Shown piece by piece: positions 1 to 64,000 of a stretch of DNA of 64,000 nucleotides; the stretch's first letter is position 1; the number at the start of each line of letters is the position of its first letter. The stretch is from Prorocentrum cordatum (taxonomy: Eukaryota), in assembly GCA_963575745.1 (NCBI GenBank), contig CAUYUJ010000001.1, forward strand, positions 3,038,001-3,102,000. The letters run 5' to 3'. The position numbers and the translations under genes are program-made. The notes beneath the pieces were generated by a model, which did not search any database, was not told where the DNA came from, and saw nothing but the letters and a program-made list of their open reading frames with translations.

Positions 1-1417
1 CACATCGCTGAGATACCGCTGAAGAACGGGCGCGAGCGAAACATATTCACTTGCGGAGCCCTGCATTGTTCCACCACTCATGGTATTCTTTGCATGCGCA
101 TAGCCCCTCGGCCAGCACCAAGCCTGAAGATAATCGCGCAGGCAGTCGTGTCCTCTACGAATGCTCGACAACCTACCCAGCATCTCGTCCACCTCCCTCT
201 CGAATAGCCCACCTATCATATAGCAGTGCATCCAGTCCCAAGAGGTGGCCTCCGCAACTGGCACCGCCAGATGCCTGTCCTGGAGGAGGCCGTCGCGCTG
301 GTAGGACCACCCGAACAAGACCTCGAGCCGCTTGACCTCGGCCCACCGTCCAGCATCGGCTGCATCACTGAGGCGCCGCTGAACCGCCATGATCTCCTCG
401 GTCGTGTAGAGATCGAAGAGGCTGACGTCGGTGCAGTGCGCTGGGATCAACCACCCAGTCGGGTCAGGGGGAAGATCGCTTCTGGGGCACACGACGTTCT
501 TGCGCAGCATGCAGGGCTTGATGCCCGTGGCGCCCTTCACCTGCAGCACGAACTTGCGGGCCCGCTCGTCCTGGATCATGATCTGCAGCTTGCCCTGCAG
601 CATCGCGACCTAGGGGCGGGGCTGCCACCGTCCTCTTTCCCATCCTCCTCCTCCTCCTCCTCCTTATCCCCCTCCCCTTGCCGACCCTCCGCCCTCTCGT
701 CGTCGTCGCCACCCTCCCCGCACGGGGGAAAAAATCACGCACCCCTCCATGGAGGGAGGGGTGGTTCGGCGAAGTTGGGGGCGGGGTGAGTAGCATGGGG
801 GGGCGTCGGACCTGGCCGCCGATGCGCAGAGCAACTCCACGTCGGAGATCGGGCCCTGCAGGCAGGCCGAAGAAAAGCTTCAGGCACTCCTTCATCACCG
901 TGGACACGCCACCTACCACATCGTCCAAGATGCTGCTACGCATCGCGGCAATGGTGTTCCAGCAGAGCTCGTTGCTGAGGGCCGGAAAACCGAGCTCGGC
1001 AAAGCTCCAATAGAATGCTTGCGTCTTGCGACGGTTCTTGCCGTCCAAGACGTTGCCAGGGACGATCTCGTCGCTATAGATATACACGTTCATCGTCCCA
1101 TGATGCTTGGCCGCCAACTCGAGGAACATCTCCTGGTACGAGGGTGATGTCCTGCAGGCCGCCTCGAGCCACGCGAATGGATGCTGGAACCACGCGCGCA
1201 CGTCCGATGACCCGAGCCGCTTCTCCACGAGAACGGGGCCGAAACTCGTGTCCTCCATGACTCTGGCCTCGCGGTGCCTGGCCAAGGTCGACGCGCTGAA
1301 CGCCTCGGGGAGGCCCTCCCTCTGGATGTCGGCCATCAAGGCGGCCGTCGCGGCGGCCGTCGCGTGGGACGACCTGCCGTACACGACAGTGCGCATTCTC
1401 TTCGGAACAGAAGGCAT
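1..1417 (-). CDS. CACTA/EnSpm-Mirage-Chapaev (CMC/Plavaka-like) DDE transposase, 2 exons (1417-812, 609-<1), runs off the window
   Basis: Exon 1 has YIYSDEIVPGNVLDGKNRRKTQAFYWS, matching the CMC pattern LYxD(D/E)xxxxNxLxxxxxxKxxxxY. After a GT-AG intron (811-610, CAG|GTC...TAG|GTC, phase 0) the frame is open to base 1 with IQDERARKF..KGATGIKPCMLR (D..G..CxxC-like) and SWDWMHC (DxMH). Confidence 0.75.
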
Positions 1418-1447
1418 AGCTTCTGAGAGCTGGTAAAGCCAGAAACG

Positions 1448-1470
1448 CTTGAGCCAAAAATGGCTACGGT
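1448..1470 (-). promoter_or_regulatory. DinoSL spliced-leader relic, near-perfect
   Basis: Minus strand reads ACCGTAGCCATTTTTGGCTCAAG, the canonical SL plus one T, 30 nt upstream of the transposase ATG. Confidence 0.95.
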
Positions 1471-2266
1471 GTTGCCGCTGATGTTTATGATTTGAACTGT
1501 CGGCGCAGGGTTGTTGCGCCCCGCGTCAGCAGTGTGCAATATACCGTTGCTAGCTATGGGGCCGTTTGCTTGCTTGCTCGCTTAGTTTAAGTTGCTGCTC
1601 TGGTTGATGCTGAATCGCTCTTGCTGGAGCGTTGGTGTGACTCTTAGTTCTTGCCACGATCGTTGATGCTGCTATGTTTGATGCTGAATCACTCTTGATC
1701 CGATCTCTGATGCTGCTCTTGCTTGGATCGCTGGTGTAGCTGGCTTCTTCACTGATGCGCCCTGCTGCTTGGGCGCGTGCGACGATGCGACTGCCGTGGC
1801 GCGCGGCTGCTGCCACCCGCCATTGTTGTGACGCAACGCAGGGCGCCGAAAGCTCCCCAGCCCAAACGAGGCAGGACAGGGGCAGCGAGGGTGCGGAGAC
1901 AACCATTTCTCACCAAAAGGCCAACGCAACATGGGTGCTTGCATCCGCAGCTGCCTTCCCCTCGCCCTCCTCCTCCTCCTCCTCCTGCCCCTCCCACGTG
2001 CTCCGCCTCCTCGCCCGCCTCCCCTCCCTCCTCCTCATCATCCGTACACCTCCCCACCCTCCTCCTTAGCCCTCCCCCACCCGAACCAACCTAGGCCCCC
2101 GCCTCCCTCGCAGGCGATGTGGGGGCAGGGCAAGCCGCGATCCTGTAGCGGGCTGCGCAGAGAGGCACGCGAGGTGGGGAGTAATATAGAAGCGAGTCCC
2201 CAAATGGCTTACAATACTCTCCTCGCAGCGTGCTATCAGAAATGCGCAGGGTGAGCACTAAACAGC

Positions 2267-4651
2267 TCAGCTACCGTCCCAGGCCTCACTCGCCACGCGG
2301 AATCCCCACTGAGCGACCTCGCGCACAGCCGCTGCGGGCAGCCCACCCGCGCGGGCCTGGGTCTGTGCGCGACTGTAAGCCCTCGATGCGAACGTGTTGC
2401 GGTCCCTGCCCTCAATCGAAGCCTTCGTGATGACGTCGGCAATGTTGATGAAGATCCCGTTCCTGATCATGGTGCCTTGGGGGACATGCGGGTCTGGGGC
2501 AGGGGGGAAGGGGACGAGGACGAACGAGGAGGGGAGGGAGGGTGGCAGGGGCAGGGAGGGGGGCGTGAGGGAGGTCAAGAGGGAATGGAGACGGGGGAGG
2601 AAGGCGACGACGACGACAACGGTGAGAAGGAGAAAGGGGATGGACGTGGGATGTGAAGAAAGCTCCGTGGAGCTTCGAAGGCACCCAGGGGGGAGGGGCA
2701 GCGCTACCCTATGGCTACCCCATGGGCGCCCACTGGGAACTTCCGACACCTCGTAGCTACCCCGTCGTTCAACCCCCCGCTGCGCGCTGGCAGTGCCACG
2801 CGTCGCCCTCCTTCTTAGCACCCTCCCTCGCCTTCGCCTCTTAGTCCCCACATCCCTCCTATCCTCCTCCGCATTTCCCTTGTCGCCATTATCCCCCTCC
2901 CCGCACCCCTACCTACTCTTGCTCCTGATACTCCTCATCACCCTCATCCTCGTCATCCTCCTCGTCAGTACCCTCACCCTCATCATTGCCATTGCCGCAC
3001 CCCCCGTGCCTTTCGCCATTGCCCCCGAGCCTTTCGCTGCCTTAGCCATGGGAGCACGTGCAGCCTCCTTGGCCGCGGCGGCTTTAGCCTTGGCCTTGCC
3101 CTTCGGCTTGGCCTTGGCCTTGGCCTTGCCCTTGGACGAGGCCGTCTGCGCGGGCGCGCTCTCCTCGGGCTTGCCCTCGTCGAACTCGACCTCCTCGGCG
3201 GTGCCCGCTGCCGCGGGCCTCTTCTTGCACCTGTAGTTGCTACCAGCCGCCTCCGCTGACCTGTTGAGCTTCTCCTCCAACTCCGCCGCGGGGTCGTGAG
3301 CAGGCAACGGCGCCAGACCAGGCGCCCGAGGTCCACCATGATGCGCGTCGCCGACCGCGGCAGGAACCACGGCCCCGCCTGCACCAGGTGCGCCGCCCAC
3401 CTCGGCAGGCACCAAGGCCGTGCCTGCATCAGGCGCGCCGTCGCCTGCAAGAGGAGCCGCGGCATCGCCTGCACCATGTGCGCCGCCGAGTGGAGCAGGA
3501 ACCACCGCCCCGCCTGCACCGCCAGCCGTCTGAGGCGGCGACGCGGCGCTCGCACCAGACAACTGCGAGTCGAAGCCGCTGAGGTCCTGCTCGGGGTTGG
3601 GGCCGCCCGCCATCGGAACCGCCGATGCACTCAGCGTCCCGACGCCCGAACGGGCAAGGCTGGATGCTGGCGAGCGCTTCGGCGTCGGCCTCGCGTAGCT
3701 GATCGGGCAGCCCCCCCCTTGGGCAGACCCGCCCTCGCTCGATGAGCCGCCCATCAACTGCTGGACTAAGGGGGCCATCCGCATGATGAACTGCATGCCC
3801 TGCATGGCGCCCATCCCTTCCATGCCCATGAAGCCGCCGCCGCCGCCGCCAGCCCTCGGAGGAGCGCCCGCTGGCACCAGGGCCGAGCACGGGCTAGCCG
3901 AAGTGGTATGCCTCGGCTGCAGGGTGTTGTGGCTCCTCTTGCAACCGAACGCCGTGACCTCCGCGTCGAGGGCCGCCGTCGTCACTGACGCTGGCAATGC
4001 GGTAGAAGGTGCGCCGTCTGAGTAGGCGTAGTCGTAGACAGCAGTGGGCAAATCCGATGGGGCGTCAACGTACCTTTTGATATGCTGACCTGGCCAAGTC
4101 TGCTGTTTGTCGAGGCCCTTGATGTAGCCCTTCAGCGTGGTGCACCACTTCTTCTTTGTATCGGGGGTAGCGCCGTCGCTCTCGGCAGGGAGCCCGCACA
4201 ACGTCACAATGGCAACCACGCGCTTGACCAAAGGAATCGAAGGGCACGTCACGCCCAGACGCCATAGGCGCTCCGCCAAGACCTGGAGCTTGGCCTCGAC
4301 CGACAGGCCCGCGTCCTGAACGCAAGTCCAGTCGTGGTCTGTCAAGCAGCTCTCCACGTAGTTCATGGTCTGGTTCTCCCTGGCAGCTTTCTGCTTCGGT
4401 TGGCCACCGCTGTTGCCGACTGCGGTGGCGAGTCTGGCCATCTGCTCCTGTGTCCACGGCCCCGAGCTGAGCTCCGTGGAAACCGCAGAGATGTCATCGA
4501 TGGTGAGCGGCCCCGCGTTCCTCAAGTCGACCAGGAACGCATCCGACTGGGCGACCAGCAGGCTGTCTCGGTCGATCCCAGCCGCCGTCTGCGACGCGAC
4601 GAGGGACACCCACGACCTCAAGGTGGCAATCAGGTTATCGCTCACGGGCAT
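2267..4651 (-). CDS. Hypothetical cargo protein: globular N-terminus, Ala/Gly-rich linker, KKRPAA and (KA)n basic tail; exons ~4651-3010 and ~2475-2267
   Basis: Long non-repetitive ORF from ATG 4651 (MPVSDNLIATLRSW). GC-AG splice AAAG|GCAC...CAAG|GCACC joins in frame to GTMIRNG...ASRAYSRA...WDGS*. Confidence 0.65.
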
Positions 4652-4718
4652 TGGGCGGCTGGCCAAGGCGCCTGGTGCGAAGGGCGCAAAGTCTGGAACT
4701 GGCAAGCCTGAGACAACG

Positions 4719-4740
4719 CTGAGCTAAAAGGGGCTGCGGG
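4719..4740 (-). promoter_or_regulatory. Degenerate DinoSL relic
   Basis: Minus strand CCCGCAGCCCCTTTTAGCTCAG, about 70 nt upstream of ATG 4651. Confidence 0.7.
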
Positions 4741-5505
4741 GTGGGGCGGGGATTAGAAGGCGGAGGTGCGTGGTGGATAAGGGGTGGGCACAACCGCCAC
4801 CACGCTCTCCCAAGGAATATGCGTCGAGCGCGCGCGTTATGCGCTGGGCGTCATCTCGGGCAACTTATAGGCCCCTCTCGGGGCCACGGCCGTTTTCGAA
4901 TGGGGTCCGAACCTGATGTCCCAGACGCATCTCGACACACCGCGACACAGGGCACGCGCTTCGATCATGTGGCGGTGCATCGTCGGGCCCCCCTGCGTGG
5001 GCCCCTCGGCACATTATCGGGCCACCGCGTGGCTCAAAGGGACCGCCGCGCAAGTCAAGTCGCAAGCACGCCGCAAGACGGCCCCCCCCAGTGCGATGGG
5101 GCCCTCATCCTACGATGGGCCCCTCGTCCTCCCTCTCCTCATTATTGCCATCATCCCCACACCCCCCTTATCACAATCCTCCTCATCCTCCTCCTCCTTA
5201 TCATTTCTCCTCCGCCTCCTCCCCCTCGGCTTGACCAGGTCTCCACGGCTGTTCAGTCTCTGACCCCTAGACTCCTCCTCCTCCTCCTCCTCCTCCTCCT
5301 CCTCGCTGCCTCAGCAACTCTCTCTCGCAACGGGCGGAGCGCGGCTCGCGAGGGCCGGCCTGCGGTGAAGTTGGTGAGCACCCCGAGCGGCGAGGGAGCG
5401 GCGGGGTAGCGGCGAGAGAGCGGGCGCATGCGGCAAGAGAGCAGCGGGCGCGGTGATCGCTGCTTCGTCGCCGCCGTCGTCGCCGACACTACTGCCCCTC
5501 CCTGC

Positions 5506-5778
5506 GTAGCTCACTCACCAGCCCGAGTGAGCTACATGTGGTTCGATCGCCGACCCAAGTGAGCTACATGTGGTTCACTCGCAGGCCCAAGTGAACTACG
5601 GCACACCCTTATCAATAGAGTAGCTCACTCGCGCTGGCGAGTGAGCTACATGTAGCTCACTTGCCAGCGCGAGTGAGCTACATGTGGTTCACTCGCGCTG
5701 GTGAGTGAGCTACGCCAGATCTTACACCCTACAGCTCCTCCGCGTAGCTCACTCGGGCTGAGGAGAGGTGATCTACAT
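5506..5778. repeat. Array of short hairpins GTAGCTCACTC-n-GAGTGAGCTAC
   Basis: More than ten copies of the GAGTGAGCTAC motif in alternating orientation, often joined by AT. Confidence 0.9.
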
Positions 5779-6441
5779 ACGACTCGCACGATCGACGATG
5801 TGTGACTGAGGGGTCAGTCACACGTCGCACGAGCCCCTCGGATGGGTGCACCTAACTGGGATGAGCATCACTGGCCCTGGACGGGCCCGCCAGACAAGGG
5901 CGCCTCTCCGAGCCAACACCCCGCAGGCTCCAGGGATCAGGGCTGGCATCGTGCTGGGAGGGCTGCTCGCGGCCGCGATCGGGCCGTGAGCCAAGGGCAT
6001 ATCCTCGAGCCGACTCCGGCGCGCCCAATCGACGACGACGACGACGACGAACGACGACGACGACGAACGACGACGGCGGCGGCGGCGGAGCGGGATCAGA
6101 CGCAGTAGCAGGAGCAGGGGGATGGTGATGGGAGGTGGTCCAGGGGGGGGCGGCGGGGGAGGCCGAGGGCTCAGAAGGAGGATGGGGAGGATGAGGACGA
6201 GGAGGAAGAGCAGGAGCAGGAGCAGGAGGACACGGAGGAGTGATTTAGCCATAGCGCTGCTACGCACATGGGTCGCACCACCAGCGACTGTGTCAGATGC
6301 TCTCCGAGCTAGCATGGGCAATGCTCCGAGCAACTCGCTCGGCACGGCCTCGCACAACGCACTTACGGCGCAGGCGAATCTGAGCCAGCGCATCTGAGAA
6401 CTTCCGCGAGCTGCTGCGCTCGCGCGGCACGGGCCGACCTC

Positions 6442-6924
6442 TCAGCGCGACCTGAGCGAGGTCGGCACGAAAGGTACTGGGATCGGAGCGTCCGTGACCC
6501 CAGCGGGCCTCCTCCTGATGGGCGCAGCATTGCCCTGTGCCGCCGCTGCCCTCGCCGAGGCCTGGTACGCCGCCTCCGCGTGGGCCGCCTCTGCCGCCCG
6601 CCTGTCCTCATCCAGGGCGGCCCTGAACGCCTCGATGCCGTACTTCGCGTTCATATCCTCCTCGCTCCTCTTGGCGATGTCGGCGATGGCCTTGGACGCC
6701 TTGCCGACGGCGCCAATGACCTTGTGCTGATGAGCCTCCGTGATGTTCAGCTGGTGCTGCCCGAGGTAGTCCGTGCACCTAGTGATGCCCTCGGCCTTCT
6801 TGGTGATCGACTTGCTGACGCGGCCGCGCTCGCTGAGAAGATCGGACTGCCGATGCAACTTCGACTTGACCTTCTCGAGCTGGAATTTGAGCTGCAGCTC
6901 GCGGCCCGACTTCTTCGGCGGCAT
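6442..6924 (-). CDS. Small basic coiled-coil hypothetical protein (160 aa)
   Basis: MPPKKSGRELQLKFQLEKVKSKL...IRRRPAG..., intronless, SL relic upstream. Confidence 0.65.
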   Translation of the reverse strand: MPPKKSGRELQLKFQLEKVKSKLHRQSDLLSERGRVSKSITKKAEGITRCTDYLGQHQLNITEAHQHKVIGAVGKASKAIADIAKRSEEDMNAKYGIEAFRAALDEDRRAAEAAHAEAAYQASARAAAAQGNAAPIRRRPAGVTDAPIPVPFVPTSLRSR

Positions 6925-6975
6925 GGCGCAGCCTCGCGAAACACACGTATGGTACTGCGTATGGACGAGCACTGG

Positions 6976-7004
6976 CTTGAGCCTTGAGCCTAACTGGCTA
7001 CGGA
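6976..7004 (-). promoter_or_regulatory. DinoSL relic plus partial second relic
   Basis: TCCGTAGCCAGTTAGGCTCAAG (20/22 match) immediately followed by GCTCAAG. Confidence 0.9.
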
Positions 7005-7147
7005 GGAGGAGGGAGGAAGGATTGTGGAAGGGGGGTCTCGCCCCGTTGCAACTATGCCGATGTTCGACCATCTCGCACCCCCTGTGTATCCAGTCTGCGG
7101 TGGATATCCTCCCGACATACAGCATATTGCGGGGCGGTTGCTTTGCC

Positions 7148-7456
7148 CACCACATAGGTTGCACCAGATAGCTGACACCACATAGCTTGCACCACATAGC
7201 TTGCACCACGTAGACCGCGCCCCATAGATTGCACCACATAGCTTGCACCGCATATATTGCACCACATACAATGCACCACATTGATTGCACCACATAGCTT
7301 GCACCACATAGCTTGCACCGCATATATTGCACCACATAGACTGCACTACATATGTCGCACCACATAGATTGCACCGCATAGCTTGCACCATATAGATTGC
7401 ACCACATAGAGTGCACCACATATACAGGACCACATAGATTGCACCACATATATTGC
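7148..7456. repeat. ~14-17 bp minisatellite (TTGCACCACATAG-like)
   Basis: About 20 tandem degenerate units. Confidence 0.9.
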
Positions 7457-8063
7457 AGAGGCTTGACCTTGGGGCAACAGCTCAGCGGGGGCACCTGCCC
7501 CGACCACGCTCTCGCTCATTCCTTTGTGCCAGAGGGGAGAAGGCGGGATCGGGGTCGCGCGCGAACGGGCGCTCATCGCCTCGCGCCTGACTCAAGATGG
7601 GTGCGAGTGCGGACGGGGGGGAGGGAGGGAGGGTGAGTGCAAGTGGGGGGCCGCCAAGGGGTAGATGGGCGGGGGTGCCTCGCCCTACACCCATGAGAAG
7701 GGGCCAAGCCAAGGGAAGAGGCGGATGATGAAGCTGAAGAGGAGGATGCGGAGGAGGAGGCGGAAGAGGAGGAAGGGGGAGGCGGATGAGGATAGACGGG
7801 GCATCGGGTGACGAGGAGGGTGGTGAGGAGGAAAACTGGACCACCTTAAATGGAAAGGCGGGCAGCTCGTTCTTTTGTGCACAGCCCCTCCCCGTCTGAG
7901 CAACCTAGGCAACCCCCGTCCATCGTGCTACTCTACTGGGGCACGCACGCTTGAGCTAATTACCACAACGAAGCGGTGGCAAACGACCTGGGTTGGATCA
8001 GCGCGGTCGCGCCCACCGACGCCCGCGGTATCTTACATGCACGGGCCAGCCCACGCGCTCGCT

Positions 8064-8967
8064 CTACTCCTTGGGAGGCTCAGTGCGGTGCTGATGCCTC
8101 CACTCGAGCAGCGCGGCAGCCACTTTCTCTGCCGCGGACTGCATCGCCGCCTCGTCGGCCAAGGTAGGTACCTTCATCGATTTGTTAAGCCATTTGGCTT
8201 TGTCAGCATCGAAGTAGGGAACCGAGAGCGCGTGGCGGTAGCCGAGCCACGTCACAAGGCCGTCAGCGAGCGTGGGCTCCCATTCGCTCGGGCCCTGGAC
8301 ATCCTGAGGCTTCATCGTCAAGGCAGCCAAGTTCTCGGGGGGCAACTCGATATGCAAGTGCGAGCGGCGCATTGCCGCCGACCTGACGTTCATCGTGTAG
8401 TCCAACCCCCACTCGTCTGTCACGGTGATGGAGACGTAGCCTGCGGGCGTAATGCGGGGGGGCGGGGGGGGGGGGGGGGATCGCGAAGGGGAGGAGGGTG
8501 AGGGGAGGAGGAAGGGGGGCGGGGGCGGGGGCGGGCGTGGTGGGAGGAGGGGCGTGCAGGGCGACAGGATGAATGGGGGGAAAGGTGAGGGGGCATCGGG
8601 CGGGGCAATGGGATCAGCAACGGCACTCGCAGCAAACAAACAAATAATAATAATTCGGAGCGCCCGCGATCATGTCCAAGGCATCCTTCTTGGCAACCTT
8701 GGCAGCTGGGGGGGCGGCTTCAGCATCTTCCGCTGGCTCCTGAACAGCAGCGATGAGGGGGTCGCACTTCTCAGAGCGCTTCCGATGCATCTCGTCGAGC
8801 ATGTCGAAGCCATTAGAACAGAAGTGGCGAAACCCAGAGTCGAGCCGATCGCAGAGAACCCACGTCCTGTTGTCAGCGGACACCTTCTTGGCAAACCAAG
8901 TCTTCGCCCGAGGTGTATTTTCGTCGGCGGCGATCGCAACGAAGCCGTCCTTGATCGAAATAGGCAT
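8064..8967 (-). CDS. Hypothetical cargo protein, 2 exons (8967-8664, 8440-8064)
   Basis: MPISIKDGFVAIAADE... A GC-AG phase-1 intron (8663-8441) joins ...DMIAG|YVSITVTDEWG... in frame. The intron is low-complexity like the others. Confidence 0.7.
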
Positions 8968-9045
8968 CTCGATCCTGCGGCAGAGGGGAAAGATCTGAGA
9001 GAGTAAGTCCCTTGCACTAGGCGGGTGCGAATTTGCCAAAGACGG

Positions 9046-9066
9046 CCTGAGCCAAAAACGGCTGCA
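9046..9066 (-). promoter_or_regulatory. Degenerate DinoSL relic
   Basis: TGCAGCCGTTTTTGGCTCAGG, about 80 nt upstream of ATG 8967. Confidence 0.8.
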
Positions 9067-9944
9067 CCCAAGATCAACGCGAACCGAAACTGGGGACGGG
9101 CGACCGTACGATGGGTCTCCTGTGCCGATGGTCGCGGGCCGTCTGGGCCCGATGCATCTCGCGCGGTTTTCCGTAGCTGCGTCGAGCAATGGCAGGCGCC
9201 AAAACCAATGGGCGCGGACCAGGTGGCCCTGAGCCCCGAGCCCCCATCCCCAGATATCCTGAACGCCAGTTCGGGGGAAGAGAGGATGGGGAGAGGAGGG
9301 TGGGGAGGACAAGGACGAGGAGGAGGAGGGCTGACCAGGCACCCTCGGCAGGGCACGGGGCTTCCTCCGCCAAGCGGGTCACGGAGGAGGACGGTGGCGA
9401 CCAGAGGCAAGCCGATAGGGGGGGGAAGACGAGGGGGAAGGCGACGATGAGGAGGAATTGCGAGCATTGTTTACTGTATCCGCCACCACGCTTGCGGCGG
9501 TAGGCGCGAGGCAACATTGGAGGCGGCCTCGTTACAAACCTTGGTTTCGTTGCATGTCCTCCCCTCCTCCTCCCCCTTATCCTCCTCCCCCGCGGCATCC
9601 TCATCCGCCCTCTCCTCATCAACTTCTCATTTCTCGCATCTCCTAGCTAGCGGGGCGGTATACTATCTCACGAATGGCCGACGTGCGGTTCTGAGCAAAA
9701 CACTGCCCTCCCCGCTCGCACACCCCAACGCTGCAAACGTCGAGCCATCTTAAACGCACGCTGTGCAAGACCGCCTCGCACGAGACTCGCGAGGGGCGAT
9801 GCGCCGCCGAAACCGACGGGCACGGCTCGAGCTCGGCTGGGTGTCAACCAGGAGATGGGCGCGATCGAACGTTGGCACTCGGCCCCTGGAGGCCTTTGCA
9901 ACTTAACCACTACGCGCCTGAAGGTGGCGGCCCATATCCTGGAA

Positions 9945-12900
9945 TCACCTCTTCCTCTTGGGGGCGGGAGCGGCGGGGCTCCCCGAGGGCTCGTCGTCTG
10001 CGGCCCTCTTCGCCTGGTCTGGCTTCAGGCGAAGCAAAGCAGTGTCTTTAGCCACCACCTTCGAATTAATCAAGCACGGCACCGAAACAGTAACCTTTGT
10101 GCCGCCGTCGTTCGAACCAGGCGTGCACTCACGATGCAACTCCACTTTGACCATCCCGTCAGTCATGTTGACATCTGCTTTCTTCTCAGTAAAGGGGACC
10201 TCCCAAAACGGAGCCAGGAACGCTTTTCTCTTGCCCGCGGGGCCCTTCGTGGGCCAGATCTGCGTGGGGGCCACGTACGCCACGTGGTTCACTGGGAGGC
10301 CGTCGAACTTTGGCAGTGCCACCGCACCAGACGGGACTTTCGTCGACTGCACAACGTTGCACACGTTAGAGACCGCAACGAGGACGAGGGACCCCTTCTC
10401 ATATTTTTTGTTGGACACCATCTTTTTGACATCAACCTTAGCCCCAGGGCCACGGCTAAACAGGATGCCCACGTCGACGCCCTGGGCGTTGCTCCCATAG
10501 CCAATATGCACGGCCTCCTTCGCGAGCAGGGACGCCCGCAGCACGGAGGCTTCCAACGTCTCCTCGGGGGCGGGTGGGTGGCAGTAAGAAGTCTGGATAT
10601 CTTACCAGGGGAGCGGCAGGCAAAAAGCCGGCTTTTCACAAAGGACTCCCCCTCCTCCTCCTCCTCCTCCTCCCCCTCCACCTCCTCAGCCCCATCCTGA
10701 TGGTGGGCGGGGCACGCCAACAAATCTAAATCAAACCACGCGCGTTTTGGTTTCGTGACCGCCCCCCCTCGTCGCCCCTCCCCACGTGGCGAATCGATTA
10801 ACACAGCCGTTGTCCTCGTACCCTGCATTTCGAACGGCATTGAGTATGTCGAGCAGATCGGGTCCCGCGATTTCGCCAGGACCCTCGTGTGGGGGGACCT
10901 CCTCGCCGCATCCCCCTCCCCGCCAGGTGCGCGGGCGGGGTGCTGATTGCCCTCGTCCTCCCTCTCCTTGCTATACCCCCCATCCTCCTCGCCCTTCCCG
11001 CCCACCGCTATCTTCCCCCTCACCTCATCCTCATTACCCTCCTCATTGCAATCCTCACCATCATCGCCCCACTCTGCATCCATCGCCTCGCCCTCGTCAC
11101 CATGCACATCATGATCATCCCTCAACGCCCCCCTCCGCATCATCGCCCCGCACCCACACGCCCGCCCCCGTCCTCGCCCACCCTCCCTCATGCCACGTCT
11201 GCCCCTCCTCCCTCTCCGCCTTCCTCGCCCTCCTCCTTCTCGTCATCATCCTCGTCCTTCTCCCCTCCCATCCTCCTCCTCCGCTTCCTCTTACCCCTCC
11301 GTTATCCTTCCTCATCCCCCATCCTCTTCTTCCTCTCCTCATCATCATCCATCTCAGCATCTTCCTCATCTTCCTCCCCCTCATCATCATCATCCTCATC
11401 CTTTTCATCCTCCTCATCATCACCCACATCCTCATCATCCTCCTTCTCATCCTCGTCCTCATCATCACCCCTCTCATCCCCTATCCCCTCCCCCCCCTCC
11501 TGACACCCAGCCCCCACTCCCCCTCCTCTCCACTACCTCCCACCCCCTCCCGCGGGAGTCCGTCAAGGCAGCCCCCGTGATGTCGAGCCGCTCGGTCTCC
11601 GCCTCGGTCACCACCTGGGGTCAGATAAAGGATGGATGGTGCGAGGGGGAGGGGGAGGGGGGGGTGCGAGCCCCTAAGTCTCTCGGCCTCATGCGATCTG
11701 CCTCGGGTGCTCGAACACGCACCCTGATTCAACAACATGTTGCGAGGATGTCTCTACGCGAAATGCCCACGTCATCTCGCGCGTTGCGAGGATCTCTCAG
11801 GCGAAACTCCTCATGCTCCCCCGCGTCGTCGTGCCCCCGACCGCGCGCGCTACAATCCTAACAGTCAATAATAAGATGAGCAGGTATGACCGTCGTCGTC
11901 ATCGTCGCCGTCGCCATCGTCAATCCTCAGCTGCATTATCGTCGCCATCGTCATCATCGCAAGCCCCGCATTGCCCCTCATTGCGGTCATCCTCATCCTC
12001 GTCGCGTTTTGCTTACCCAGCGCAACCTTGTACAAGTCGACCAACTGCGCGACCTCGACCTCCACGGCGCCCCTGGCGGCCTCGCTGACGATGCCGTCCT
12101 TGATCAGCCTGAGCTTCACCTTATCGGCGGCCGAGTCGCCCATCTCGCCGACCTTCCACTGGCTCGGCCCGTTCTTGCCCTTCTGGTCGTCGGGCACCGT
12201 CTTGAGCTCAACCTTCACGCCCGTCTTGTAGCCCAGCCCTTTGACGACATCCATGTTGAGGCCACCTGCTGCTAGCTCCCGAAAGCCACTCTGGCTCTTC
12301 TTCTGACCAGACTTGGGCGACTTCTTCTCGGGCTGGGTCCAAGGTGGCGTGACCCCCTTGGCCTCTGGCGCCGCCAGGTACACACTGTCCAAGAACTCGG
12401 CCGCAATCTGGTCCAAGCAGGTGTCGGTGTGCGCAGGCTTGTTGGGGGCGGCCTTCGTCAGCAAGTACATGATCGCGTCGACCTCCATGTCCCCCTGGAG
12501 CCTGGTGAAGGTAGACCTACTCAGGTTCACGCCAGCCTTCAAAAGGTCATTCTCGTACCAGTCGCTTGATACCCTCACCTTGCACGCCAGCTCCATCAGC
12601 TCCTTGCGCTTCTCCTTTAGCAACGTCGCGATGTCCGAGCTGTTCAGGAGCTTGCTCGTCGTGGTCCCCGTGTGGCAGTGCTTGGGCGGGGAGCGCATGG
12701 CTGCCTTCACCATGGCGTACACCACCTCAGGCATGCTGTCAAGGTCCACGTTGCTCAGCATCTTGAACATGGTCCCAGGGATCTCCGCGCGATGGCGAAG
12801 CGTCTTCGCCCACTCCGAGAGGGAGGCCAAGAACTTGCCCGTGTCCCCGCCGCTCCAGCGCTCGACGAACGCCGTCATGTCCATCACCTGGCCCTTAAGG

Positions 12901-13670
12901 TACGGCCTCGCAAGTTCGATGCTTGCCGCAATCGATTGCCATCGAAAATCTCCGTGCTGATCTACGCTGGCCTTTCCTTTGCGGTGGAGCTCGAGAAGAA
13001 CCTGAATATTTGTAGCGACGCGTTCGGTATCGGCGCCTGTGTTCAAAGCTTCCTGGATGTACGCTGCCAATCCTGGGAACTTTACGTCGACTTGCCACCG
13101 AATAACTCGCCACCTGAATCCGTGCGCCACTGCATCTGCATAGTCCGAGTTGACCGCCCTCACTTTGTCGAGTGACAAATGCCCGTCCGTAGCGAAGTCG
13201 TCCAAGAAAGTTGAACAAGCATGGGAAACCGCGTTCAGTCCTGCAACCGTGTGGCTGCCAGCCACGCTGAGGAAATGAAGGTTCTCCTTCCGAACTGGGC
13301 TCAACATGCCGTCGCTGCTGGCCGCCAGCTTGTGATTCCAGGTGAAGGGCTCATCGGACCGAGGGTCCACTTCGAAGCACACCGAGCCGATCGTCTTCTC
13401 GCCGATCCATCCTTGCTGCAACACCCTATTCACCAGGCAATGCACGTCGTACGGGTCCAGGCCGTCCCCGTCGCGATTGGACATGTGGGGCCGAACCTCG
13501 TCGTTAGGGATGATGCGGTCGTAACACAGGTCGTGCGCTTTCAGAACCTTGAGCAAGTTCTCGCACTTGGAACCGAGCTGGCCCACCTGCACGTTCTGGG
13601 AGCCCATGGCCGCGAGCGCCTGCGTCACCTCGCCATCCACAAGTTTGAGGTTATCCTCAACCGACGGCAT
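9945..13670 (-). CDS. Large protein with ParB/Srx-like N-terminal region and SET-like C-terminal region; exons ~13670-12027, ~11614-11561, ~10562-9945
   Basis: N-term VRPHMSNRDG..DVHCLVNRVLQQGW...SVAGSHTVAGL resembles ParB-N (PxNR..L..I...G / GxHR). Last exon APFWEV...VNM...VPCLINSKVVAKDTALL resembles the SET C-terminal N...I..GEEL pattern and ends in PKRKR (NLS-like). Internal exon boundaries are uncertain and include a possible GA donor. Confidence 0.6.
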
Positions 13671-13747
13671 GGGCCTGGCACAGAAGTCAACCGTGGAGCC
13701 CGCAAGAGAAGCTCGGGCACAGCAACTCACAAACGGAATCAATGCAA

Positions 13748-13771
13748 TTTGATCAAAAATGTGGCGACGGT
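13748..13771 (-). promoter_or_regulatory. Degenerate DinoSL relic
   Basis: ACCGTCGCCACATTTTTGATCAAA, about 80 nt upstream of ATG 13670. Confidence 0.7.
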
Positions 13772-13825
13772 ATAGATGAAATTGCAGAAGTGCGACCTGT
13801 TTTCTGGGAGGGGGCACCCCGTCAG

Positions 13826-13882
13826 CTCTCATGGGCATCGTTTCTGGATGGGCTGGTGGACATACGCGAAGCGTGGAGAATT
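13826..13882 (+). mobile_element. Helentron-type 3' terminus (subTIR GGGCTGGTGG + ACGC-GAA-GCGT hairpin + AATT)
   Basis: Matches reverse-complement copies at 63935-63991 and 56424-56458. Confidence 0.6.
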
Positions 13883-14269
13883 CCCAACGTGGGGGTCTGA
13901 TTTTCGAAAGAGGTATTCGACTTTTCTGTGCTCGCCCGCTGGATTCTTGGGAGGGGGCACTCAAAATTCCTTGGCCCCCCCTCTGGGTTTTCCAGCCCAA
14001 ACCACGCATATGGAGGATAGCTAAGTAGGTTAGCAGCTTCCAAAACAGGTTAGCCGATCCAGCCTATCCACGTCTATCCTACATACGTTGGGTGCCTCGG
14101 GCTCTCTATGTAGATACTATCTGATCCATCTACTTCACCCAAACTGTAAGTGATATCGATGGATAGAAGTATGCTTAGAGAGGTTATATCTTAAGATCGA
14201 CGACTTGCTAAGTATGTTATAACCTACTTATATCCTACTGATCTACTTACTAACCACAGCGGTGATCCC

Positions 14270-14735
14270 AGTGGGCGCCGGCCGGGCATCCCGTCCGGGG
14301 CGCCTGGGCGGCCGCGGCGTCCGGGCGTCCGGGGCGCCCGGGCGGCCGCGGCGCCCGGGCGGCTGGGCGCCCCGGCGTCTGGGCCGCCCGGGCGTTCGAG
14401 CGCCGGGCGCTGCTGGGCGTCCGGCGGCTGGGCGGTTGGGCGCCGTCTGGGCATCCCGGCGTCCCGGGCGTCCGGGGCGCCCGGGCGTCCGGGCTGCCCG
14501 GGCGTTCGGGCGCCGGGCGCTCTGGGCGTCCGGGCGGCCCGGGCGGCCCCAGCGTCCGGGCGTCCGGGCGGCTGGGCGCCGTCCCGGCATCCCGGCGTCC
14601 GGACGTCCGGGGCGCCCGGGCGGCCGCGGCGTCCGCAGGCGGCTGGGCGCCCGGGCGTCCGGGCCGCCCGGGCATCCGGGCGCCGGGCGCCCCGTGCGTC
14701 CGGGCGCCCCGGGCGTCGGGGCGCCTGGGCGGCCC
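14270..14735. repeat. GC-rich 8-mer satellite (GGGCGCCC/GGGCGTCC)
   Basis: Tandem degenerate 8-mers; same family at 18295-18787. Confidence 0.9.
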
Positions 14736-14749
14736 GCTAGGGAAAGGTG

Positions 14750-15161
14750 ATCGCGAGTGTGCTGCGACATTGATTTCCTGAGAAAAGGCACGAAACCAAG
14801 AACTCCTTGCGCTAACACCCATATGAGGCCAACCGGATTGATATAGTGAAACCGAACCTCGCTGCCATCTTTCATTGCCAGCGCAAAGCACTCGATAAGG
14901 TGCCCAAGCGGCGTCTCCAGAGGCAAAACATTTGGTTCATGGTTGTCACGGGATGCCTCTTCTAAAATACGGGGCAACTCAGCCTTCGAAACCGTGAGGT
15001 GATTCCCTATACTTCGATTCTGAGTCTTTTCTTTGGGGACATGTTCAACGAGCCGATTTTTGAGCCGGAAACAATCGAGGTGAGGAAGGGGAGGGGGAGG
15101 ACACTTGCAAAATACCAAATCCAAACACGCGTCAAGAAATTGTGACCGGGAGACGGCCATG
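14750..15161 (-). pseudogene. Fragment of a second CMC-like transposase N-terminus
   Basis: ETPLGHLIECFALAMKDGSEVRFHYINPVGLIWVLAQ aligns by eye with DTSFGPVLVEKRLGSSDVRAWFQHPFAWLEAA of the 1-1417 gene. It is cut off by the satellite before the YxDE motif. Confidence 0.5.
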
Positions 15162-15654
15162 TTCAAACGATTGCTAAATTGATCGCGGCACCTGCCATAA
15201 CTGCGCCCTGGTGAGCCTACGCGAAATGAGCGCCCCTCAATTTCATTGGTACCCTTTCCTTCGTCATAGATTGTTTGGCCCCTTGCATGGTAAATCAAGT
15301 TAAGTCGTACCTAAATCTACAGGCGGCCCATTGTATCTGTACTGTTTTTTGTTGCGCGAGCGTTTTTTTTACATTCGCCGATCCTTTCGTATCATCAGAA
15401 CACCACCCGAGCTAAACCACTTACAAATGACCTATCAAATTGCCCATTGACTTGTATGTGTTTGCAACTGGCGACAGAGCTGTAAATTCTTAGTTACCTA
15501 ACAGCTCTTGCTGATAGGCTTCTAGTGGGCTCAAAAGAGAGCATCTTGACGCCCCAGAGGGGGTCTGGGCGGGAACCGGACAGAGGATCCTGCAGATCCG
15601 GCAGCCCCAGGTACCCTTAAAAATCCTCAGGAATTATGAGGAATCCTCAGGAAT

Positions 15655-16135
15655 CCATTCCCAGAACACAACTCCCAGGCCACATTTTGATTGCCTGGAG
15701 CCAACTGTAGGCCACTTCGCGTTCTTCGTCTTTCCAGAACACCGTTCCCAGGCCACATTTTGAATGCCCGGAGCCAATTGTTGGCCTCTTCGTGTTTTTC
15801 GTCTTCCCAGAACATTATTCCCAGGCCGCACTTTGAATGCCCGGAGCCAACTGTAGGCCACTCCGTGTTCTTCGTGATCCCAGAACACCATTCCCAGGCC
15901 ACATTTTAAATGCCCGGAGCCAACTGTAGGCCACTTCCTGTTCTTCGTGTTCCCAAAACACAATTCCCAGGCCACATTTTGAATGCCCGGAGCCAACTGT
16001 AGGCCACTTCGTGTTCTTCGTCTTCCCAGAACACACTCCCAGGCCACATTTTGATTGCCCGGAGACAACTATGGGCCACTTCGTGATCTTCGTGTTCCCA
16101 GAACACCAGTCCTGTGCCATATTTTGAATGCCCGA
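15655..16135. repeat. 73-bp tandem repeat, about 6.5 copies
   Basis: TCCCAGGCCACATTTTGA recurs at 15673, 15746 and onward; further copies at 25090-25270. Confidence 0.95.
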
Positions 16136-17850
16136 GCTGAGGCAAGCTGAGGCCCAGGCTGGCTGAGGCCGAGGCAGGCTGAGGCTGAGGCCGAGGCACG
16201 CCGAGGCAAGCTGAGGCTGAGGCTGAGGCAGGCTCAGGCTGAGGCAGGCTGAGGCTGAGGCTGACGCAGGCTGAGGCCGAGGCCGGCTGAAGTTGAGGCC
16301 GAGGCAGGCAGACGCAGGCTGAGGCTGAGGCAGGCTGAGACTGAGGCTGAGGCAGGCTGAGGCTGAGGCTGAGGCTGATGCAGGCTGAGGCTGAGAGGCT
16401 GACGCTGAGGCAGGCTGAGGCTGAGGCTGAGGCAAGCCGAGGCAGGCTGAGGCTGAGGCTGAAGCTGAGGCAGGCTGAGGCTGAGGCTGAGGCTGTGGCT
16501 GAGGCTGAGGCAAGCTGCGGCTGAGGCAGGCTGAGGGCTGAGGCTGATGCAGGCTGAGGCTGAGGCAGGCTGAGGCTCAGGCTGAGGCCGAGGCTGAGGA
16601 GGCAAGCCTGAAGGCTGGCTGAGGCAAGCTGAGGCTGAGACCTGAGGCTGAGGCTGAGGCTGAGGCAGGCTGAGGCTGAGGCAGGCTCAGAGGAGGCAAG
16701 CTGAGGCTGAGGCCAGGCTGAGGCTGAGGCTGAGGCAGGCTGAGGCTGAGGCTGAGGCCTGATGCAGGCTGAGGCTGAGAGGCTGACGCTGAGGCTGAGG
16801 CAGGCTGAGGCTGAGGCTGAGGCTGAGGCAGGCTGAGGCTGAGGCTGAGGCTGAGGCAGGCTGAGGCTGAAGCTGAGGCAGGCTGAGGCTGAGGCTGAGG
16901 CAGTGGCTGAGGCTGAGGCAAGCTGCGGCTGAGGCAGGCTGAGGCTGAGGCTGAGGCAGGCTAAGACTGAGGCAGGCTGAGGCTGAGGCTGAGGCAGGCT
17001 GAGGCTGAGGCTGAAGCAGAGGCTGATGCAGGCTGAGGCTGAAGCCGAGGCAATCCGAGGCAGGCAGGCTGAGGCTGAGGCTGAGGCAGGCTGAGGCTGA
17101 GGCTGAGACAGGCTGAGGCTGAGGCTGAGGCAGGCTGAGGCTGAGGCAGGCTGAGGCTGAGGCCGAGGCAGGTTCAGGAGGATGAGGCAGGCTGAGGCTG
17201 AGGCTGAGGCTGAGAGGCTGAGGCTGAGGCTGAGCTGAGGCAGGCTGAGGCTGAGGCTGAGGCTGATGCAGGCTGAGGCTGAGGCAGGCTGAGGCTGAGG
17301 CTGAGGCTGAAGGCTGAGGCTGAGGCTGAGGCAGGCTGAGGCTGAGGCTGATGCAGACTGAGGCTGAGGCTGAGGCAGGCTGAGGCTGAGGCTGAGGCTG
17401 ATGCAGGCTGAGGCTGAGGCAGGCTGAGGCTGAGGCCGAGGCTGAGGCTGAGGCTGAGGCTGATGAAGGCGGTGCTGGGAAGAGTGACGCTGAGGCTGAG
17501 GCCAGCTGAGGCTGAGGACCGATGCAGCTGAGGCGAGCTGCAGGCTGCGCTGAGGCCGGCTGAGGTGAGGCTGAAGCTGAGGCAGGGATGAGTGAAGCTG
17601 AGGCTGTGGCTGAGGCTGAGGCAAGCTGCGGCTGAGGCAGGCTGAGGCTGAGGCTGATGCAGGCTGAGGCTGAGGCAGGCTGAGGCTGAGGCTGAGGCAG
17701 GCTGAGGCTGAGGTTGAGGCCGAGGCAGGCTGAGGCTGAGGCCGAGGCAAGCCGAGGCAGGCTGAGGCTGAGGCTGATGCTGAGGCAGGCTGAGGCTGAG
17801 ACAGGCTGAGGCTGAGGCTGAGGCAGGCTGACGCTGAGGCCGAGGCAGGC
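16136..17850. repeat. (GAGGCT)n/(GAGGCAG) microsatellite
   Basis: 1.7 kb tract; a shorter one lies at 19680-19805. Confidence 0.97.
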
Positions 17851-18022
17851 GAATCCTTCGGAATCCTTAGGATTCCCTAGGAATACTTAGGAATCCCAAG
17901 GAATCCCTAGGAATCAGGATTCCTAAAGATTCCTAAGGTTTCCTAAGGATTCCTATGGACTCCTAAGGATGCCTTAGGAATCCCTCGGAATCCTTAGGAT
18001 TCGATTGGATTCCATTGGATTC
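17851..18022. repeat. Palindromic GGAATCCTTAGGATTCC-type 10-mer repeats
   Basis: GGAATCCTTA and TAAGGATTCC units in both orientations. Confidence 0.85.
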
Positions 18023-18026
18023 TAAG

Positions 18027-18171
18027 GCCGTTGCCACTGCGACTTTCGTTGCGAATGCGACTGCGACTGCGAGAACAGCAGAATTCTACAACTGGATTCC
18101 CACCTGAATCTTAAGGGGGATGCTTCCAGATATGCTTATACACATCGCTGTTAGGTTGCTTTGCCGGGATA
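18027..18171 (+). repeat. ~140-bp dispersed repeat, second copy at ~19818-19951
   Basis: Both copies share GCCGTTGCCACTGCGACT...GCTTCCAGATATGCT...CACATCGCTGTTAGGTTGCTTTGCCGGGATA and follow GAGGCT tracts. Confidence 0.85.
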
Positions 18172-18294
18172 CTTTCTTCTGGGTTATACGATGGGTTGTC
18201 GTAGTTATATGTAGGCATGCATGTGACTTCCAAATGTGCTACATGGAGGCACCCGCAAAGTACCACCTATACTCCAGGCGTTTCCTGGGCGTGG

Positions 18295-18787
18295 CCCGCT
18301 GGGCGTCTGGGCGATTGGGCGCCCATTGGCGGCGTCCGTGCGTCAGGGCGCTTCAGGTGCCCGGGCGCTTGGGCGTCCGGGCGCCCGGGCGCCCAGGCGT
18401 CCACGCGCCCGGGCGTCCGGGCGTCCGGACGTCCGGGCGCGGGCGCCCTGGGCGCTTCTGGCGCCCGGGCCTGGCCCGCTGGGCGCCCGGGCGCCTGGGC
18501 GCCCGGGCGTGTCCGGGCGTCCGGGCGTTCCGGCGCCCGGGCGTCCGGGCGTCCGGGCGCCCCGGCGCCTGGCGCTCAGGCGTCTGGGCGTCTGGGCGCT
18601 TCAGGCGCCGGGGCCTCCGGGCGCCCCGGAGCCCCGGAGCCCGGGCGTCTGGGCGTCTGGGCGTCCGGGCGTCCGGGCGCCTGCCGGTGCTCGGGCGTGC
18701 GGGCGTCCGCGCGTCCGGGCGCCCGGGCGCCCGGGCGTCCGGGCGCCCGGGCGCGCGGGCGTCTCGGCGTCCGGGCGCGGGCGCCCT
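18295..18787. repeat. GC-rich 8-mer satellite
   Basis: (GGGCGTCC/GGGCGCCC)n. Confidence 0.9.
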
Positions 18788-19954
18788 GCTTTGGTGATGG
18801 CGTTGACATATGTTACATGCTGCATGTATGTTACTTCTTCTTACTTATATCTAGCATCTTCATCAAAACTAGTTTACTTATATCTTACTTATATGTCACT
18901 TATATCTAATTTATAAGTCCGATAAGTCTGCTTTTTCGTATGGAAAATAAGGGGCGGGGGCGCTTTCAAAAACGCGTCGGCGTCGCCATCGATCCGTGCA
19001 GCCTGCGGGGCCCCGCCCCCGCCCCCCTCCTCTCCGTCCCTCCTTTTCCCCAGGCGGGATGCCGCCAGGCGGGCTACCGCCGCGCGAACGCGATTTTTTA
19101 CAACAGGCGGCCCACCGCCAGGCGGTGCACCGCCGCGCGCGCGTTTTACACCAGCGCGCGGACCGACCCGTCCTCGGCTCGGCGGGTGCACGCCGCAGGC
19201 GCCCGCGGGGCGTCCTCAGCAGCCAGCGCGCCGCATCCTATGGGGCGGCGGCGTAGTGGGCCATCCCATCCTCCTCGTCCCCCTCCTCCTCCTCCTCCTC
19301 CTCCTCCTCTCCTTCCTCGTCCCCCTCCTCCTCCCCTCCTCCTCGTCCCCCTGTTCCTCCTCCTCCCCCTCCCCCCCCTCCTCCCCCTCCCTCCTCCTTG
19401 CACAGCTTGGCCCCCGGGCCGCCCGGGCGCCCGGCGCAGGCCGCGGCCAGTCCAGCGGCTCGTCGTGGGTTTTGGCGCCCCGCGCGTTCGCGCCACGCAG
19501 TGGAGGGCCGCGGCGTCGCGCCTCGGCCGTCGGGCCCGGGCCGCGGGCGCCCCGGGCGGTTCAGCGGACGACCTGGCCAGCTGTCGCCTGGGCCTGGCCA
19601 GGCCACGCGCGAGCCTCGGCGTTCCCGAGCGGGCCTCCGGGGTCGCCCCCCATGCCGGGCGCGGTGACCAGGCCCATGCTGAAGCAGACTGAGGCTGAGC
19701 TGAGGCCGTCTGAGGCTGAGGCTGAGGCTGAGGCAGGCTGATGCTGAGGCAGGCTGAGGCTGAGGCTGAGGCTGAGGCTGATGCAGGCTGAGGCTGAGGC
19801 AGGCTGTGACTGCGACTGCCGTTGCCACTGCGACTGTCATCGCGAATGCGACTACGACTGCGAGAACAGCAGAAATCTACAACTGAATCTTTAAGGGGAA
19901 TGCTTCCAGATATGCTCCTACACATCGCTGTTAGGTTGCTTTGCCGGGATAATT

Positions 19955-20430
19955 AGCAGAAGCACCTTTTCGCTTTTCCGACGCTCCAAAACAGTCCAAG
20001 AAGCCCCGAAGACCGCCTTAACGCAGCCCATGAGGGCCCAACAGACCCCAAGACAACCCAAGAGGGACCCAAGACGGCCCAAGAGACACCCAAGATGGCC
20101 CAAGAGGGCCCTAAGACGGCTTTAAGAAGGGGCCCAGACGGGGGATCCGAACGGACTATTTGGGCCCTCGGCCCCGAGAGGCCCCCAGGAGGCCCCAAGA
20201 GGCGCCCGGGAGGCCCCCAAGACGCCGCCAGAGGCCCCCAAGAGGCCCCCAAGAGGCTCCCGAGGGGCCCCCAAAGCCCCCCACGGCCCCCAGCAGGCAA
20301 TGAACCGGGCCCCAACAGCCTCAGAACTGCTTCCAGGAGGCCACCAAGAGACGTGCCACGAGATCCGAACGAACTGTTCAGATGCTTCAGTGAGGAGCGC
20401 CAGACGCCTCCAGGACGACCCCGGATGGCC
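19955..20430. repeat. Dispersed GGCCCCCAAGA-rich repeat family
   Basis: Degenerate 11-mer-based units also at 32240-33010, 34100-34500, 42997-43560, 56160-56420, 57060-57380 and 58820-59190. Confidence 0.8.
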
Positions 20431-20451
20431 AGTTGTCGTCGCCGAGTTCGT

Positions 20452-20509
<58 letters not shown>

Positions 20510-20529
20510 GCGAAGGTGACATGAACACC

Positions 20530-21130
20530 TCAGCTCATGACATCTCAGAGTCCACAGTTTACGAGGACGTCATAGGCGAACGTGGCTGGACCACCATAGG
20601 ACAGGGCATGAGGTCAGAGTTGCAAGGATATCTCAGGCCAATGTGTCCTGACCACCTCAGCTCAGGGCATCTCGGAATCCAGGGTTCCCCGGATGTCCCA
20701 GGCGAAAGTGGCCGAGCCACCATGGAGCGTGGTATCTCTCAGGTCAGAATTGCGAGGATGTCTGAGGCGAAAGTGGACTGACCACCCCAGCTCAGGGCCT
20801 CTCGGAACCCAGAGTTTCGAGGATGTCCCAGGCGAAAGCGGCCAGACCACCAGGGGGCAGAGCATCCTCGAGGTGAGAGTTGCGAGGATGTCTAATGCGG
20901 AAGTGGCCTGACCACCTGAGCTCAGCGCATTTCATCACCCACAGTTGCAGGGCTGTCTCAGGCGAGAAGCAATGACCACAATCAGGCAGGGCATCTCAGA
21001 GGTCAGGGTTGCGAAGATGCCTCAGGCAAAGGTGGTCACACCACCTCAGCTCAGGGCATCTCGGAAACCCGAGCTGCGATAATGTCATAGGCGAAAACGA
21101 CCGGACCACCATGGGGCAGGGCCACACCAC
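20530..21130. repeat. ~129-bp tandem repeat, 4-5 diverged copies
   Basis: GACCACC.CAGCTCAGGGC.TCTCGGAA recurs near 20650, 20780, 20910 and 21040. Confidence 0.85.
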
Positions 21131-21501
21131 CTCCGAAGTGTTTGGATATCTCAGCGGTGCTTGCGTCGTGCACCTTCCTCGCATGGGCTATTGCTTGGAC
21201 CTCGCATGGCCAAGCCCTGCTCTGCACCATCCCTCTTGTGCGCCTTGCCTTGTACGCCCTCACTCTGCTCGAACCCGTTCATTCTATTAGAAGTAGGATC
21301 GGCCGCGGCCATCCGACGCCCCAAAGGAACACACTTAGGCTTTCCTCCTCCCCTGTCCCCCTCTTGTTGACTCCATATGTCCTCGTGCATATCTTGTTCC
21401 CAAACATCCTGTGGTGTTGGGTCCTCGTTTTGAATAGACAGCGCCCCGCGTCTTCTCCTTCCTTCCTTCCTCCTCCCCCTCCTCCCTCCTCTACAATTAC
21501 A

Positions 21502-22218
21502 CAATATGAAAATACTCTCCCACTTCCCCTGATGGCGTCCCGAAGATATCCGACCCCCCCCCCCGCGTACTGTTTTTTCACACACAAGATTCCCGGGAAA
21601 CGGGTTTTCGCCGGCGTTTTTTTTTTTCAAAATGCTGCTCTCGCTGAGGCGCCGGCCTCATTTCTGCTCCCGAATCGTTCCGAATCGTGCTCCCGCTGCA
21701 GCGTGGGCCTCATTTTCGGATCGGTGTTTGGCCTCCGTCGTTCAGGATGGCGTTCTCGCCCCAGCGCGGGCCTCTTTCTCGCGCGCCCATCCGCCCGCCA
21801 CCACCGCGCCGCACCACCACCACCACCACCACCACCACCACCACCACCACCACACCACCACCACCACCACCACCACCACCACCACCACCACCACCACCAC
21901 CACCACCACCACCACCTCCACCACCACCACCACCACCACCACCACCACCACCACCACCACCACCCCCAACCACCACCACACCCAACACCACCACCAGCAC
22001 CACCAGCACCAGCACCACCACCACCACACCCACCACCACCACCACAACCACGCACACACGCACGCACGCACGCACGCGCACCACCACCCACTACGCACGC
22101 GCGCGCGGAGCCACAGGTCCGCTACGACACGTGTCCGCGGATAGAGAAAATCAGCGCCATGGTAAGGGATGGGAGGGAGGGGTAGGACGTCAGATATGAC
22201 GCGAGCGCACCTAGCTTG
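21502..22218 (+). repeat. Dispersed element with (ACC)n core, copy 1
   Basis: Unique arms are near-identical to 61298-62139. Confidence 0.9.
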
Positions 22219-22282
22219 CCTCCTCCCCCTCCTCCCTCCTCCCCCTCCTTGCCTTTGCTCTCGGCACACCTCTCACACGATT

Positions 22283-24190
22283 CGTAGCCCCATAGGGAGC
22301 TCCACCGAAGGCCCCACTGGGGGTGTTCGCATGCGGGTCCCCCACCCAGGGCAGCGTTTCGTGGCCCCATATGGGGCTCCACCGAAGGCACCACTGGGGG
22401 TGTTCGCATGCGGGTCCCCCACCCAAGACAGCGTTTCGTGGCCCCATAGGGAGCTCCACCGACGGCCCTAGTGGGGGTGTTCGCATGCGGGTCCCCCACG
22501 CTGGGCAGCGTTTCGTGGCCCCATAGGGAGCTCCACCGAAGGCCCCAGTGGGGGTGTTCGCATGCGGGTCCCCCCACCCAGGGCAGCGTGTCGTGGTCCC
22601 ATAGGGAGCTCCACCGAAGGCCCCACTGGGGGTGTTCGAAGGCATGCGGCGTCCCCCCACCCAGGGCAGCGTTTCGTGGCCCCATAGGGAGCTCCACCGA
22701 AGGCCCCACTGGGGGTGTTCGCATGCGGGTCCCCCACCCAGGGCAGCGTTTCGTGGCCCCATAGGGAGCTCCACCGAAGGCCCCAGTGGGGGTGTTCGCA
22801 TGCGGTTCCCCCACCCAGGGCAGCGTTTCGTGGCCCCATAGGGAGCTCCACCGAAGGCCCCAGTGGGGGTGTTCGCATGCGGTTCCCCCACCCAGGGCAG
22901 CGTTTCGTGGCCCCATAGGGAGCTCCACCGAAGGCCCCAGTGGGGGTGTTCGCATGCGGTTCCCCCACCCAGGGCAGCGTTTCGTGGCCCCATAGGGAGC
23001 TCCACCGAAGGCCCCAGTGGGGGTGTTCGCATGCGGGTTCCCCCACCCAGGGCAGCGTGTCGTGGCCCCATAGGGAGCTCCACCGAAGGCCCCAGTGGGG
23101 GTGTTCGCATGCGGGTCCCCCGCCCAGGGCAGCGTTTCGTGGCCCCATAGGGGGCTCCACCGAAGGCCCCACTGGGGGTGTTCGCATGCGGGTCCCCCGC
23201 CCAGGGCAGCGTGTCGTGGTCCCATAGGGAGCTCCACCGAAGGCACCAGTGGGGGTGTTCGCATGCGGGTCCCCCACCCAGGACAGCGTTTCGTGGCCCC
23301 ATAGGGAGCTCCACCGAAGGCCCCAGTGGGGGTGTTCGCAGGCGGGTCCCCCACCCAGGGCAGCGCTTCGTGGCCCCATAGGGGGCTCCACCGAAGGCAC
23401 CACTGGGGGTGTTTGCATGCGGGTCCCCCACCCAGGACAGCGTTTCGTGGCTTCATAGGGAACTCCACCGAAGGCCCCACTGGGGGTGTTCGCATGCGGG
23501 TCCCCCACCCTGGACAGCGCTTCGTGGCCCCAAAGGGAGCTCCACCGAAGGCCCCAGTGGGGGTGTTCGCATGCGATTCCCCCACCCAAAGGCAGCGTTT
23601 CGTAGCCCCATGGGGGGCCCCGCCGAAGGCCCCAGTGGGGGTGTTCACATGCAGGTCCCCCCACCCAGGGCAGCGTTTCGTGGCCCCATAGGGAGCTCCG
23701 CCGATGGCCCCAGTGGGGGGGGGGGGGGGTCGTACGCGTTCTTCACTCAGGGCAGCGTTTCGTGGCCCCATAGAGAGATCCACCGAAGGCCCCACTGGCG
23801 GTGTTCGCATGCGGGTCCCCCACCCAGGGGCAACGTTTCGTGGCCCCATAAAGGGGGCTCCACCGACGGCCCCAGTTGGGGTGTTCGCAGGCGGGTCCCC
23901 CACCCAGGACAGCGTTTCGTGGCCGCATACGGAGCTCCACCGAAGGCCCCAGTGGGGTTGCCCGTTCCCCTACACAGAGCAGCGTTTCGTAGCCCCACAG
24001 GGAGCTCCACCGAAGGCCCTAGTGGGGGTGCCCGCATGCGGTTCCCCCACCCAGGGCAGCGTTTCGTGGCCCCATAGGGAGCTCCACCGAAGGCCCCCAG
24101 TTGGGGTGTTCGCATGCGGTTCCCCACCACCACCACCACTGTGGCAGGCCCTTCACACAGTTCGTGGCCCCATTCGGAGCTCCACCGAGG
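22283..24190. repeat. 77-bp satellite array 1, about 24 copies
   Basis: GTGGCCCCATAGGGAGCTCCACCGAAGGCCCCAGTGGGGGTGTTCGCATGCGG...CAGGGCAGCGTTTC in tandem. Confidence 0.97.
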
Positions 24191-24319
24191 ACCATGTTCA
24201 CAACTGCGGTATGCACAACTGCATATGGTTGGGTCCCTCGCCATGCTAGTTTTTCCCCACATCCAAAATGGGGTTCTTGTTTTCTCTGGACACCCCGCGC
24301 AGAAACAGGAACCCACCAT

Positions 24320-24640
24320 CATCATCATCACTCATTCTTCACTCATTCACTCATCATCCCCCCCCACACACTCACTCACTCACTCACTCACTCATACACT
24401 CACTCACTCACTCACTCACTCACTCAGTCACTCACTGATTCATCATCATTCACATATGAGGATGATGATGCTGCTGCTGATGATGATGATGATGATGATG
24501 CTGATGATGATGATGAGCGTGCGCGTGAGAGAGTGTGATGATGATGATGATAATCATCATCATCATCATCATCATCATCACCAGTCAGTCAGTCAGTCAG
24601 TCAGTCACTCACTCACTCACTCACTCACTCACTCACTCGC
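24320..24640. repeat. Compound microsatellites (CACT)n, (GAT)n, (CAT)n, (CAGT)n
   Basis: Direct reading. Confidence 0.9.
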
Positions 24641-24654
24641 CTTGGGCCTCGTCT

Positions 24655-25270
24655 GTGAGTGAATCGCGAGGAAGTCTCAACGGGAACCCCCTCCGTATGT
24701 GGCCCGCGGATCATGTTACTAATCCGAGCGGGTCATCCAATTTCTGTAAGCGTCGCCACTTTTGGGCTCTCGCGCTGCCAGAACGCCACTCCCAGGCCAC
24801 ATTTGTAAACGAATTGCGAGGAAGTCTCAACCGGGAACCCCCTCCCTATGGGGCCCGCGGATCATGCTACTAATCCGAGCGGGTCATCCAATTCTTGTAA
24901 ATGTCGTCACTTTTGGGCTTTCGCGCTGCCAGAACGCCATTCCCAGGCCACATTTGTGAGTGAATTGCGAGGAATTCTCAAGCGGGAGCCCCCTCCCTAT
25001 GGGGCCCGCGGATCATGTTACTAATCCGAGCGGGTCATCCAATTCCTGTAAATGTCGCCACTTTTGGGCTCTCGCGCTGCCACAACGCCATTCCCAGGCC
25101 ACATTTTGAATGCCCGGAGCCAACTGTAGGCCACTTCGTGTTCTTCGTGCTCCCAGGACACCATTCCCGGGCCACATGTTGAATGCCCGGAGCCAATTGT
25201 AGGCCACTTCGTGTTTTTCTTGTTCCCAGAGCACCACTCCCGGGCCACTTTCTGAATGTCCAGAGCCAAC
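24655..25270. repeat. Three ~151-bp units followed by 73-bp units
   Basis: GAAT(C/T)GCGAGGAA at 24661, 24811 and 24962. Each unit ends in TCCCAGGCCACATTT, shared with the 73-bp repeat. Confidence 0.9.
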
Positions 25271-25587
25271 ATAGGAGGGCGAGGTCGGGGACAATGTAGG
25301 GAGCGGGGGGAGGGCCCGCGCCAGGGCGAAAAGAAATATACGCAGAAGAGACAGCCAGGACGTTTCACCAACCACGAGGACGAGGGCTTTTTCCAGATTC
25401 GCCCAGAGGATTCTCATGTGGGGTCTTTCCGTCGGAGTAATTCCCAACCATCCTGTGGTGTTGGGTCCTCGTTTTGAAGAGACGGTGCCGCGCGTCTCTC
25501 CTTCCTTCCTTCATCCTCCCCCTCCTCCTTCCCCTCCTCCCTCCTCCCCCTCCTTGCTTCTGCTCTCGGCACACCTCTCACACGCTT

Positions 25588-27465
25588 CGTAGCCCCATAG
25601 GGAACTCCACCAAAGGCCCCAGTGGGGCGGTCCCCCCACTCAGGGCAGCGTTGCGTGGCCCCATAGGGAGCTCCGCCGAAGGCCCCACTGGGGGTGTTCG
25701 CATGCGGTTCCCCCACCCAGGGCAGCGTGTCGTGGCCCCGTACGGGGGCTCCACCGAAGGCCCCAGTTGGGGTGTTCGCATGTGGGTCCCCCGCCCAGGA
25801 CAGCGTTTCGTGGCCCCAAAAGGGAGCTCCACCGAGGGCCCCAGTGGGGGGTGTTCGCATGCGGGTCTCCCACCCAGGACTGTTTTTCGTGGCCCCATAG
25901 GGAGCTCCACCACCCAAGGCCCCAGTGGGGGTGTTCGCATGCGGGTCCCCCACCCAGGACAGCGTTTCGTGGCCCCATAGGGAGCTCCACCGAGGGCTCC
26001 AGTGGGGGTGTTCGCGAGCGGTTCCTTGAGTTATCCCACCCAGGGCAGCGTTTCGTGGCCCCATAAGGGGGCTCCACCGAAGGCCCCACAGGGGGTGTTC
26101 GTATGCGGGTCCCCCACCCAGGGCAGCGTTTCGTGGCCCCATAGGGAACTCTCCACCGAAGGCCCCAGCCGCTGCTCTCGCATGCGGGTCCCCCACCCAG
26201 GACAGCGTTTCGTGGCCCCATAGGGAGCTCCACCGAAGGCCCCACTGGGGGTGTTCGCATGCGGTTCCCACCCAGGACTGTTTTTCGTGGCCCCATAGGG
26301 AGCTCCACCGAAGGCCCCAGTGGGGGTGTTCGCATGCGGTTCCCCCACCCAGGGCAGCGCTTCGTGGCCCCAAGGGGAGCTCCACCGAAGGCCACAGTGG
26401 GGGTGTTCGCATGCGGCTTTCTTAGACTGGATAGCGTTTCGTGGCCCCATATGGAACTCCACCGAAGGCCCCAGTGGCTGCTCTCGCATGCGGTTCCACC
26501 ACCCAGGGCAGCGTTTCGTGGCCCCATAGGGAGCTCCACCGAGGGCCCCAGTGGCTGCTCTCGCATGCGGTTCCCCCACCCAGGGCAGCGTTTCGTGGCC
26601 CTATAGGGTGCTCCACCGAAGACCCCAGTGGCTGCTATGGCATGCGATTCCCCCACCCAGGGCAGCGTTTCGTGGCCCCATAGGGAACTCCACCGAAGGC
26701 CCCAGTGGCTGCTCTCGCATGCGGTTCCCACACCGAGGGCAGCGTTTCGTGGCCCCATAGGGATCTCCACCGAAGGCTCCAGTGGCTGCTCTCGCATGCG
26801 GTTCCCCCACCCAGGGCAGCGCTTCGTGGCCCCATAGGGAGCTCCACCGAAGGCCCCAGTGGCTGCTCTCGCATGCGGTTCCCGTACCCAGGGCAACGTT
26901 GCGTGGCCCCACAGGGAACTCCACCGAAAGCCCCAATGGCTGCTCTCGCATGCGGTTCCCCCACCCAGGGCAGCGTTTCGTGGCCCCATAGGGAGCTCCA
27001 CCGACGGCCCCAATGGCGCAGTTCGCATGCGGTTCCCGTACCCAGGGCAGCGTTCCGTGGCCCCGTGGGGAGTTCCACCGAAGGCCCCAATGGCGCAGTT
27101 CGCATGCGGTTCCCCTACCCAGGGCAGCGTTCCGTGGCCCCGTGGGGAAGTCCACCGAAGGCCCCAGTGGCGCAGTTCGCATGCGGTTCCCCCACCCACG
27201 GCAGAGTTTCGTGGCCCCATAAGGAGCTCTGCCGATGGCCCCAGTATGGGGGGGGGGTCGCATGCGATTCCTTCCTTCAGGGCAGCGCTTCGTGGCCCTA
27301 TAGAGAGCTCCACCGAAGGCCCCAGTGGGGGTGTTCGCATGCGGTTCCCCCGTTCAGGGCAACGTTTCGTGGCCCCATAGGGAGCTCCACCGAAGGCCCC
27401 AGTGGCGCAGTTCGCATGCGGTTCCCGTACCCAGGGCAGCGTTTCGTGGCCCCATAGGGAACCCC
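25588..27465. repeat. 77-bp satellite array 2, about 24 copies
   Basis: Same unit as array 1, with blocks of variant subtypes. Confidence 0.97.
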
Positions 27466-27631
27466 ATCGAAAACGGCACCCACAACGCGTTACGAACAAT
27501 TGCTTATGGTTGGGTTTTTTCGCCAGGATATTTTTTCCTGGCGTTCTGCTTCATTGTAGCTTCACAGCAAATCCCGTCCGTGAGCTTGGCTAGAACCGAA
27601 GTGCGCGCGAAACGCGCGCATGGTTCTAGTA

Positions 27632-27768
27632 CATGTTTATATATACACATATGTATGTATGTATGTATTATGTTTGTACGTATGTATGTATGTATACATG
27701 CATGTATGTATGTATGTATGCATGTATATGTATATGTATATGTACATGTATATGTATATGTATATGTG

Positions 27769-27800
<32 letters not shown>

Positions 27801-28075
27801 CGTATGTGTATATATGTATATATAGGTATATGTATGTGTATATGTTTATGTATATGTATATGTATGTGTATATGTATATGGATATGGATATGTATATGCA
27901 TATGTATATGTACATGTATATGTATTTGTATATGTATATGTATATGTAGATGTATATGTGTATATGTATATATGCACACATATATACATATGTATATATG
28001 TATGTTTGTGTATGTATGTATGTATATTTGTATATATATATATACATACATATATATATATACATACATATATAT
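27632..28075. repeat. (TATG)/(TATATG)/(TA) microsatellite
   Basis: Direct reading. Confidence 0.95.
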
Positions 28076-28600
28076 CCGAAGGCTTACGCCACATCCGCCG
28101 ACCCCTTGTTTTTACTACCCGGGCGGTTGGGAGCATTTGGGGCGCCACCTTCTACCTGATTTCAAGGCTTGCCTGGAGGCCGGTGTTGGAGGTCGGCCTG
28201 CTCAAGGAGGTGTAGGGGGAACAGGAGGGGCCTGGGGGAGGAGTGGGAGTGCGAGAGATGCGGCGAGGCCGCTCCTTGTCACGATATACTCAGAGGGCCT
28301 GGCCAGAGAGGCCCCCAGAGTCAGGAACGGCGCTCTCGCCCGAGACTTCCTCGCAATTCAATGAAGCTGCTGGGGCCCTATTGCAACCAGAAGGGCTCCC
28401 GCTTCATGCGTCCTCACGATTTATTGAGAGTCACCCTGGCCAGAGAGGCCACGGGCCAGGGCTGGTTCAAATTCTGTGGGTGCCAATGGCGATGCACGGT
28501 ATGCGGCGAGCCCGCTCCGTGGAGGCCTGTCGTTGCTCCGCCCGGTTGGGCGTTCCAAATCACGTTTTCGCGGTATACGCATAGTTTTGGTGGTGCCGTT

Positions 28601-31085
<2,485 letters not shown>

Positions 31086-31109
31086 TCTTCCCGTGGATCA
31101 CCAAACTCC

Positions 31110-31900
31110 CGTTGCCTGAGTTTTCTGCGTCCAGAACCTTCTGGCTGGCGAGCGTGGCTGTCTGACCCAGCCAGCGGGCCCGATGGGCACCCTATCTGGT
31201 GCGTGTGGTCTCGACAACCCTGGGGCCTCATTGGTCAGCGTGGCAGTCGCCACTGACCCAAGGAGGTGTCGGGAATCGTTCTGTCTCTGTCAATCAATCC
31301 GGTCTCGTTTCCGAGTTTTCTGTGTCCAGAATCTTCTGGCTGGCGAGCGTGGCGGTCGCCGCTGACCCAGCCAGAGGGCCCGATGGGCACCTATCTGACG
31401 CGTGTGGCCTCGACAACATCGGAGTCTCATTGGTGAGCGTGGCAGTCGCCACTGCCCACTGAGGTGTCGGGAATCGTGCTGTCTCTGTCTACAATCCAGT
31501 CTCGTTCCCCGAGCCGTCTGTGTCTGGAAATTTCTGGCTGGCGAGCGTGGCTGTCGTCGCTGACCCAGCCAGAGGTCCCGACGGGCGCCGTATCTGCTGC
31601 GTGTGATCTCGACAACTCTAGGGCCTCCTTGGTGAGCGTGGCGGTCGCCACTGACCCAGTGAGGTGTCGGGAATCGTTTTGTCTCTCCATTTGTCTCTTA
31701 CGATGAATCCAGAGTCGTTTCCCGAGCCTTCTGTGTCTGGAAATTTCTGGCTGGTGAGCGTGGCGGTCGCCGATGACCCAGACAGGGGGCCCGATGGGCA
31801 CCTATCTGATGCGCGTTGTCTGGACAACCCCAGGGCCTTCTTGGTGAGCGTGGCAGTCGCCGCTGACCCAATGAGGTGTCGGGGAATCGTTCTGTCTTTC
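31110..31900. repeat. ~200-bp tandem repeat, 4 copies
   Basis: CTGGCTGG(C/T)GAGCGTGGC...CCCGA(T/C)GGGC...GAGGTGTCGGG recurs near 31141, 31336, 31534 and 31747. Confidence 0.9.
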
Positions 31901-34653
31901 TGGAGGTGTGAAAAAAGAGATGGAGTGGGAAGAGGAGGAGGAAGGGGAGGAGGAGGAGGAGGAGGAGGAGGAGGAGGAGGAGGAGGAGGAGGAGGTAGGG
32001 AGTTGGACGATGGTTCGGTTTTGGATCCAGGGGAGGGACATGAGTCGTATATGCTAAACGCGTGTGTGTTTTGAAGGGAGTCGGGCGACGTTACGGTTTG
32101 GGGGCCAGGGGATAGACGTGAAAATAGAGGCGATGGATCGGGCGTCCTGGGGCGACGCCGCCGCTACGCCGTGCGTTGTCTAGCTGCGTTCGGCCCACCC
32201 CGCCACCGTGCTTGGGTTGTGGGTAAGAAGCGTATGGGATGTCCTCTGGGATATCGTCGGGGCCCTTTCTCGTGGGCTCCTTGGAGGCAGTTTGGAAGGC
32301 AGTTGAAGGCGTTTTGGGCTCTCAATTGATCCTCTTTGGGGCATCCTGGGGTTTTTGGGTGCCGGTTGGGGGCTTTTTGGGGTTAAGTTGGGGGCATCTT
32401 TGGGGTTCTTGGGTGCCTCTTCGGGCGGAACGTTGGAATTATGGGTTCGAGGTCCCCCTCATGGGCCCCCCCTTCAAACCGTTTTGGGGCACTCTTCTGC
32501 CGTCTTGGGGGCGTTGTGGGCCGTTTCGGGACCCTTTTGGGCTGTCTTGGCGGCCCCTTGGAGCCTCTTGAGCCGTCGTGGAGCGGTCTTGGGGGCCTCT
32601 TGGTCTGTCGTCAACGCCGCGAAGGCCGAAAAATCGCATATGTTAAAAATGCACGTTTGCCCAATAGAAATTGACGATCTGGGCGTCGTGGGGGCTTCTG
32701 AGAGGCCTCCTGGAGGCGTCCTGGGGTGTCTCGGGGGTGTCATTCGGAGACGCTGGTCTCTCTTGGACCGTCTTGGGGGTGTCCTGGGGGCCTCGACAGG
32801 GGCTGTCTTGGAGCAGATAACATGCGTTTGGGGCTGTTTCGGAACCATTTTGGGCTGTCTTGGAGGCTTCTTGCGAGCCTCTTGGGCCGACGTGGGACGG
32901 TCTTGGGGGCCTCTTTGGACTGCCGTCAACGCCGTGACGGCCGAAAAGTCGCATATGTTTAAATTGTACGTTTACCCAATGGAAATTGACGATTTGGGCG
33001 TCGTGGGGGGAAGTGATCTGCTCCTCCTTCCGCATGAAGACCTGGTCAGCTCCCCGCCAGGCGTTTTTCCGCAATCGGGGAAGCATGCGAGACCTTCTGA
33101 GAGTTATCGGTGAAACTCTCACCAGTTTTGAAGACCTGGTCAGTTCCCCGCCAGGCGTTTTTCCGCAATCGGGGAAGTATGCGAGACCTTTTGAGACTGG
33201 ACTGGACTGGAAATGCCGCGCTTAGACGGCGCATCGGCAAAATCTTCGGCAATCCAGAATATACATACATGTGGGGAAGCGTGCACGAACATGCAAACTA
33301 ACAGCTGCACAGTGCCTCGGTGAAATCTTGTGTCAGCGAAGTGCGAGGGAAACCTGCGCAGCATTCCGGGGGAGGGGCGGAGGGAGGGAAGGAGGGAGGG
33401 AGGGAGGGGAAGGAAATGGCACAGAAGGCAAACATATTCATAATGTCTGCGTGTACTGATCGACTGCTGCGTCCCACTGCGTGGGTTGCAACAAATCCTG
33501 TAAACGTTCCGAACCGTTCCCCGCTGCGCTCAGAGCCCGGGCGTGCATGTAAGTTGTCCATTGTAATTGTGGTCGTCCTCTTTTGCGAAGGATGTCTTTC
33601 CACTTCCAGGGGACAAGCTCAAGCGTGGGCCCCTGCTCAATTGACTCAAGCACCATTGTCTTTGGAAATGCCGTCGAAGGAGACCTCGCCACTTTACCGT
33701 AGTACTTCAATTGCCGCTGCAATAAAACAAATTATAGTTTTTGTGCTTGTGCTGTCGCTCGCACCTGACCATGACTGACGAGAGAGACAAACGCTGGCGG
33801 GATGTTGTAGATTCTCCGGAGACACTTCGCCTGGAAACCGTCGAGTCGATCCAGATCACGTGATAGTAAGAGACATGATTCATTTCTCCGGTGGAAGCGC
33901 TTCATTAAAAGACGGGCGCCCTATGGTCTTGCTCTTCGGTCGAGAACCCCGTTTCGAACGTAAATTGCCACTGCCCCCCCAGAAAAATCCCAAACCCATG
34001 GCTTCCTGACGCGTGTCGGAACCTTGGGGGCGCACTTGCGGCCATCTTGGAGTACATCGATCAAACAAGCGGGTTCCCTAATTACGGCCCCCCTTCGGGA
34101 TGCCCAGGGATCACATCTCGGACCCCTGTGGGGGCGCTGTTGGAGCGCTCTTGGGCGCTATTAGGGTCGTTTTGGGAGCCATCTCGGGTCTCTATTGGGG
34201 ACTTTTTCAGGTCTTCTTGGAGCCATCTTGAGGCCTCGGAAAGCCATCGGAAGCGAAAAGACGAGAAGGCAACACAAACATTGATTTCTCATTAGTACTA
34301 GAAGGATATTGGACTCTTGGAGGGTCTCCTTGAGAGGCTCCGTGGCTACTTGGAGCTGTCTTGGGGCGGTCTTCGGGCCTGTTGGAACATTTTGAGAACC
34401 ATCTTGAGGCATCTTGGGCTATCTTGAGCCATCTTGGAGGTCACTTTGGGCTCTCCGAGGCCCTGTTGGCGCCATTTTGGGCCATCTTGGACGCTCTCAC
34501 CGCTCGCGCCCCCCCCTATCCCCCGCCCAGGTCCAGGGGAGAGGGGGAGGGGGTGGGGGTGGGGTAACCCTCCCCGAAGGGGAAGACGGGGAAAGATGGA
34601 AAATGAAATTCGCCAGACCACCTACGCCCTGGAGGGGTGGTGGGGGTGAATCA

Positions 34654-34698
34654 TCCGTAGGTATAGTTTGCTCAAGTTGCGACCATCCTTGGCCCGAG
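34654..34698 (+). promoter_or_regulatory. Two tandem degenerate DinoSL relics
   Basis: TCCGTAGGTATAGTTTGCTCAAG, then CCATCCTTGGCCCGAG. Confidence 0.6.
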
Positions 34699-35161
34699 AA
34701 CTGCCCATCAGCCGAGGCGAGCCGGCGGCCAGGATTCCCTGAGTGGCATTTCAGGAAATTCTGAGAAACGGCCCCCATAATATATACTCCGCAGCGTTGC
34801 GAAAAAAAACAGTTGGTGCTTTGCTGCCCACGGTTGTCGAGGGCCAAGAAAACAAGGACTTCGCAACACCAAGGATCGAGGGATACAAAGCAACATAAGA
34901 CATACATTGACGGAGGTCCGTTCGGATTTTTCGAACCGGCCCTGGGTCAACCACTCTGGCGCGCGAGGCGCGCCAAGGGTGGCAACGGAAGCGCCGCCAG
35001 CAAAGTCCCAAACCGATTTCAGATATCCGCGCGGACCTCCGAAAGTGTTTGTTTATGTTTGTATTCATCTTCTCAAGGTTCTGTGTAACGGGCAGTGCGA
35101 TGCAGGAGCGGCTGAAACGGTTGCAGCCGCGGCCTCGGATGGACCCTGAGATTGTATCTCC

Positions 35162-38100
35162 ATGGAGTGCGATATCAAGAATGGTTCTCAGCACCGAGCC
35201 AGACGGGAGTGCGAGCTGGAGCGACAGGCGTTCGTGGAATGTTGCGAGGTCGACGAAGGGAGGTTGCCCGGCGGCGCATGCGGCGCACCGATATCGCGGT
35301 GGTGCATCTACCCGGGGTGCCCGTACGAAGGGTGCGACGTTGAAGAGTTGGCCATTTTCGTTCGGGGGGTTCGGGATTCACACAGCCCGATTCTTCGCGT
35401 GCGTGATCCTTCTGTCCAAAGCGATTTCGCAGCTTTGTTCAATCGGTTGTTCGGTTCTGCGGACTGCGCTGCCGATGACATCGTCCGCTTGGCTTGCGTG
35501 GCTGCGCTCGCTGGTAAGATCGACGCTGTTCAAGAGATGGGGCCGAAGACTGTCGGGAATTCTTGGCGCTACGCGTGCCCCGACCGTTGCAGCGCCTGTA
35601 CAGCCTTTGGTTTTCCCTCTGTCGCGCGCTGTTTCTGGCTTCGGCGTCGCAGCCGTTCGGCTTGCGTAGGTCGGCCACGGAGTCTGGCGCCGCCCTGGCG
35701 ACTCACTTCGTTGCGTCCGCACTTTCAACGCGGTGGCCTGCGCATTGTGGTTCGGGCTGCGGCGCCTAAGTGCGTTCGCCCTAAGAATTTAGTTAATTTT
35801 GTTATGTGCGCGTGCAACTGCGAGCCTGTCTTGCAGGTGCGAGCTTTGTCCGCCGACTCTGGCTGGCGGCGAATTGTCTTGCAAATTCGCCCCGTGCCGT
35901 GTCCCAGGCGCCGCTGCCGCCCCCTGTCCGTTTCCTCGGAGCCTCTGACAAAAAAAGTACCCCGACCGCCCCGTCCTGAAACGACGCCCGGGCGAACGGA
36001 AGCGATCGGGGAAGTGAGGGATCATGCGGAGTATCCAAAGGCTGGAGAAGCCGCGTCACCCCAAGAGGGCGGGTGGGTGCGGGGGGAATTGGGGGGGGGA
36101 GGAGGGGGGGATGAAAAGGGAGGAGGGGGGGGGGAGGGGGGGGAAGGGGGGGGGGGGAGGGGGCGGAAGAGCAGGGGTGGGGGGGGGGCGGTATCGGGAA
36201 GATGCAACGATGGGGTTGCGTGCGCTGGCGAATGCGCAGGGGGCGCGATAGGAGCGGCAGTCGGTGGCGATGGAGGAGCGGAGCAGAAGCAAGGGGCCGG
36301 GGATTTGCATGTGCGGAGCGTAGGATACGAGACAGACCAGCGAAGGCAAGGAGCGGCGTTTGGCGGGCCGACAGAACCAGGTGCCGTTTCGGGTTCCATG
36401 GGCGTGGGCGGAGCGCCGCGTTGGGGGCGAGCCCGCGCTGGAGATGCGGAGGGGGTCGATGTCGGTGCCCCTGCGGCGGACGCGATTCAGGAGGCTTTCT
36501 ATTATGGTCGAGTCGACGCGTCGTCGAAAGATCCCCGTCGGGCCCCTGAATTCCTCGTGGCAGCTGCCGCGGCGAATGCGCGGCGTCGCCCGACCGCGCC
36601 TGCGGGCCCGGGAGATCCCGCGCAGCCGTGGCCGCGAGCACTGGCCGAGGACATGGCCGTGGAATTGCCAGCTGTGCACTGTGCGTTCGTGGGGTGTGTC
36701 TGGCAGTCGGAGGGCGTGGCAGAGTTGTGCGGGCGCGTTCGCGAGGTTCACGGTGACGTTGTGCTGCCCATCGCCAAATTGATTTTTCCGGAAGACGAGG
36801 GGGGGGATCTCCGTGTCGAGGCAGCGTGCCGTGCGATCGTTGCACATGCTGTTCGGGGTGGTGCTCCGCTGCCGGTTTATTCCTTGCACAGGCGGTGTTT
36901 GGCCGTGTGCGCGAAAGCAACCCAGCGCAGGAGCATGGCGTCACCGATTTGCTTTTTGTGCGCGATTGGCTCGCGGCATTGCCGACGTCCCGCGGTGAAG
37001 TGCAGATGTTGCGTTGCCCCGAAGATCAGCGATGCCGCAGGGGGTGCCAGGGGTCGGCTTGTCCAGAAAGCGCGGTCTGTGCGCGGAGTGCAACCGTATC
37101 GGTGGCGAACCGCTGCGACCCCGGCAGTCCCGCGCCGCAGTTCTGCGAATGATTCGATGGCGTTCTATGCGCCAGATCGGATGTGCACAGAAGGCATGAC
37201 AGTGATGGAGATGATCTGCTGCAGCCCGTGCATTACGTCGATGATTTGCTTTTCGTTGGAGGTGAAGTTTCAGGGCGACCTTGTAAGGGGCAAGGGCAGG
37301 GGGGATCTGTTTGACAGCGCAGCAGGGTTCCAGAGCGGGCGCGTGGCAGCGCGAGGGGGCGCCGCGGGCTTCGTGTTGCGGTGGCAGGGGATATCGCGAC
37401 GCCATTGCTAAGCACAACTTGCCGCGTTTCGCGCGTCGAGCGAACGTGCGGCGCGAAGTTGTGGAGCGCCGCGTCAAAGTGATGAAGCAGCGCGGGCGCC
37501 GGGCCTACGCGAACGTCAACGTGGAGGCGACGGAGAGAAAGGCCGAGCAGCTGCCGGTGGGCGGCGTGCCGCCAGAGATTGTCTGGCCGCTGCCGCGCGA
37601 CGCGAGTTGGACGAGCTCATGGTGCAGAAGAATGCGACGCCTTATGATGGGGCGCGAAATTATGTGGGGGCGGCTGCGCGCGACATGGACTTGCGCGCGC
37701 CGAAGGCCGCCATGATGGAGAAGTCGTCTGTGGACGAAGTGGGCGCGAACAAGTTGAGGCAGGGTGCGTTTGAGCACGTGTCCGGCAGGTCGCCTGCAGA
37801 GCGCGAGGTTCCAGGTCCAGGCGCGATGGCGGTCGTCCAGGCAGGTGCAATGGCAATGGAAGCCAGGAGCTTCGCTCTGCGTCTGGCAAGTACATGGGCG
37901 GGTAGGTGCGACAGGCCGGAGTGCCCGCGCGGTGGAGATAGAGACGGGCGCGCCCTTGCGAGGGCGAGCAGAATGGGGGAGAAGGCGGGCAATGCTGAAC
38001 TGAAGATACTGCGGTTCCGGCTTTGGGAGACGCTGGAAACGGGCGCGCCCCGCATTCGGTGCGTTGTGTATCCAGGGCGCGCGATGATGAATCAGTTTGT

Positions 38101-41100
38101 TCCGTGGTTTTTCGGTGTGGCACTTCCGTTCTGTTTCAAGTGTGGGGCGGAGGTGCCAGACGTGCCTGAGTGGCGGGAAAAAGCGCGGCATCGATGTGGG
38201 CCAGCGGCGCCCCGCGTGCAATTGGCACTGTGGGCGCGCGTCACGGCGCGTCGGGTGGAGTCTCAGTTCTGGCGTGAGTGGCGATTTGGTTTTACAGTGT
38301 CGTCGGTCTTGTTTCAAAGTTCCGTGAATATGGCCCGGTCCGTTCGCTTGGCGGATTATAGAGAAGACGGAGCGACGGAATGCCAGTGCCCGCAAGGTGA
38401 GCTCGAGAAGGCAGCCGTCAGCATCGTAGATGCTTTGTATGGTACGCACAAGGATCCGTCAACTGGGAAGTCCACGAACGTGCGCGGAGATTTCTCGAAA
38501 CTGAAGTATGTGCAGTCGCTCGACCCGATAGCGAAGCGATTGGCTGCGGGGGCCAGCGCGGTCGCTCGCAAGATTGAAGGGGCGAACGAGGTGCGGGCGC
38601 TCATGAGGTGCGACGCCCATGCTGCTCGAATCGCTCATGGGGTGCCGTTATTTTTCACCATGTCCCCAGACGCGGTCGCGAAGGAAGAGCCCAGTGAATC
38701 GTCGTGCGGCGCGGGCGCTCCACGGCCCCACGCGTGGTGGGTTGTGGGGCCGTCGCTGGCGCGCGTGGAAGGAATATCTGGAGATGCCGTAACGAAGGAT
38801 GGGCGCGAGCAGGCGGGCGAGGGCGGATCGGGCCCATAAGGGGCAGAGGGTGGTGACGACGTGGACATGGCAGTGCCTCTGGCGATGTTGGCAGCTGCCG
38901 TTCCCGCGTCGGACGAGAGGCGGGCAGTGCTAGCTCGGGACATGCTGGCGGGCGTTGATGGGTTTCGGGTCATCGCGGGCTTTGTTTTTGAATGCATTTT
39001 GGGCATGCGGTATTGTCCGGAGTGCGCAGATTGCGAGTGTGCGGACTTGCTTGGCAGCAACGCTGCGTCGGCGGGCGGGCGTTTGGGTCGCGTGGGCGGG
39101 GTGTGCGGCAGCATTGAAGCTCAGAAGTCGGCAGGGGGTTTGCGCTTGCACGTGCAAGTCTTCGTGCAATGTTTGCGCCGGCGCACCCCGTTGCGCGAAC
39201 TGATGCAGTTGCCGCCAGACGTGCTGAAGGGGCTGGTGCAGAAGTAGAAGAGGTACAAGAGAAACGCGAGTTGTCAGGAGTACGCTGACGTAGAAGGATG
39301 GAGGGGGAGGAAAACGGAGGTGGAAAAGCGTGGCCCACGTGCTGCGAGACGACGGATCTGGTCGCAGCGCCGGATTACTTACGCAGCGGCTGCGCGAATG
39401 GGCGGGGGGAGACGGTAGGGGGCGGTAGGAAATCAACGAACGAGATTGGCAAATGCGCGCCCGATCTTGGGGGATAGAAAATGGGAAGAGGGTGAGTGAG
39501 GAAGGGCGAACGCGGCTGCGATGATACCTGGGCGTCTGCGTGCAAAAGGGGCAGGAGTTTCGACAGAGCCACGTGCACCAGTGGAGTAAGTGTTTGCAGC
39601 GCGTGGCACCGTTGGCTCATTGTCAGAGGAAAGACGACATGACGCAGTGCAGAAGCTTTTTCCCGTGCGCGACGTGGTTAATAGATCTCGCAGTGGTCTC
39701 GCGCCGCGGTTTGTTGAAAGCGCGTGACATGCCGCGAGCAGGGGGGGGGGGCGTGACAGGGTGCTTGCACGGCCAATGAACGAAGAGAACTTGAACGGCA
39801 CGCTGCCAGCGTTGCTAAGCGGCGCGGTAGGGTTGAATTTGAAGAGAGATTTGCAGATCCCGTACAGGTTCCCGGTGATCGAGGCAACGCGCGATAGTTG
39901 CGTGTGCGAAGAGATGTGCTGGGAGACGGATCGGCCCATAGACGTGGTTCTGGCAGCGCAGCGAGCGCAGAATGCAGCGGCGGGGTATGCGGCGGACTAT
40001 CAGTGCAAGCGGTGCGCCCCGTCGTTCAACGAGGCGAGGGAGATCAAAAGGGGCCGCCGCGCGCTGGCGGAGCAGACGAAGGACAGGACCGCGGCGTACC
40101 GGGCGAACCGGCACATGAAGAGGTTTCTCAGTGACATGTACGGGAGAGGCGTGGTGCGGTCAGCGCAGGAAAGTGCGAATCTGCGAGCGTGCCGCGACCC
40201 GAGAGACGTGGCCGGGGCCGAGAGTACCGAGACTGTGGAGACAGCAATGATCCCAGGAGCAGAGGCCGTCCGCATGGCGGGGCGGCTCTGTGCTGATGGG
40301 GGCGGTGTGGCCGTGGCAGCGTCTGGGATTTTGGAAGCGGACAAACGAGAAGGGTCGAAGAAGGTTCGAATTGTGTCCAAGAGTCCGGTGTACTTGTATG
40401 GCATGCGCCCGGTGGGCGCTCCTGGTGAGCCCGACTTGGCACAGTCATCTTTGTATGAGTTCTTGCGTTACTGGCGCATGGAGTTTGCGGCATTTCCCCG
40501 CGGCGGAGCAGACATTGCGGCTGCGGCCAGCAATGACTACTAGGCGGAGTTGACGCTGTCTGGGATTCGGAAGGTCCGCGAGGCAGACCAGGGGAGACCG
40601 GGCGCTGACGAAGGGGGGGCCGGGCGGGGGCCAAGTTGAAAGCCGGCGTGGATTATGTGATCAAAGAAGGAGGGGGGAGTGATTCGTGGGTTCAGTTTCC
40701 GGATGTGCCAGAGATGGGCGCTCTGAGACACGCGTGGGTGCTGGTGCGGAACGAGCGCCCGAGGAACTTCAATTTTCATGGAGCGCCGCGGCCGAAGCTC
40801 GGGGCGGGGGGCGAGGCTAGGAATGGACTCTTGTTGATGGTATATTTTCGGGCGTTCGCATTTCGTGACGATGTCGACTGTGGAGTGCCGCGCCTGCGGG
40901 ATTTCCGCGGATCGCAGGGGTCGTGGGTGGAGGCGTCATTGGAGTGGTTAAAGAAAGGCATGCCATGTGAAGAAACGAGCTTTGCGTGCAGAACTGCATG
41001 GGCGTTGTGGACTTGCGGCCAGGCACGGAGGAAGATCTCGTGAAGCACGAGGGCGAGCTGTGCAGCGATGGAGAGCTGGATCCGAGACTTGTCGATGCGG

Positions 41101-42996
41101 CGACAAGGCGGAAGACGCGCGTGGGAGGTGCGTCCATGGAGAAAGAGGACAGGCGGACAAATGCAGTTGCAGAGTGCGAGAGAGAAAAGTCGGGAGGCCA
41201 TGGCAAGGGGCGACGCCGTGTGGGGCGAGAGCGCAAGTCGCAAGAACGGAAAGCGCAATATGCGCGGATGGGGCGGCGCGTTGCGGTGGGGCGACGCGGC
41301 AGTTAAGAGAGCGCAAGCGGTGGCCGCGGCGTCGGGGGCCGCAGGGGGCAGCGGCGCAGGTGGAACGGAGGGTGCTCCAGAGGTGGTGGCGGCGACAAAA
41401 GCAACGGTCTCGAGTGTGCGGAAGTGGAGAAACGGGCTCCTGGAGAGCGGGTTGAACGCGGGGCAGCGTAGCGTCGTCGAGAAGGTGGCAGATCGAGTGT
41501 TGGCGCAAGAGTTCGCTGGTTCCACGAGGTGCAAGACATCGGGCCAGAGTCGTTCTGACATGGGGCCCGTCGTGTGGGTGTTACGTGGCGGCCCAGGGGC
41601 AGGGGGGAGTTTCGTGATGGACAAGATCCGGAAGGAGCTATTCGAGAAAGAGCTTGGGTGGACGCGCGGCATCGATTTCCAGGTCGCAGCGTTGCAGGCT
41701 ACAAACGCCGCAGCGCTCGACGGGGACACAATCCACAGTGCTTTGGGGCTTGGTGCGAACAAAACGAAAGAGTCGAATGCGGCGAGCGATGTGAGCGCAG
41801 GCGCGAAAAAGATAAGGAAGAGAAAACCGCGCAGCGTATGTCATTGTGGAAATGGCTGATAGTGGACGAGGTGAGCACGGTCAGCGCGAACTTCATTGCA
41901 GAGCTGGGCTCGCGCTTGCGGTCGTGCATGTCAGCTGCAAGTGGCGCGAAGATAAGTGGGGGCGGCGTGGCCAGGCCCTTCGGGGGCGTGGATGTGTTGT
42001 TCTACGGTTGGAACCCCCGTCGGGGACAGCCGTAAATGCGCTTCCCACGTCGTGTCTGAAAAACGAAAGGAAGTGCGCGCCGGGTGCCTCGGAGGATCAC
42101 AGGCAGTATATATGTTGGGGCGTTGGGGGCGAAGGGGGAGTGCAGGGAATGACAGAGTTGGCGGAGTGCAAGCGCGCGGGGGGCCAAGGCGACTGGTTTC
42201 TCGCAGTGCAGGGGCAGTTCCGCCGAGGAGCGTTGTCTGAACGCGCGCGCATTTTTTTTGCATGGCAGGCCGACGGGTGCGCCGGGGCCGTGGGTGAACG
42301 GTGCGCCGTTGTGCGGGAACGGCCATTGCGTAACAGGCGCAGAGGCGCTTGCGAAGCAGAACGAGCTGGAGTGTGAGAAACGCAAAGTTGAACGTGAGAA
42401 GAGAAAGCTCGTCGCGACGTCGCCAGAAGACGCTCGATATCGGAAGGGAGAATTTATTGAATCCGTCGCCATTTATGCGAATCAGAACATTCGGTGCCAC
42501 GTCGGAAAGCAGAGAGCTATGCAGTGGGCCAAGGGGCGAGGGGAACAGCTGCTGCGGTTTGCAGCCACGGGCCGCGCTCGCCACGGGGGGGAACAGAGGC
42601 GGCCTTGCAGCGTTGGCTGGGGTACCACGAGAAGGAGTGCGCAAGCTTGCCCGGGTGGCTGCCGCTGGCCAATGGACTGCCCGTGGCTTTGGGAGATCAC
42701 TTGGATCGGTCGAAGAAACAGCTTCTGAGGGGGCGCGCAGCGACGATCCGTGGATGGGTGTTGCACGAGAACGAGGTCGTCTTGGGAGATGAAGAAGAGG
42801 AATAATTGTTGCGTCTACCGAAGGTGATTGTGTTGGACTTCCACGCGAAAGAGTGGCACCTGCCAGGTTGGGGGCCAGGCCTGTATCCGATCTTCCCATC
42901 GAAAGGGCGAAATTGGTTCTTGGACGGGGATCGGAAGCAGTCTGCGTTGAGTGTGAAGCGCGCCCAGTTTATGATAACCCCGGCTTTGGCGGTAAC
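35162..42996 (+). mobile_element. Decayed Helitron/Helentron RepHel (HUH Rep + PIF1-type SF1 helicase) pseudogene
   Basis: Motifs in the expected order across frameshifts and stops. Rep: GVPLFFTMSPD (~38640-38670), IEAQKSAGGLRLHVQVF (~39113-39163), GYAADYQCK (~39982-40008). Helicase: LRGGPGAGGS (~41581-41610), WLIVDEVS (~41853-41878), PFGGVDVLF, TPALAVT (~42976-42996), truncated by a dispersed repeat. The 5' limit is approximate. Confidence 0.88.
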
Positions 42997-43606
42997 GGAA
43001 GACGCTCCAAGAGGGGCCCGCGACGCCCACAGGGCGCTCCAAGACGCACAGGCCGCTCCGAGACGCACAAGATGGCCCCCAAGACACCCCGAGAGGCCTC
43101 CCAGACGCCCCGAGAAGCTCCCACCCAGGAGGGCGCCAAGAGGCAAAATTCGCTCCATTCCCTGAGGGAAGCGTTTGCTTTTCGCATATGTACCTCTTTG
43201 GTTTTCACAGCATCCAAGACGGCCCAAGAGGCCTCCAAGACTGCCCCGCAGGCCCACGGGCTCCCAAGGGGCTCCAAGACGACCCGAGAGGGTCCCAAGA
43301 CGGCCCGAGAGGCCCCCGAGACCGCCCAAGAGAGCCCGAGGACATGCTCCAGAGGGGTCCCATAGGTGGACAACCATATTCACATTCCGAGCTTTCGGCC
43401 CCGGAGGCTCCCAGGAGGCCCCAAGAGTTCCCCAGGAGGCCCCAAGAGGCTCCCAAGATGCCCCAATATGCCCCCAAGAGACCCCCAGGAGGCTCTCAAG
43501 AGGCTTCCAGGAGGCCCCCCCGGAGGATCCCAAGAGGTTCCCAAACTGCCTCGAAGACGCCGTTGAGAGTCCGATATATGAAAGAGCGTGTTCTACCGCT
43601 GCTGGC

Positions 43607-44290
43607 GGAAAACCGGGGGGGTCACTACCGGTTCCGACCCCCCCCCCTCTGGAAAACCGGAGGGGGTGTCGCTACCCGTTCGAACTCCTCCCCCCCCCCT
43701 CCCAGTTCATCATGAAAAGGGGGGGGGGGGGGTCGCTGCCGGTTCGAACCCCCCCCCCTCGAGCTCGAAAACCGGGGGGGGTCACTGCCGGTTCGACCCC
43801 CCCCCCCCCCCTCGAAAACCGAGGGGGGGTGCGGGCAGTGGTGGGGGCGGTGGTGGTGGGGACAGTGGTGAGGGGACAGCGGGACAGTGGTGGGGACAGT
43901 GGGACAGTGGTGGGGACGGTAGTGGTGGGGACAATGGTGAGGACAATGGTGGGAACAGTGGGGACAGTGGGACAGTGGTGGGGACGGTGGTGGTGGGGAC
44001 AGTGGTGTGGGGACAGTGGGAATGTGGTGGAAACAGTAGGACAGTGGAGGGTACAGTGGTGGTGGGGACAGTGGTGAAGGCGGTGGCGAGGACGGCGGTG
44101 GGACAATGGGACAGAGGTACAGTGGGGACAGTGGTAGGGACAGTGGGGACAGTGGTGGGAACAGTGGGACAGCTCAGTGGTTCGAACCGGTAGTGACCCC
44201 CCCCTCCGGTTTTCGAGGGGGGGGGGGGGTTCGAACCGGTAGTGGCCCCCCCGGTCTTCGAGTTCGAGGGGGGGTGGGGGGGTGGGGGGG
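43607..44290. mobile_element. Foldback/MITE-like element with modular inverted arms and a GGGACAGTGGT minisatellite core
   Basis: GAAAACCGG(G)nTCACT(A/G)CCGGTTCG units at 43607-43830 are inverted at 44179-44270; core at 43835-44175. Confidence 0.75.
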
Positions 44291-45273
44291 GGGGGGGGGG
44301 GTACCGGGGGAAGGGAAAGGGGGGGGGGGTCCAGCAGAGGGGGGGGGGATTTTCGGAGGAAGGGGGGGGGCGTTAGCAAACTCATCCGTTACTATGTTGT
44401 TGGCTTGCAGCTTGGCAATGTATCCTGCCCGAAGGCCAACGATGTGATCAATTACTATTTTGTTGCGGCGCTCTGTGTGCCAATTGAGCTACAGACGACA
44501 CATGTAGAACATATGGAATGTAAGGACGAAGGGCCCTTGGAAGTCGCAGCCCCAGGGGGGTGTCCTGAGAGGCCGATCAACGAAAAAGGCGAAGGAGAAG
44601 CTCCAAAGACAAGGGCGCAAGGGTACCATCGAGAGAACTAATCGTCCTTAGTAAGACACTCGATTGCAATAGCGTGTGTCAGGCCGTCGCTATCAGGCGT
44701 CGCTTCCCCTTGGAGATTTCCCATGTGAGCCGCCTGTGATTGATTAAAAACCCACGTACCTTTGATGTTCACTTGACGTCGACACCGTGTTGACACACGA
44801 GCAAGTGCCGTCAACGGCGCCAAAACATACCAGACATGGTAAACAACACCTATGGCGGTTTAGTGGATCAGGCGGCTCAAACGGAAACAACTCAAAGAAA
44901 AGTTTGGCAAACGAGCCCAGGCCAATTGCAAGCGGCAGGTTAGGATTTCGGGGGCGGGACGAAAGGTTTTCCCAATAGAGTCTGCGAGCGGAACGAACCA
45001 GTCCAAACGAGTCCTGCCCTGGCGCGCGTCGAACGCACCGTGCACACAACAAAAAAGCGATCATGCAGCTGACCCTGCTGCCGCGCGCTGGAAGCGGCCG
45101 CAGAGTCTGCAGCGGCCGCACGAAGCATCCCGAGCAAGGCCTGCCCACGAGCGCATCGCGCAAACTCTGCAGGCGCAAGCGACGAAGATGACCCCACAAC
45201 GGCGGTTGTCTCGTGGCCGCGACCATGACAGCCAGGCAACGGGCTCCCCATCGCGCCTGGGCCGACAATCAGA

Positions 45274-48200
45274 TCACGCACCGCCGTGAGCCGCCTCGGA
45301 GACGACCGCGTCGCCCTCATTCCAGCGGCCTGCCATCGACGGCTCCTGCGTATCAGGCGGCCCACCGCCTGGCTCGCAGCCGAATTGCTCCTCCTGTGCG
45401 ATTAACTGCCCGCTGCCCTCGGGCGCGCCGCTGGCTGCCGCGGCGCCGAGCATCCCGCCGCCTTGTCCGTGTCCGCGCTGCTCCTCCTGGGCGCAGGGCG
45501 GCCCGCCGCCCTGGTGCGCGCCGCTGGCCGCCGCGGACGCGTCGATATCCAACAGCTTCTCCATATCCTGGGTCAGGTGGCACACCTTCGCCTTCTTCTG
45601 GGCCGTCTCAGCCTCGTCCTCATCGCTCGAGCGGCTGCGTTTCGACGCAGCCGCGAACGCCTTGATCGTCTCGCCACCCGCTGCCTTCAAGGCGATGCGG
45701 ACACCGTGCGTCTCCCAGACGTGGCCGGCCACCGAGTCGAACAGTCCCGCGATGTCGGGCATTGAAGGCATGGCCACGTACATGCCGTCGAACACCAAGC
45801 TCAAGACGCACGCTTGCAGCCCCTTGGCAGCAGCAGCCATGCTCTCGAGAATCTCGTCTTCCTTCGTCTGAAGGTACAGCGCCAGCGCCGAGGACCCTGG
45901 ATGCGCCTTCTGCAACACCTTCTCCATGGATGCAGCCTTGCGGTTCCTGGAAGTCCTCGCGTCGCTAGCGGCCCGTGCCGCCGCGGCGGGGCTCGCCGCG
46001 GGGAAGCAGCGAAACCTGAAGCCACGCGCGGTCGGGCAAGCCAGCGGCAACGTCGAATTCCAAGACCTCGCCTTCTTGTAATTGTCACACTCGGCCGCGA
46101 GGGTCTCCTGGCCACGCCTGAAAGCGCTCCTCAACTCCATCAGGCACGGCAGCATGTCGTCGGAGCGATCGCCTTCCCAGGATGCATCAGGCTGAATGCT
46201 GCCCTTGAACGGCAGCCGCGAGAAGATCGCCTTGGCCTGGGGCACGTCGATGTTATAGTACTGGGCAACGTCGGAGCGCCACTCTTTGGATTTGTCCGCG
46301 TACATCTTGACGATCCCAAAGTCACGCTCAATGGCGCCATCCGGAACGTGTGGCCGCAGCGCCTGCAGGAGTATCTGGTAGAACGCCGCAATCATGTCGA
46401 ATTCGCCCACGGCGAGGCCCTCGAACGCGACGACTCGCGTCTCTCGGGTGCAAGACTGAAGCCCTGGGCCTGACTCGTGCGCGCGGCCGATCTCGTCGAG
46501 CTGGTAATACTCGCGCCGAAGGACGCGGATGTCTGGGCACCCTGGCTCGGAGGTCGGGCGGAGAAAGCCGTCCTTCATGGTGCAGGCCTGGCCCGCCTCG
46601 TTCAGGAGATCCACGTGCGCGGACAACCCCTCCTGGCGACGCTCGCCCGTGACGGCAGCCCCAGCGTCGCGCCGGGCCCGCAGCGCGGTCAAGTTGGCTG
46701 CCTCGCAGACGGTGTAGCGGCACATTCGGGTCGGCACTTCAGCTTCGGCGGGCTTGGCGAGCGCGTCCTCGGCGGGGGCGAAAGCGTCGAGGGACAGGTT
46801 GTACGTGTACTCCGCGAGGTCGCCGAACGTGGCGGTGTCCGAGAAAAACTGGTTGTACAGCGACGTGTCGAAGGGGAGTGCGGTCACGCACGCCTGCATT
46901 CTCTGCTTGCGTGACTTCGCGGCCCCGATCTGGGCGAGATTGGCCCCGAGGCGACCTTGCGCGCGGACGTGGCCCAGGAGGACAGCCCACCGCTTCGTCT
47001 TGGGGGCGGCTAGTGGCAGATCGCACCTGGTCTGATCCACCTGGCACTGCAGGAGGGCGCGGGTCCTTGACGCGTAGAGGCGAGCGTGGATGTCCTGGAC
47101 GAGCGCGAATGACTCCCCGTTCACCTCGCCCTCGTGAGCGCCGTCGCCGTCCACCCTGCTCCACTCGGTCATCCACGCCTCGAGCCAGTGCGCCGTCGTC
47201 TTCGTCCCTGTCGCCGCCAGCTCGTGCAGTGAGAGGCCTCCGCCCGAAGACGCAGATGACCTGATGGTGAGGAGGTTGAGCAAGTGGCCAATCGCGAACT
47301 CGGGCCTGCCGATCTCTGCCTCGAGCCCGTGGTCCTTAAGGAAAGAACGCGGCGACGTGGGGGCGTCGAAGGAGTCGCGAAACTTATTCGGCATATACAT
47401 CGGCAGCAGGCGGTCGCGCTCCGAGCCCTTGGGGACCTGCTCCCACGATGGGATATCGTTGCACGCGAAAATGTAAGTGCACATGGGCTTCATCTTCTCG
47501 GTTTCGCCTGAGTTGCAAGCGCGGGCGGTGATGGGATCGGTAGAGTTCCTGCTCTTGAAGACAGCGTTGCTCCAAGCCGCGGAATGCACCTCGTTGCCGA
47601 AGGCTACGCGAAATCCTCGACGAAAGGCGTCCGCCGCCTTGTGCTCGTGCTCGGAGCGCTTGTCCGCAGTGAAGACTGTGGCTCGGACAGGAACGTAATA
47701 CTCCCCCCAGGCAGCCTGGAATATCTTTTCGCAGATGCCCTTGCCATTGCGGCCCCGCCTAGACCACAGCAGCGCGCACTTGCAGAGCGGCGTGCCTTCG
47801 AGAAGGCGCGCCTGCAGATGCATCATGTGCTGGAAGTTCTCCGCGTCTGCGTCCCCGAGCTCCTCCGCGCAATCGTCGGGGTGATGGTCGCCCTCGCGCT
47901 TATATAGCGACCGCAAGATCGACCATGACCTCTGGCGGTCGCTGGCCGACTCGGATTCCACGAGGTCGGAATTCTGCAGCCACCTGTTGCCGAACGCGAC
48001 TACCCTGCACCAGTGCCTTGAAACACGCGTTCGCCTTCTCTGTTTCACACAATTATTCCCCGTTTGAACCGCCCGAACCTGTCGAAAACCCATTGTCTTT
48101 TATACATTTCCTAAACGCACCGTCGCGACGACAACGTCTACGGGCGCGCCAGCAAGGGCGCAACTTCATGAAACAATGCAAAAACCCATGGTTTTTCAAC

Positions 48201-48948
48201 GATACGGGCGGTTCAAACGGGAAAAACGCTGCGTTTACCCACACCCATCCGCGCATCGTCCCCCCTCTTCCTTTACGTTCACGGCCGCCCGCCTTTGAGG
48301 CACGCGAATCGGGCTGCGCAGGGAAGTCATGTCTGTCGGGCGGCCTGGACGGATGGTGTTCGAGCGGAGGTCCACCACGCAATTGCTGAGCTGAAAGAGG
48401 TACGGGTCCAAGTCGAACGCGGCCTCCCCGTCGAACAGCATGGCAGATTCTCTGATGTTCTTCTCCACGCCTTGCTGGCACTCCAGCGCCGCCGCCGCCT
48501 TGTCCAGAAACTGCTGCTTGGGGTGGGGGTTGCCATCCTCGCCATCCCCAAAGCATTTCTCTGCGCGACAGCGCCTGGCAACCTCCTGGACCACGGGAAG
48601 GAACCTCGCCTGGAAGATCGCCTTGACCCTCGTCAGCGATCGCTTGACAACGCGCCGCGTCTGGTCCCACACCCACCAGTCGTCATCGCGGCTGCAGTAC
48701 ATGATCGGGCATTGGTCCCTTTGGAAGAACAAGTAGGCGAGCTGCGCCTGCAACAGCTGCGACAAATTGTGGTAGTCTGGCAACTCCTTGTAATATACAT
48801 ACAGGAGGCTGGTCTTTGGGGCGTTTGCGTGCTGGGCAAGGAACTCGTCGAGGCGGCCAGTCAGGGACGCATTCGTCGTTCGGGCTGCGGCAGCCACGAT
48901 GCGACTCCACTCGGCCCGCGGCGGCTCCGGCGGCAACATCTGCGACAT
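45274..48948 (-). CDS. D5-like SF3 helicase with C-terminal TV-Pol-like (family A-related) polymerase; exons 48948-48293, 47983-46072, 45936-45274
   Basis: D5_N: DLDPYLFQLSNCVVDLRSNTIRPGRPTD. Helicase: Walker A RRGRNGKG, Walker B VAFGNE, motif C IFACND, RDRLL. Polymerase: IGRAH...LQSCTRETR..GEFDMIAAF (A), AKAIFSRLPFKG (B), LQTKE..LSLVFDG (C). Two predicted GC-AG introns; the first is required to keep the frame. Confidence 0.85.
47984..48292 (-). other. GC-AG intron containing a MITE-like inverted repeat
   Basis: CCCGTTTGAACCGCCCG (48059-48075) is inverted at 48205-48221; a sibling lies at 51173-51335. Confidence 0.7.
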
Positions 48949-48974
48949 GGCGGTGGCCTGGCAATGTATTTGGA

Positions 48975-49683
48975 TATTCGGGTATTCGGGTATTCGGGTA
49001 TTCGGATATTCGGGAATTCGGGTATTCGGGTATTCGGGTATTCGGGGATTCGAGTATTCGGGTATTCGGGTATTCGGGTATTCCGGGTTTCGGTATTCGG
49101 GTATTCGGGTATTCGGGTATTCGGGTATTCGGGTATTCGGGTATTCGGGTATTCGGGTATTCGGGATTCGGGTATTCGGGTATTCGGGTATTCGGGTATT
49201 CGGGTATTCGGGTATTCGGGTATTCGGGTATTCGGGTATTCGGGTATTTGCGCGTCCACTCCACCTCCTCCAATGTCCGACTGCCCGAATACCCGAATAC
49301 CCCCGAATACCCGAATACCCGAATACCTGAATACCCGAATACCCGAATACCCGAATACCCGATTACCCGAATACCCGAATACCCGAATACCCGAATGATA
49401 CCCGAATACCCGAATACCCGAGTATCCGAACACCCGAATACCCGAATACCCGAATACCCGATACCTGAATACCCGAATTCTCGAATACCCGAATACCCGA
49501 ATACCCGAATACCCGAACACCCGAATACCCGAATACCCGAATACCCGAATACCCGAATACCCGAATACCCGAATACCCGAATATCCGAATACCTGAATTC
49601 CCGAATACACGAATACACGATACCTGAATACCCGAATACCCGAATACCCGAATACCCGAATACCCGAATACCCGAATACCCGA
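48975..49683. repeat. Inverted 8-mer satellite pair (TATTCGGG)n / (CCCGAATA)n
   Basis: Orientation flips across a ~35-nt spacer at 49249-49282. Confidence 0.95.
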
Positions 49684-49789
49684 GGAAGGGGGATGGCAGG
49701 GAAGCGTCCGAACCTCCAAGCTCAGGCGTTGGCGATTGTCACGCCCGGGCCGTGGCGGGGCAGTGGTCCGCGCCCGCGAGGTAGGTTCT

Positions 49790-49811
49790 CTCGAGCCTTA
49801 AACCGCTGTGG
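49790..49811 (-). promoter_or_regulatory. Highly degenerate DinoSL relic upstream of the helicase-polymerase gene
   Basis: CCACAGCGGTTTAAGGCTCGAG. Confidence 0.4.
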
Positions 49812-49966
49812 CACGGCTCGGGCAGACAGCGGCGCTGCCGTCGCCCCGTTCCTTGTCTCGCCCTGCACGGCGGGGGGGGGGAGAGGGGGGGCGAGAAAAT
49901 TCAATGTTTCGCGATCGATTAATAGATAGCCGAATGGCAGTCTCGAGTCTCGACCCCGGCGTGCTT

Positions 49967-51044
49967 TCACTGGAGCACGCGCGGGCGCTTGTAGCCGAAG
50001 ACTGTGGACATCTTCACGTTCTGGCGGCTGGGCGCGTCGTTGATCCCCTCCCACGTGATCCCCTGGCACTGAGACAACGAGAGCTCCTCGCGCATGTGGC
50101 GCTTCACCTGCAGGAGACCGCAACGAACGGTGCCCCCTACCCCTCCCGCCCTGCCCCTTCCGACGACCGACCCCATTGGGCCCGCGTCGCCATCTGCACC
50201 GTCGACGACAGCTGCGCCGCGAGGCAGTCGACGAGGACAGCTCCGTCGTTCGCGTTGGAGATCATCAGGAAAACCTCATCGAGCTCGGGGATCGCGTCGG
50301 GCAGCTCGACATCCACGGCGATCGGGTCGACGCGCTGCGGGATCACGCGCGGGCGTTTGTAGCCGAAGACGGTTGAAATCTTCACGTGCTGGCGGCTGGG
50401 TGCATCGTTGATCCCCTCCCACGAGATCGCCTGGTACTCTGGCGCCGTCAGCTCCTGGCGCATCTGGCGCTTCACCTGCGGGAGAACGCAAGCGAAACCA
50501 GTGGCAGCCCGCGTGCCCAAATTCCCCAATGCCCGAATGCCAGGGTAACCGCGTGCCCGAATGCCCGAATACCCGAATGCCCGAACTCCCCATTCCCGAG
50601 GCTTGGGGTGCCAGGGAGCGGCCGAACCTCGAGGCTCGAGCGATGGCGATTACTGCCCCCCGTCGCCATCTGCACCGTCGACGACAGCGGCACCGCCAGG
50701 CAGTCGACGAGAACAGCTCTGGTGTTCGCATTAGAGATCTTCAAGAAGGCTTCATCGCGCTCGACGTCTGCGAAGAGCAGCTCGACGTCCACGGCGATCG
50801 CGTCGACGCACCGCGTGAGCACGCGCGGCATTCGGAAGTCCACTGGCAGCCGCGTCACGACGCCTGGGGCTGGCGGCAGCGCAGCGTTAAAGCGCCAGAA
50901 CTTCTTGTGGTAGCGCACCCCCAGGGTGATCCAGATCTCGCTCTCGCCCTCTGCGATGCGCATAGCCTGCTTCTTACCGAGGAGGCGCCACGCCGCTGCA
51001 TCGAAACCGGCATGATCTCCGCGGTCGACAAATGCGAACTCCAT
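49967..51044 (-). CDS. Protein with two tandem ubiquitin-like (beta-grasp-like) repeats; exons 51044-50667, 50475-50191, 50107-49967
   Basis: Duplicated unit VFLxISNAN..AVLVDCLA..LSSTVQM|VKRxMRxEL...IxWEGINDAPSRQxVKxSTVFGYKRPRV. Both GC-AG introns fall at the same codon. The Ubl call rests only on TVQMVKRQ resembling TIxxVKxK. Confidence 0.7.
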
Positions 51045-51101
51045 CGCTGGGGGGGCCGCTGCCTGCGAGGTAGAGGCTGAGGGTGGTGGTCTGTTCGAGC
51101 G

Positions 51102-51120
51102 CTTGAGCCGCGACGCCTGC
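51102..51120 (-). promoter_or_regulatory. Degenerate DinoSL relic
   Basis: GCAGGCGTCGCGGCTCAAG, about 58 nt upstream of ATG 51044. Confidence 0.45.
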
Positions 51121-51394
51121 TCTTGCCGCAGCACGTGCGCGGCAACGAAACTATCGTTTTCACACCACGATTTCCCGTTTGAGCCGTCCGAACCCTTCAA
51201 AAACATTTGCGTTTGGGTACATTTCCAAATCGCACGGTGGTCCGACGACGTCCGCGGAAACCAGAGAAAGACATCCACATTTCAAAAGTGCAAAAAAACC
51301 AATGGTTCTACCTAGTTTGGGCGCCTCAAACGGAGAAAACCCTGCTCTTTTTGACCGCCGAACTACCCCGACGCCAGGCGCTCCGCAACGCGAG

Positions 51395-53516
51395 CTATTC
51401 ACCCCGAAATCTAACCCGAGACCCTGCGCTCTGGCGCGAAGCGCTGACGTCCCCGCAATGCATCGATCGCGGCTGCCTCAGCGTCTCCTCGATGCGCCGC
51501 ATGATGGCCGCGCTGTCCTTCCTGGTCTTCGTCGTCGCCCTCTTCGCGCGCCTGAGCGGGAAGTTCGCCCTGCTGGAGACCCGGGTCTTGCCCCGCACGC
51601 GGCCCGCGAGCTTGATGGTCCCGCGGTCGGGGCGTCTGTGCAAGTCCATGTTCAGCTGCCTCTGCCACGCCTCGCAGCGGAGGGTCGCGCGGGCTGCCCG
51701 CTCCTCGGCCGCCGCCGCTGGCGCGCGCGCCCGAGGCGCGTGCGCTTCGCCCGATTCACCCTCTGCTCTGCCACCGCCGCCACGTCGTCGGAGGCCGTCG
51801 CCTCATCTTCGAGGGCCGCGCCCGCCGCGGCGACGCCCCGCCTGAGCGCGCCCGCGACTATGAGGCCAGAGAGGATGCATATGATCCGCCTGTCTGTCAG
51901 CTTCTGGAGCGAGGGGTCCCCGAGGTTCTTGTATGCGTTGGTGAGCATGCGGTGCAACCCGTGCACCTCCTGCACGACCTCGAGCCGCTCGAGGTGCTGC
52001 TGGTGCACGCACTGGGTCCAGCGCTTAAGGAGGCGATGTTCGGCCTCGTTGCCCAGGGTGCCGCTCGTGACGTGAACTCCCCCAGCCATGGCCCTGATCG
52101 GCGAATTTTTCATGAGATATCCGAAGTGGCCGCGCCGCGCCCCGCACTGGACCACGTGAAGCGCCGTGACCCCCTTGAGGTTCTTCCTCGCCATCTCGTC
52201 CGGGCATGTTTCCGCGATCCTTTTAAGCTCTGCGACATGCTCGGCGTGGGCCTGGAAAGGCTCCCCCATGAAATCTGCATCTTCCCTATCGCCCCGTGGC
52301 CCAGCTGCCGCTACGTCGCCCCAGATGTCCGCGCCGCCGCTGCTGCCGTGGTAGAGGTCGCCGGCGGTCGGCGCACCAGGGGCCGCGATCAGGAACTTCT
52401 TCTGGATCGCCATGATCGCACGAGAGCTGGAATTTCGCTTCTGCCCAAAGCAATGCTCCACGCGGAAGACCAGGTGCATGGCGTCCTCGGCACAGGCGAG
52501 GCCGTTGGGCAGAGCCTCCAGGAATCCCTCGCTGGGCGAGTCGGTGAAGAGGAATCGCACCTGGCCGATCATCTCGTCCGTAAACCGGTGGCGCAGTGCC
52601 GCCTTGAACGACTCGATCCCCTCCTTCGGCTGGAGGCTGAAGCCTGGGCAAGCGCCCGTGATGCCGATGAACGTGCGAGCAGTGTGGCGCTCGCCGTCGC
52701 GCTGCGCCATGCGCGCCTGCCCGATGATGGAGAAGGTCATCTTGAAAGTCGCGTCGTGCGCTATCGCCACCCACTCGCCCCGCTCTGTCGCGGCAGCTTG
52801 CAGGCGGCGGAGCGCATGCTGGACAACGCCGCCAGGGTTCTTGAACATGACAATCACGCGCTCCTTCACCGTCACCTGCATCGTCGGAAACAATAGCGGC
52901 GCGCCCTCTGCGTCCTCGGCCCACCTGGCTAGCATCTCGTCCACCATGGCGCCGACGTGGCCCCTGCATCGGAGCGCAAGGCTAATGGCGGCGTCTTCGA
53001 AGTCGCGGGAGTAGTAGACCTTTTCTGTCGCGCGGGTTGCGTCGGCCGTCCTGCACTTTAACCAGTACTCGGGGCCAGGCCGCGTAGGACCATGATGATG
53101 GGGACCTGGTTGTTACGTTTCAGCACCTCCAACTCGGCGGGCGGAGCACCTCGGTTCCATCCCCGAATCATGGCAGCGCTCTTCTCTAGGAGATCATCGG
53201 CGGCGCTGCCTGGCCAGCATGTGCTCTGGGCCAGACGATGGCGGTGCAACGCCTTCGCGACGTTGAGCTGCGGGTAAGTCTTGGTGCGGAGGCCGTGCGC
53301 CGCTGCTGTGAAGAATGGAGCCGTGTGGTACTTCATGTGCTCTACCAGCTGCGCCCTGCGCTTGAAGGATCGGAATGGGCACAACTTGCACGTCTGCTCG
53401 ACGACGCCGCCAGCGCCGCTGGCCGCTCGTTCACGCAAGGCGTCGTTGTAATTGCCCACCTCGGCGGCCAGCGAGGCCGCGAAGGGTCCAGCGGCGTCGT
53501 CGCCGACGCCCGCCAT
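51395..53516 (-). pseudogene. Mutator/MULE-like DDE transposase with N-terminal C2H2 zinc finger, two apparent frameshifts (~53085, ~51720)
   Basis: CKLC..HMKYH finger; IAHDATFK (D1), FLFTDSP (D2), AEDAMH ((C/D)xxH), SGTLGNEAEHRLLK (E). Confidence 0.75.
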
Positions 53517-53680
53517 CCGCGGAGCAGCCCGCGGCGAGGCCGCCGAAGTCTCGAGCCAGCGGGCTGCGCGAAACGCGAAGACGGCAATTGGGGGAGCATT
53601 GCGAGAGACGGAACTGCAGGAGAACAGCTCGGGCACGCGGGAGGAGTCGACGACGACTGAGAGGTTTTTGGAAATTACAA

Positions 53681-53727
53681 TTTGAGCCAACGCATTAGAA
53701 TAACCTGAGCCATGAGCCCCGCTGTGG
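53681..53727 (-). promoter_or_regulatory. Two partial DinoSL relics
   Basis: CCACAGCGGGGCTCATGGCTCAGG and TTGGCTCAAA upstream of the transposase. Confidence 0.45.
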
Positions 53728-53949
53728 GAAAGGTAACATTTAGTAACTAACCGTTGTGCCGCTTGCAATTGGCGTTGCGTGCGTTTGCCGCCCCCGCCCC
53801 GCCCCGCCCCGCCCTCTGCCCGACCCGACCGTCGTTTCTCTCTCTGCCGCGAGCGCCCCCTCGCTCCGGCTTCTAGGTCGCCTGCCGGTGCGCCAGAACC
53901 ACGCCGACCGCCTGGAAGGCGTCTGGTGGCTTCGGCCTCAAGCGCAAGC

Positions 53950-55437
53950 CTAAGTGCCCGTTGGGGAGAGAGAGAGCAGCCTGTCCTGGCGCCTCAGCTG
54001 CGCCCTCACCGCCCTGTCGCCAGTAGTCCTGAGGCGGCCCTTCTCGTTGTCAGCCCTGTTCTCCCACCGCCTGAGTTCGCAGCAGAGGTCCTCGAGGTGT
54101 GAGATTGTGAAGTCTCCCACCCACAAGCTCGGGTCTACCAGCCTCGGCTTCACCAGCTGGAGCAGGGCTCGGAGGCGCTTCGAGTTGTCGGGGTCGTGCG
54201 CGGTGCAACGGCGGAGCATGGGAGGAGGAAGACAACGCAGGTCGGGTCTCTTGCCCCCTCCCCCCCCGCCCGCCCACCCACCACCACCACCACCACCGCA
54301 ACCACGCCCACCCACCCACCCACCCACCCGCCAACCCACCCACCCACCCACCCACCCACCCACACCCACACCCACACCCACACCCACACCCACACCCACA
54401 CCCACATACACGCACACACACAGACACACACACAGACGCGCACGCACCCCATGCCAACTTGGCTTCTCCAGTTGCCGAAAGGGGAAGGAACGCCAAGTGA
54501 GCCGACCTGCATTGATTTCCTCCTCCCCGAGGACCGCCTCTGCGCCCTCCCCCACAAAGTCGTTCTCCGCTAGGGTGAACCCGTTGGCAGCCTTCGGGCG
54601 GACAACAGCCAAGTCGCGAGACATCAGCATCCTGTGCCACTCGGTGTGCACGAGAAGCGTCTTCTCGAGCACGACGCCGAGCGGCTGCCCCTTCTCCAGC
54701 TGCCGCGCCGCCGTCGTGAAGCGGCTCTTGCGCATGAGCTCGGCGACGTACTTGGCCATCGCCTGCTTCTGCTGGTGCGCCCCTCTCTGGCCCGCTTGGC
54801 GCGCGTGCTCCGCGTTCCAGAAGGTTCTCTGGTACCCCGCGTAGGCCTGCCTGATGGTGGTGTCGTCAACCACCGAGGCGAAAGCGCTCTCGTCGAAGCA
54901 CCTGCCCTCCGCGAAGGCTTGCCCCGAGCGCTCCTCGTAAGTCGCCAGTGCCTTCTGTAGCAAGCCCTCCCCGTTGAACCAAACCCTGGTGAGCAGGATT
55001 CTCTGGAGCACCGAAGGAAGGGGCACTTTTCTGGAGTCGTGCAGCACCGTGCGGAGCTCCAGGTCGGTGGAGTTGAGCTCGTGCGAAGCCTCGCCGCCGC
55101 GGTGTGTCAGCCACTCGGGGTGGACGAGGAAGGACGTGACCAAAGGGTTCTGCGCCAACCTCGAAAAGAGTTTCTCGGCCACGCTGCGCCCGTGCAGCTT
55201 TTCGATTGAACTCACCGCCCTGGCGTTTGCGAAGGCGACCAAGCTGTCCACCTCGTCGTCACGCGCGCGCGCGCCGCGCCGGAGCCCTCCGACCTGACGC
55301 TCGGCAGCGCCTTCCCTCCGCTGTCCACCATGATGCCGACAGAGGGGCAACCCGTCCTGCCCTACGCAGTTGGTACGGTGGTACCCTGTGGGGCCCGCTG
55401 CCCCTCGGGCTGGGCACGGCAACCAAGTCGGCGGCAT
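53950..55437 (-). CDS. aGPT-Pplase / amino acid:DNA transferase-like (5hmU hypermodification, HhH-glycosylase-like fold) protein with N-terminal C...CxxHGG finger; intron from 54506 to ~54250/54210
   Basis: ILLTRVWFN (cf. lfRxFN), MLMSRDL...FVGEGAEAVL (cf. Dl...GpGA..gl) and HLEDLCCELRRW (cf. iEhxLCExxKy) occur in the expected order. The intron acceptor is unresolved. Confidence 0.65.
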   Translation of the reverse strand: MPPTWLPCPARGAAGPTGYHRTNCVGQDGLPLCRHHGGQRREGAAERQVGGLRRGARARDDEVDSLVAFANARAVSSIEKLHGRSVAEKLFSRLAQNPLVTSFLVHPEWLTHRGGEASHELNSTDLELRTVLHDSRKVPLPSVLQRILLTRVWFNGEGLLQKALATYEERSGQAFAEGRCFDESAFASVVDDTTIRQAYAGYQRTFWNAEHARQAGQRGAHQQKQAMAKYVAELMRKSRFTTAARQLEKGQPLGVVLEKTLLVHTEWHRMLMSRDLAVVRPKAANGFTLAENDFVGEGAEAVLGEEEINAGRLTWRSFPFRQLEKPSWHGVRARLCVCLCVCVYVGVGVGVGVGVGVGVGGWVGGWVGWRVGGWVGGRGCGGGGGGGWAGGGGGGKRPDLRCLPPPMLRRCTAHDPDNSKRLRALLQLVKPRLVDPSLWVGDFTISHLEDLCCELRRWENRADNEKGRLRTTGDRAVRAQLRRQDRLLSLSPTGT

Positions 55438-55447
55438 GTCCAACTAC

Positions 55448-55469
55448 CTGGAGCCCAATCGGCTACGGA
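55448..55469 (-). promoter_or_regulatory. DinoSL relic
   Basis: TCCGTAGCCGATTGGGCTCCAG (18/22 match), 10 nt upstream of ATG 55437. Confidence 0.85.
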
Positions 55470-57374
55470 AGAGGAGGCGCGGAGGATGAACAAGGGAAGC
55501 GATTGAACAATAGGATGGAGTGCGCGAAATAAAACGAAGATCGCGAGACAAGAAGCGGATAATAATCAGGAGGGAAGGTCGAAGAGCAGGAGGGGAATAA
55601 TGAGAGTAAACAGGAGGACAGGGGAGGATCAGAGGGATTGGAATACCAATAGCCAGTAGTTAATCGGAAGGTTGTCATCAATACTTACTTCCACCAGCTT
55701 CCGCGCAAGTTTCGACGACGCCTGCAAGAAGAGGAATGCGACGATGTTCGAACTACCACCAGCTGTGAGCTACCACTCCGCGCGGCCGATGCCACAGGAG
55801 AGACGGAGGGTGGAGGTGGGGAGGGCTGCAATTAAAACGGCCCCCTCCTGTGTGACACGGAACGCAGAAAAAGAAGAACAAACATAATGGTAATGGATCC
55901 GAAGCATCACGGGGGGGGGGGACCCCCGGGTTCTGGAGGAAAAGGGCGGCAATTTTCCACAATGAAGCGGCGGTGGATCACGCTCTATATATATATATAT
56001 ACAATATAGACACACACGCCTGACCCACCACCTAGGGCACCCGCCGCCCGCCCGCCGTCCGCGTAGCACGCACCACTCTGTACTCAACAGCTTCAGTCTC
56101 CAAGACAACACCTTGTAGTCAACAGCCCCCGTCTTCAAGGCAACACCCTGTGCTCAACAAGCCCCCGCCGAGGGCCCCAAATATTGCCAAGACAGCCCCA
56201 AGAGGCCCCGGACACGCCGAATATGTCTTCAGGACGGCCGACGGCGCCGCCAAAACGCTCCAAGAGCGCTTTCAGAGGCCCCTCCAAATTGCCCCACATT
56301 TTTGCGCTCTCGCATGTTCCGCCTCCCCACGGTCCCGGACGGCGTCAGAGGCCCTTCAGATCGCTCCAAGACGGCCGAAGAGGCTCCCAAGAAAGACCAG
56401 AGGTCTCAGGAGGCTCCCCAGATAATTCTTTACGCTTCGCGTATCCCCACCAGCCCATCTCAAAACAGCAACTCTTGCGAAGCATGCCGACAGTCGTGTT
56501 TTTCAGGCGTGTTTCCGCCTGCCCCCGCATATCTCCCCTGTTCCTCCTTCGTCCAGCCTCCTTGTACATCCTCCTTGTGGTGGGAGCGGGAGAAGGACGA
56601 GGCGGAGGAGGAGGGAGAGAAAGCGCTCCTCGTGGTTTGAGTCGTTCGGGGTTTCTCGTCCTGGTGTGAGTCGTTCGGGCCCTTCTTCCTGGTGTGAGTC
56701 GTTCGGGCTCTTCGTGGTGTGAGTCGTTCGGGCTCTTCGTCCTGGTGTGAGTCGTTCGGGCTTCTCGTGGTGTGAGTTGTTCGGGCCCCTCGTCCTGGTG
56801 TGAGTCGTTCGGGCCCCTCCTCCTGGTGTGACTCGTTCGGGCTCCTCGTGGTGTGAGTCGTTCGGGGCCCTCGTCGTGGTGTGAGTCGTTCGGGCTCCTC
56901 GTGGTGTGAGTCGTTCGGGCGCCTCGTCCTGGTGTGAGTCGTTCGGGCCCCTCCTTCTGGTGTGAGTCGTTCGGGCTCTTCGTGGTGTGAGTCGTTCGGG
57001 CCCCTCGTCCTGGTGTGAGTCGTTCGGGCTCCTCGTGGCGTGAGGCGTTCGGGCACCTCGTCCCCTTTTGGGGCGTCTTGGGGGCCTCTTGGCGGCCCCA
57101 GGGGCTTCTAGGAGCGTCTTGGGTGCCTTGGGGGAGCCTCTTCGGGCCTCTTGGGAGCCTCTTGGAGGCCGTTTGGGGCGTCTTGGGGGCCTCTTGGCGG
57201 CCCCAGGGGCTTCCAGGAGCGTCTTGGGTGCCTCGGGGGAGCCTCTTGGGGCCTCTTGGGGACCTCTTGGGGGCATCTTGGGGGCCTCTTGGAGGCCTCT
57301 TGGGGGCCTCCTGGGGGCCTCTTGGGGCCATCTTGGGGCCTCTTGGTGCCTCCTGGGCGCTTCCTGGGGCCATC

Positions 57375-59540
<2,166 letters not shown>

Positions 59541-60169
59541 CGCTGCGCAAGCAACTGCTCCGGCGTGGAGCAGGCTGTTGTGAGCGGATGCTCGCGATAG
59601 GGAGGAGTTCCCTGGATTCTGTGCCCGGCCAGGGTGGCAAACCCCTGGTTGGGCGTCGCTAGCGGCGGGCGGAGTGCCCAAGCCGCTGACGGGCGGAGTG
59701 CCCATGCCACCGCCCTGTAAGAGGGCACCGATGCAAAATGCATGCGTCCAGGAGCGAGGAGGAGAAGGATCACCATAGCAACACTTCAGATAAACATATG
59801 TAATTCATATCTTTAAATCAACCTGTATTTCCTTCAGTCGTGGCCCCAAACAGTTTGTGCAAGCACTGGCTGGGGATGTCCGTCTATGTGACGTGTGGCG
59901 ACAGTTCGTGGCAACGCCCCAGGGTCGTCGGAAGAGTAGCCCGCGAGATCAGAGAAGAAAACACCGCCCGCGCGATGGGAGCATGAGTCCGTGCTGGTAT
60001 GAGGCGGAGTGCCCGCGCCGCTGGCCTGTGAGAGAACGCCAGTAGAACGTGCATGTGCCCAGGAGAGCTTCCATCGACTTGTATGTACATACCAGATGTT
60101 ATAAGTAAAATGTCTCATATTAATATTTTAAAACATCTTCCATGAAATAAGCAGAGAGGATGACAGAAA

Positions 60170-61090
60170 GTGTGAGGCCACGAAAACGGCGGAGTGCCGT
60201 GACGGGCGGAGCGCCCGTGCTGGGCGGAGTGCCCTGGCATCTGTGTGGCCTAAGGCCCCTGGCGGCCATCGTAGATGTAGATATTTGGCCGACGCGGGGG
60301 GGCTAAACAAATGGGGCCTGACGAAAACGGCGGAGCGCCGTAACGGGCGGAGCGCCCGTGCCGGGCGGAGTGCCCATGACCCCCTTGGGGCGGAGTGCTC
60401 CTTGGATGACGGGGCGCCCAGGCCCCCACCCCACAGGCGAGAGTGTGGCACAAGGCCCTTGGAGGCCATCGTAGATGTATGTGTGTGAATAGGGGCGTCA
60501 CGGTGTCCCGCCCGTCTGCGGGGGGGGGACCCCATTTTGTTAACAGGACGCCCCCCTGGGTAGGCCACACTGGCCAGTCTGGGAAAGGGTCTTAGTGCCC
60601 ACCAGAGAAAATAAATCGCACCCGGAAGGCCCTTGAAGGCCATCGTAGATGTAGATATTTGGCCAGGGGGGCGGGTACTCAAAAAATGGCGGTTCACTAA
60701 AACGGCGGAGTGCCGTAACGGGCGGAGTGCTCGTGCAGGGCGGAGTGCCCATGAGCCCCTCTTGGAGCGGAGTGCTCTGTGCCTGGCGGAGTGCCAAGTG
60801 ATAAAATTAGGCGGACGGTTAGGACCAAAGGGTCCGAAACATGAGTCCAGGGTTTCCCAACCATCCTGTGGTGTTGGGTCCTAGTTTACGGCCGGGCGAA
60901 GTGCCCGTGCTCGTCAGAAGGTGGTGTCACCCCCACAGGCCCTGGAGGCCATCGTAGATGTAGATATCTGGCCAAGGGGGTGGGTATTCGAAAACTGGCG
61001 GTTCACGAAAACGGCGGAGTGCCGAAACGGGCGGAGGTCCCGTGCAGGGCGGAGTGCCCATGACCCCCTCTTGGAGCGGAGTGGTTTCTG
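60170..61090. repeat. Compound repeat of GGCGGAGTGCCC and GGCCATCGTAGATGTAGATA modules
   Basis: AAAACGGCGGAG.GCCG..ACGGGCGGAG near 60183, 60324, 60699 and 61008. Confidence 0.85.
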
Positions 61091-61297
61091 GGTCCGAAGC
61101 ACGAGTAGGTTAGGTCCGCCTTACAACCGTGTATCCCACGATGTGGGATAAAATACGTTGCCCACCGACACACCGGAGCATTCGTGGATCACCTCGGGCA
61201 TTCAACGCTTCGTTGAAAGTGAAGGTTCGTTGGGGCATCCCGGAGGTCACTTCCATCTTGGGGGACGGAAGGGAAACAGCAGTGTCACATAATTACT

Positions 61298-62139
61298 CAA
61301 TATGAAAATACTCTCCCTCTTCCCCTGATGGCGTCCGGGTGATGGCCGCGCACCCTCCGCGTACTGTTTTTTTACACACAGGATTCCCGGGAAATCCTGG
61401 GAAACGACTCTCGCTGAGGCGCCGGCGTCATTTTTTCCCAAAATGCTGCTCTCGTTGAGGCGCCGGCCTCATTTCTGCTCCCGAATCGTTCCGAATCGTG
61501 CTCCCGCTGCAGCGTGGGCCTCATTTTCGGATCGGTGTTTGGCCTCCGTCGTTCAGGATGGCGTTCTCGCCCCAGCGCGGGCCTCTTTCTCGCGCGCCCA
61601 TCCGCCCGCCACCACCGCGCCGCACCACCACCACCACCACCACCACCACCACCACCACCACCACCACCACAACCACCACCAGCACCAGCACCAGTACCAC
61701 ACCACCACCACCAGCAGCACACCATCACCACCACACCACGCACCACCACCACCACCACCACACCACCACCACCACCACCACCACCACCACCACCACCACC
61801 ACCACCACCACCACCACCACCACCACCACCACCACCACCACCACCACCACCACCACCACCACCACCACCACCACCACCACCACCACCACCACCACCACCA
61901 CCACCACCACCACCACCACCACCACCACCACCACCACCACCATACCACCACCACCACCACCACGACAACCACGCACACACGCACGCACGCACGCACGTGC
62001 ACCACCACCCACTACGCACGCGCGCGCGGAGCCACAGGTCCGCTACGACACGCGTCCGCGGATAGAGAAAATCAGCGCCATGGTAAGGGATGGGAGGGAG
62101 GGGTAGGACGTCAGATATGACGCGAGCGCACCTCGCTTG
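61298..62139 (+). repeat. Dispersed element with (ACC)n core, copy 2
   Basis: Direct repeat of 21502-22218 with a longer (ACC)n tract. Confidence 0.9.
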
Positions 62140-63259
62140 TCCTTCTCCCCCTCCCCCTCTCCCCGTTCCCGTCCCAATGCCCCTCCCCCTTTCTCCTCTG
62201 CCCTCCTCCTCCTCCTGCTCCTCCTGCTCCTCCTCCTCCTCCTCCTCCTCCTCCTCCTCCTGCTCCTCCTCCTCCTCCTCCTCCTCCTCTTCTATTCCTC
62301 CATCCATCGAGCTAGGCGCGCGACAGTGTCAGCAGCGCCTCAGCAGGCTGAGCGCTCGAGCAGGCCCAGAGCTCCTCCTCCGGCGGCTCCGAGGAGGGAA
62401 ACACGCTCATGGGGCCTCCTCCTCCTCCTCCTCCTCCTCCTCCTCCTCCTCCCTCCTCCCTCCTCCCTCCTCCTCCCTCCTCCTCCCTCCCAGAGGTGCG
62501 CCAACAGGGAGGGCGGCGCAGACCTCCGGAGGGCCCCGACGGCCAGTGGACGATCACCCCCGGCCTCTCCGGATAGCGCAGAGAGTCGCTGAATGCACGG
62601 TTACGGAACATATGCATTACCACTGGTAATGTATATGTTCCGTCGTCGGCGTCATCGTCGTCGTTGCATATGCCGCGTCGTCGTCGTCGCTTGTCGCTTG
62701 TCGCTTGTCGCTCGTCGCGTCGTGCGCGCGGGCGCGGCTGTGGTGCTGGAGCCACACGGCGGGGGGGGGGCCTCACGTCATACCCCCCGCGCCCCCCCCG
62801 CCCCATGACGCCTGTCATTACCAAACATAAAGAAACGCTCTCCAGTGGTGGGCGGTTTTTGAATCCCAGGACTTCTGGAGGGTCGAGGACGACGCTGGGG
62901 TGGTGTGGTGTATACTTTTTTCCCCGTTTTCCCATGGAAGCAACAGGACATGTATACACCAGGATGCCGTATACACCATAATCCGTTTCCTTGTGCGAAT
63001 CTCGGTGCGGGACCGGGAAAAAGCATCGGCGTATAAAGTTCGGTTCTTTGAAAACGGCTTACGTGGCACCTCCTGCTCGACCGCCCCTGACTCCAGACAG
63101 GGAGGACGGGCAAACGAGAGGGGTGCGACGCAGCAGTGCTGAGGCCACTGGGAGCAGCCAGCGCCAGCAGGTCCGCTGCCGTCGGCTCGACACGGTGGCC
63201 TGGCCTCCAGCCTCTGTGCGGCCTCCTCCTCCTCCTCCTCCTCCTCCTCCTCCTCCTCC

Positions 63260-63860
63260 CACGCTCGGACACGCTGTTTGCAAGTGTGCTCTGTGGGAGG
63301 CTCCTTTTTTTCCAGGGCTTGGACAGGCTCTGGGCCGCGGACCAGGCGTCAGCCTCCACGGGCTATGCAAACCGTGCACCTGGGTCCAGGCAAGACCGTG
63401 GCCCCCCTGGGCATCCGACCTCTTGGCAGCACGGAGATCATGCCCCAGGAGCCGCAGCAGCAGCCAGAGCTCGGAATCCTGAGGGCCAAGGGTCTGGACG
63501 CTTCTCCCAGGGACCTCGATGTGCCACCGGCCTCGACCACGAGAGGCAGGCTGGGCGGGGGGCTGCTGGTGGGGTCCGCGTCCTCGCCTGAGGCCCGGCT
63601 CTGCAGGTCCTGGCAGCTCGGCCGCATCCTGGATCGTGCTTCCGGCGATCCGCACCTCCTGAACTCCCGCCCACCTTGACGCCGCCTAGGCAACACGTGA
63701 CAGAGAGGCGACCTCGCGTGCAGCAGCAGAGCAGTCAGGATGACACTTGGCTCCTCTGCGTGCGCACTCGTCGGCAAGACGATTACCCCTCCGCTCCCAC
63801 TCCGACGTCCGCCCAGCCTTTACACCCCCGCGAGCTGCCACACCCTGGCCCAGATATGCG
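63260..63860 (-). pseudogene. Probable non-LTR retrotransposon fragment (RNase H C-terminus and downstream Cys/His region)
   Basis: WERRGNRLADECARRGAKCHP matches the RNase H GNxxADxxA motif; disrupted GHDL...CTVC follows. Confidence 0.5.
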
Positions 63861-63934
63861 CTTTGGGGTTGCCGGAGTCCTGGCCCAGGGAGGGGGACAG
63901 GGCGCAACCGACCGTTCCCTGACAGTCGATGTAA

Positions 63935-63991
63935 AATTCTAGACGCTTCTCGCATCCCCACCAGCCCATCCAGAAACGACGCCCAGGCGAG
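63935..63991 (-). mobile_element. Helentron-type 3' terminus; the element extends beyond the window
   Basis: Minus strand TCGTTTCTGGATGGGCTGGTGGGGATGCGAGAAGCGTCTAGAATT. Confidence 0.6.
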
Positions 63992-64000
63992 TAGAGGGCC

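What the first reader, a model, noticed from the sequence alone, without database searches (positions are those of the whole stretch)
1448..55469. A spliced-leader relic upstream of almost every mobile-element gene
Seen: sense-strand SL-like motifs at 1448, 4719, 6983, 9046, 13748 and 55448 (good) and at 49790, 51102 and 53681-53727 (weak). Most lie 10-200 nt before the ATG, including before two DNA transposases. Established: relic SLs are read as footprints of mRNA retroposition in dinoflagellates. Inference: one relic per gene in compact, intron-containing TE clusters suggests either gene-by-gene assembly from cDNAs or a retained cis-signal (trans-splice acceptor AG, T-rich promoter box, or SL mimic) that expresses TE cargo.
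Basis: partly seen in the sequence, partly recalled or inferred. Interest (0 to 1): 0.8.

Follow-up and report, generated by a model that had tools for sequence, protein, structure and literature searches.

The report
Spliced-leader relics before transposon-cluster genes
Six dinoflagellate genes, five of them neighbours in a transposon-like cluster, carry a DNA copy of the spliced-leader tag just before their start codons, which is a known footprint of mRNA being written back into the genome rather than a new kind of signal.

Summary
The six "good" motifs are real. All lie on the minus strand, in the sense of minus-strand genes, 11-80 nt before the first ATG, which opens an ORF of 117-601 aa. 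Three (1448, 6983, 55448) are significant on their own. Three (4719, 9046, 13748) are background-level as bare matches and are credible only through shared context. Of the weak sites, 49790 is noise, 51102 is marginal and 53681-53727 is plausibly a decayed relic array.

The window matches Prorocentrum cordatum. G1 is a probable CACTA/Plavaka-clade DNA transposase from a very large family. G2 is its conserved upstream partner ORF. G5 and G2 paralogues carry consecutive accession numbers on another contig. The cluster is therefore an inherited multigene unit, not an assembly of separate cDNAs.

At least four tagged genes keep an intervening segment or intron, and no spacer shows a poly(A) trace. 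I read the relics as ordinary dinoflagellate "mRNA recycling" footprints, probably installed at each gene's 5' end in place and then inherited as DNA.

"Almost every mobile-element gene" is overstated: the D5-like primase-helicase has no credible relic, and only one transposase was found. The promoter, acceptor and mimicry ideas are already published and remain untested here. Unexplained: all six genes start ATGCC (Met-Pro).

The parts
1448..1469 (-). Relic DinoSL no. 1. It is the full 21-nt leader with one extra T (T5 run) and ends 30 nt before the G1 ATG at 1417.
   Evidence: d=1, 0 of 200 shuffles reach d<=2
1..1417 (-). G1, a probable CMCT-clade (CACTA/Plavaka-like) DDE transposase. Exon 1 runs 1417->~818, an intron of ~223 nt covers 817->595, and exon 2 runs 594->1 off the window. 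The second Cys of the family's invariant C(2)C is Arg in this copy.
4719..4739 (-). Relic DinoSL no. 2 (d=5), 67 nt before the G2 ATG at 4651. Of the 25 nt upstream, 20 are pyrimidines.
2279..4651 (-). G2, the partner ORF of the transposase. Its own annotated model is P0004 (100% identical, same ATG). The first exon starts at 4651 and the last conserved exon is 2497->2279.
6976..7003 (-). Relic DinoSL no. 3 (7003->6983, d=2) followed by a second copy of its last 7 nt (GCTCAAG, 6982->6976). It lies 58 nt before the G3 ATG at 6924. Of the 25 nt upstream, 22 are pyrimidines.
6445..6924 (-). G3, a 160-aa basic ORF with coding-like codon usage. No homologue was looked for beyond Pfam, PHROGs and L001-L003.
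9046..9066 (-). Relic DinoSL no. 4 (d=6). It contains the exact 10-mer TTTTGGCTCA and a T5 run, and lies 78 nt before the G4 ATG at 8967.
8617..8967 (-). G4, first ORF of 117 aa. A possible further exon lies at 8453->8067, judged by codon usage only.
13748..13770 (-). Relic DinoSL no. 5 (d=6, T5 run, internal AG lost), 77 nt before the G5 ATG at 13670.
9951..13670 (-). G5, a ~770-aa protein of unknown function with several loci in P. cordatum. Exon 1 runs 13670->~12009, a low-complexity intervening segment of ~1.4 kb follows, and exon 2 runs 10571->9951.
55448..55468 (-). Relic DinoSL no. 6 (d=4), 10 nt before the G6 ATG at 55437. Of the 25 nt upstream, 21 are pyrimidines.
53876..55437 (-). 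G6, of unknown function, with relatives at 90% (P0182) and 79% (P0183, P. cordatum). An intron at 54528->54220 contains a GT microsatellite.
53683..53718 (-). Possible decayed relic array with three GGCTCA copies and the 9-mer TTGGCTCAA. It lies ~165 nt before an ATG (53516) of a coding-like ORF series (53516->51655).
51102..51109 (-). Marginal site. It is only the last 8 nt of DinoSL (GGCTCAAG), 58 nt before an ATG at 51044 (190-aa ORF, ATGGA).
45277..48930 (-). D5-like primase-helicase gene (D5_N plus phage-primase profile matches) with no credible SL relic. The reported site at 49790 is at background level.

Best explanation
[quoted passage not shown] They are 5' ends of trans-spliced mRNAs that were copied back into DNA, the process known as 'mRNA recycling'. 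Each now sits in the 5'-leader position of a minus-strand gene.

Five of the tagged genes (G5-G4-G3-G2-G1, 14 kb) form a multicopy, inherited gene cluster. Its last two genes are the conserved two-ORF core of a CACTA/Plavaka-clade DNA transposon.

Most likely route (inferred, not shown): each relic was installed at its own gene, in place. A 5'-complete cDNA, possibly made from trans-spliced but incompletely cis-spliced nuclear RNA, recombined with or replaced the 5' part of the resident copy. The tagged element was then multiplied and inherited as DNA. This keeps gene order, keeps 3' introns and leaves no poly(A).

Present-day function, such as the relic's own pyrimidine-tract-plus-AG acting as trans-splice acceptor or the T-run acting as a promoter box, is possible but untested.
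For: SHOWN.
- Near-exact DinoSL copies occur on the genes' sense strand: d<=4 at 3 sites vs 0.14 expected.
- All six relics lie 11-80 nt before the first ATG, which opens an ORF of 117-601 aa. This holds for 6 of the 20 d<=6 sites and 0 of the other 14, against a per-position chance of 0.016.
- For G1, G2 and G5 that ATG aligns with the start of homologues. G6's relative P0182 starts 29 codons further in.
- G1's exon 1 matches 2106 50%-identity clusters.
- The family alignment has invariant D119, C239-x2-C242 and H474-x3-H478, and >=90% D220 and E496. This is the C(2)C and H(3-4)H signature between the 2nd D and the E that defines the CMCT clade (passages of PMC12730594).
- The nearest named Atlas clusters are Plavaka and Transposase_21.
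- A G2 homologue (BLASTP E 1e-26) lies directly upstream, on the same strand, of a G1 homologue in environmental loci L001 and L002. The third locus, L003, is cut short upstream. The three loci are near-identical and count as one relative. No DinoSL match better than d=6 is present there.
- G5 and G2 paralogues have consecutive accession numbers on one 307-kb contig.
- An intron, or in G5 an intervening segment, lies 3' of a long first exon in G1, G2, G5 and G6.
- No A-rich tract is present: 0 tracts with >=10 of 12 A, and at most 8-9 A per 15 nt in five 3' spacers.

PUBLISHED (passages read).
- 22-23% of Symbiodinium genes have a relict within 500 bp.
- The best-kept relicts lie at -50 to -100.
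- Intron-containing retrogenes and insertion near the parent gene are both described.
Against: - No RNA data could be obtained, so nothing shows where transcripts start or where a new SL is joined.
- No paralogous DNA could be fetched (no genome held). The age, conservation and presence of relics in other copies are therefore unknown, and the in-place route is inference only.
- Three of the six sites (d=5, 6, 6) are individually at background level.
- G3 and G4 rest on ORF and codon usage only.
- The transposase assignment has no Pfam hit at threshold, and no structure could be predicted.
- Adjacency of the paralogues is inferred from consecutive accession numbers.
- Later intron gain after ordinary retroposition cannot be excluded.
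Confidence: 0.6

Rival explanations
1. Gene-by-gene assembly: each gene is an independent, classical retrocopy (SL-mRNA-poly(A) reverse-transcribed and inserted), and the cluster was built from separately landed cDNAs.
For: There is one relic per gene. Edit distances range from 1 to 6, which could mean different ages. Published work says retrogenes tend to land near their parents.
Against: The G2->G1 order and orientation are the same in a distant relative without relics. G5 and G2 paralogues are neighbours elsewhere. An intervening segment or intron is present in at least 4 of the 6 genes. No poly(A) remnant is present, even 3' of G3, whose relic is only 2 edits from DinoSL.
Confidence: 0.12
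2. Selected cis-signal: the relics are kept by selection because they work now, as a ready (Y)n-AG trans-splice acceptor, a TTT(T/G) promoter box or an SL mimic. They let transposon genes be expressed wherever the element lands. This is compatible with the best explanation for their origin.
For: Of the 25 nt before the relic, 20-22 are pyrimidines at 3 of 6 sites, against a background mean of 12.5 and a tail of 1-3%. My Fisher combination of the six tail values gives p of about 0.002; this is rough because the windows are autocorrelated. The internal AG is kept in 5 of 6 relics and a TTT(T/G) in 4 of 6. All six lie within 10-78 nt of the ATG, near the -50 to -100 zone where published relicts are best kept.
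Against: No part of the relic is clearly better kept than the rest. The best-kept relic (SL1) has no pyrimidine tract (10 of 25). It precedes a transposase copy that has lost an invariant Cys. Edit distances of 1, 5, 2, 6 and 6 fit a single neutral rate; my chi-square gives p of about 0.15. No expression data exist.
Confidence: 0.25
3. Template-switch concatemer: a reverse transcriptase jumped from the SL end of one mRNA to the 3' end of the next and made a head-to-tail SL-gene array in one event.
For: The SL-gene units are same-strand and tandem. The most A-rich 15-mer of the G2->SL1 spacer (9 of 15 A) lies just upstream of SL1.
Against: No poly(A) lies directly before any relic. Random switching would not be expected to reproduce the ancestral G2->G1 order. 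Spacers of 0.8-1.7 kb lie between units. Introns are present.
Confidence: 0.03
4. Chance or repeat-derived look-alikes, or SL RNA genes or pseudogenes, rather than relics.
For: Counts at d<=6 equal the shuffle expectation (20 vs 21.5). Some SL-like 8-9-mers (34430, 32574) sit in degenerate CCAAGA-type repeats.
Against: The d=1, 2 and 4 sites never arise in comparable numbers in shuffles. All six share the first-ATG, long-ORF and ATGCC context. Only 1 of 6 is followed by GT, each is followed by an ORF, and Rfam gave no match.
Confidence: 0.03

Closest known systems
Relict DinoSL-tagged 'recycled' genes of dinoflagellates (Song et al. 2017, PMC5585692; review PMC6050394; Slamovits & Keeling 2008 as cited there; Stephens et al. 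2020, PMC7245778). I read passages only.
   Same: A DinoSL copy lies on the sense strand within 500 bp upstream of the ORF, mostly tens of nt from the ATG. Intron-containing cases, insertion near the parent gene and T-run retention are all described.
   Different: Here five consecutive, unrelated genes of one inherited multigene unit are each tagged. The unit contains a DNA-transposon core. No poly(A) is present, and pyrimidine tracts directly precede several relics.
DinoSL upstream of virus-derived genes in Symbiodiniaceae, with the 'SL mimicry / TTTT promoter' proposal (Benites et al. 2022, PMC9651163; passages read).
   Same: SL copies lie before foreign or selfish genes (13 of 59 viral-HGT genes).
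   Different: Those genes derive from RNA viruses and lie near retroelements. Here the genes belong to a DNA-transposon-like cluster, no viral relatives were found for the G5 family or for P0007, and a relic precedes every gene of the unit.
Two-ORF CACTA/EnSpm and Plavaka transposons, CMCT clade (PMC12730594; passages read).
   Same: The family shows D, D, C(2)C, H(3)H, E order, a conserved second ORF upstream of the transposase and a very large copy number.
   Different: No Pfam hit reaches threshold. The termini and target-site duplications were not seen. The window copy has Arg in place of the second C(2)C cysteine. Three further genes (G3-G5) travel with the core.
cDNA-mediated gene conversion or intron loss and cDNA capture at DNA breaks, described in yeast (recalled; no paper read).
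   Same: It would write processed-RNA sequence into the resident gene without moving it.
   Different: It has not been demonstrated in dinoflagellates. Here it would have to add a non-homologous 5' leader and leave 3' introns.

Membership tests
Relict-DinoSL-tagged (recycled mRNA) gene | Match to the 21/22-nt DinoSL on the gene's sense strand beyond chance | tested here: met
   d=1, 2 and 4 at 1448, 6983 and 55448: 3 sites at d<=4 vs 0.14 expected, and 0 of 200 shuffles reach this. The other three (d=5, 6, 6) are supported only as a group by context.
Relict-DinoSL-tagged (recycled mRNA) gene | Relict within 500 bp upstream of the ORF (criterion of Song et al. 2017) | tested here: met
   6 of 6 lie 11-80 nt before the first ATG. 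The start is confirmed by homologues for G1, G2 and G5.
Relict-DinoSL-tagged (recycled mRNA) gene | At least a 9-nt exact piece of DinoSL (minimal hit of Song et al. 2017) | tested here: inconclusive
   Met by 3 of 6 (1448, 6983, 9046). 55448 has 8 nt. 4719 and 13748 have shorter pieces. Window-wide there are 12 such sites vs 3.8 expected, with a shuffle maximum of 11.
Relict-DinoSL-tagged (recycled mRNA) gene | Classical retrocopy marks: no introns, a poly(A) remnant and target-site duplication | tested here: not met
   An intron or intervening segment is present in G1, G2, G5 and G6. No A-rich tract is present. Duplications were not searched. The dinoflagellate literature does not require these marks.
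Relict-DinoSL-tagged (recycled mRNA) gene | Transcripts that carry a new SL followed by the truncated relic | not testable with these tools
   No RNA run was listed and no genome is held.
CMCT-clade (CACTA/EnSpm-Plavaka) DDE transposase (G1) | [quoted passage not shown] | tested here: met
   In family alignment A1 (50 full-length members), D119, C239, C242, H474 and H478 are invariant, and D220 and E496 are >=90%. The window copy keeps both D residues and DWMH but reads C-M-L-R in place of C(2)C. H(3)H and E lie off the window.
CMCT-clade (CACTA/EnSpm-Plavaka) DDE transposase (G1) | Profile match to Pfam Plavaka (PF18759) or Transposase_21 (PF02992) | tested here: not met
   No hit for G1. 0 of 16 and then 0 of 50 members reached significance; one member gave Transposase_21 at E 0.15. 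The Atlas feature search places Plavaka and Transposase_21 clusters nearest, at 0.90-0.94. That is a lead only.
CMCT-clade (CACTA/EnSpm-Plavaka) DDE transposase (G1) | Terminal inverted repeats (5'-CA..TG-3') and 2-5 bp target-site duplications | not tested
   The 3' end of the element lies beyond the window. In L002 only subterminal inverted repeats were noted, for example 467-485 with 6134-6152.
SL RNA gene | SL exon followed by a GT donor and an intron, without a protein ORF | tested here: not met
   Only 1 of 6 (55448) is followed by GT. All six are followed within 80 nt by a long ORF. Rfam gave no match.

The most novel reading that the evidence does not exclude
A CACTA/Plavaka-clade DNA transposon lineage of a dinoflagellate has fitted every one of its genes with a spliced-leader-derived 5' cassette: pyrimidine tract, relic with its internal AG, short leader and an unusual ATGCC start. 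The cassettes were acquired by in-place cDNA conversion. They are kept because they let each ORF be cut out of host polycistronic transcripts and translated wherever the element inserts. This would be a selfish element that has domesticated the host's own mRNA-recycling footprint as portable expression signals.
Probability: 0.2. Interest if true: 0.65.

Novelty: new member of a known kind. Interest (0 to 1): 0.35.

Why it matters
Relict spliced leaders are the standard marker of RNA-mediated gene duplication in dinoflagellates. This locus shows the marker in front of each gene of an inherited multigene unit with a DNA-transposon core, with introns retained and no poly(A). If the pattern is general, part of the reported ~20% of "retrogenes" may be resident genes whose 5' ends were overwritten by cDNA, not new copies. 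That would change estimates of retroposition rates and ages.

The locus also gives a concrete place to test whether relics act as trans-splice acceptors or promoters. It adds a large, Pfam-invisible transposase family with a conserved partner ORF to the dinoflagellate mobile-element catalogue.

Tried and rejected
- **RNA evidence:** no RNA holder was listed for window 4400-14100.
- **Whole genome:** none is held. Paralogous DNA, genome-wide enrichment and cross-copy conservation could not be done.
- **Earlier findings:** three look-ups returned nothing.
- **Six-frame Pfam scan:** I scanned ORFs instead: 148 ORFs of >=170 aa, 17 selected ORFs and 79 more. The third set was ORFs of 90-169 aa outside 14.5-31.5 kb after a low-complexity filter (73 of 247 kept), plus 6 longer ORFs from 62-64 kb. 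The only hits were D5_N, spurious repeat hits and a weak PIF1 match.
- **PDB sequence searches:** P0001, the A1 profile, the 941-aa ORF and three + strand ORFs gave nothing meaningful.
- **PHROGs:** only the primase matched.
- **Structure prediction of the transposase family:** the job failed once and was then not accepted, so there was no fold test.
- **Metagenome scans:** the A1 alignment had no conserved stretch. G1 exon 1 found nothing. P0042 gave L001-L003.
- **Viral contigs:** no relatives were found for the G5 family or P0007. The method has limited sensitivity.
- **Rejected as relics:** 34423-34445 (-), 34471 (+) and 32574/32881 (-) lie in degenerate CCAAGA-type repeats.
- **Left open:** 34655-34698 (+).
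- **Rfam and tRNA scans:** these were uninformative.
- **P0005 vs the L002 ORF:** the full-length comparison aligned only the C-terminus (E 0.002). The N-terminal comparison with the window's G2 gave E 1e-26.

Full report
**What is there**

The window is GC-rich eukaryotic DNA. One of its gene products is 100% identical to an NCBI protein named Prorocentrum cordatum, and others are 66-79% identical to proteins of that species. No whole genome is held for the window.

All the reported motifs are reverse complements on the + strand, so they read as the dinoflagellate spliced leader (DinoSL) on the minus strand. I first typed the DinoSL sequence CCGTAGCCATTTTGGCTCAAG from memory. It was then confirmed in the methods of three papers.

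Edit distances to the 21-mer are as follows:

| Site | Edit distance | Note |
|---|---|---|
| 1448 | 1 | one extra T |
| 6983 | 2 | |
| 55448 | 4 | |
| 4719 | 5 | |
| 9046 | 6 | |
| 13748 | 6 | |

**Is it more than chance?**

I compared the counts with 200 dinucleotide-preserving shuffles, both strands:

| Threshold | Observed | Expected | Shuffles reaching the observed count |
|---|---|---|---|
| d<=4 | 3 | 0.14 | 0 of 200 |
| d<=5 | 6 | 2.19 | 4 of 200 |
| d<=6 | 20 | 21.5 | no enrichment |
| d<=7 | 136 | 168 | no enrichment |

Three sites therefore stand on their own, and three do not.

Context changes this. At each of the six sites the first ATG downstream (+11 to +80 nt) opens an ORF of 117-601 aa and reads ATGCC. 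A random position in the window meets these three conditions with probability 0.016. Among the 20 sites at d<=6, the six reported ones meet them and none of the other 14 does. My binomial arithmetic on these figures gives about 7e-7.

By the published minimal criterion of a 9-nt exact piece, the window has 12 sites against 3.8 expected, with a shuffle maximum of 11. Several of those lie in unrelated repeats.

**The weak sites**

- **49790:** d=7, followed by an (8-nt)n tandem repeat, with no ATG within 400 nt. This is noise.
- **51102:** only the last 8 nt of the leader, 58 nt before an ATG that opens a 190-aa ORF with positive codon-usage score. GGCTCAAG occurs 6 times on the minus strand and 0 times on the plus strand, against 1.68 expected per strand. 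Two of the six are repeat-borne. This site is marginal.
- **53683-53718:** three GGCTCA copies within 36 nt, an arrangement seen in 3 of 600 shuffled strands, plus a 9-mer. It is plausibly a decayed multi-relic before a coding-like ORF series.

**The genes**

None of the six tagged ORFs has a Pfam family.

*G1 (1417->1).* Exon 1 matches 2106 50%-identity clusters at E<=1e-3, of which 663 are at <=1e-10. Full-length members are about 650-730 aa. They map to the window as exon 1 (1417->~818), an intron of ~223 nt, and exon 2 (594->1), which runs off the edge.

An alignment of 50 full-length members has invariant D119, C239-x2-C242, D331-W-x-H334 and H474-x3-H478, and >=90% D220 and E496. [quoted passage not shown] The nearest named clusters in the protein atlas are Plavaka (0.92-0.94) and Transposase_21 (0.90-0.91).

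Against this assignment, no Pfam profile matches. In a scan of 16 members, 0 had a hit. In a scan of all 50, none was significant, and one gave Transposase_21 at E 0.15. I could not obtain a structure. The window's copy reads C-M-L-R where the family has C(2)C, so it may be inactive.

*G2 (4651->2279).* This is the annotated protein P0004, with the same start codon. It has a conserved last exon at 2497->2279.

*G5.* Exon 1 runs 13670->~12009 and exon 2 runs 10571->9951, separated by ~1.4 kb of low-complexity sequence. It has relatives at 66% and 45% identity, and members of its family's clusters lie on at least three other P. cordatum contigs.

*G6.* It has relatives at 90% and 79% identity. 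It has an intron at 54528->54220 with a canonical-looking GGTGAG donor, read by eye from the translation.

*G3 and G4.* These rest on ORF length and codon usage only.

*Other mobile-type genes.* Elsewhere on the minus strand, 48930->45277 encodes a D5-like primase-helicase (Pfam D5_N at 1.4e-9; PHROG DNA primase at 2.7e-13 and 8.2e-07). It has no credible relic. A weak PIF1-like piece lies on the + strand at 41.6-42.0 kb. Much of 14-34 kb is satellite and microsatellite DNA.

**The cluster is an inherited unit**

Three near-identical environmental contigs, which count as one relative, carry a G1-family ORF at 38% identity. In the two contigs that extend far enough upstream, a G2 homologue lies directly upstream on the same strand (BLASTP E 1e-26, 27% identity over 248 aa from residue 2). 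No DinoSL match better than d=6 exists in these loci, and none lies on the gene strand.

In P. cordatum itself, the G5 paralogue and the G2 paralogue carry consecutive accession numbers on one 307,255-bp contig. G2-G1 is therefore the two-ORF core of a DNA transposon, and G5 travels with it in at least two places.

So do the intervening segment or intron in at least four of the six genes, and the lack of any poly(A) trace. There are 0 tracts with >=10 of 12 A on the minus strand in either cluster, and at most 8-9 A per 15 nt in the five 3' spacers. This includes the spacer 3' of G3, whose relic is only two edits from the leader.

**How it most likely came about and works**

Shown: these are leader copies in 5'-leader position of genes that belong to an inherited, multicopy, transposon-centred cluster.

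Established in the literature (passages read):
- Such relicts arise when SL-bearing transcripts are reverse-transcribed and re-integrated.
- 22-23% of Symbiodinium genes have one within 500 bp.
- Intron-containing cases exist.
- Insertion is often near the parent gene.
- Relicts at -50 to -100 are the best kept.
- A TTT(T/G) promoter role has been proposed.
- SL copies before virus-derived genes, and an SL-mimicry idea, are also published.

Inferred: gene order, 3' introns and the absence of poly(A) are best reconciled if a 5'-complete cDNA overwrote the 5' part of each resident gene in place, and the tagged element was then propagated as DNA. The long intron-free first exons (0.6-1.7 kb), followed by the intervening segment or intron, fit this, but later intron gain cannot be excluded.

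A present function is possible. The 25 nt before the relic contain 20, 22 and 21 pyrimidines at 4719, 6983 and 55448, against a background of 12.5 +/- 3.6. Together with the relic's internal AG, kept in 5 of 6, this looks like a 3' splice site.

However, the best-kept relic (1448) has no such tract. TTT(T/G) survives in only 4 of 6. No sub-motif is clearly better kept than the rest. Without RNA or paralogous DNA I cannot separate selection from neutral decay.

**Unexplained**

All six tagged genes start ATGCC (Met-Pro). Pro at position 2 occurs in 8 of 149 G1-family proteins that start with M. The published dinoflagellate start context is RCCAUGGCN, which gives Met-Ala (section 4.2 of PMC6027434).

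The more distant paralogues of G1, G2 and G5 start Met-Ala. Two closer relatives start Met-Pro: P0006 for G1 and P0182 for G6, the latter from a Met 29 codons further in.

Three unrelated genes of one element lineage thus share the same +4 G-to-C difference. I have no tested explanation for this.

**Comparison and novelty**

What may be new is the setting: a relic before each gene of a DNA-transposon-centred unit. One full-text search for DinoSL with "transposable element" and "transposase" gave a single paper holding all three terms. The passages of it that I read did not describe this. That is one search, so it is not proof of absence.

I file the finding as a new member of a known kind, of moderate interest.

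Noticed in passing
ATGs at window 1417, 4651, 6924, 8967, 13670 and 55437 (minus strand): All six relic-tagged ORFs begin ATGCC (Met-Pro). Pro2 occurs in 8 of 149 G1-family proteins, the published dinoflagellate context is RCCAUGGCN, and distant paralogues of G1, G2 and G5 begin Met-Ala. This is a concerted +4 G/C difference across unrelated genes of one element lineage and is unexplained.
   Followed up: partly
window 1448-1469, 9046-9066, 13748-13770 (minus): Three of the six relics have a run of five T where the canonical leader has four. This could be slippage or a variant SL donor.
   Followed up: no
window 34655-34698 (+): A plus-strand SL-like motif (CCGTAG...GCTCAAG, d=5) is followed after 6 nt by a second degenerate piece (CCATCCTTGGCCCGAG). 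It lies ~425 nt before the next ATG, at what looks like a switch from minus-strand to plus-strand ORFs.
   Followed up: partly
window 45277-49700 (minus): A D5-like primase-helicase gene (D5_N and phage DNA-primase profiles) abuts ~0.8 kb of 8-nt tandem repeats in both orientations (GGGTATTC / CCCGAATA). These repeats gave spurious 'Cornifin' Pfam hits.
   Followed up: partly
window 14,200-31,200 and 57,900-58,900: There are large blocks of simple and satellite DNA: GGCTGAG-type repeats at 16.1-17.9 kb; a 77-nt satellite at 22.2-24.1 and 25.6-27.3 kb; a 12-nt repeat at 27.6-28.1 kb; and TAC/CAC microsatellites at 28.5-31 kb with an inverted counterpart near 58 kb. Many long ORFs there are repeat artefacts.
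   Followed up: no
L002:300-6150 (also L001, L003): An environmental two-ORF element (G2-like ORF, then G1-like transposase ORF of 726-811 aa, intronless) has subterminal inverted repeats, for example 467-485 with 6134-6152. It is a candidate complete DNA transposon of this Pfam-invisible family.
   Followed up: partly
proteins P0006, P0007, P0165: P0006 is 79% and P0007 44% identical to the window's G1. P0165 clusters at >=90% with the P. cordatum protein P0001, a G5 relative. All three are filed in a public protein set under a green alga's name (Pyramimonas sp.), which may reflect cross-contamination of that data set or shared elements.
   Followed up: no
window 616-722, 1941-2087, 2794-3026, 5170-5321, 9553-9644, 10638-11532: Introns and spacers of the G1-G5 cluster share CCTCCTCC-type low-complexity tracts, purine-rich on the genes' sense strand. 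The G5 intervening segment consists almost entirely of them.
   Followed up: no
window 31,600-34,500 (minus): Degenerate CCAAGA(C/T)NGC-type repeats mimic the 3' end of the leader (GGCTCAAG at 32574 and 34430). A duplicated ~105-nt unit lies at 32,510-32,616 and 32,824-32,930.
   Followed up: yes

What the first reader, a model, noticed from the sequence alone, without database searches (positions are those of the whole stretch)
44906..53789. Candidate self-replicating DNA transposon: Mutator-like transposase plus D5 helicase-TVpol between inverted repeats
Seen: three co-oriented genes (MULE-like DDE transposase with C2H2 finger, Ubl-repeat protein, SF3 helicase-polymerase) bracketed by a perfect 17-bp inverted repeat inside a ~40-bp imperfect one. 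Established: Polintons pair protein-primed PolB with a retroviral-like integrase, casposons pair PolB with Cas1, and TV-Pol/D5 fusions occur in virophages, Polinton-like viruses and phage-related elements. Inference: a Mutator-type transposase with its own helicase-polymerase and no visible capsid would be a distinct self-synthesizing element class that I do not know to be described. This copy's transposase is frameshifted and I see no TSD.
Basis: partly seen in the sequence, partly recalled or inferred. Interest (0 to 1): 0.92.

Follow-up and report, generated by a model that had tools for sequence, protein, structure and literature searches.

The report
Transposase plus helicase-polymerase element, dinoflagellate
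A dinoflagellate locus pairs a transposase-like gene with a helicase fused to a small DNA polymerase between short inverted repeats, and the same two protein families occur fused in one reading frame elsewhere, so this may be a capsid-less mobile element that copies its own DNA, although its mobility is not shown.

Summary
The sequence facts hold. A perfect 17-bp inverted repeat inside a ~40-bp imperfect one brackets 44906-53789, and the genes inside all lie on the minus strand. The 3' gene is a D5_N + SF3 helicase + family-A (TV-Pol-type) polymerase. Pfam and PHROG hits support the helicase part. A confident AlphaFold model supports the polymerase: Pol theta Z 14.5, and a virophage replication protein is the top viral hit. 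The 5' gene belongs to an unnamed family with a C2H2 finger and invariant D, D, D-x2-H and E. It looks like a DDE transposase, but no profile or fold search confirms that, and "Mutator" is not established. It carries two frame breaks. The Ubl label for the middle gene is unconfirmed. There is no target-site duplication.

New evidence: in two other, divergent proteins the TV-Pol domain and this transposase family sit in one ORF, joined by a shared Cys/His linker domain. The pairing is therefore conserved, not a chance adjacency.

Mobility and the inverted repeats as element ends remain unproven. No second locus could be fetched. No capsid or packaging gene was seen in the Pfam scans. Bacterial TV-Pol elements with transposases are already described, so I read this as a new eukaryotic variant of a known kind.

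The parts
44906..44943 (+). Left inverted-repeat arm. Perfect 17-mer at 44921-44937. Lies about 340 bp downstream of the polymerase gene's stop.
53747..53789 (-). Right inverted-repeat arm. Perfect 17-mer at 53757-53773. Lies about 240 bp upstream of the transposase-like gene's ATG. A (GGGGC)n run abuts it on the outside.
51395..53516 (-). C2H2-finger plus DDE-like (D, D, D-x2-H, E) transposase-like gene. Relatives are about 650 aa. It is broken by a 1-nt frame change near 53085 and a second near 51690.
51160..51340 (-). Palindromic MITE/introner-like element, copy B, just after the transposase-like gene.
49722..51278 (-). Three to four repeated coding-like units of about 120 aa, 83-86% identical at the DNA level, interrupted by an 8-mer satellite at 50508-50600.
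48950..49700 (.). 8-bp satellite (CGAATACC-type) in two inverted blocks. Arms reach 195 nt at 91% complementarity. Lies directly upstream of the D5 gene's start.
48292..48948 (-). Exon 1 of the replication gene: D5_N domain.
48007..48291 (-). GC-AG intron of 285 nt. It holds palindromic element copy A (48050-48228).
45274..48006 (-). Exon 2. SF3 helicase core at about 47374-47805. Family-A (TV-Pol-type) polymerase at about 45574-46896. Low-complexity tail.
44710..44893 (-). Palindromic element copy C, 13-18 bp outside the left repeat arm.
53950..55443 (-). Upstream ORF of unknown function on the same strand, split by a (GT)n/(GGGT)n microsatellite. It lies outside the right repeat, but a diverged second copy exists in run X1. 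Whether it belongs to the unit is open.

Best explanation
The locus is an old, partly decayed copy of a capsid-less 'replication plus integration' module in a Prorocentrum cordatum-like dinoflagellate genome.

It encodes two things:
- a C2H2-finger protein with an RNase-H-like DDE core, taken to be the transposase or integrase;
- a D5_N-SF3 helicase fused to a minimal family-A (TV-Pol-type) polymerase, taken to be the replicase.

Shown:
- the identity of the helicase and polymerase domains;
- conservation of the polymerase's acidic catalytic residues;
- the conserved pairing of the two protein families, which are fused in one ORF in other sources;
- the inverted repeat that brackets both genes here.

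Inferred:
- the DDE protein cuts and joins at the repeats;
- the helicase-polymerase primes and copies the excised, possibly circular, copy, or fills in a copy-out/paste-in intermediate.

A circular intermediate would also reconcile the reversed gene order between the window and the fused forms.

My odds: the linkage is functional, about 0.8. It is or was a mobile element, about 0.55. The 40-bp repeats are its ends, about 0.35.
For: Helicase:
- D5_N, E 5.7e-10.
- The helicase core matches phrog_1156 at 2.7e-13. The two ORFs hit consecutive profile parts, 360-514 and 549-691.

Polymerase:
- AlphaFold model pLDDT 85.4, pTM 0.82.
- Foldseek against PDB gives 74 matches at E<=0.001. All 50 rows shown are family-A DNA polymerases.
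- VIA-align gives Pol theta Z 14.5 (283 aligned, rmsd 4.0) and Klenow Z 12.4. The top 7 are all family-A DNA polymerases.
- Against BFVD the top hit is the Zamilon virophage replication protein, E 1.6e-11.
- The motif A aspartate is invariant in 9 of 9 aligned sequences. The VFDG aspartate is invariant in 5 of 5.

Transposase-like family:
- 12 relatives were found. D250, D321, E339, D340, H343 and E488 are invariant.
- The best Foldseek rows for the poor model are Hermes and ISCth4 transposases. These are not significant: E 0.27-0.37.

Linkage:
- P0069 (1443 aa) carries TV-Pol at 6-414 (2.4e-41), the C2H2 region at 806-864 (4e-5) and the DDE core at 1119-1361 (6e-25).
- P0108 (926 aa) begins with the last 39 residues of TV-Pol (6e-6) and continues into the transposase at 235-919.
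- Their linkers are homologous. The same linker follows TV-Pol in P0038, P0053, P0062 and P0072.

Other:
- The inverted repeat is not chance.
- No Pfam domain of any capsid, packaging ATPase or other integrase appears in 23 + 72 ORFs.
Against: - There is no target-site duplication.
- No second locus with this order could be examined. Scans of viral and metagenome contigs found no relatives.
- No transposase profile or fold match is significant, so the DDE reading rests on motifs.
- In the fused proteins the order is polymerase then transposase. Here it is transposase, repeats, then polymerase.
- In run X1 the bins holding the repeat arms have the lowest depth (1.3-3.5). The coding parts have 7-10. 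Paralogous contigs at 83-90% identity are seen only over coding sequence.
- The ORF outside the right repeat also has a diverged second contig (55182-55495). So conserved ends are not seen, and duplication may extend past the right repeat.
- Copy number looks low, at 2-5 contigs per site.
- The replication gene has a spliceosomal-type intron and an annotated gene model, as a resident cellular gene would.
- The helicase Walker A reads G-K-G rather than G-K-S/T (sequence; consensus recalled).
Confidence: 0.5

Rival explanations
1. Resident or domesticated gene cluster. The helicase-polymerase and the DDE-like protein are cellular, formerly mobile genes kept by selection in a one-directional dinoflagellate gene array. 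The inverted repeat is a shared regulatory or structural motif and nothing moves now.
For: - Low copy number, and old paralogs at 83-90% identity visible only over coding sequence.
- Long intact reading frames in the polymerase gene.
- An intron with an introner-like insertion and an annotated gene model.
- No target-site duplication.
- Standalone intact relatives of the DDE-like protein, about 650 aa, on short contigs that may be transcripts.
Against: - The transposase-like gene here is broken twice, which is unexpected for a gene under host selection.
- TV-Pol/SF3 replicases are otherwise known from viruses and mobile elements.
- At least four P. cordatum paralogs sit on different contigs.
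- The inverted repeat exactly brackets the genes.
Confidence: 0.22
2. Fragment of an endogenous Polinton-like virus or virophage, of which only the replicase survives. It lies next to an unrelated DNA transposon, and the inverted repeat belongs to only one of the two or to neither.
For: - PolA-SF3 fusions are typical replicases of virophages and Polinton-like viruses.
- A dinoflagellate-associated group of such viruses is reported.
- The best viral structural match is a virophage protein.
Against: - TV-Pol and the transposase family are fused in one ORF in two other sources.
- No capsid, A32-type ATPase, protease, rve integrase or tyrosine recombinase was found by Pfam in 95 ORFs across the window.
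- No relative was found in 2.9 million IMG/VR contigs.
- The domain order is helicase then polymerase, the reverse of the virophage TVpol.
Confidence: 0.13
3. A real mobile element with different boundaries. The unit is larger and takes in the upstream ORF 53950-55443, or is bounded by other repeats. The 40-bp inverted repeat is internal, for example an origin or promoter element.
For: - A diverged second copy of 55182-55495 exists, and 2-3 contigs cover 54930-55206 in X1.
- There is no target-site duplication at the repeat.
- All three palindromic elements in the window sit at or next to this locus.
Against: - No other candidate terminal repeats were found. The only larger inverted pair, 43.2 kb against 57.2 kb, is a high-copy satellite.
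- The upstream ORF has no recognisable domain.
Confidence: 0.15

Closest known systems
Bacterial TV-Pol mobile elements, including the SCCmec replication module (Iyer, Abhiman and Aravind 2008, PMC2579912; passages read)
   Same: A minimal family-A polymerase works with a D5-like helicase. It is linked to a recombinase, which in some cases is an RNase-H-fold transposase. These elements were proposed to be replicative transposons without capsids.
   Different: - Those are prokaryotic.
- Their transposases are IS630 or IS605 type, or they use resolvases or lambda-type integrases.
- No fusion of polymerase and transposase was described there.
- Here the host is a dinoflagellate, the DDE-like family is unnamed, and the helicase lies N-terminal to the polymerase.
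TVpol-SF3 helicase replicases of virophages and Polinton-like viruses (Sputnik V13, Zamilon; PMC3671162 and two 2026 bioRxiv preprints, passages read)
   Same: The same two enzymatic domains sit in one protein. The closest structural match among viral proteins is Zamilon, E 1.6e-11.
   Different: - In the viruses the polymerase is N-terminal and the helicase C-terminal. Here the order is D5_N, helicase, polymerase.
- The viruses carry capsid and packaging genes. According to the 2026 preprint they pair PolA replicases mostly with tyrosine recombinases. None of these is seen here.
Polintons/Mavericks and casposons (self-synthesizing transposons)
   Same: The concept is shared: an element that carries its own DNA polymerase and its own integrase between terminal inverted repeats.
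   Different: - They use protein-primed family-B polymerases with an rve integrase or Cas1.
- Polintons have capsid genes.
- They make target-site duplications, which are absent here.
hAT / MULE / IS256-type DDE transposases (Hermes, ISCth4)
   Same: - The residue pattern matches: D on a first strand, D after a fourth strand, a D-x2-H motif shortly after, and a distant E.
- Hermes and ISCth4 are the top, non-significant Foldseek rows.
   Different: - No profile match.
- No WRKY/GCM1, BED or SWIM finger, and no hAT dimerisation domain was detected.
- No 8-11 bp target-site duplication.
- The repeat is short.
Transpovirons (as described in the 2026 preprint, section 13 read)
   Same: A replication-integration module without a morphogenetic module.
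   Different: As described there, they carry a pPolB and a DDE transposase and are associated with giant viruses. They have no family-A polymerase.

Membership tests
TV-Pol (minimal family-A polymerase of mobile elements and viruses) | Family-A palm and fingers fold without an exonuclease domain | tested here: met
   Model pLDDT 85.4. Pol theta Z 14.5 and Klenow Z 12.4, aligned to the polymerase domains only. Foldseek gives 74 hits at E<=0.001, and all rows shown are family A.
TV-Pol (minimal family-A polymerase of mobile elements and viruses) | Two conserved acidic catalytic residues (motifs A and C) | tested here: met
   D167 is invariant in 9 of 9 sequences. D370 in VFDG is invariant in 5 of 5. 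Both are present in the window copy.
TV-Pol (minimal family-A polymerase of mobile elements and viruses) | Closest relatives are TV-Pol proteins rather than cellular Pol I | tested here: inconclusive
   The top BFVD hits are virophage and giant-virus replication proteins. No TV-Pol profile exists in Pfam to test against, and no tree was built.
D5-like SF3 helicase | D5_N domain followed by an SF3 ATPase core | tested here: met
   Pfam D5_N at 40.1 bits against a cut-off of 22.4. phrog_1156 at 2.7e-13 over the ATPase core.
D5-like SF3 helicase | Canonical Walker A G-K-S/T | tested here: not met
   The window and its relatives P0002 and P0011 read G-R-N-G-K-G. The consensus is recalled, not tested. 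ATPase activity is therefore uncertain.
Mutator/MULE superfamily | Match to MULE, Transposase_mut or IS256 profiles | tested here: not met
   No such Pfam hit in the window ORFs or in 12 of 12 family members at E<=10. NCBIfam gives none.
Mutator/MULE superfamily | 8-11 bp target-site duplication and long terminal inverted repeats | tested here: not met
   No direct repeat flanks either definition of the ends. The repeat is only about 40 bp.
DDE (RNase-H-like) transposases in general | Invariant D, D, E on an RNase H-like fold | tested here: inconclusive
   Invariant D250, D321 and E488, plus D340-x2-H343. The model is poor, pLDDT 47. Hermes and ISCth4 are the top rows but E is 0.27-0.37. VIA-align gives nothing.
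Polinton-like virus / virophage provirus | Double-jelly-roll capsid, penton, A32-type ATPase and protease near the replicase | tested here: inconclusive
   No Pfam hit in 23 ORFs of 200 aa or more across the window, or in 72 ORFs of 150 aa or more in the flanks. Capsids of these viruses are often invisible to Pfam.
Self-synthesizing transposon (as a kind) | Several copies with the same gene order whose homology ends at the terminal repeats | not testable with these tools
   No whole genome is held. No related loci were found in the collections. Run X1 gives only short contigs.
Ubiquitin-like repeat protein | Beta-grasp fold or a ubiquitin-family profile match | tested here: inconclusive
   No Pfam hit at E<=0.1. 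No PDB sequence hit to a ubiquitin-like chain. The units are split by frame changes or introns, so whole units were never tested.

The most novel reading that the evidence does not exclude
A previously undescribed eukaryotic family of capsid-less replicative transposons. An SF3 helicase, a TV-Pol-type primase-polymerase and a non-rve DDE transposase form one module. In some lineages they form a single polyprotein joined by a Cys/His protease-like linker. The element would excise, perhaps as a circle joined at its inverted repeats, copy itself with its own replicase, and reinsert. It would be a eukaryotic counterpart of the bacterial TV-Pol elements and a third kind of self-synthesizing transposon beside Polintons and casposons.
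Probability: 0.4. Interest if true: 0.85.

Novelty: new variant of a known kind. Interest (0 to 1): 0.72.

Why it matters
Two classes of self-synthesizing transposons are well known: Polintons, now seen as viruses, and casposons. Both use family-B polymerases.

A eukaryotic element that joins a family-A primase-polymerase and helicase to a cut-and-paste-type transposase, sometimes in one protein, would show that the replicase modules of small DNA viruses can live as transposons without capsids. A 2026 preprint raises this possibility only from indirect evidence.

It would bear on how virophages and Polinton-like viruses arose. Iyer et al. proposed a TV-Pol transposon ancestor for Sputnik.

It would also offer a mechanism for gene and repeat expansion in the very large dinoflagellate genomes. 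A polymerase-transposase fusion would be a new enzyme architecture worth biochemical study.

Tried and rejected
- **Whole genome.** Not held. The scan's earlier findings held nothing by place or by sequence.
- **Related loci.**
  - The transposase alignments found nothing in viral contigs or metagenome contigs.
  - The TV-Pol alignment A5 found nothing in metagenome contigs or viral contigs.
  - P0069, P0098 and P0108 found nothing in viral contigs.
  - Alignments A1 and A4 were too divergent for the tool.
- **Lookups unavailable.** The protein atlas could not read P0007 or P0009. The organisms and contigs behind P0002-P0113 therefore stay unknown.
- **Sequencing runs.** One holder, X1, with 0.23 of the sampled words. 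No RNA holder is listed.
- **Joint 44363 to 55913 in one X1 contig.** It lies between two poly-G runs with 24 letters on the short side. I reject it as an empty site.
- **Joint 48079 to 48281 in X1.** The contig has about 200 unaligned letters between the two sides, so it does not show a copy lacking the palindromic element.
- **Transposase structure.** The model is poor and VIA-align gives only helical look-alikes. PDB sequence search with the profile finds only zinc fingers.
- **P0087 and P0098.** Their C-termini show by-eye DDE-like motifs. hhalign against the transposase alignment gives nothing, and Pfam and PHROGs give nothing. This is a lead only.
- **Relics inside the window.** No relic of TV-Pol upstream of the transposase, of the transposase downstream of TV-Pol, or of the linker domain anywhere.
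- **Spliced-leader relic.** Only one match, at 6983-7003, far from the locus.
- **Other copies in the window.** None.
- **Inverted pair 43.2 kb against 57.2 kb.** This is a high-copy satellite, not terminal repeats.
- **Literature.** Searches for a described eukaryotic TV-Pol plus non-rve DDE transposase element listed none. The library holds open-licence papers and bioRxiv only. No supplements were read.

Full report
**Origin and layout**

The window is GC-rich (about 0.6) eukaryotic DNA. Its long minus-strand ORF is 94% identical over full length to an NCBI protein of Prorocentrum cordatum. Three further P. cordatum paralogs lie on other contigs. No whole genome is held.

On the minus strand, from high to low coordinates, the locus reads:
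- right repeat arm (53789-53747)
- transposase-like gene (53516-51395)
- palindromic element B (51340-51160)
- repeated coding-like units (51278-49722)
- an inverted 8-mer satellite (49700-48950)
- D5_N exon (48948-48292)
- a 285-nt GC-AG intron holding palindromic element A
- helicase-polymerase exon (48006-45274)
- left repeat arm (44943-44906)
- palindromic element C (44893-44710)

**The inverted repeat**

- The 17-mer occurs exactly twice in the window at up to 2 mismatches, in inverted orientation. The chance expectation is 0.01, and 0 of 100 shuffles gave two matches.
- Read by hand, the similarity extends to about 40 bp: 8/8, about 3/7, 17/17, a 4-nt gap, 6/6.
- Perfect inverted repeats of 17 nt or more with arms 0.5-15 kb apart fall on 1243 diagonals. 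Only 3 are not low-complexity. The other two belong to dispersed repeats.
- No direct repeat flanks either definition of the ends. The right flank is a (GGGGC)n run, and the left flank is followed within 18 bp by palindromic element C.

**The replication gene**

- Pfam finds D5_N in the first exon: 5.7e-10, 40.1 bits against a cut-off of 22.4.
- PHROG family 1156 ('DNA primase') matches the two ORFs at consecutive profile positions, 360-514 and 549-691.
- tblastn with the paralog P0005 joins the exons at residue 219.
- The last 700 residues have no Pfam family.
- A search of 1.84 billion representatives with residues covering 45574-46896 found 98 relatives at E<=0.001, 54 at <=1e-10 and 17 at <=1e-30. 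Of 19 scanned with Pfam, only one carried D5_N and one a weak zinc ribbon.
- An AlphaFold model built on 34 sequences has pLDDT 85.4 and pTM 0.82.
- Foldseek against the PDB gives 74 matches at E<=0.001. Every row shown is a family-A DNA polymerase: Pol theta, Klenow, Bst, Taq, Pol nu, T7.
- VIA-align against 48,161 representative chains gives Pol theta Z 14.5 (283 aligned, rmsd 4.0) and Klenow Z 12.4. The top seven are all family-A DNA polymerases, and 14 chains reach Z>=8.
- Against predicted viral structures, the best hit is the Zamilon virophage replication protein (1.6e-11). The Qinghai Lake virophage helicase/primase/polymerase and giant-virus proteins also rank in the top nine.
- The motif A aspartate is invariant in 9 of 9 aligned sequences. 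The VFDG aspartate is invariant in 5 of 5.
- The domain order is helicase then polymerase. This is the reverse of the virophage TVpol, where the polymerase is N-terminal (PMC3671162, passages; 2026 preprint, passages).

**The transposase-like gene**

- Homologs are about 650 aa, on short ENA, JGI or Logan contigs. Five were found at first and twelve with a profile. None carries a Pfam family.
- They begin with a C-x2-C...H-x3-H finger that is below Pfam's threshold. It scores in 3 of 12 members.
- They share invariant D250 (H-D-A-T-F-K), D321 (F-[ST]-D-x-P), E339-D340-x2-H343 and E488 (N-E-A-E-H).
- This is the pattern I recall for DDE transposases of the hAT/MULE/P group, which carry a C/D-x2-H motif. 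The comparison is recalled, not tested.
- The AlphaFold model is poor, at pLDDT 47.3.
- Its best Foldseek rows are Hermes (E 0.27) and ISCth4 (E 0.37) transposases. No match reaches 0.001, and VIA-align finds nothing useful.
- Pfam, NCBIfam and PDB sequence searches give no transposase.
- I therefore treat 'DDE transposase' as probable and 'Mutator' as not established.
- The window copy changes frame near 53085. One diverged X1 contig has an extra A at 53087.
- It changes frame again near 51690, where the conserved tail continues in another frame (2e-7).

**The middle gene**

DNA repeats at 83-86% identity exist, and the ORFs show repeated 120-aa units. No tool supports a ubiquitin-like fold.

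**Linkage beyond this window**

I built HMMs from the transposase alignment A3 and the polymerase alignment A5, then searched all 113 fetched proteins.

- 13 proteins matched the transposase model and 101 the polymerase model. Two matched both.
- P0069 (1443 aa) entered as a distant polymerase relative. It has TV-Pol at 6-414 (2.4e-41), the finger region at 806-864 (4e-5) and the DDE-like core at 1119-1361 (6e-25).
- P0108 (926 aa, from a Logan assembly) entered as a transposase relative. It begins with the last 39 residues of the polymerase domain (6e-6) and runs on into the transposase at 235-919.
- P0108 is itself a row of A3, so its transposase match is by construction. The independent result is its match to the polymerase model.
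- The stretches between the two domains are homologous to each other (7e-5).
- The same linker follows the polymerase in P0038, P0053, P0062 and P0072. It has a conserved N-C-I-x-W, a G-P-Y-x-Y and a G-H-C, which may mark a cysteine protease. This is by eye only.
- Nine polymerase-family proteins have 150 residues or more after the polymerase domain.
  - Three carry this linker and then end.
  - Two carry the linker plus the transposase.
  - Two (P0087, P0098) carry another C-terminal region with by-eye DDE-like motifs that hhalign does not link to the family.
  - Two are unexplained.
- Caveat: these are predicted proteins whose contigs I could not see. A chimeric assembly is not excluded.

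**What argues against a simple transposon reading**

- There is no target-site duplication.
- There is no other copy in the window.
- No relatives were found in IMG/VR or JGI metagenome contigs.
- In run X1, the coding parts of both genes carry summed depths of 7-10 and 2-5 contigs per variable site. The arms of the repeat lie in bins of depth 1.3-3.5.
- The contigs shown include near-identical ones (about 97-98%) and diverged ones (83-90%) over the polymerase gene, the transposase gene, and also the ORF outside the right repeat at 55182-55495.
- So conserved termini are not seen, and duplication may reach beyond the right repeat.
- The gene order in the fused proteins is the reverse of the window. 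A circular intermediate or a lineage-specific rearrangement could reconcile this. That is inference.

**Surroundings**

Pfam finds nothing relevant in 23 ORFs of 200 aa or more across the window. It finds nothing at all in 72 ORFs of 150 aa or more at 30-44.7 kb and 53.9-64 kb. So no capsid, packaging ATPase, protease, rve integrase or tyrosine recombinase is visible. Capsids of such viruses often escape Pfam.

[quoted passage not shown] The first point explains why no transposase paralog appears among NCBI proteins. The second fits the palindromic element in the intron.

**Comparison with what is known**

- Iyer et al. 2008 defined TV-Pol. They described bacterial neighbourhoods that link it with resolvases, lambda-type integrases or RNase-H-fold transposases of IS630/IS605 type, and proposed these as replicative transposons. 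They suggested Sputnik arose from such an element (PMC2579912, passages).
- A 2026 preprint reports that PolA replicases of small eukaryotic DNA viruses associate mainly with tyrosine recombinases, and pPolB with DDE transposases. It suggests that such replicases may move on their own (passages and section 13 read).
- My five literature searches listed no eukaryotic element that combines TV-Pol/SF3 with a non-rve DDE transposase. The library is limited to open-licence papers and bioRxiv.

**Verdict**

- Transposition, the element's ends, and Mutator membership remain open.
- I rate it a new eukaryotic variant of a known kind, with interest 0.72.

Noticed in passing
44710-44893, 48050-48228, 51160-51340 (half-site at 35107-35120): Three homologous palindromic elements of about 175 bp. 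Their ends read TTTCCGTTTGAGCCGCC...GGCGGCTCAAACGGGAAA. Mean column identity is 73%. Copy A folds as a hairpin with z -5.8. All three lie in the same orientation, in or beside this locus: after the transposase-like gene, inside the D5 intron, and just outside the left repeat. They look like MITE or introner-type elements. Why all copies in the 64-kb window sit here is unexplained. The hexamer CGTTTG is shared with the outer ends of the 40-bp repeat, which may be chance.
   Followed up: partly
48950-49700: An 8-bp satellite (CGAATACC-type) is arranged as two inverted blocks with arms up to 195 nt at 91% complementarity, directly upstream of the D5 gene's start. A short run of the same satellite lies inside the repeated-unit gene at 50508-50600. 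Run X3, a different organism code, holds this satellite.
   Followed up: no
Proteins P0069 644-729, P0108 84-171, P0038, P0053, P0062, P0072: A conserved domain follows the TV-Pol domain, with N-C-I-x-W, G-P-Y-x-Y and G-H-C motifs. It may be a papain-like cysteine protease that would cut a polymerase-transposase polyprotein. It has no Pfam family and is absent from the window.
   Followed up: partly
Proteins P0087 (about 1110-1225) and P0098: Distant TV-Pol proteins of 1251 and 1392 aa end in a region with by-eye DDE-like motifs (I-T-D, M-D-R-N-C, I-D-K-F-H-x-x-K-H, N-T-S-I-S-E-Q). They may carry a different transposase family. hhalign, Pfam and PHROGs give no support.
   Followed up: partly
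47700-47760 (Walker A of the helicase): The P-loop reads G-R-N-G-K-G in the window and in P0002 and P0011, with Gly where Ser or Thr is usual (consensus recalled). The ATPase may be atypical or inactive.
   Followed up: no
about 45950-46070, within the polymerase domain: A stretch of about 40 aa is absent from more distant relatives and from the gene model P0004. It has pLDDT below 50 (model residues 277-318). It may be an in-frame retained intron or an insertion.
   Followed up: no
43500-44400: A G-rich satellite with an extremely high summed depth in run X1, up to 76,000. Related arrays lie at about 20 kb and, inverted, at about 57.1-57.4 kb in the window.
   Followed up: no
22200-27550: Two blocks of about 2 kb, 83-85% identical, made of a tandem repeat with a period of about 77 bp. 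They account for several of the long ORFs in that region.
   Followed up: no
6983-7003 (-): The only near match in the window to the dinoflagellate spliced-leader sequence, with 2 mismatches. It may be a relic of a retroposed gene.
   Followed up: no
53950-55443 (-): An ORF of 497 codons with non-repetitive, protein-like stretches on both sides of a (GT)n/(GGGT)n microsatellite. It has no Pfam, PHROG or PDB match. A diverged second copy is present in run X1.
   Followed up: partly
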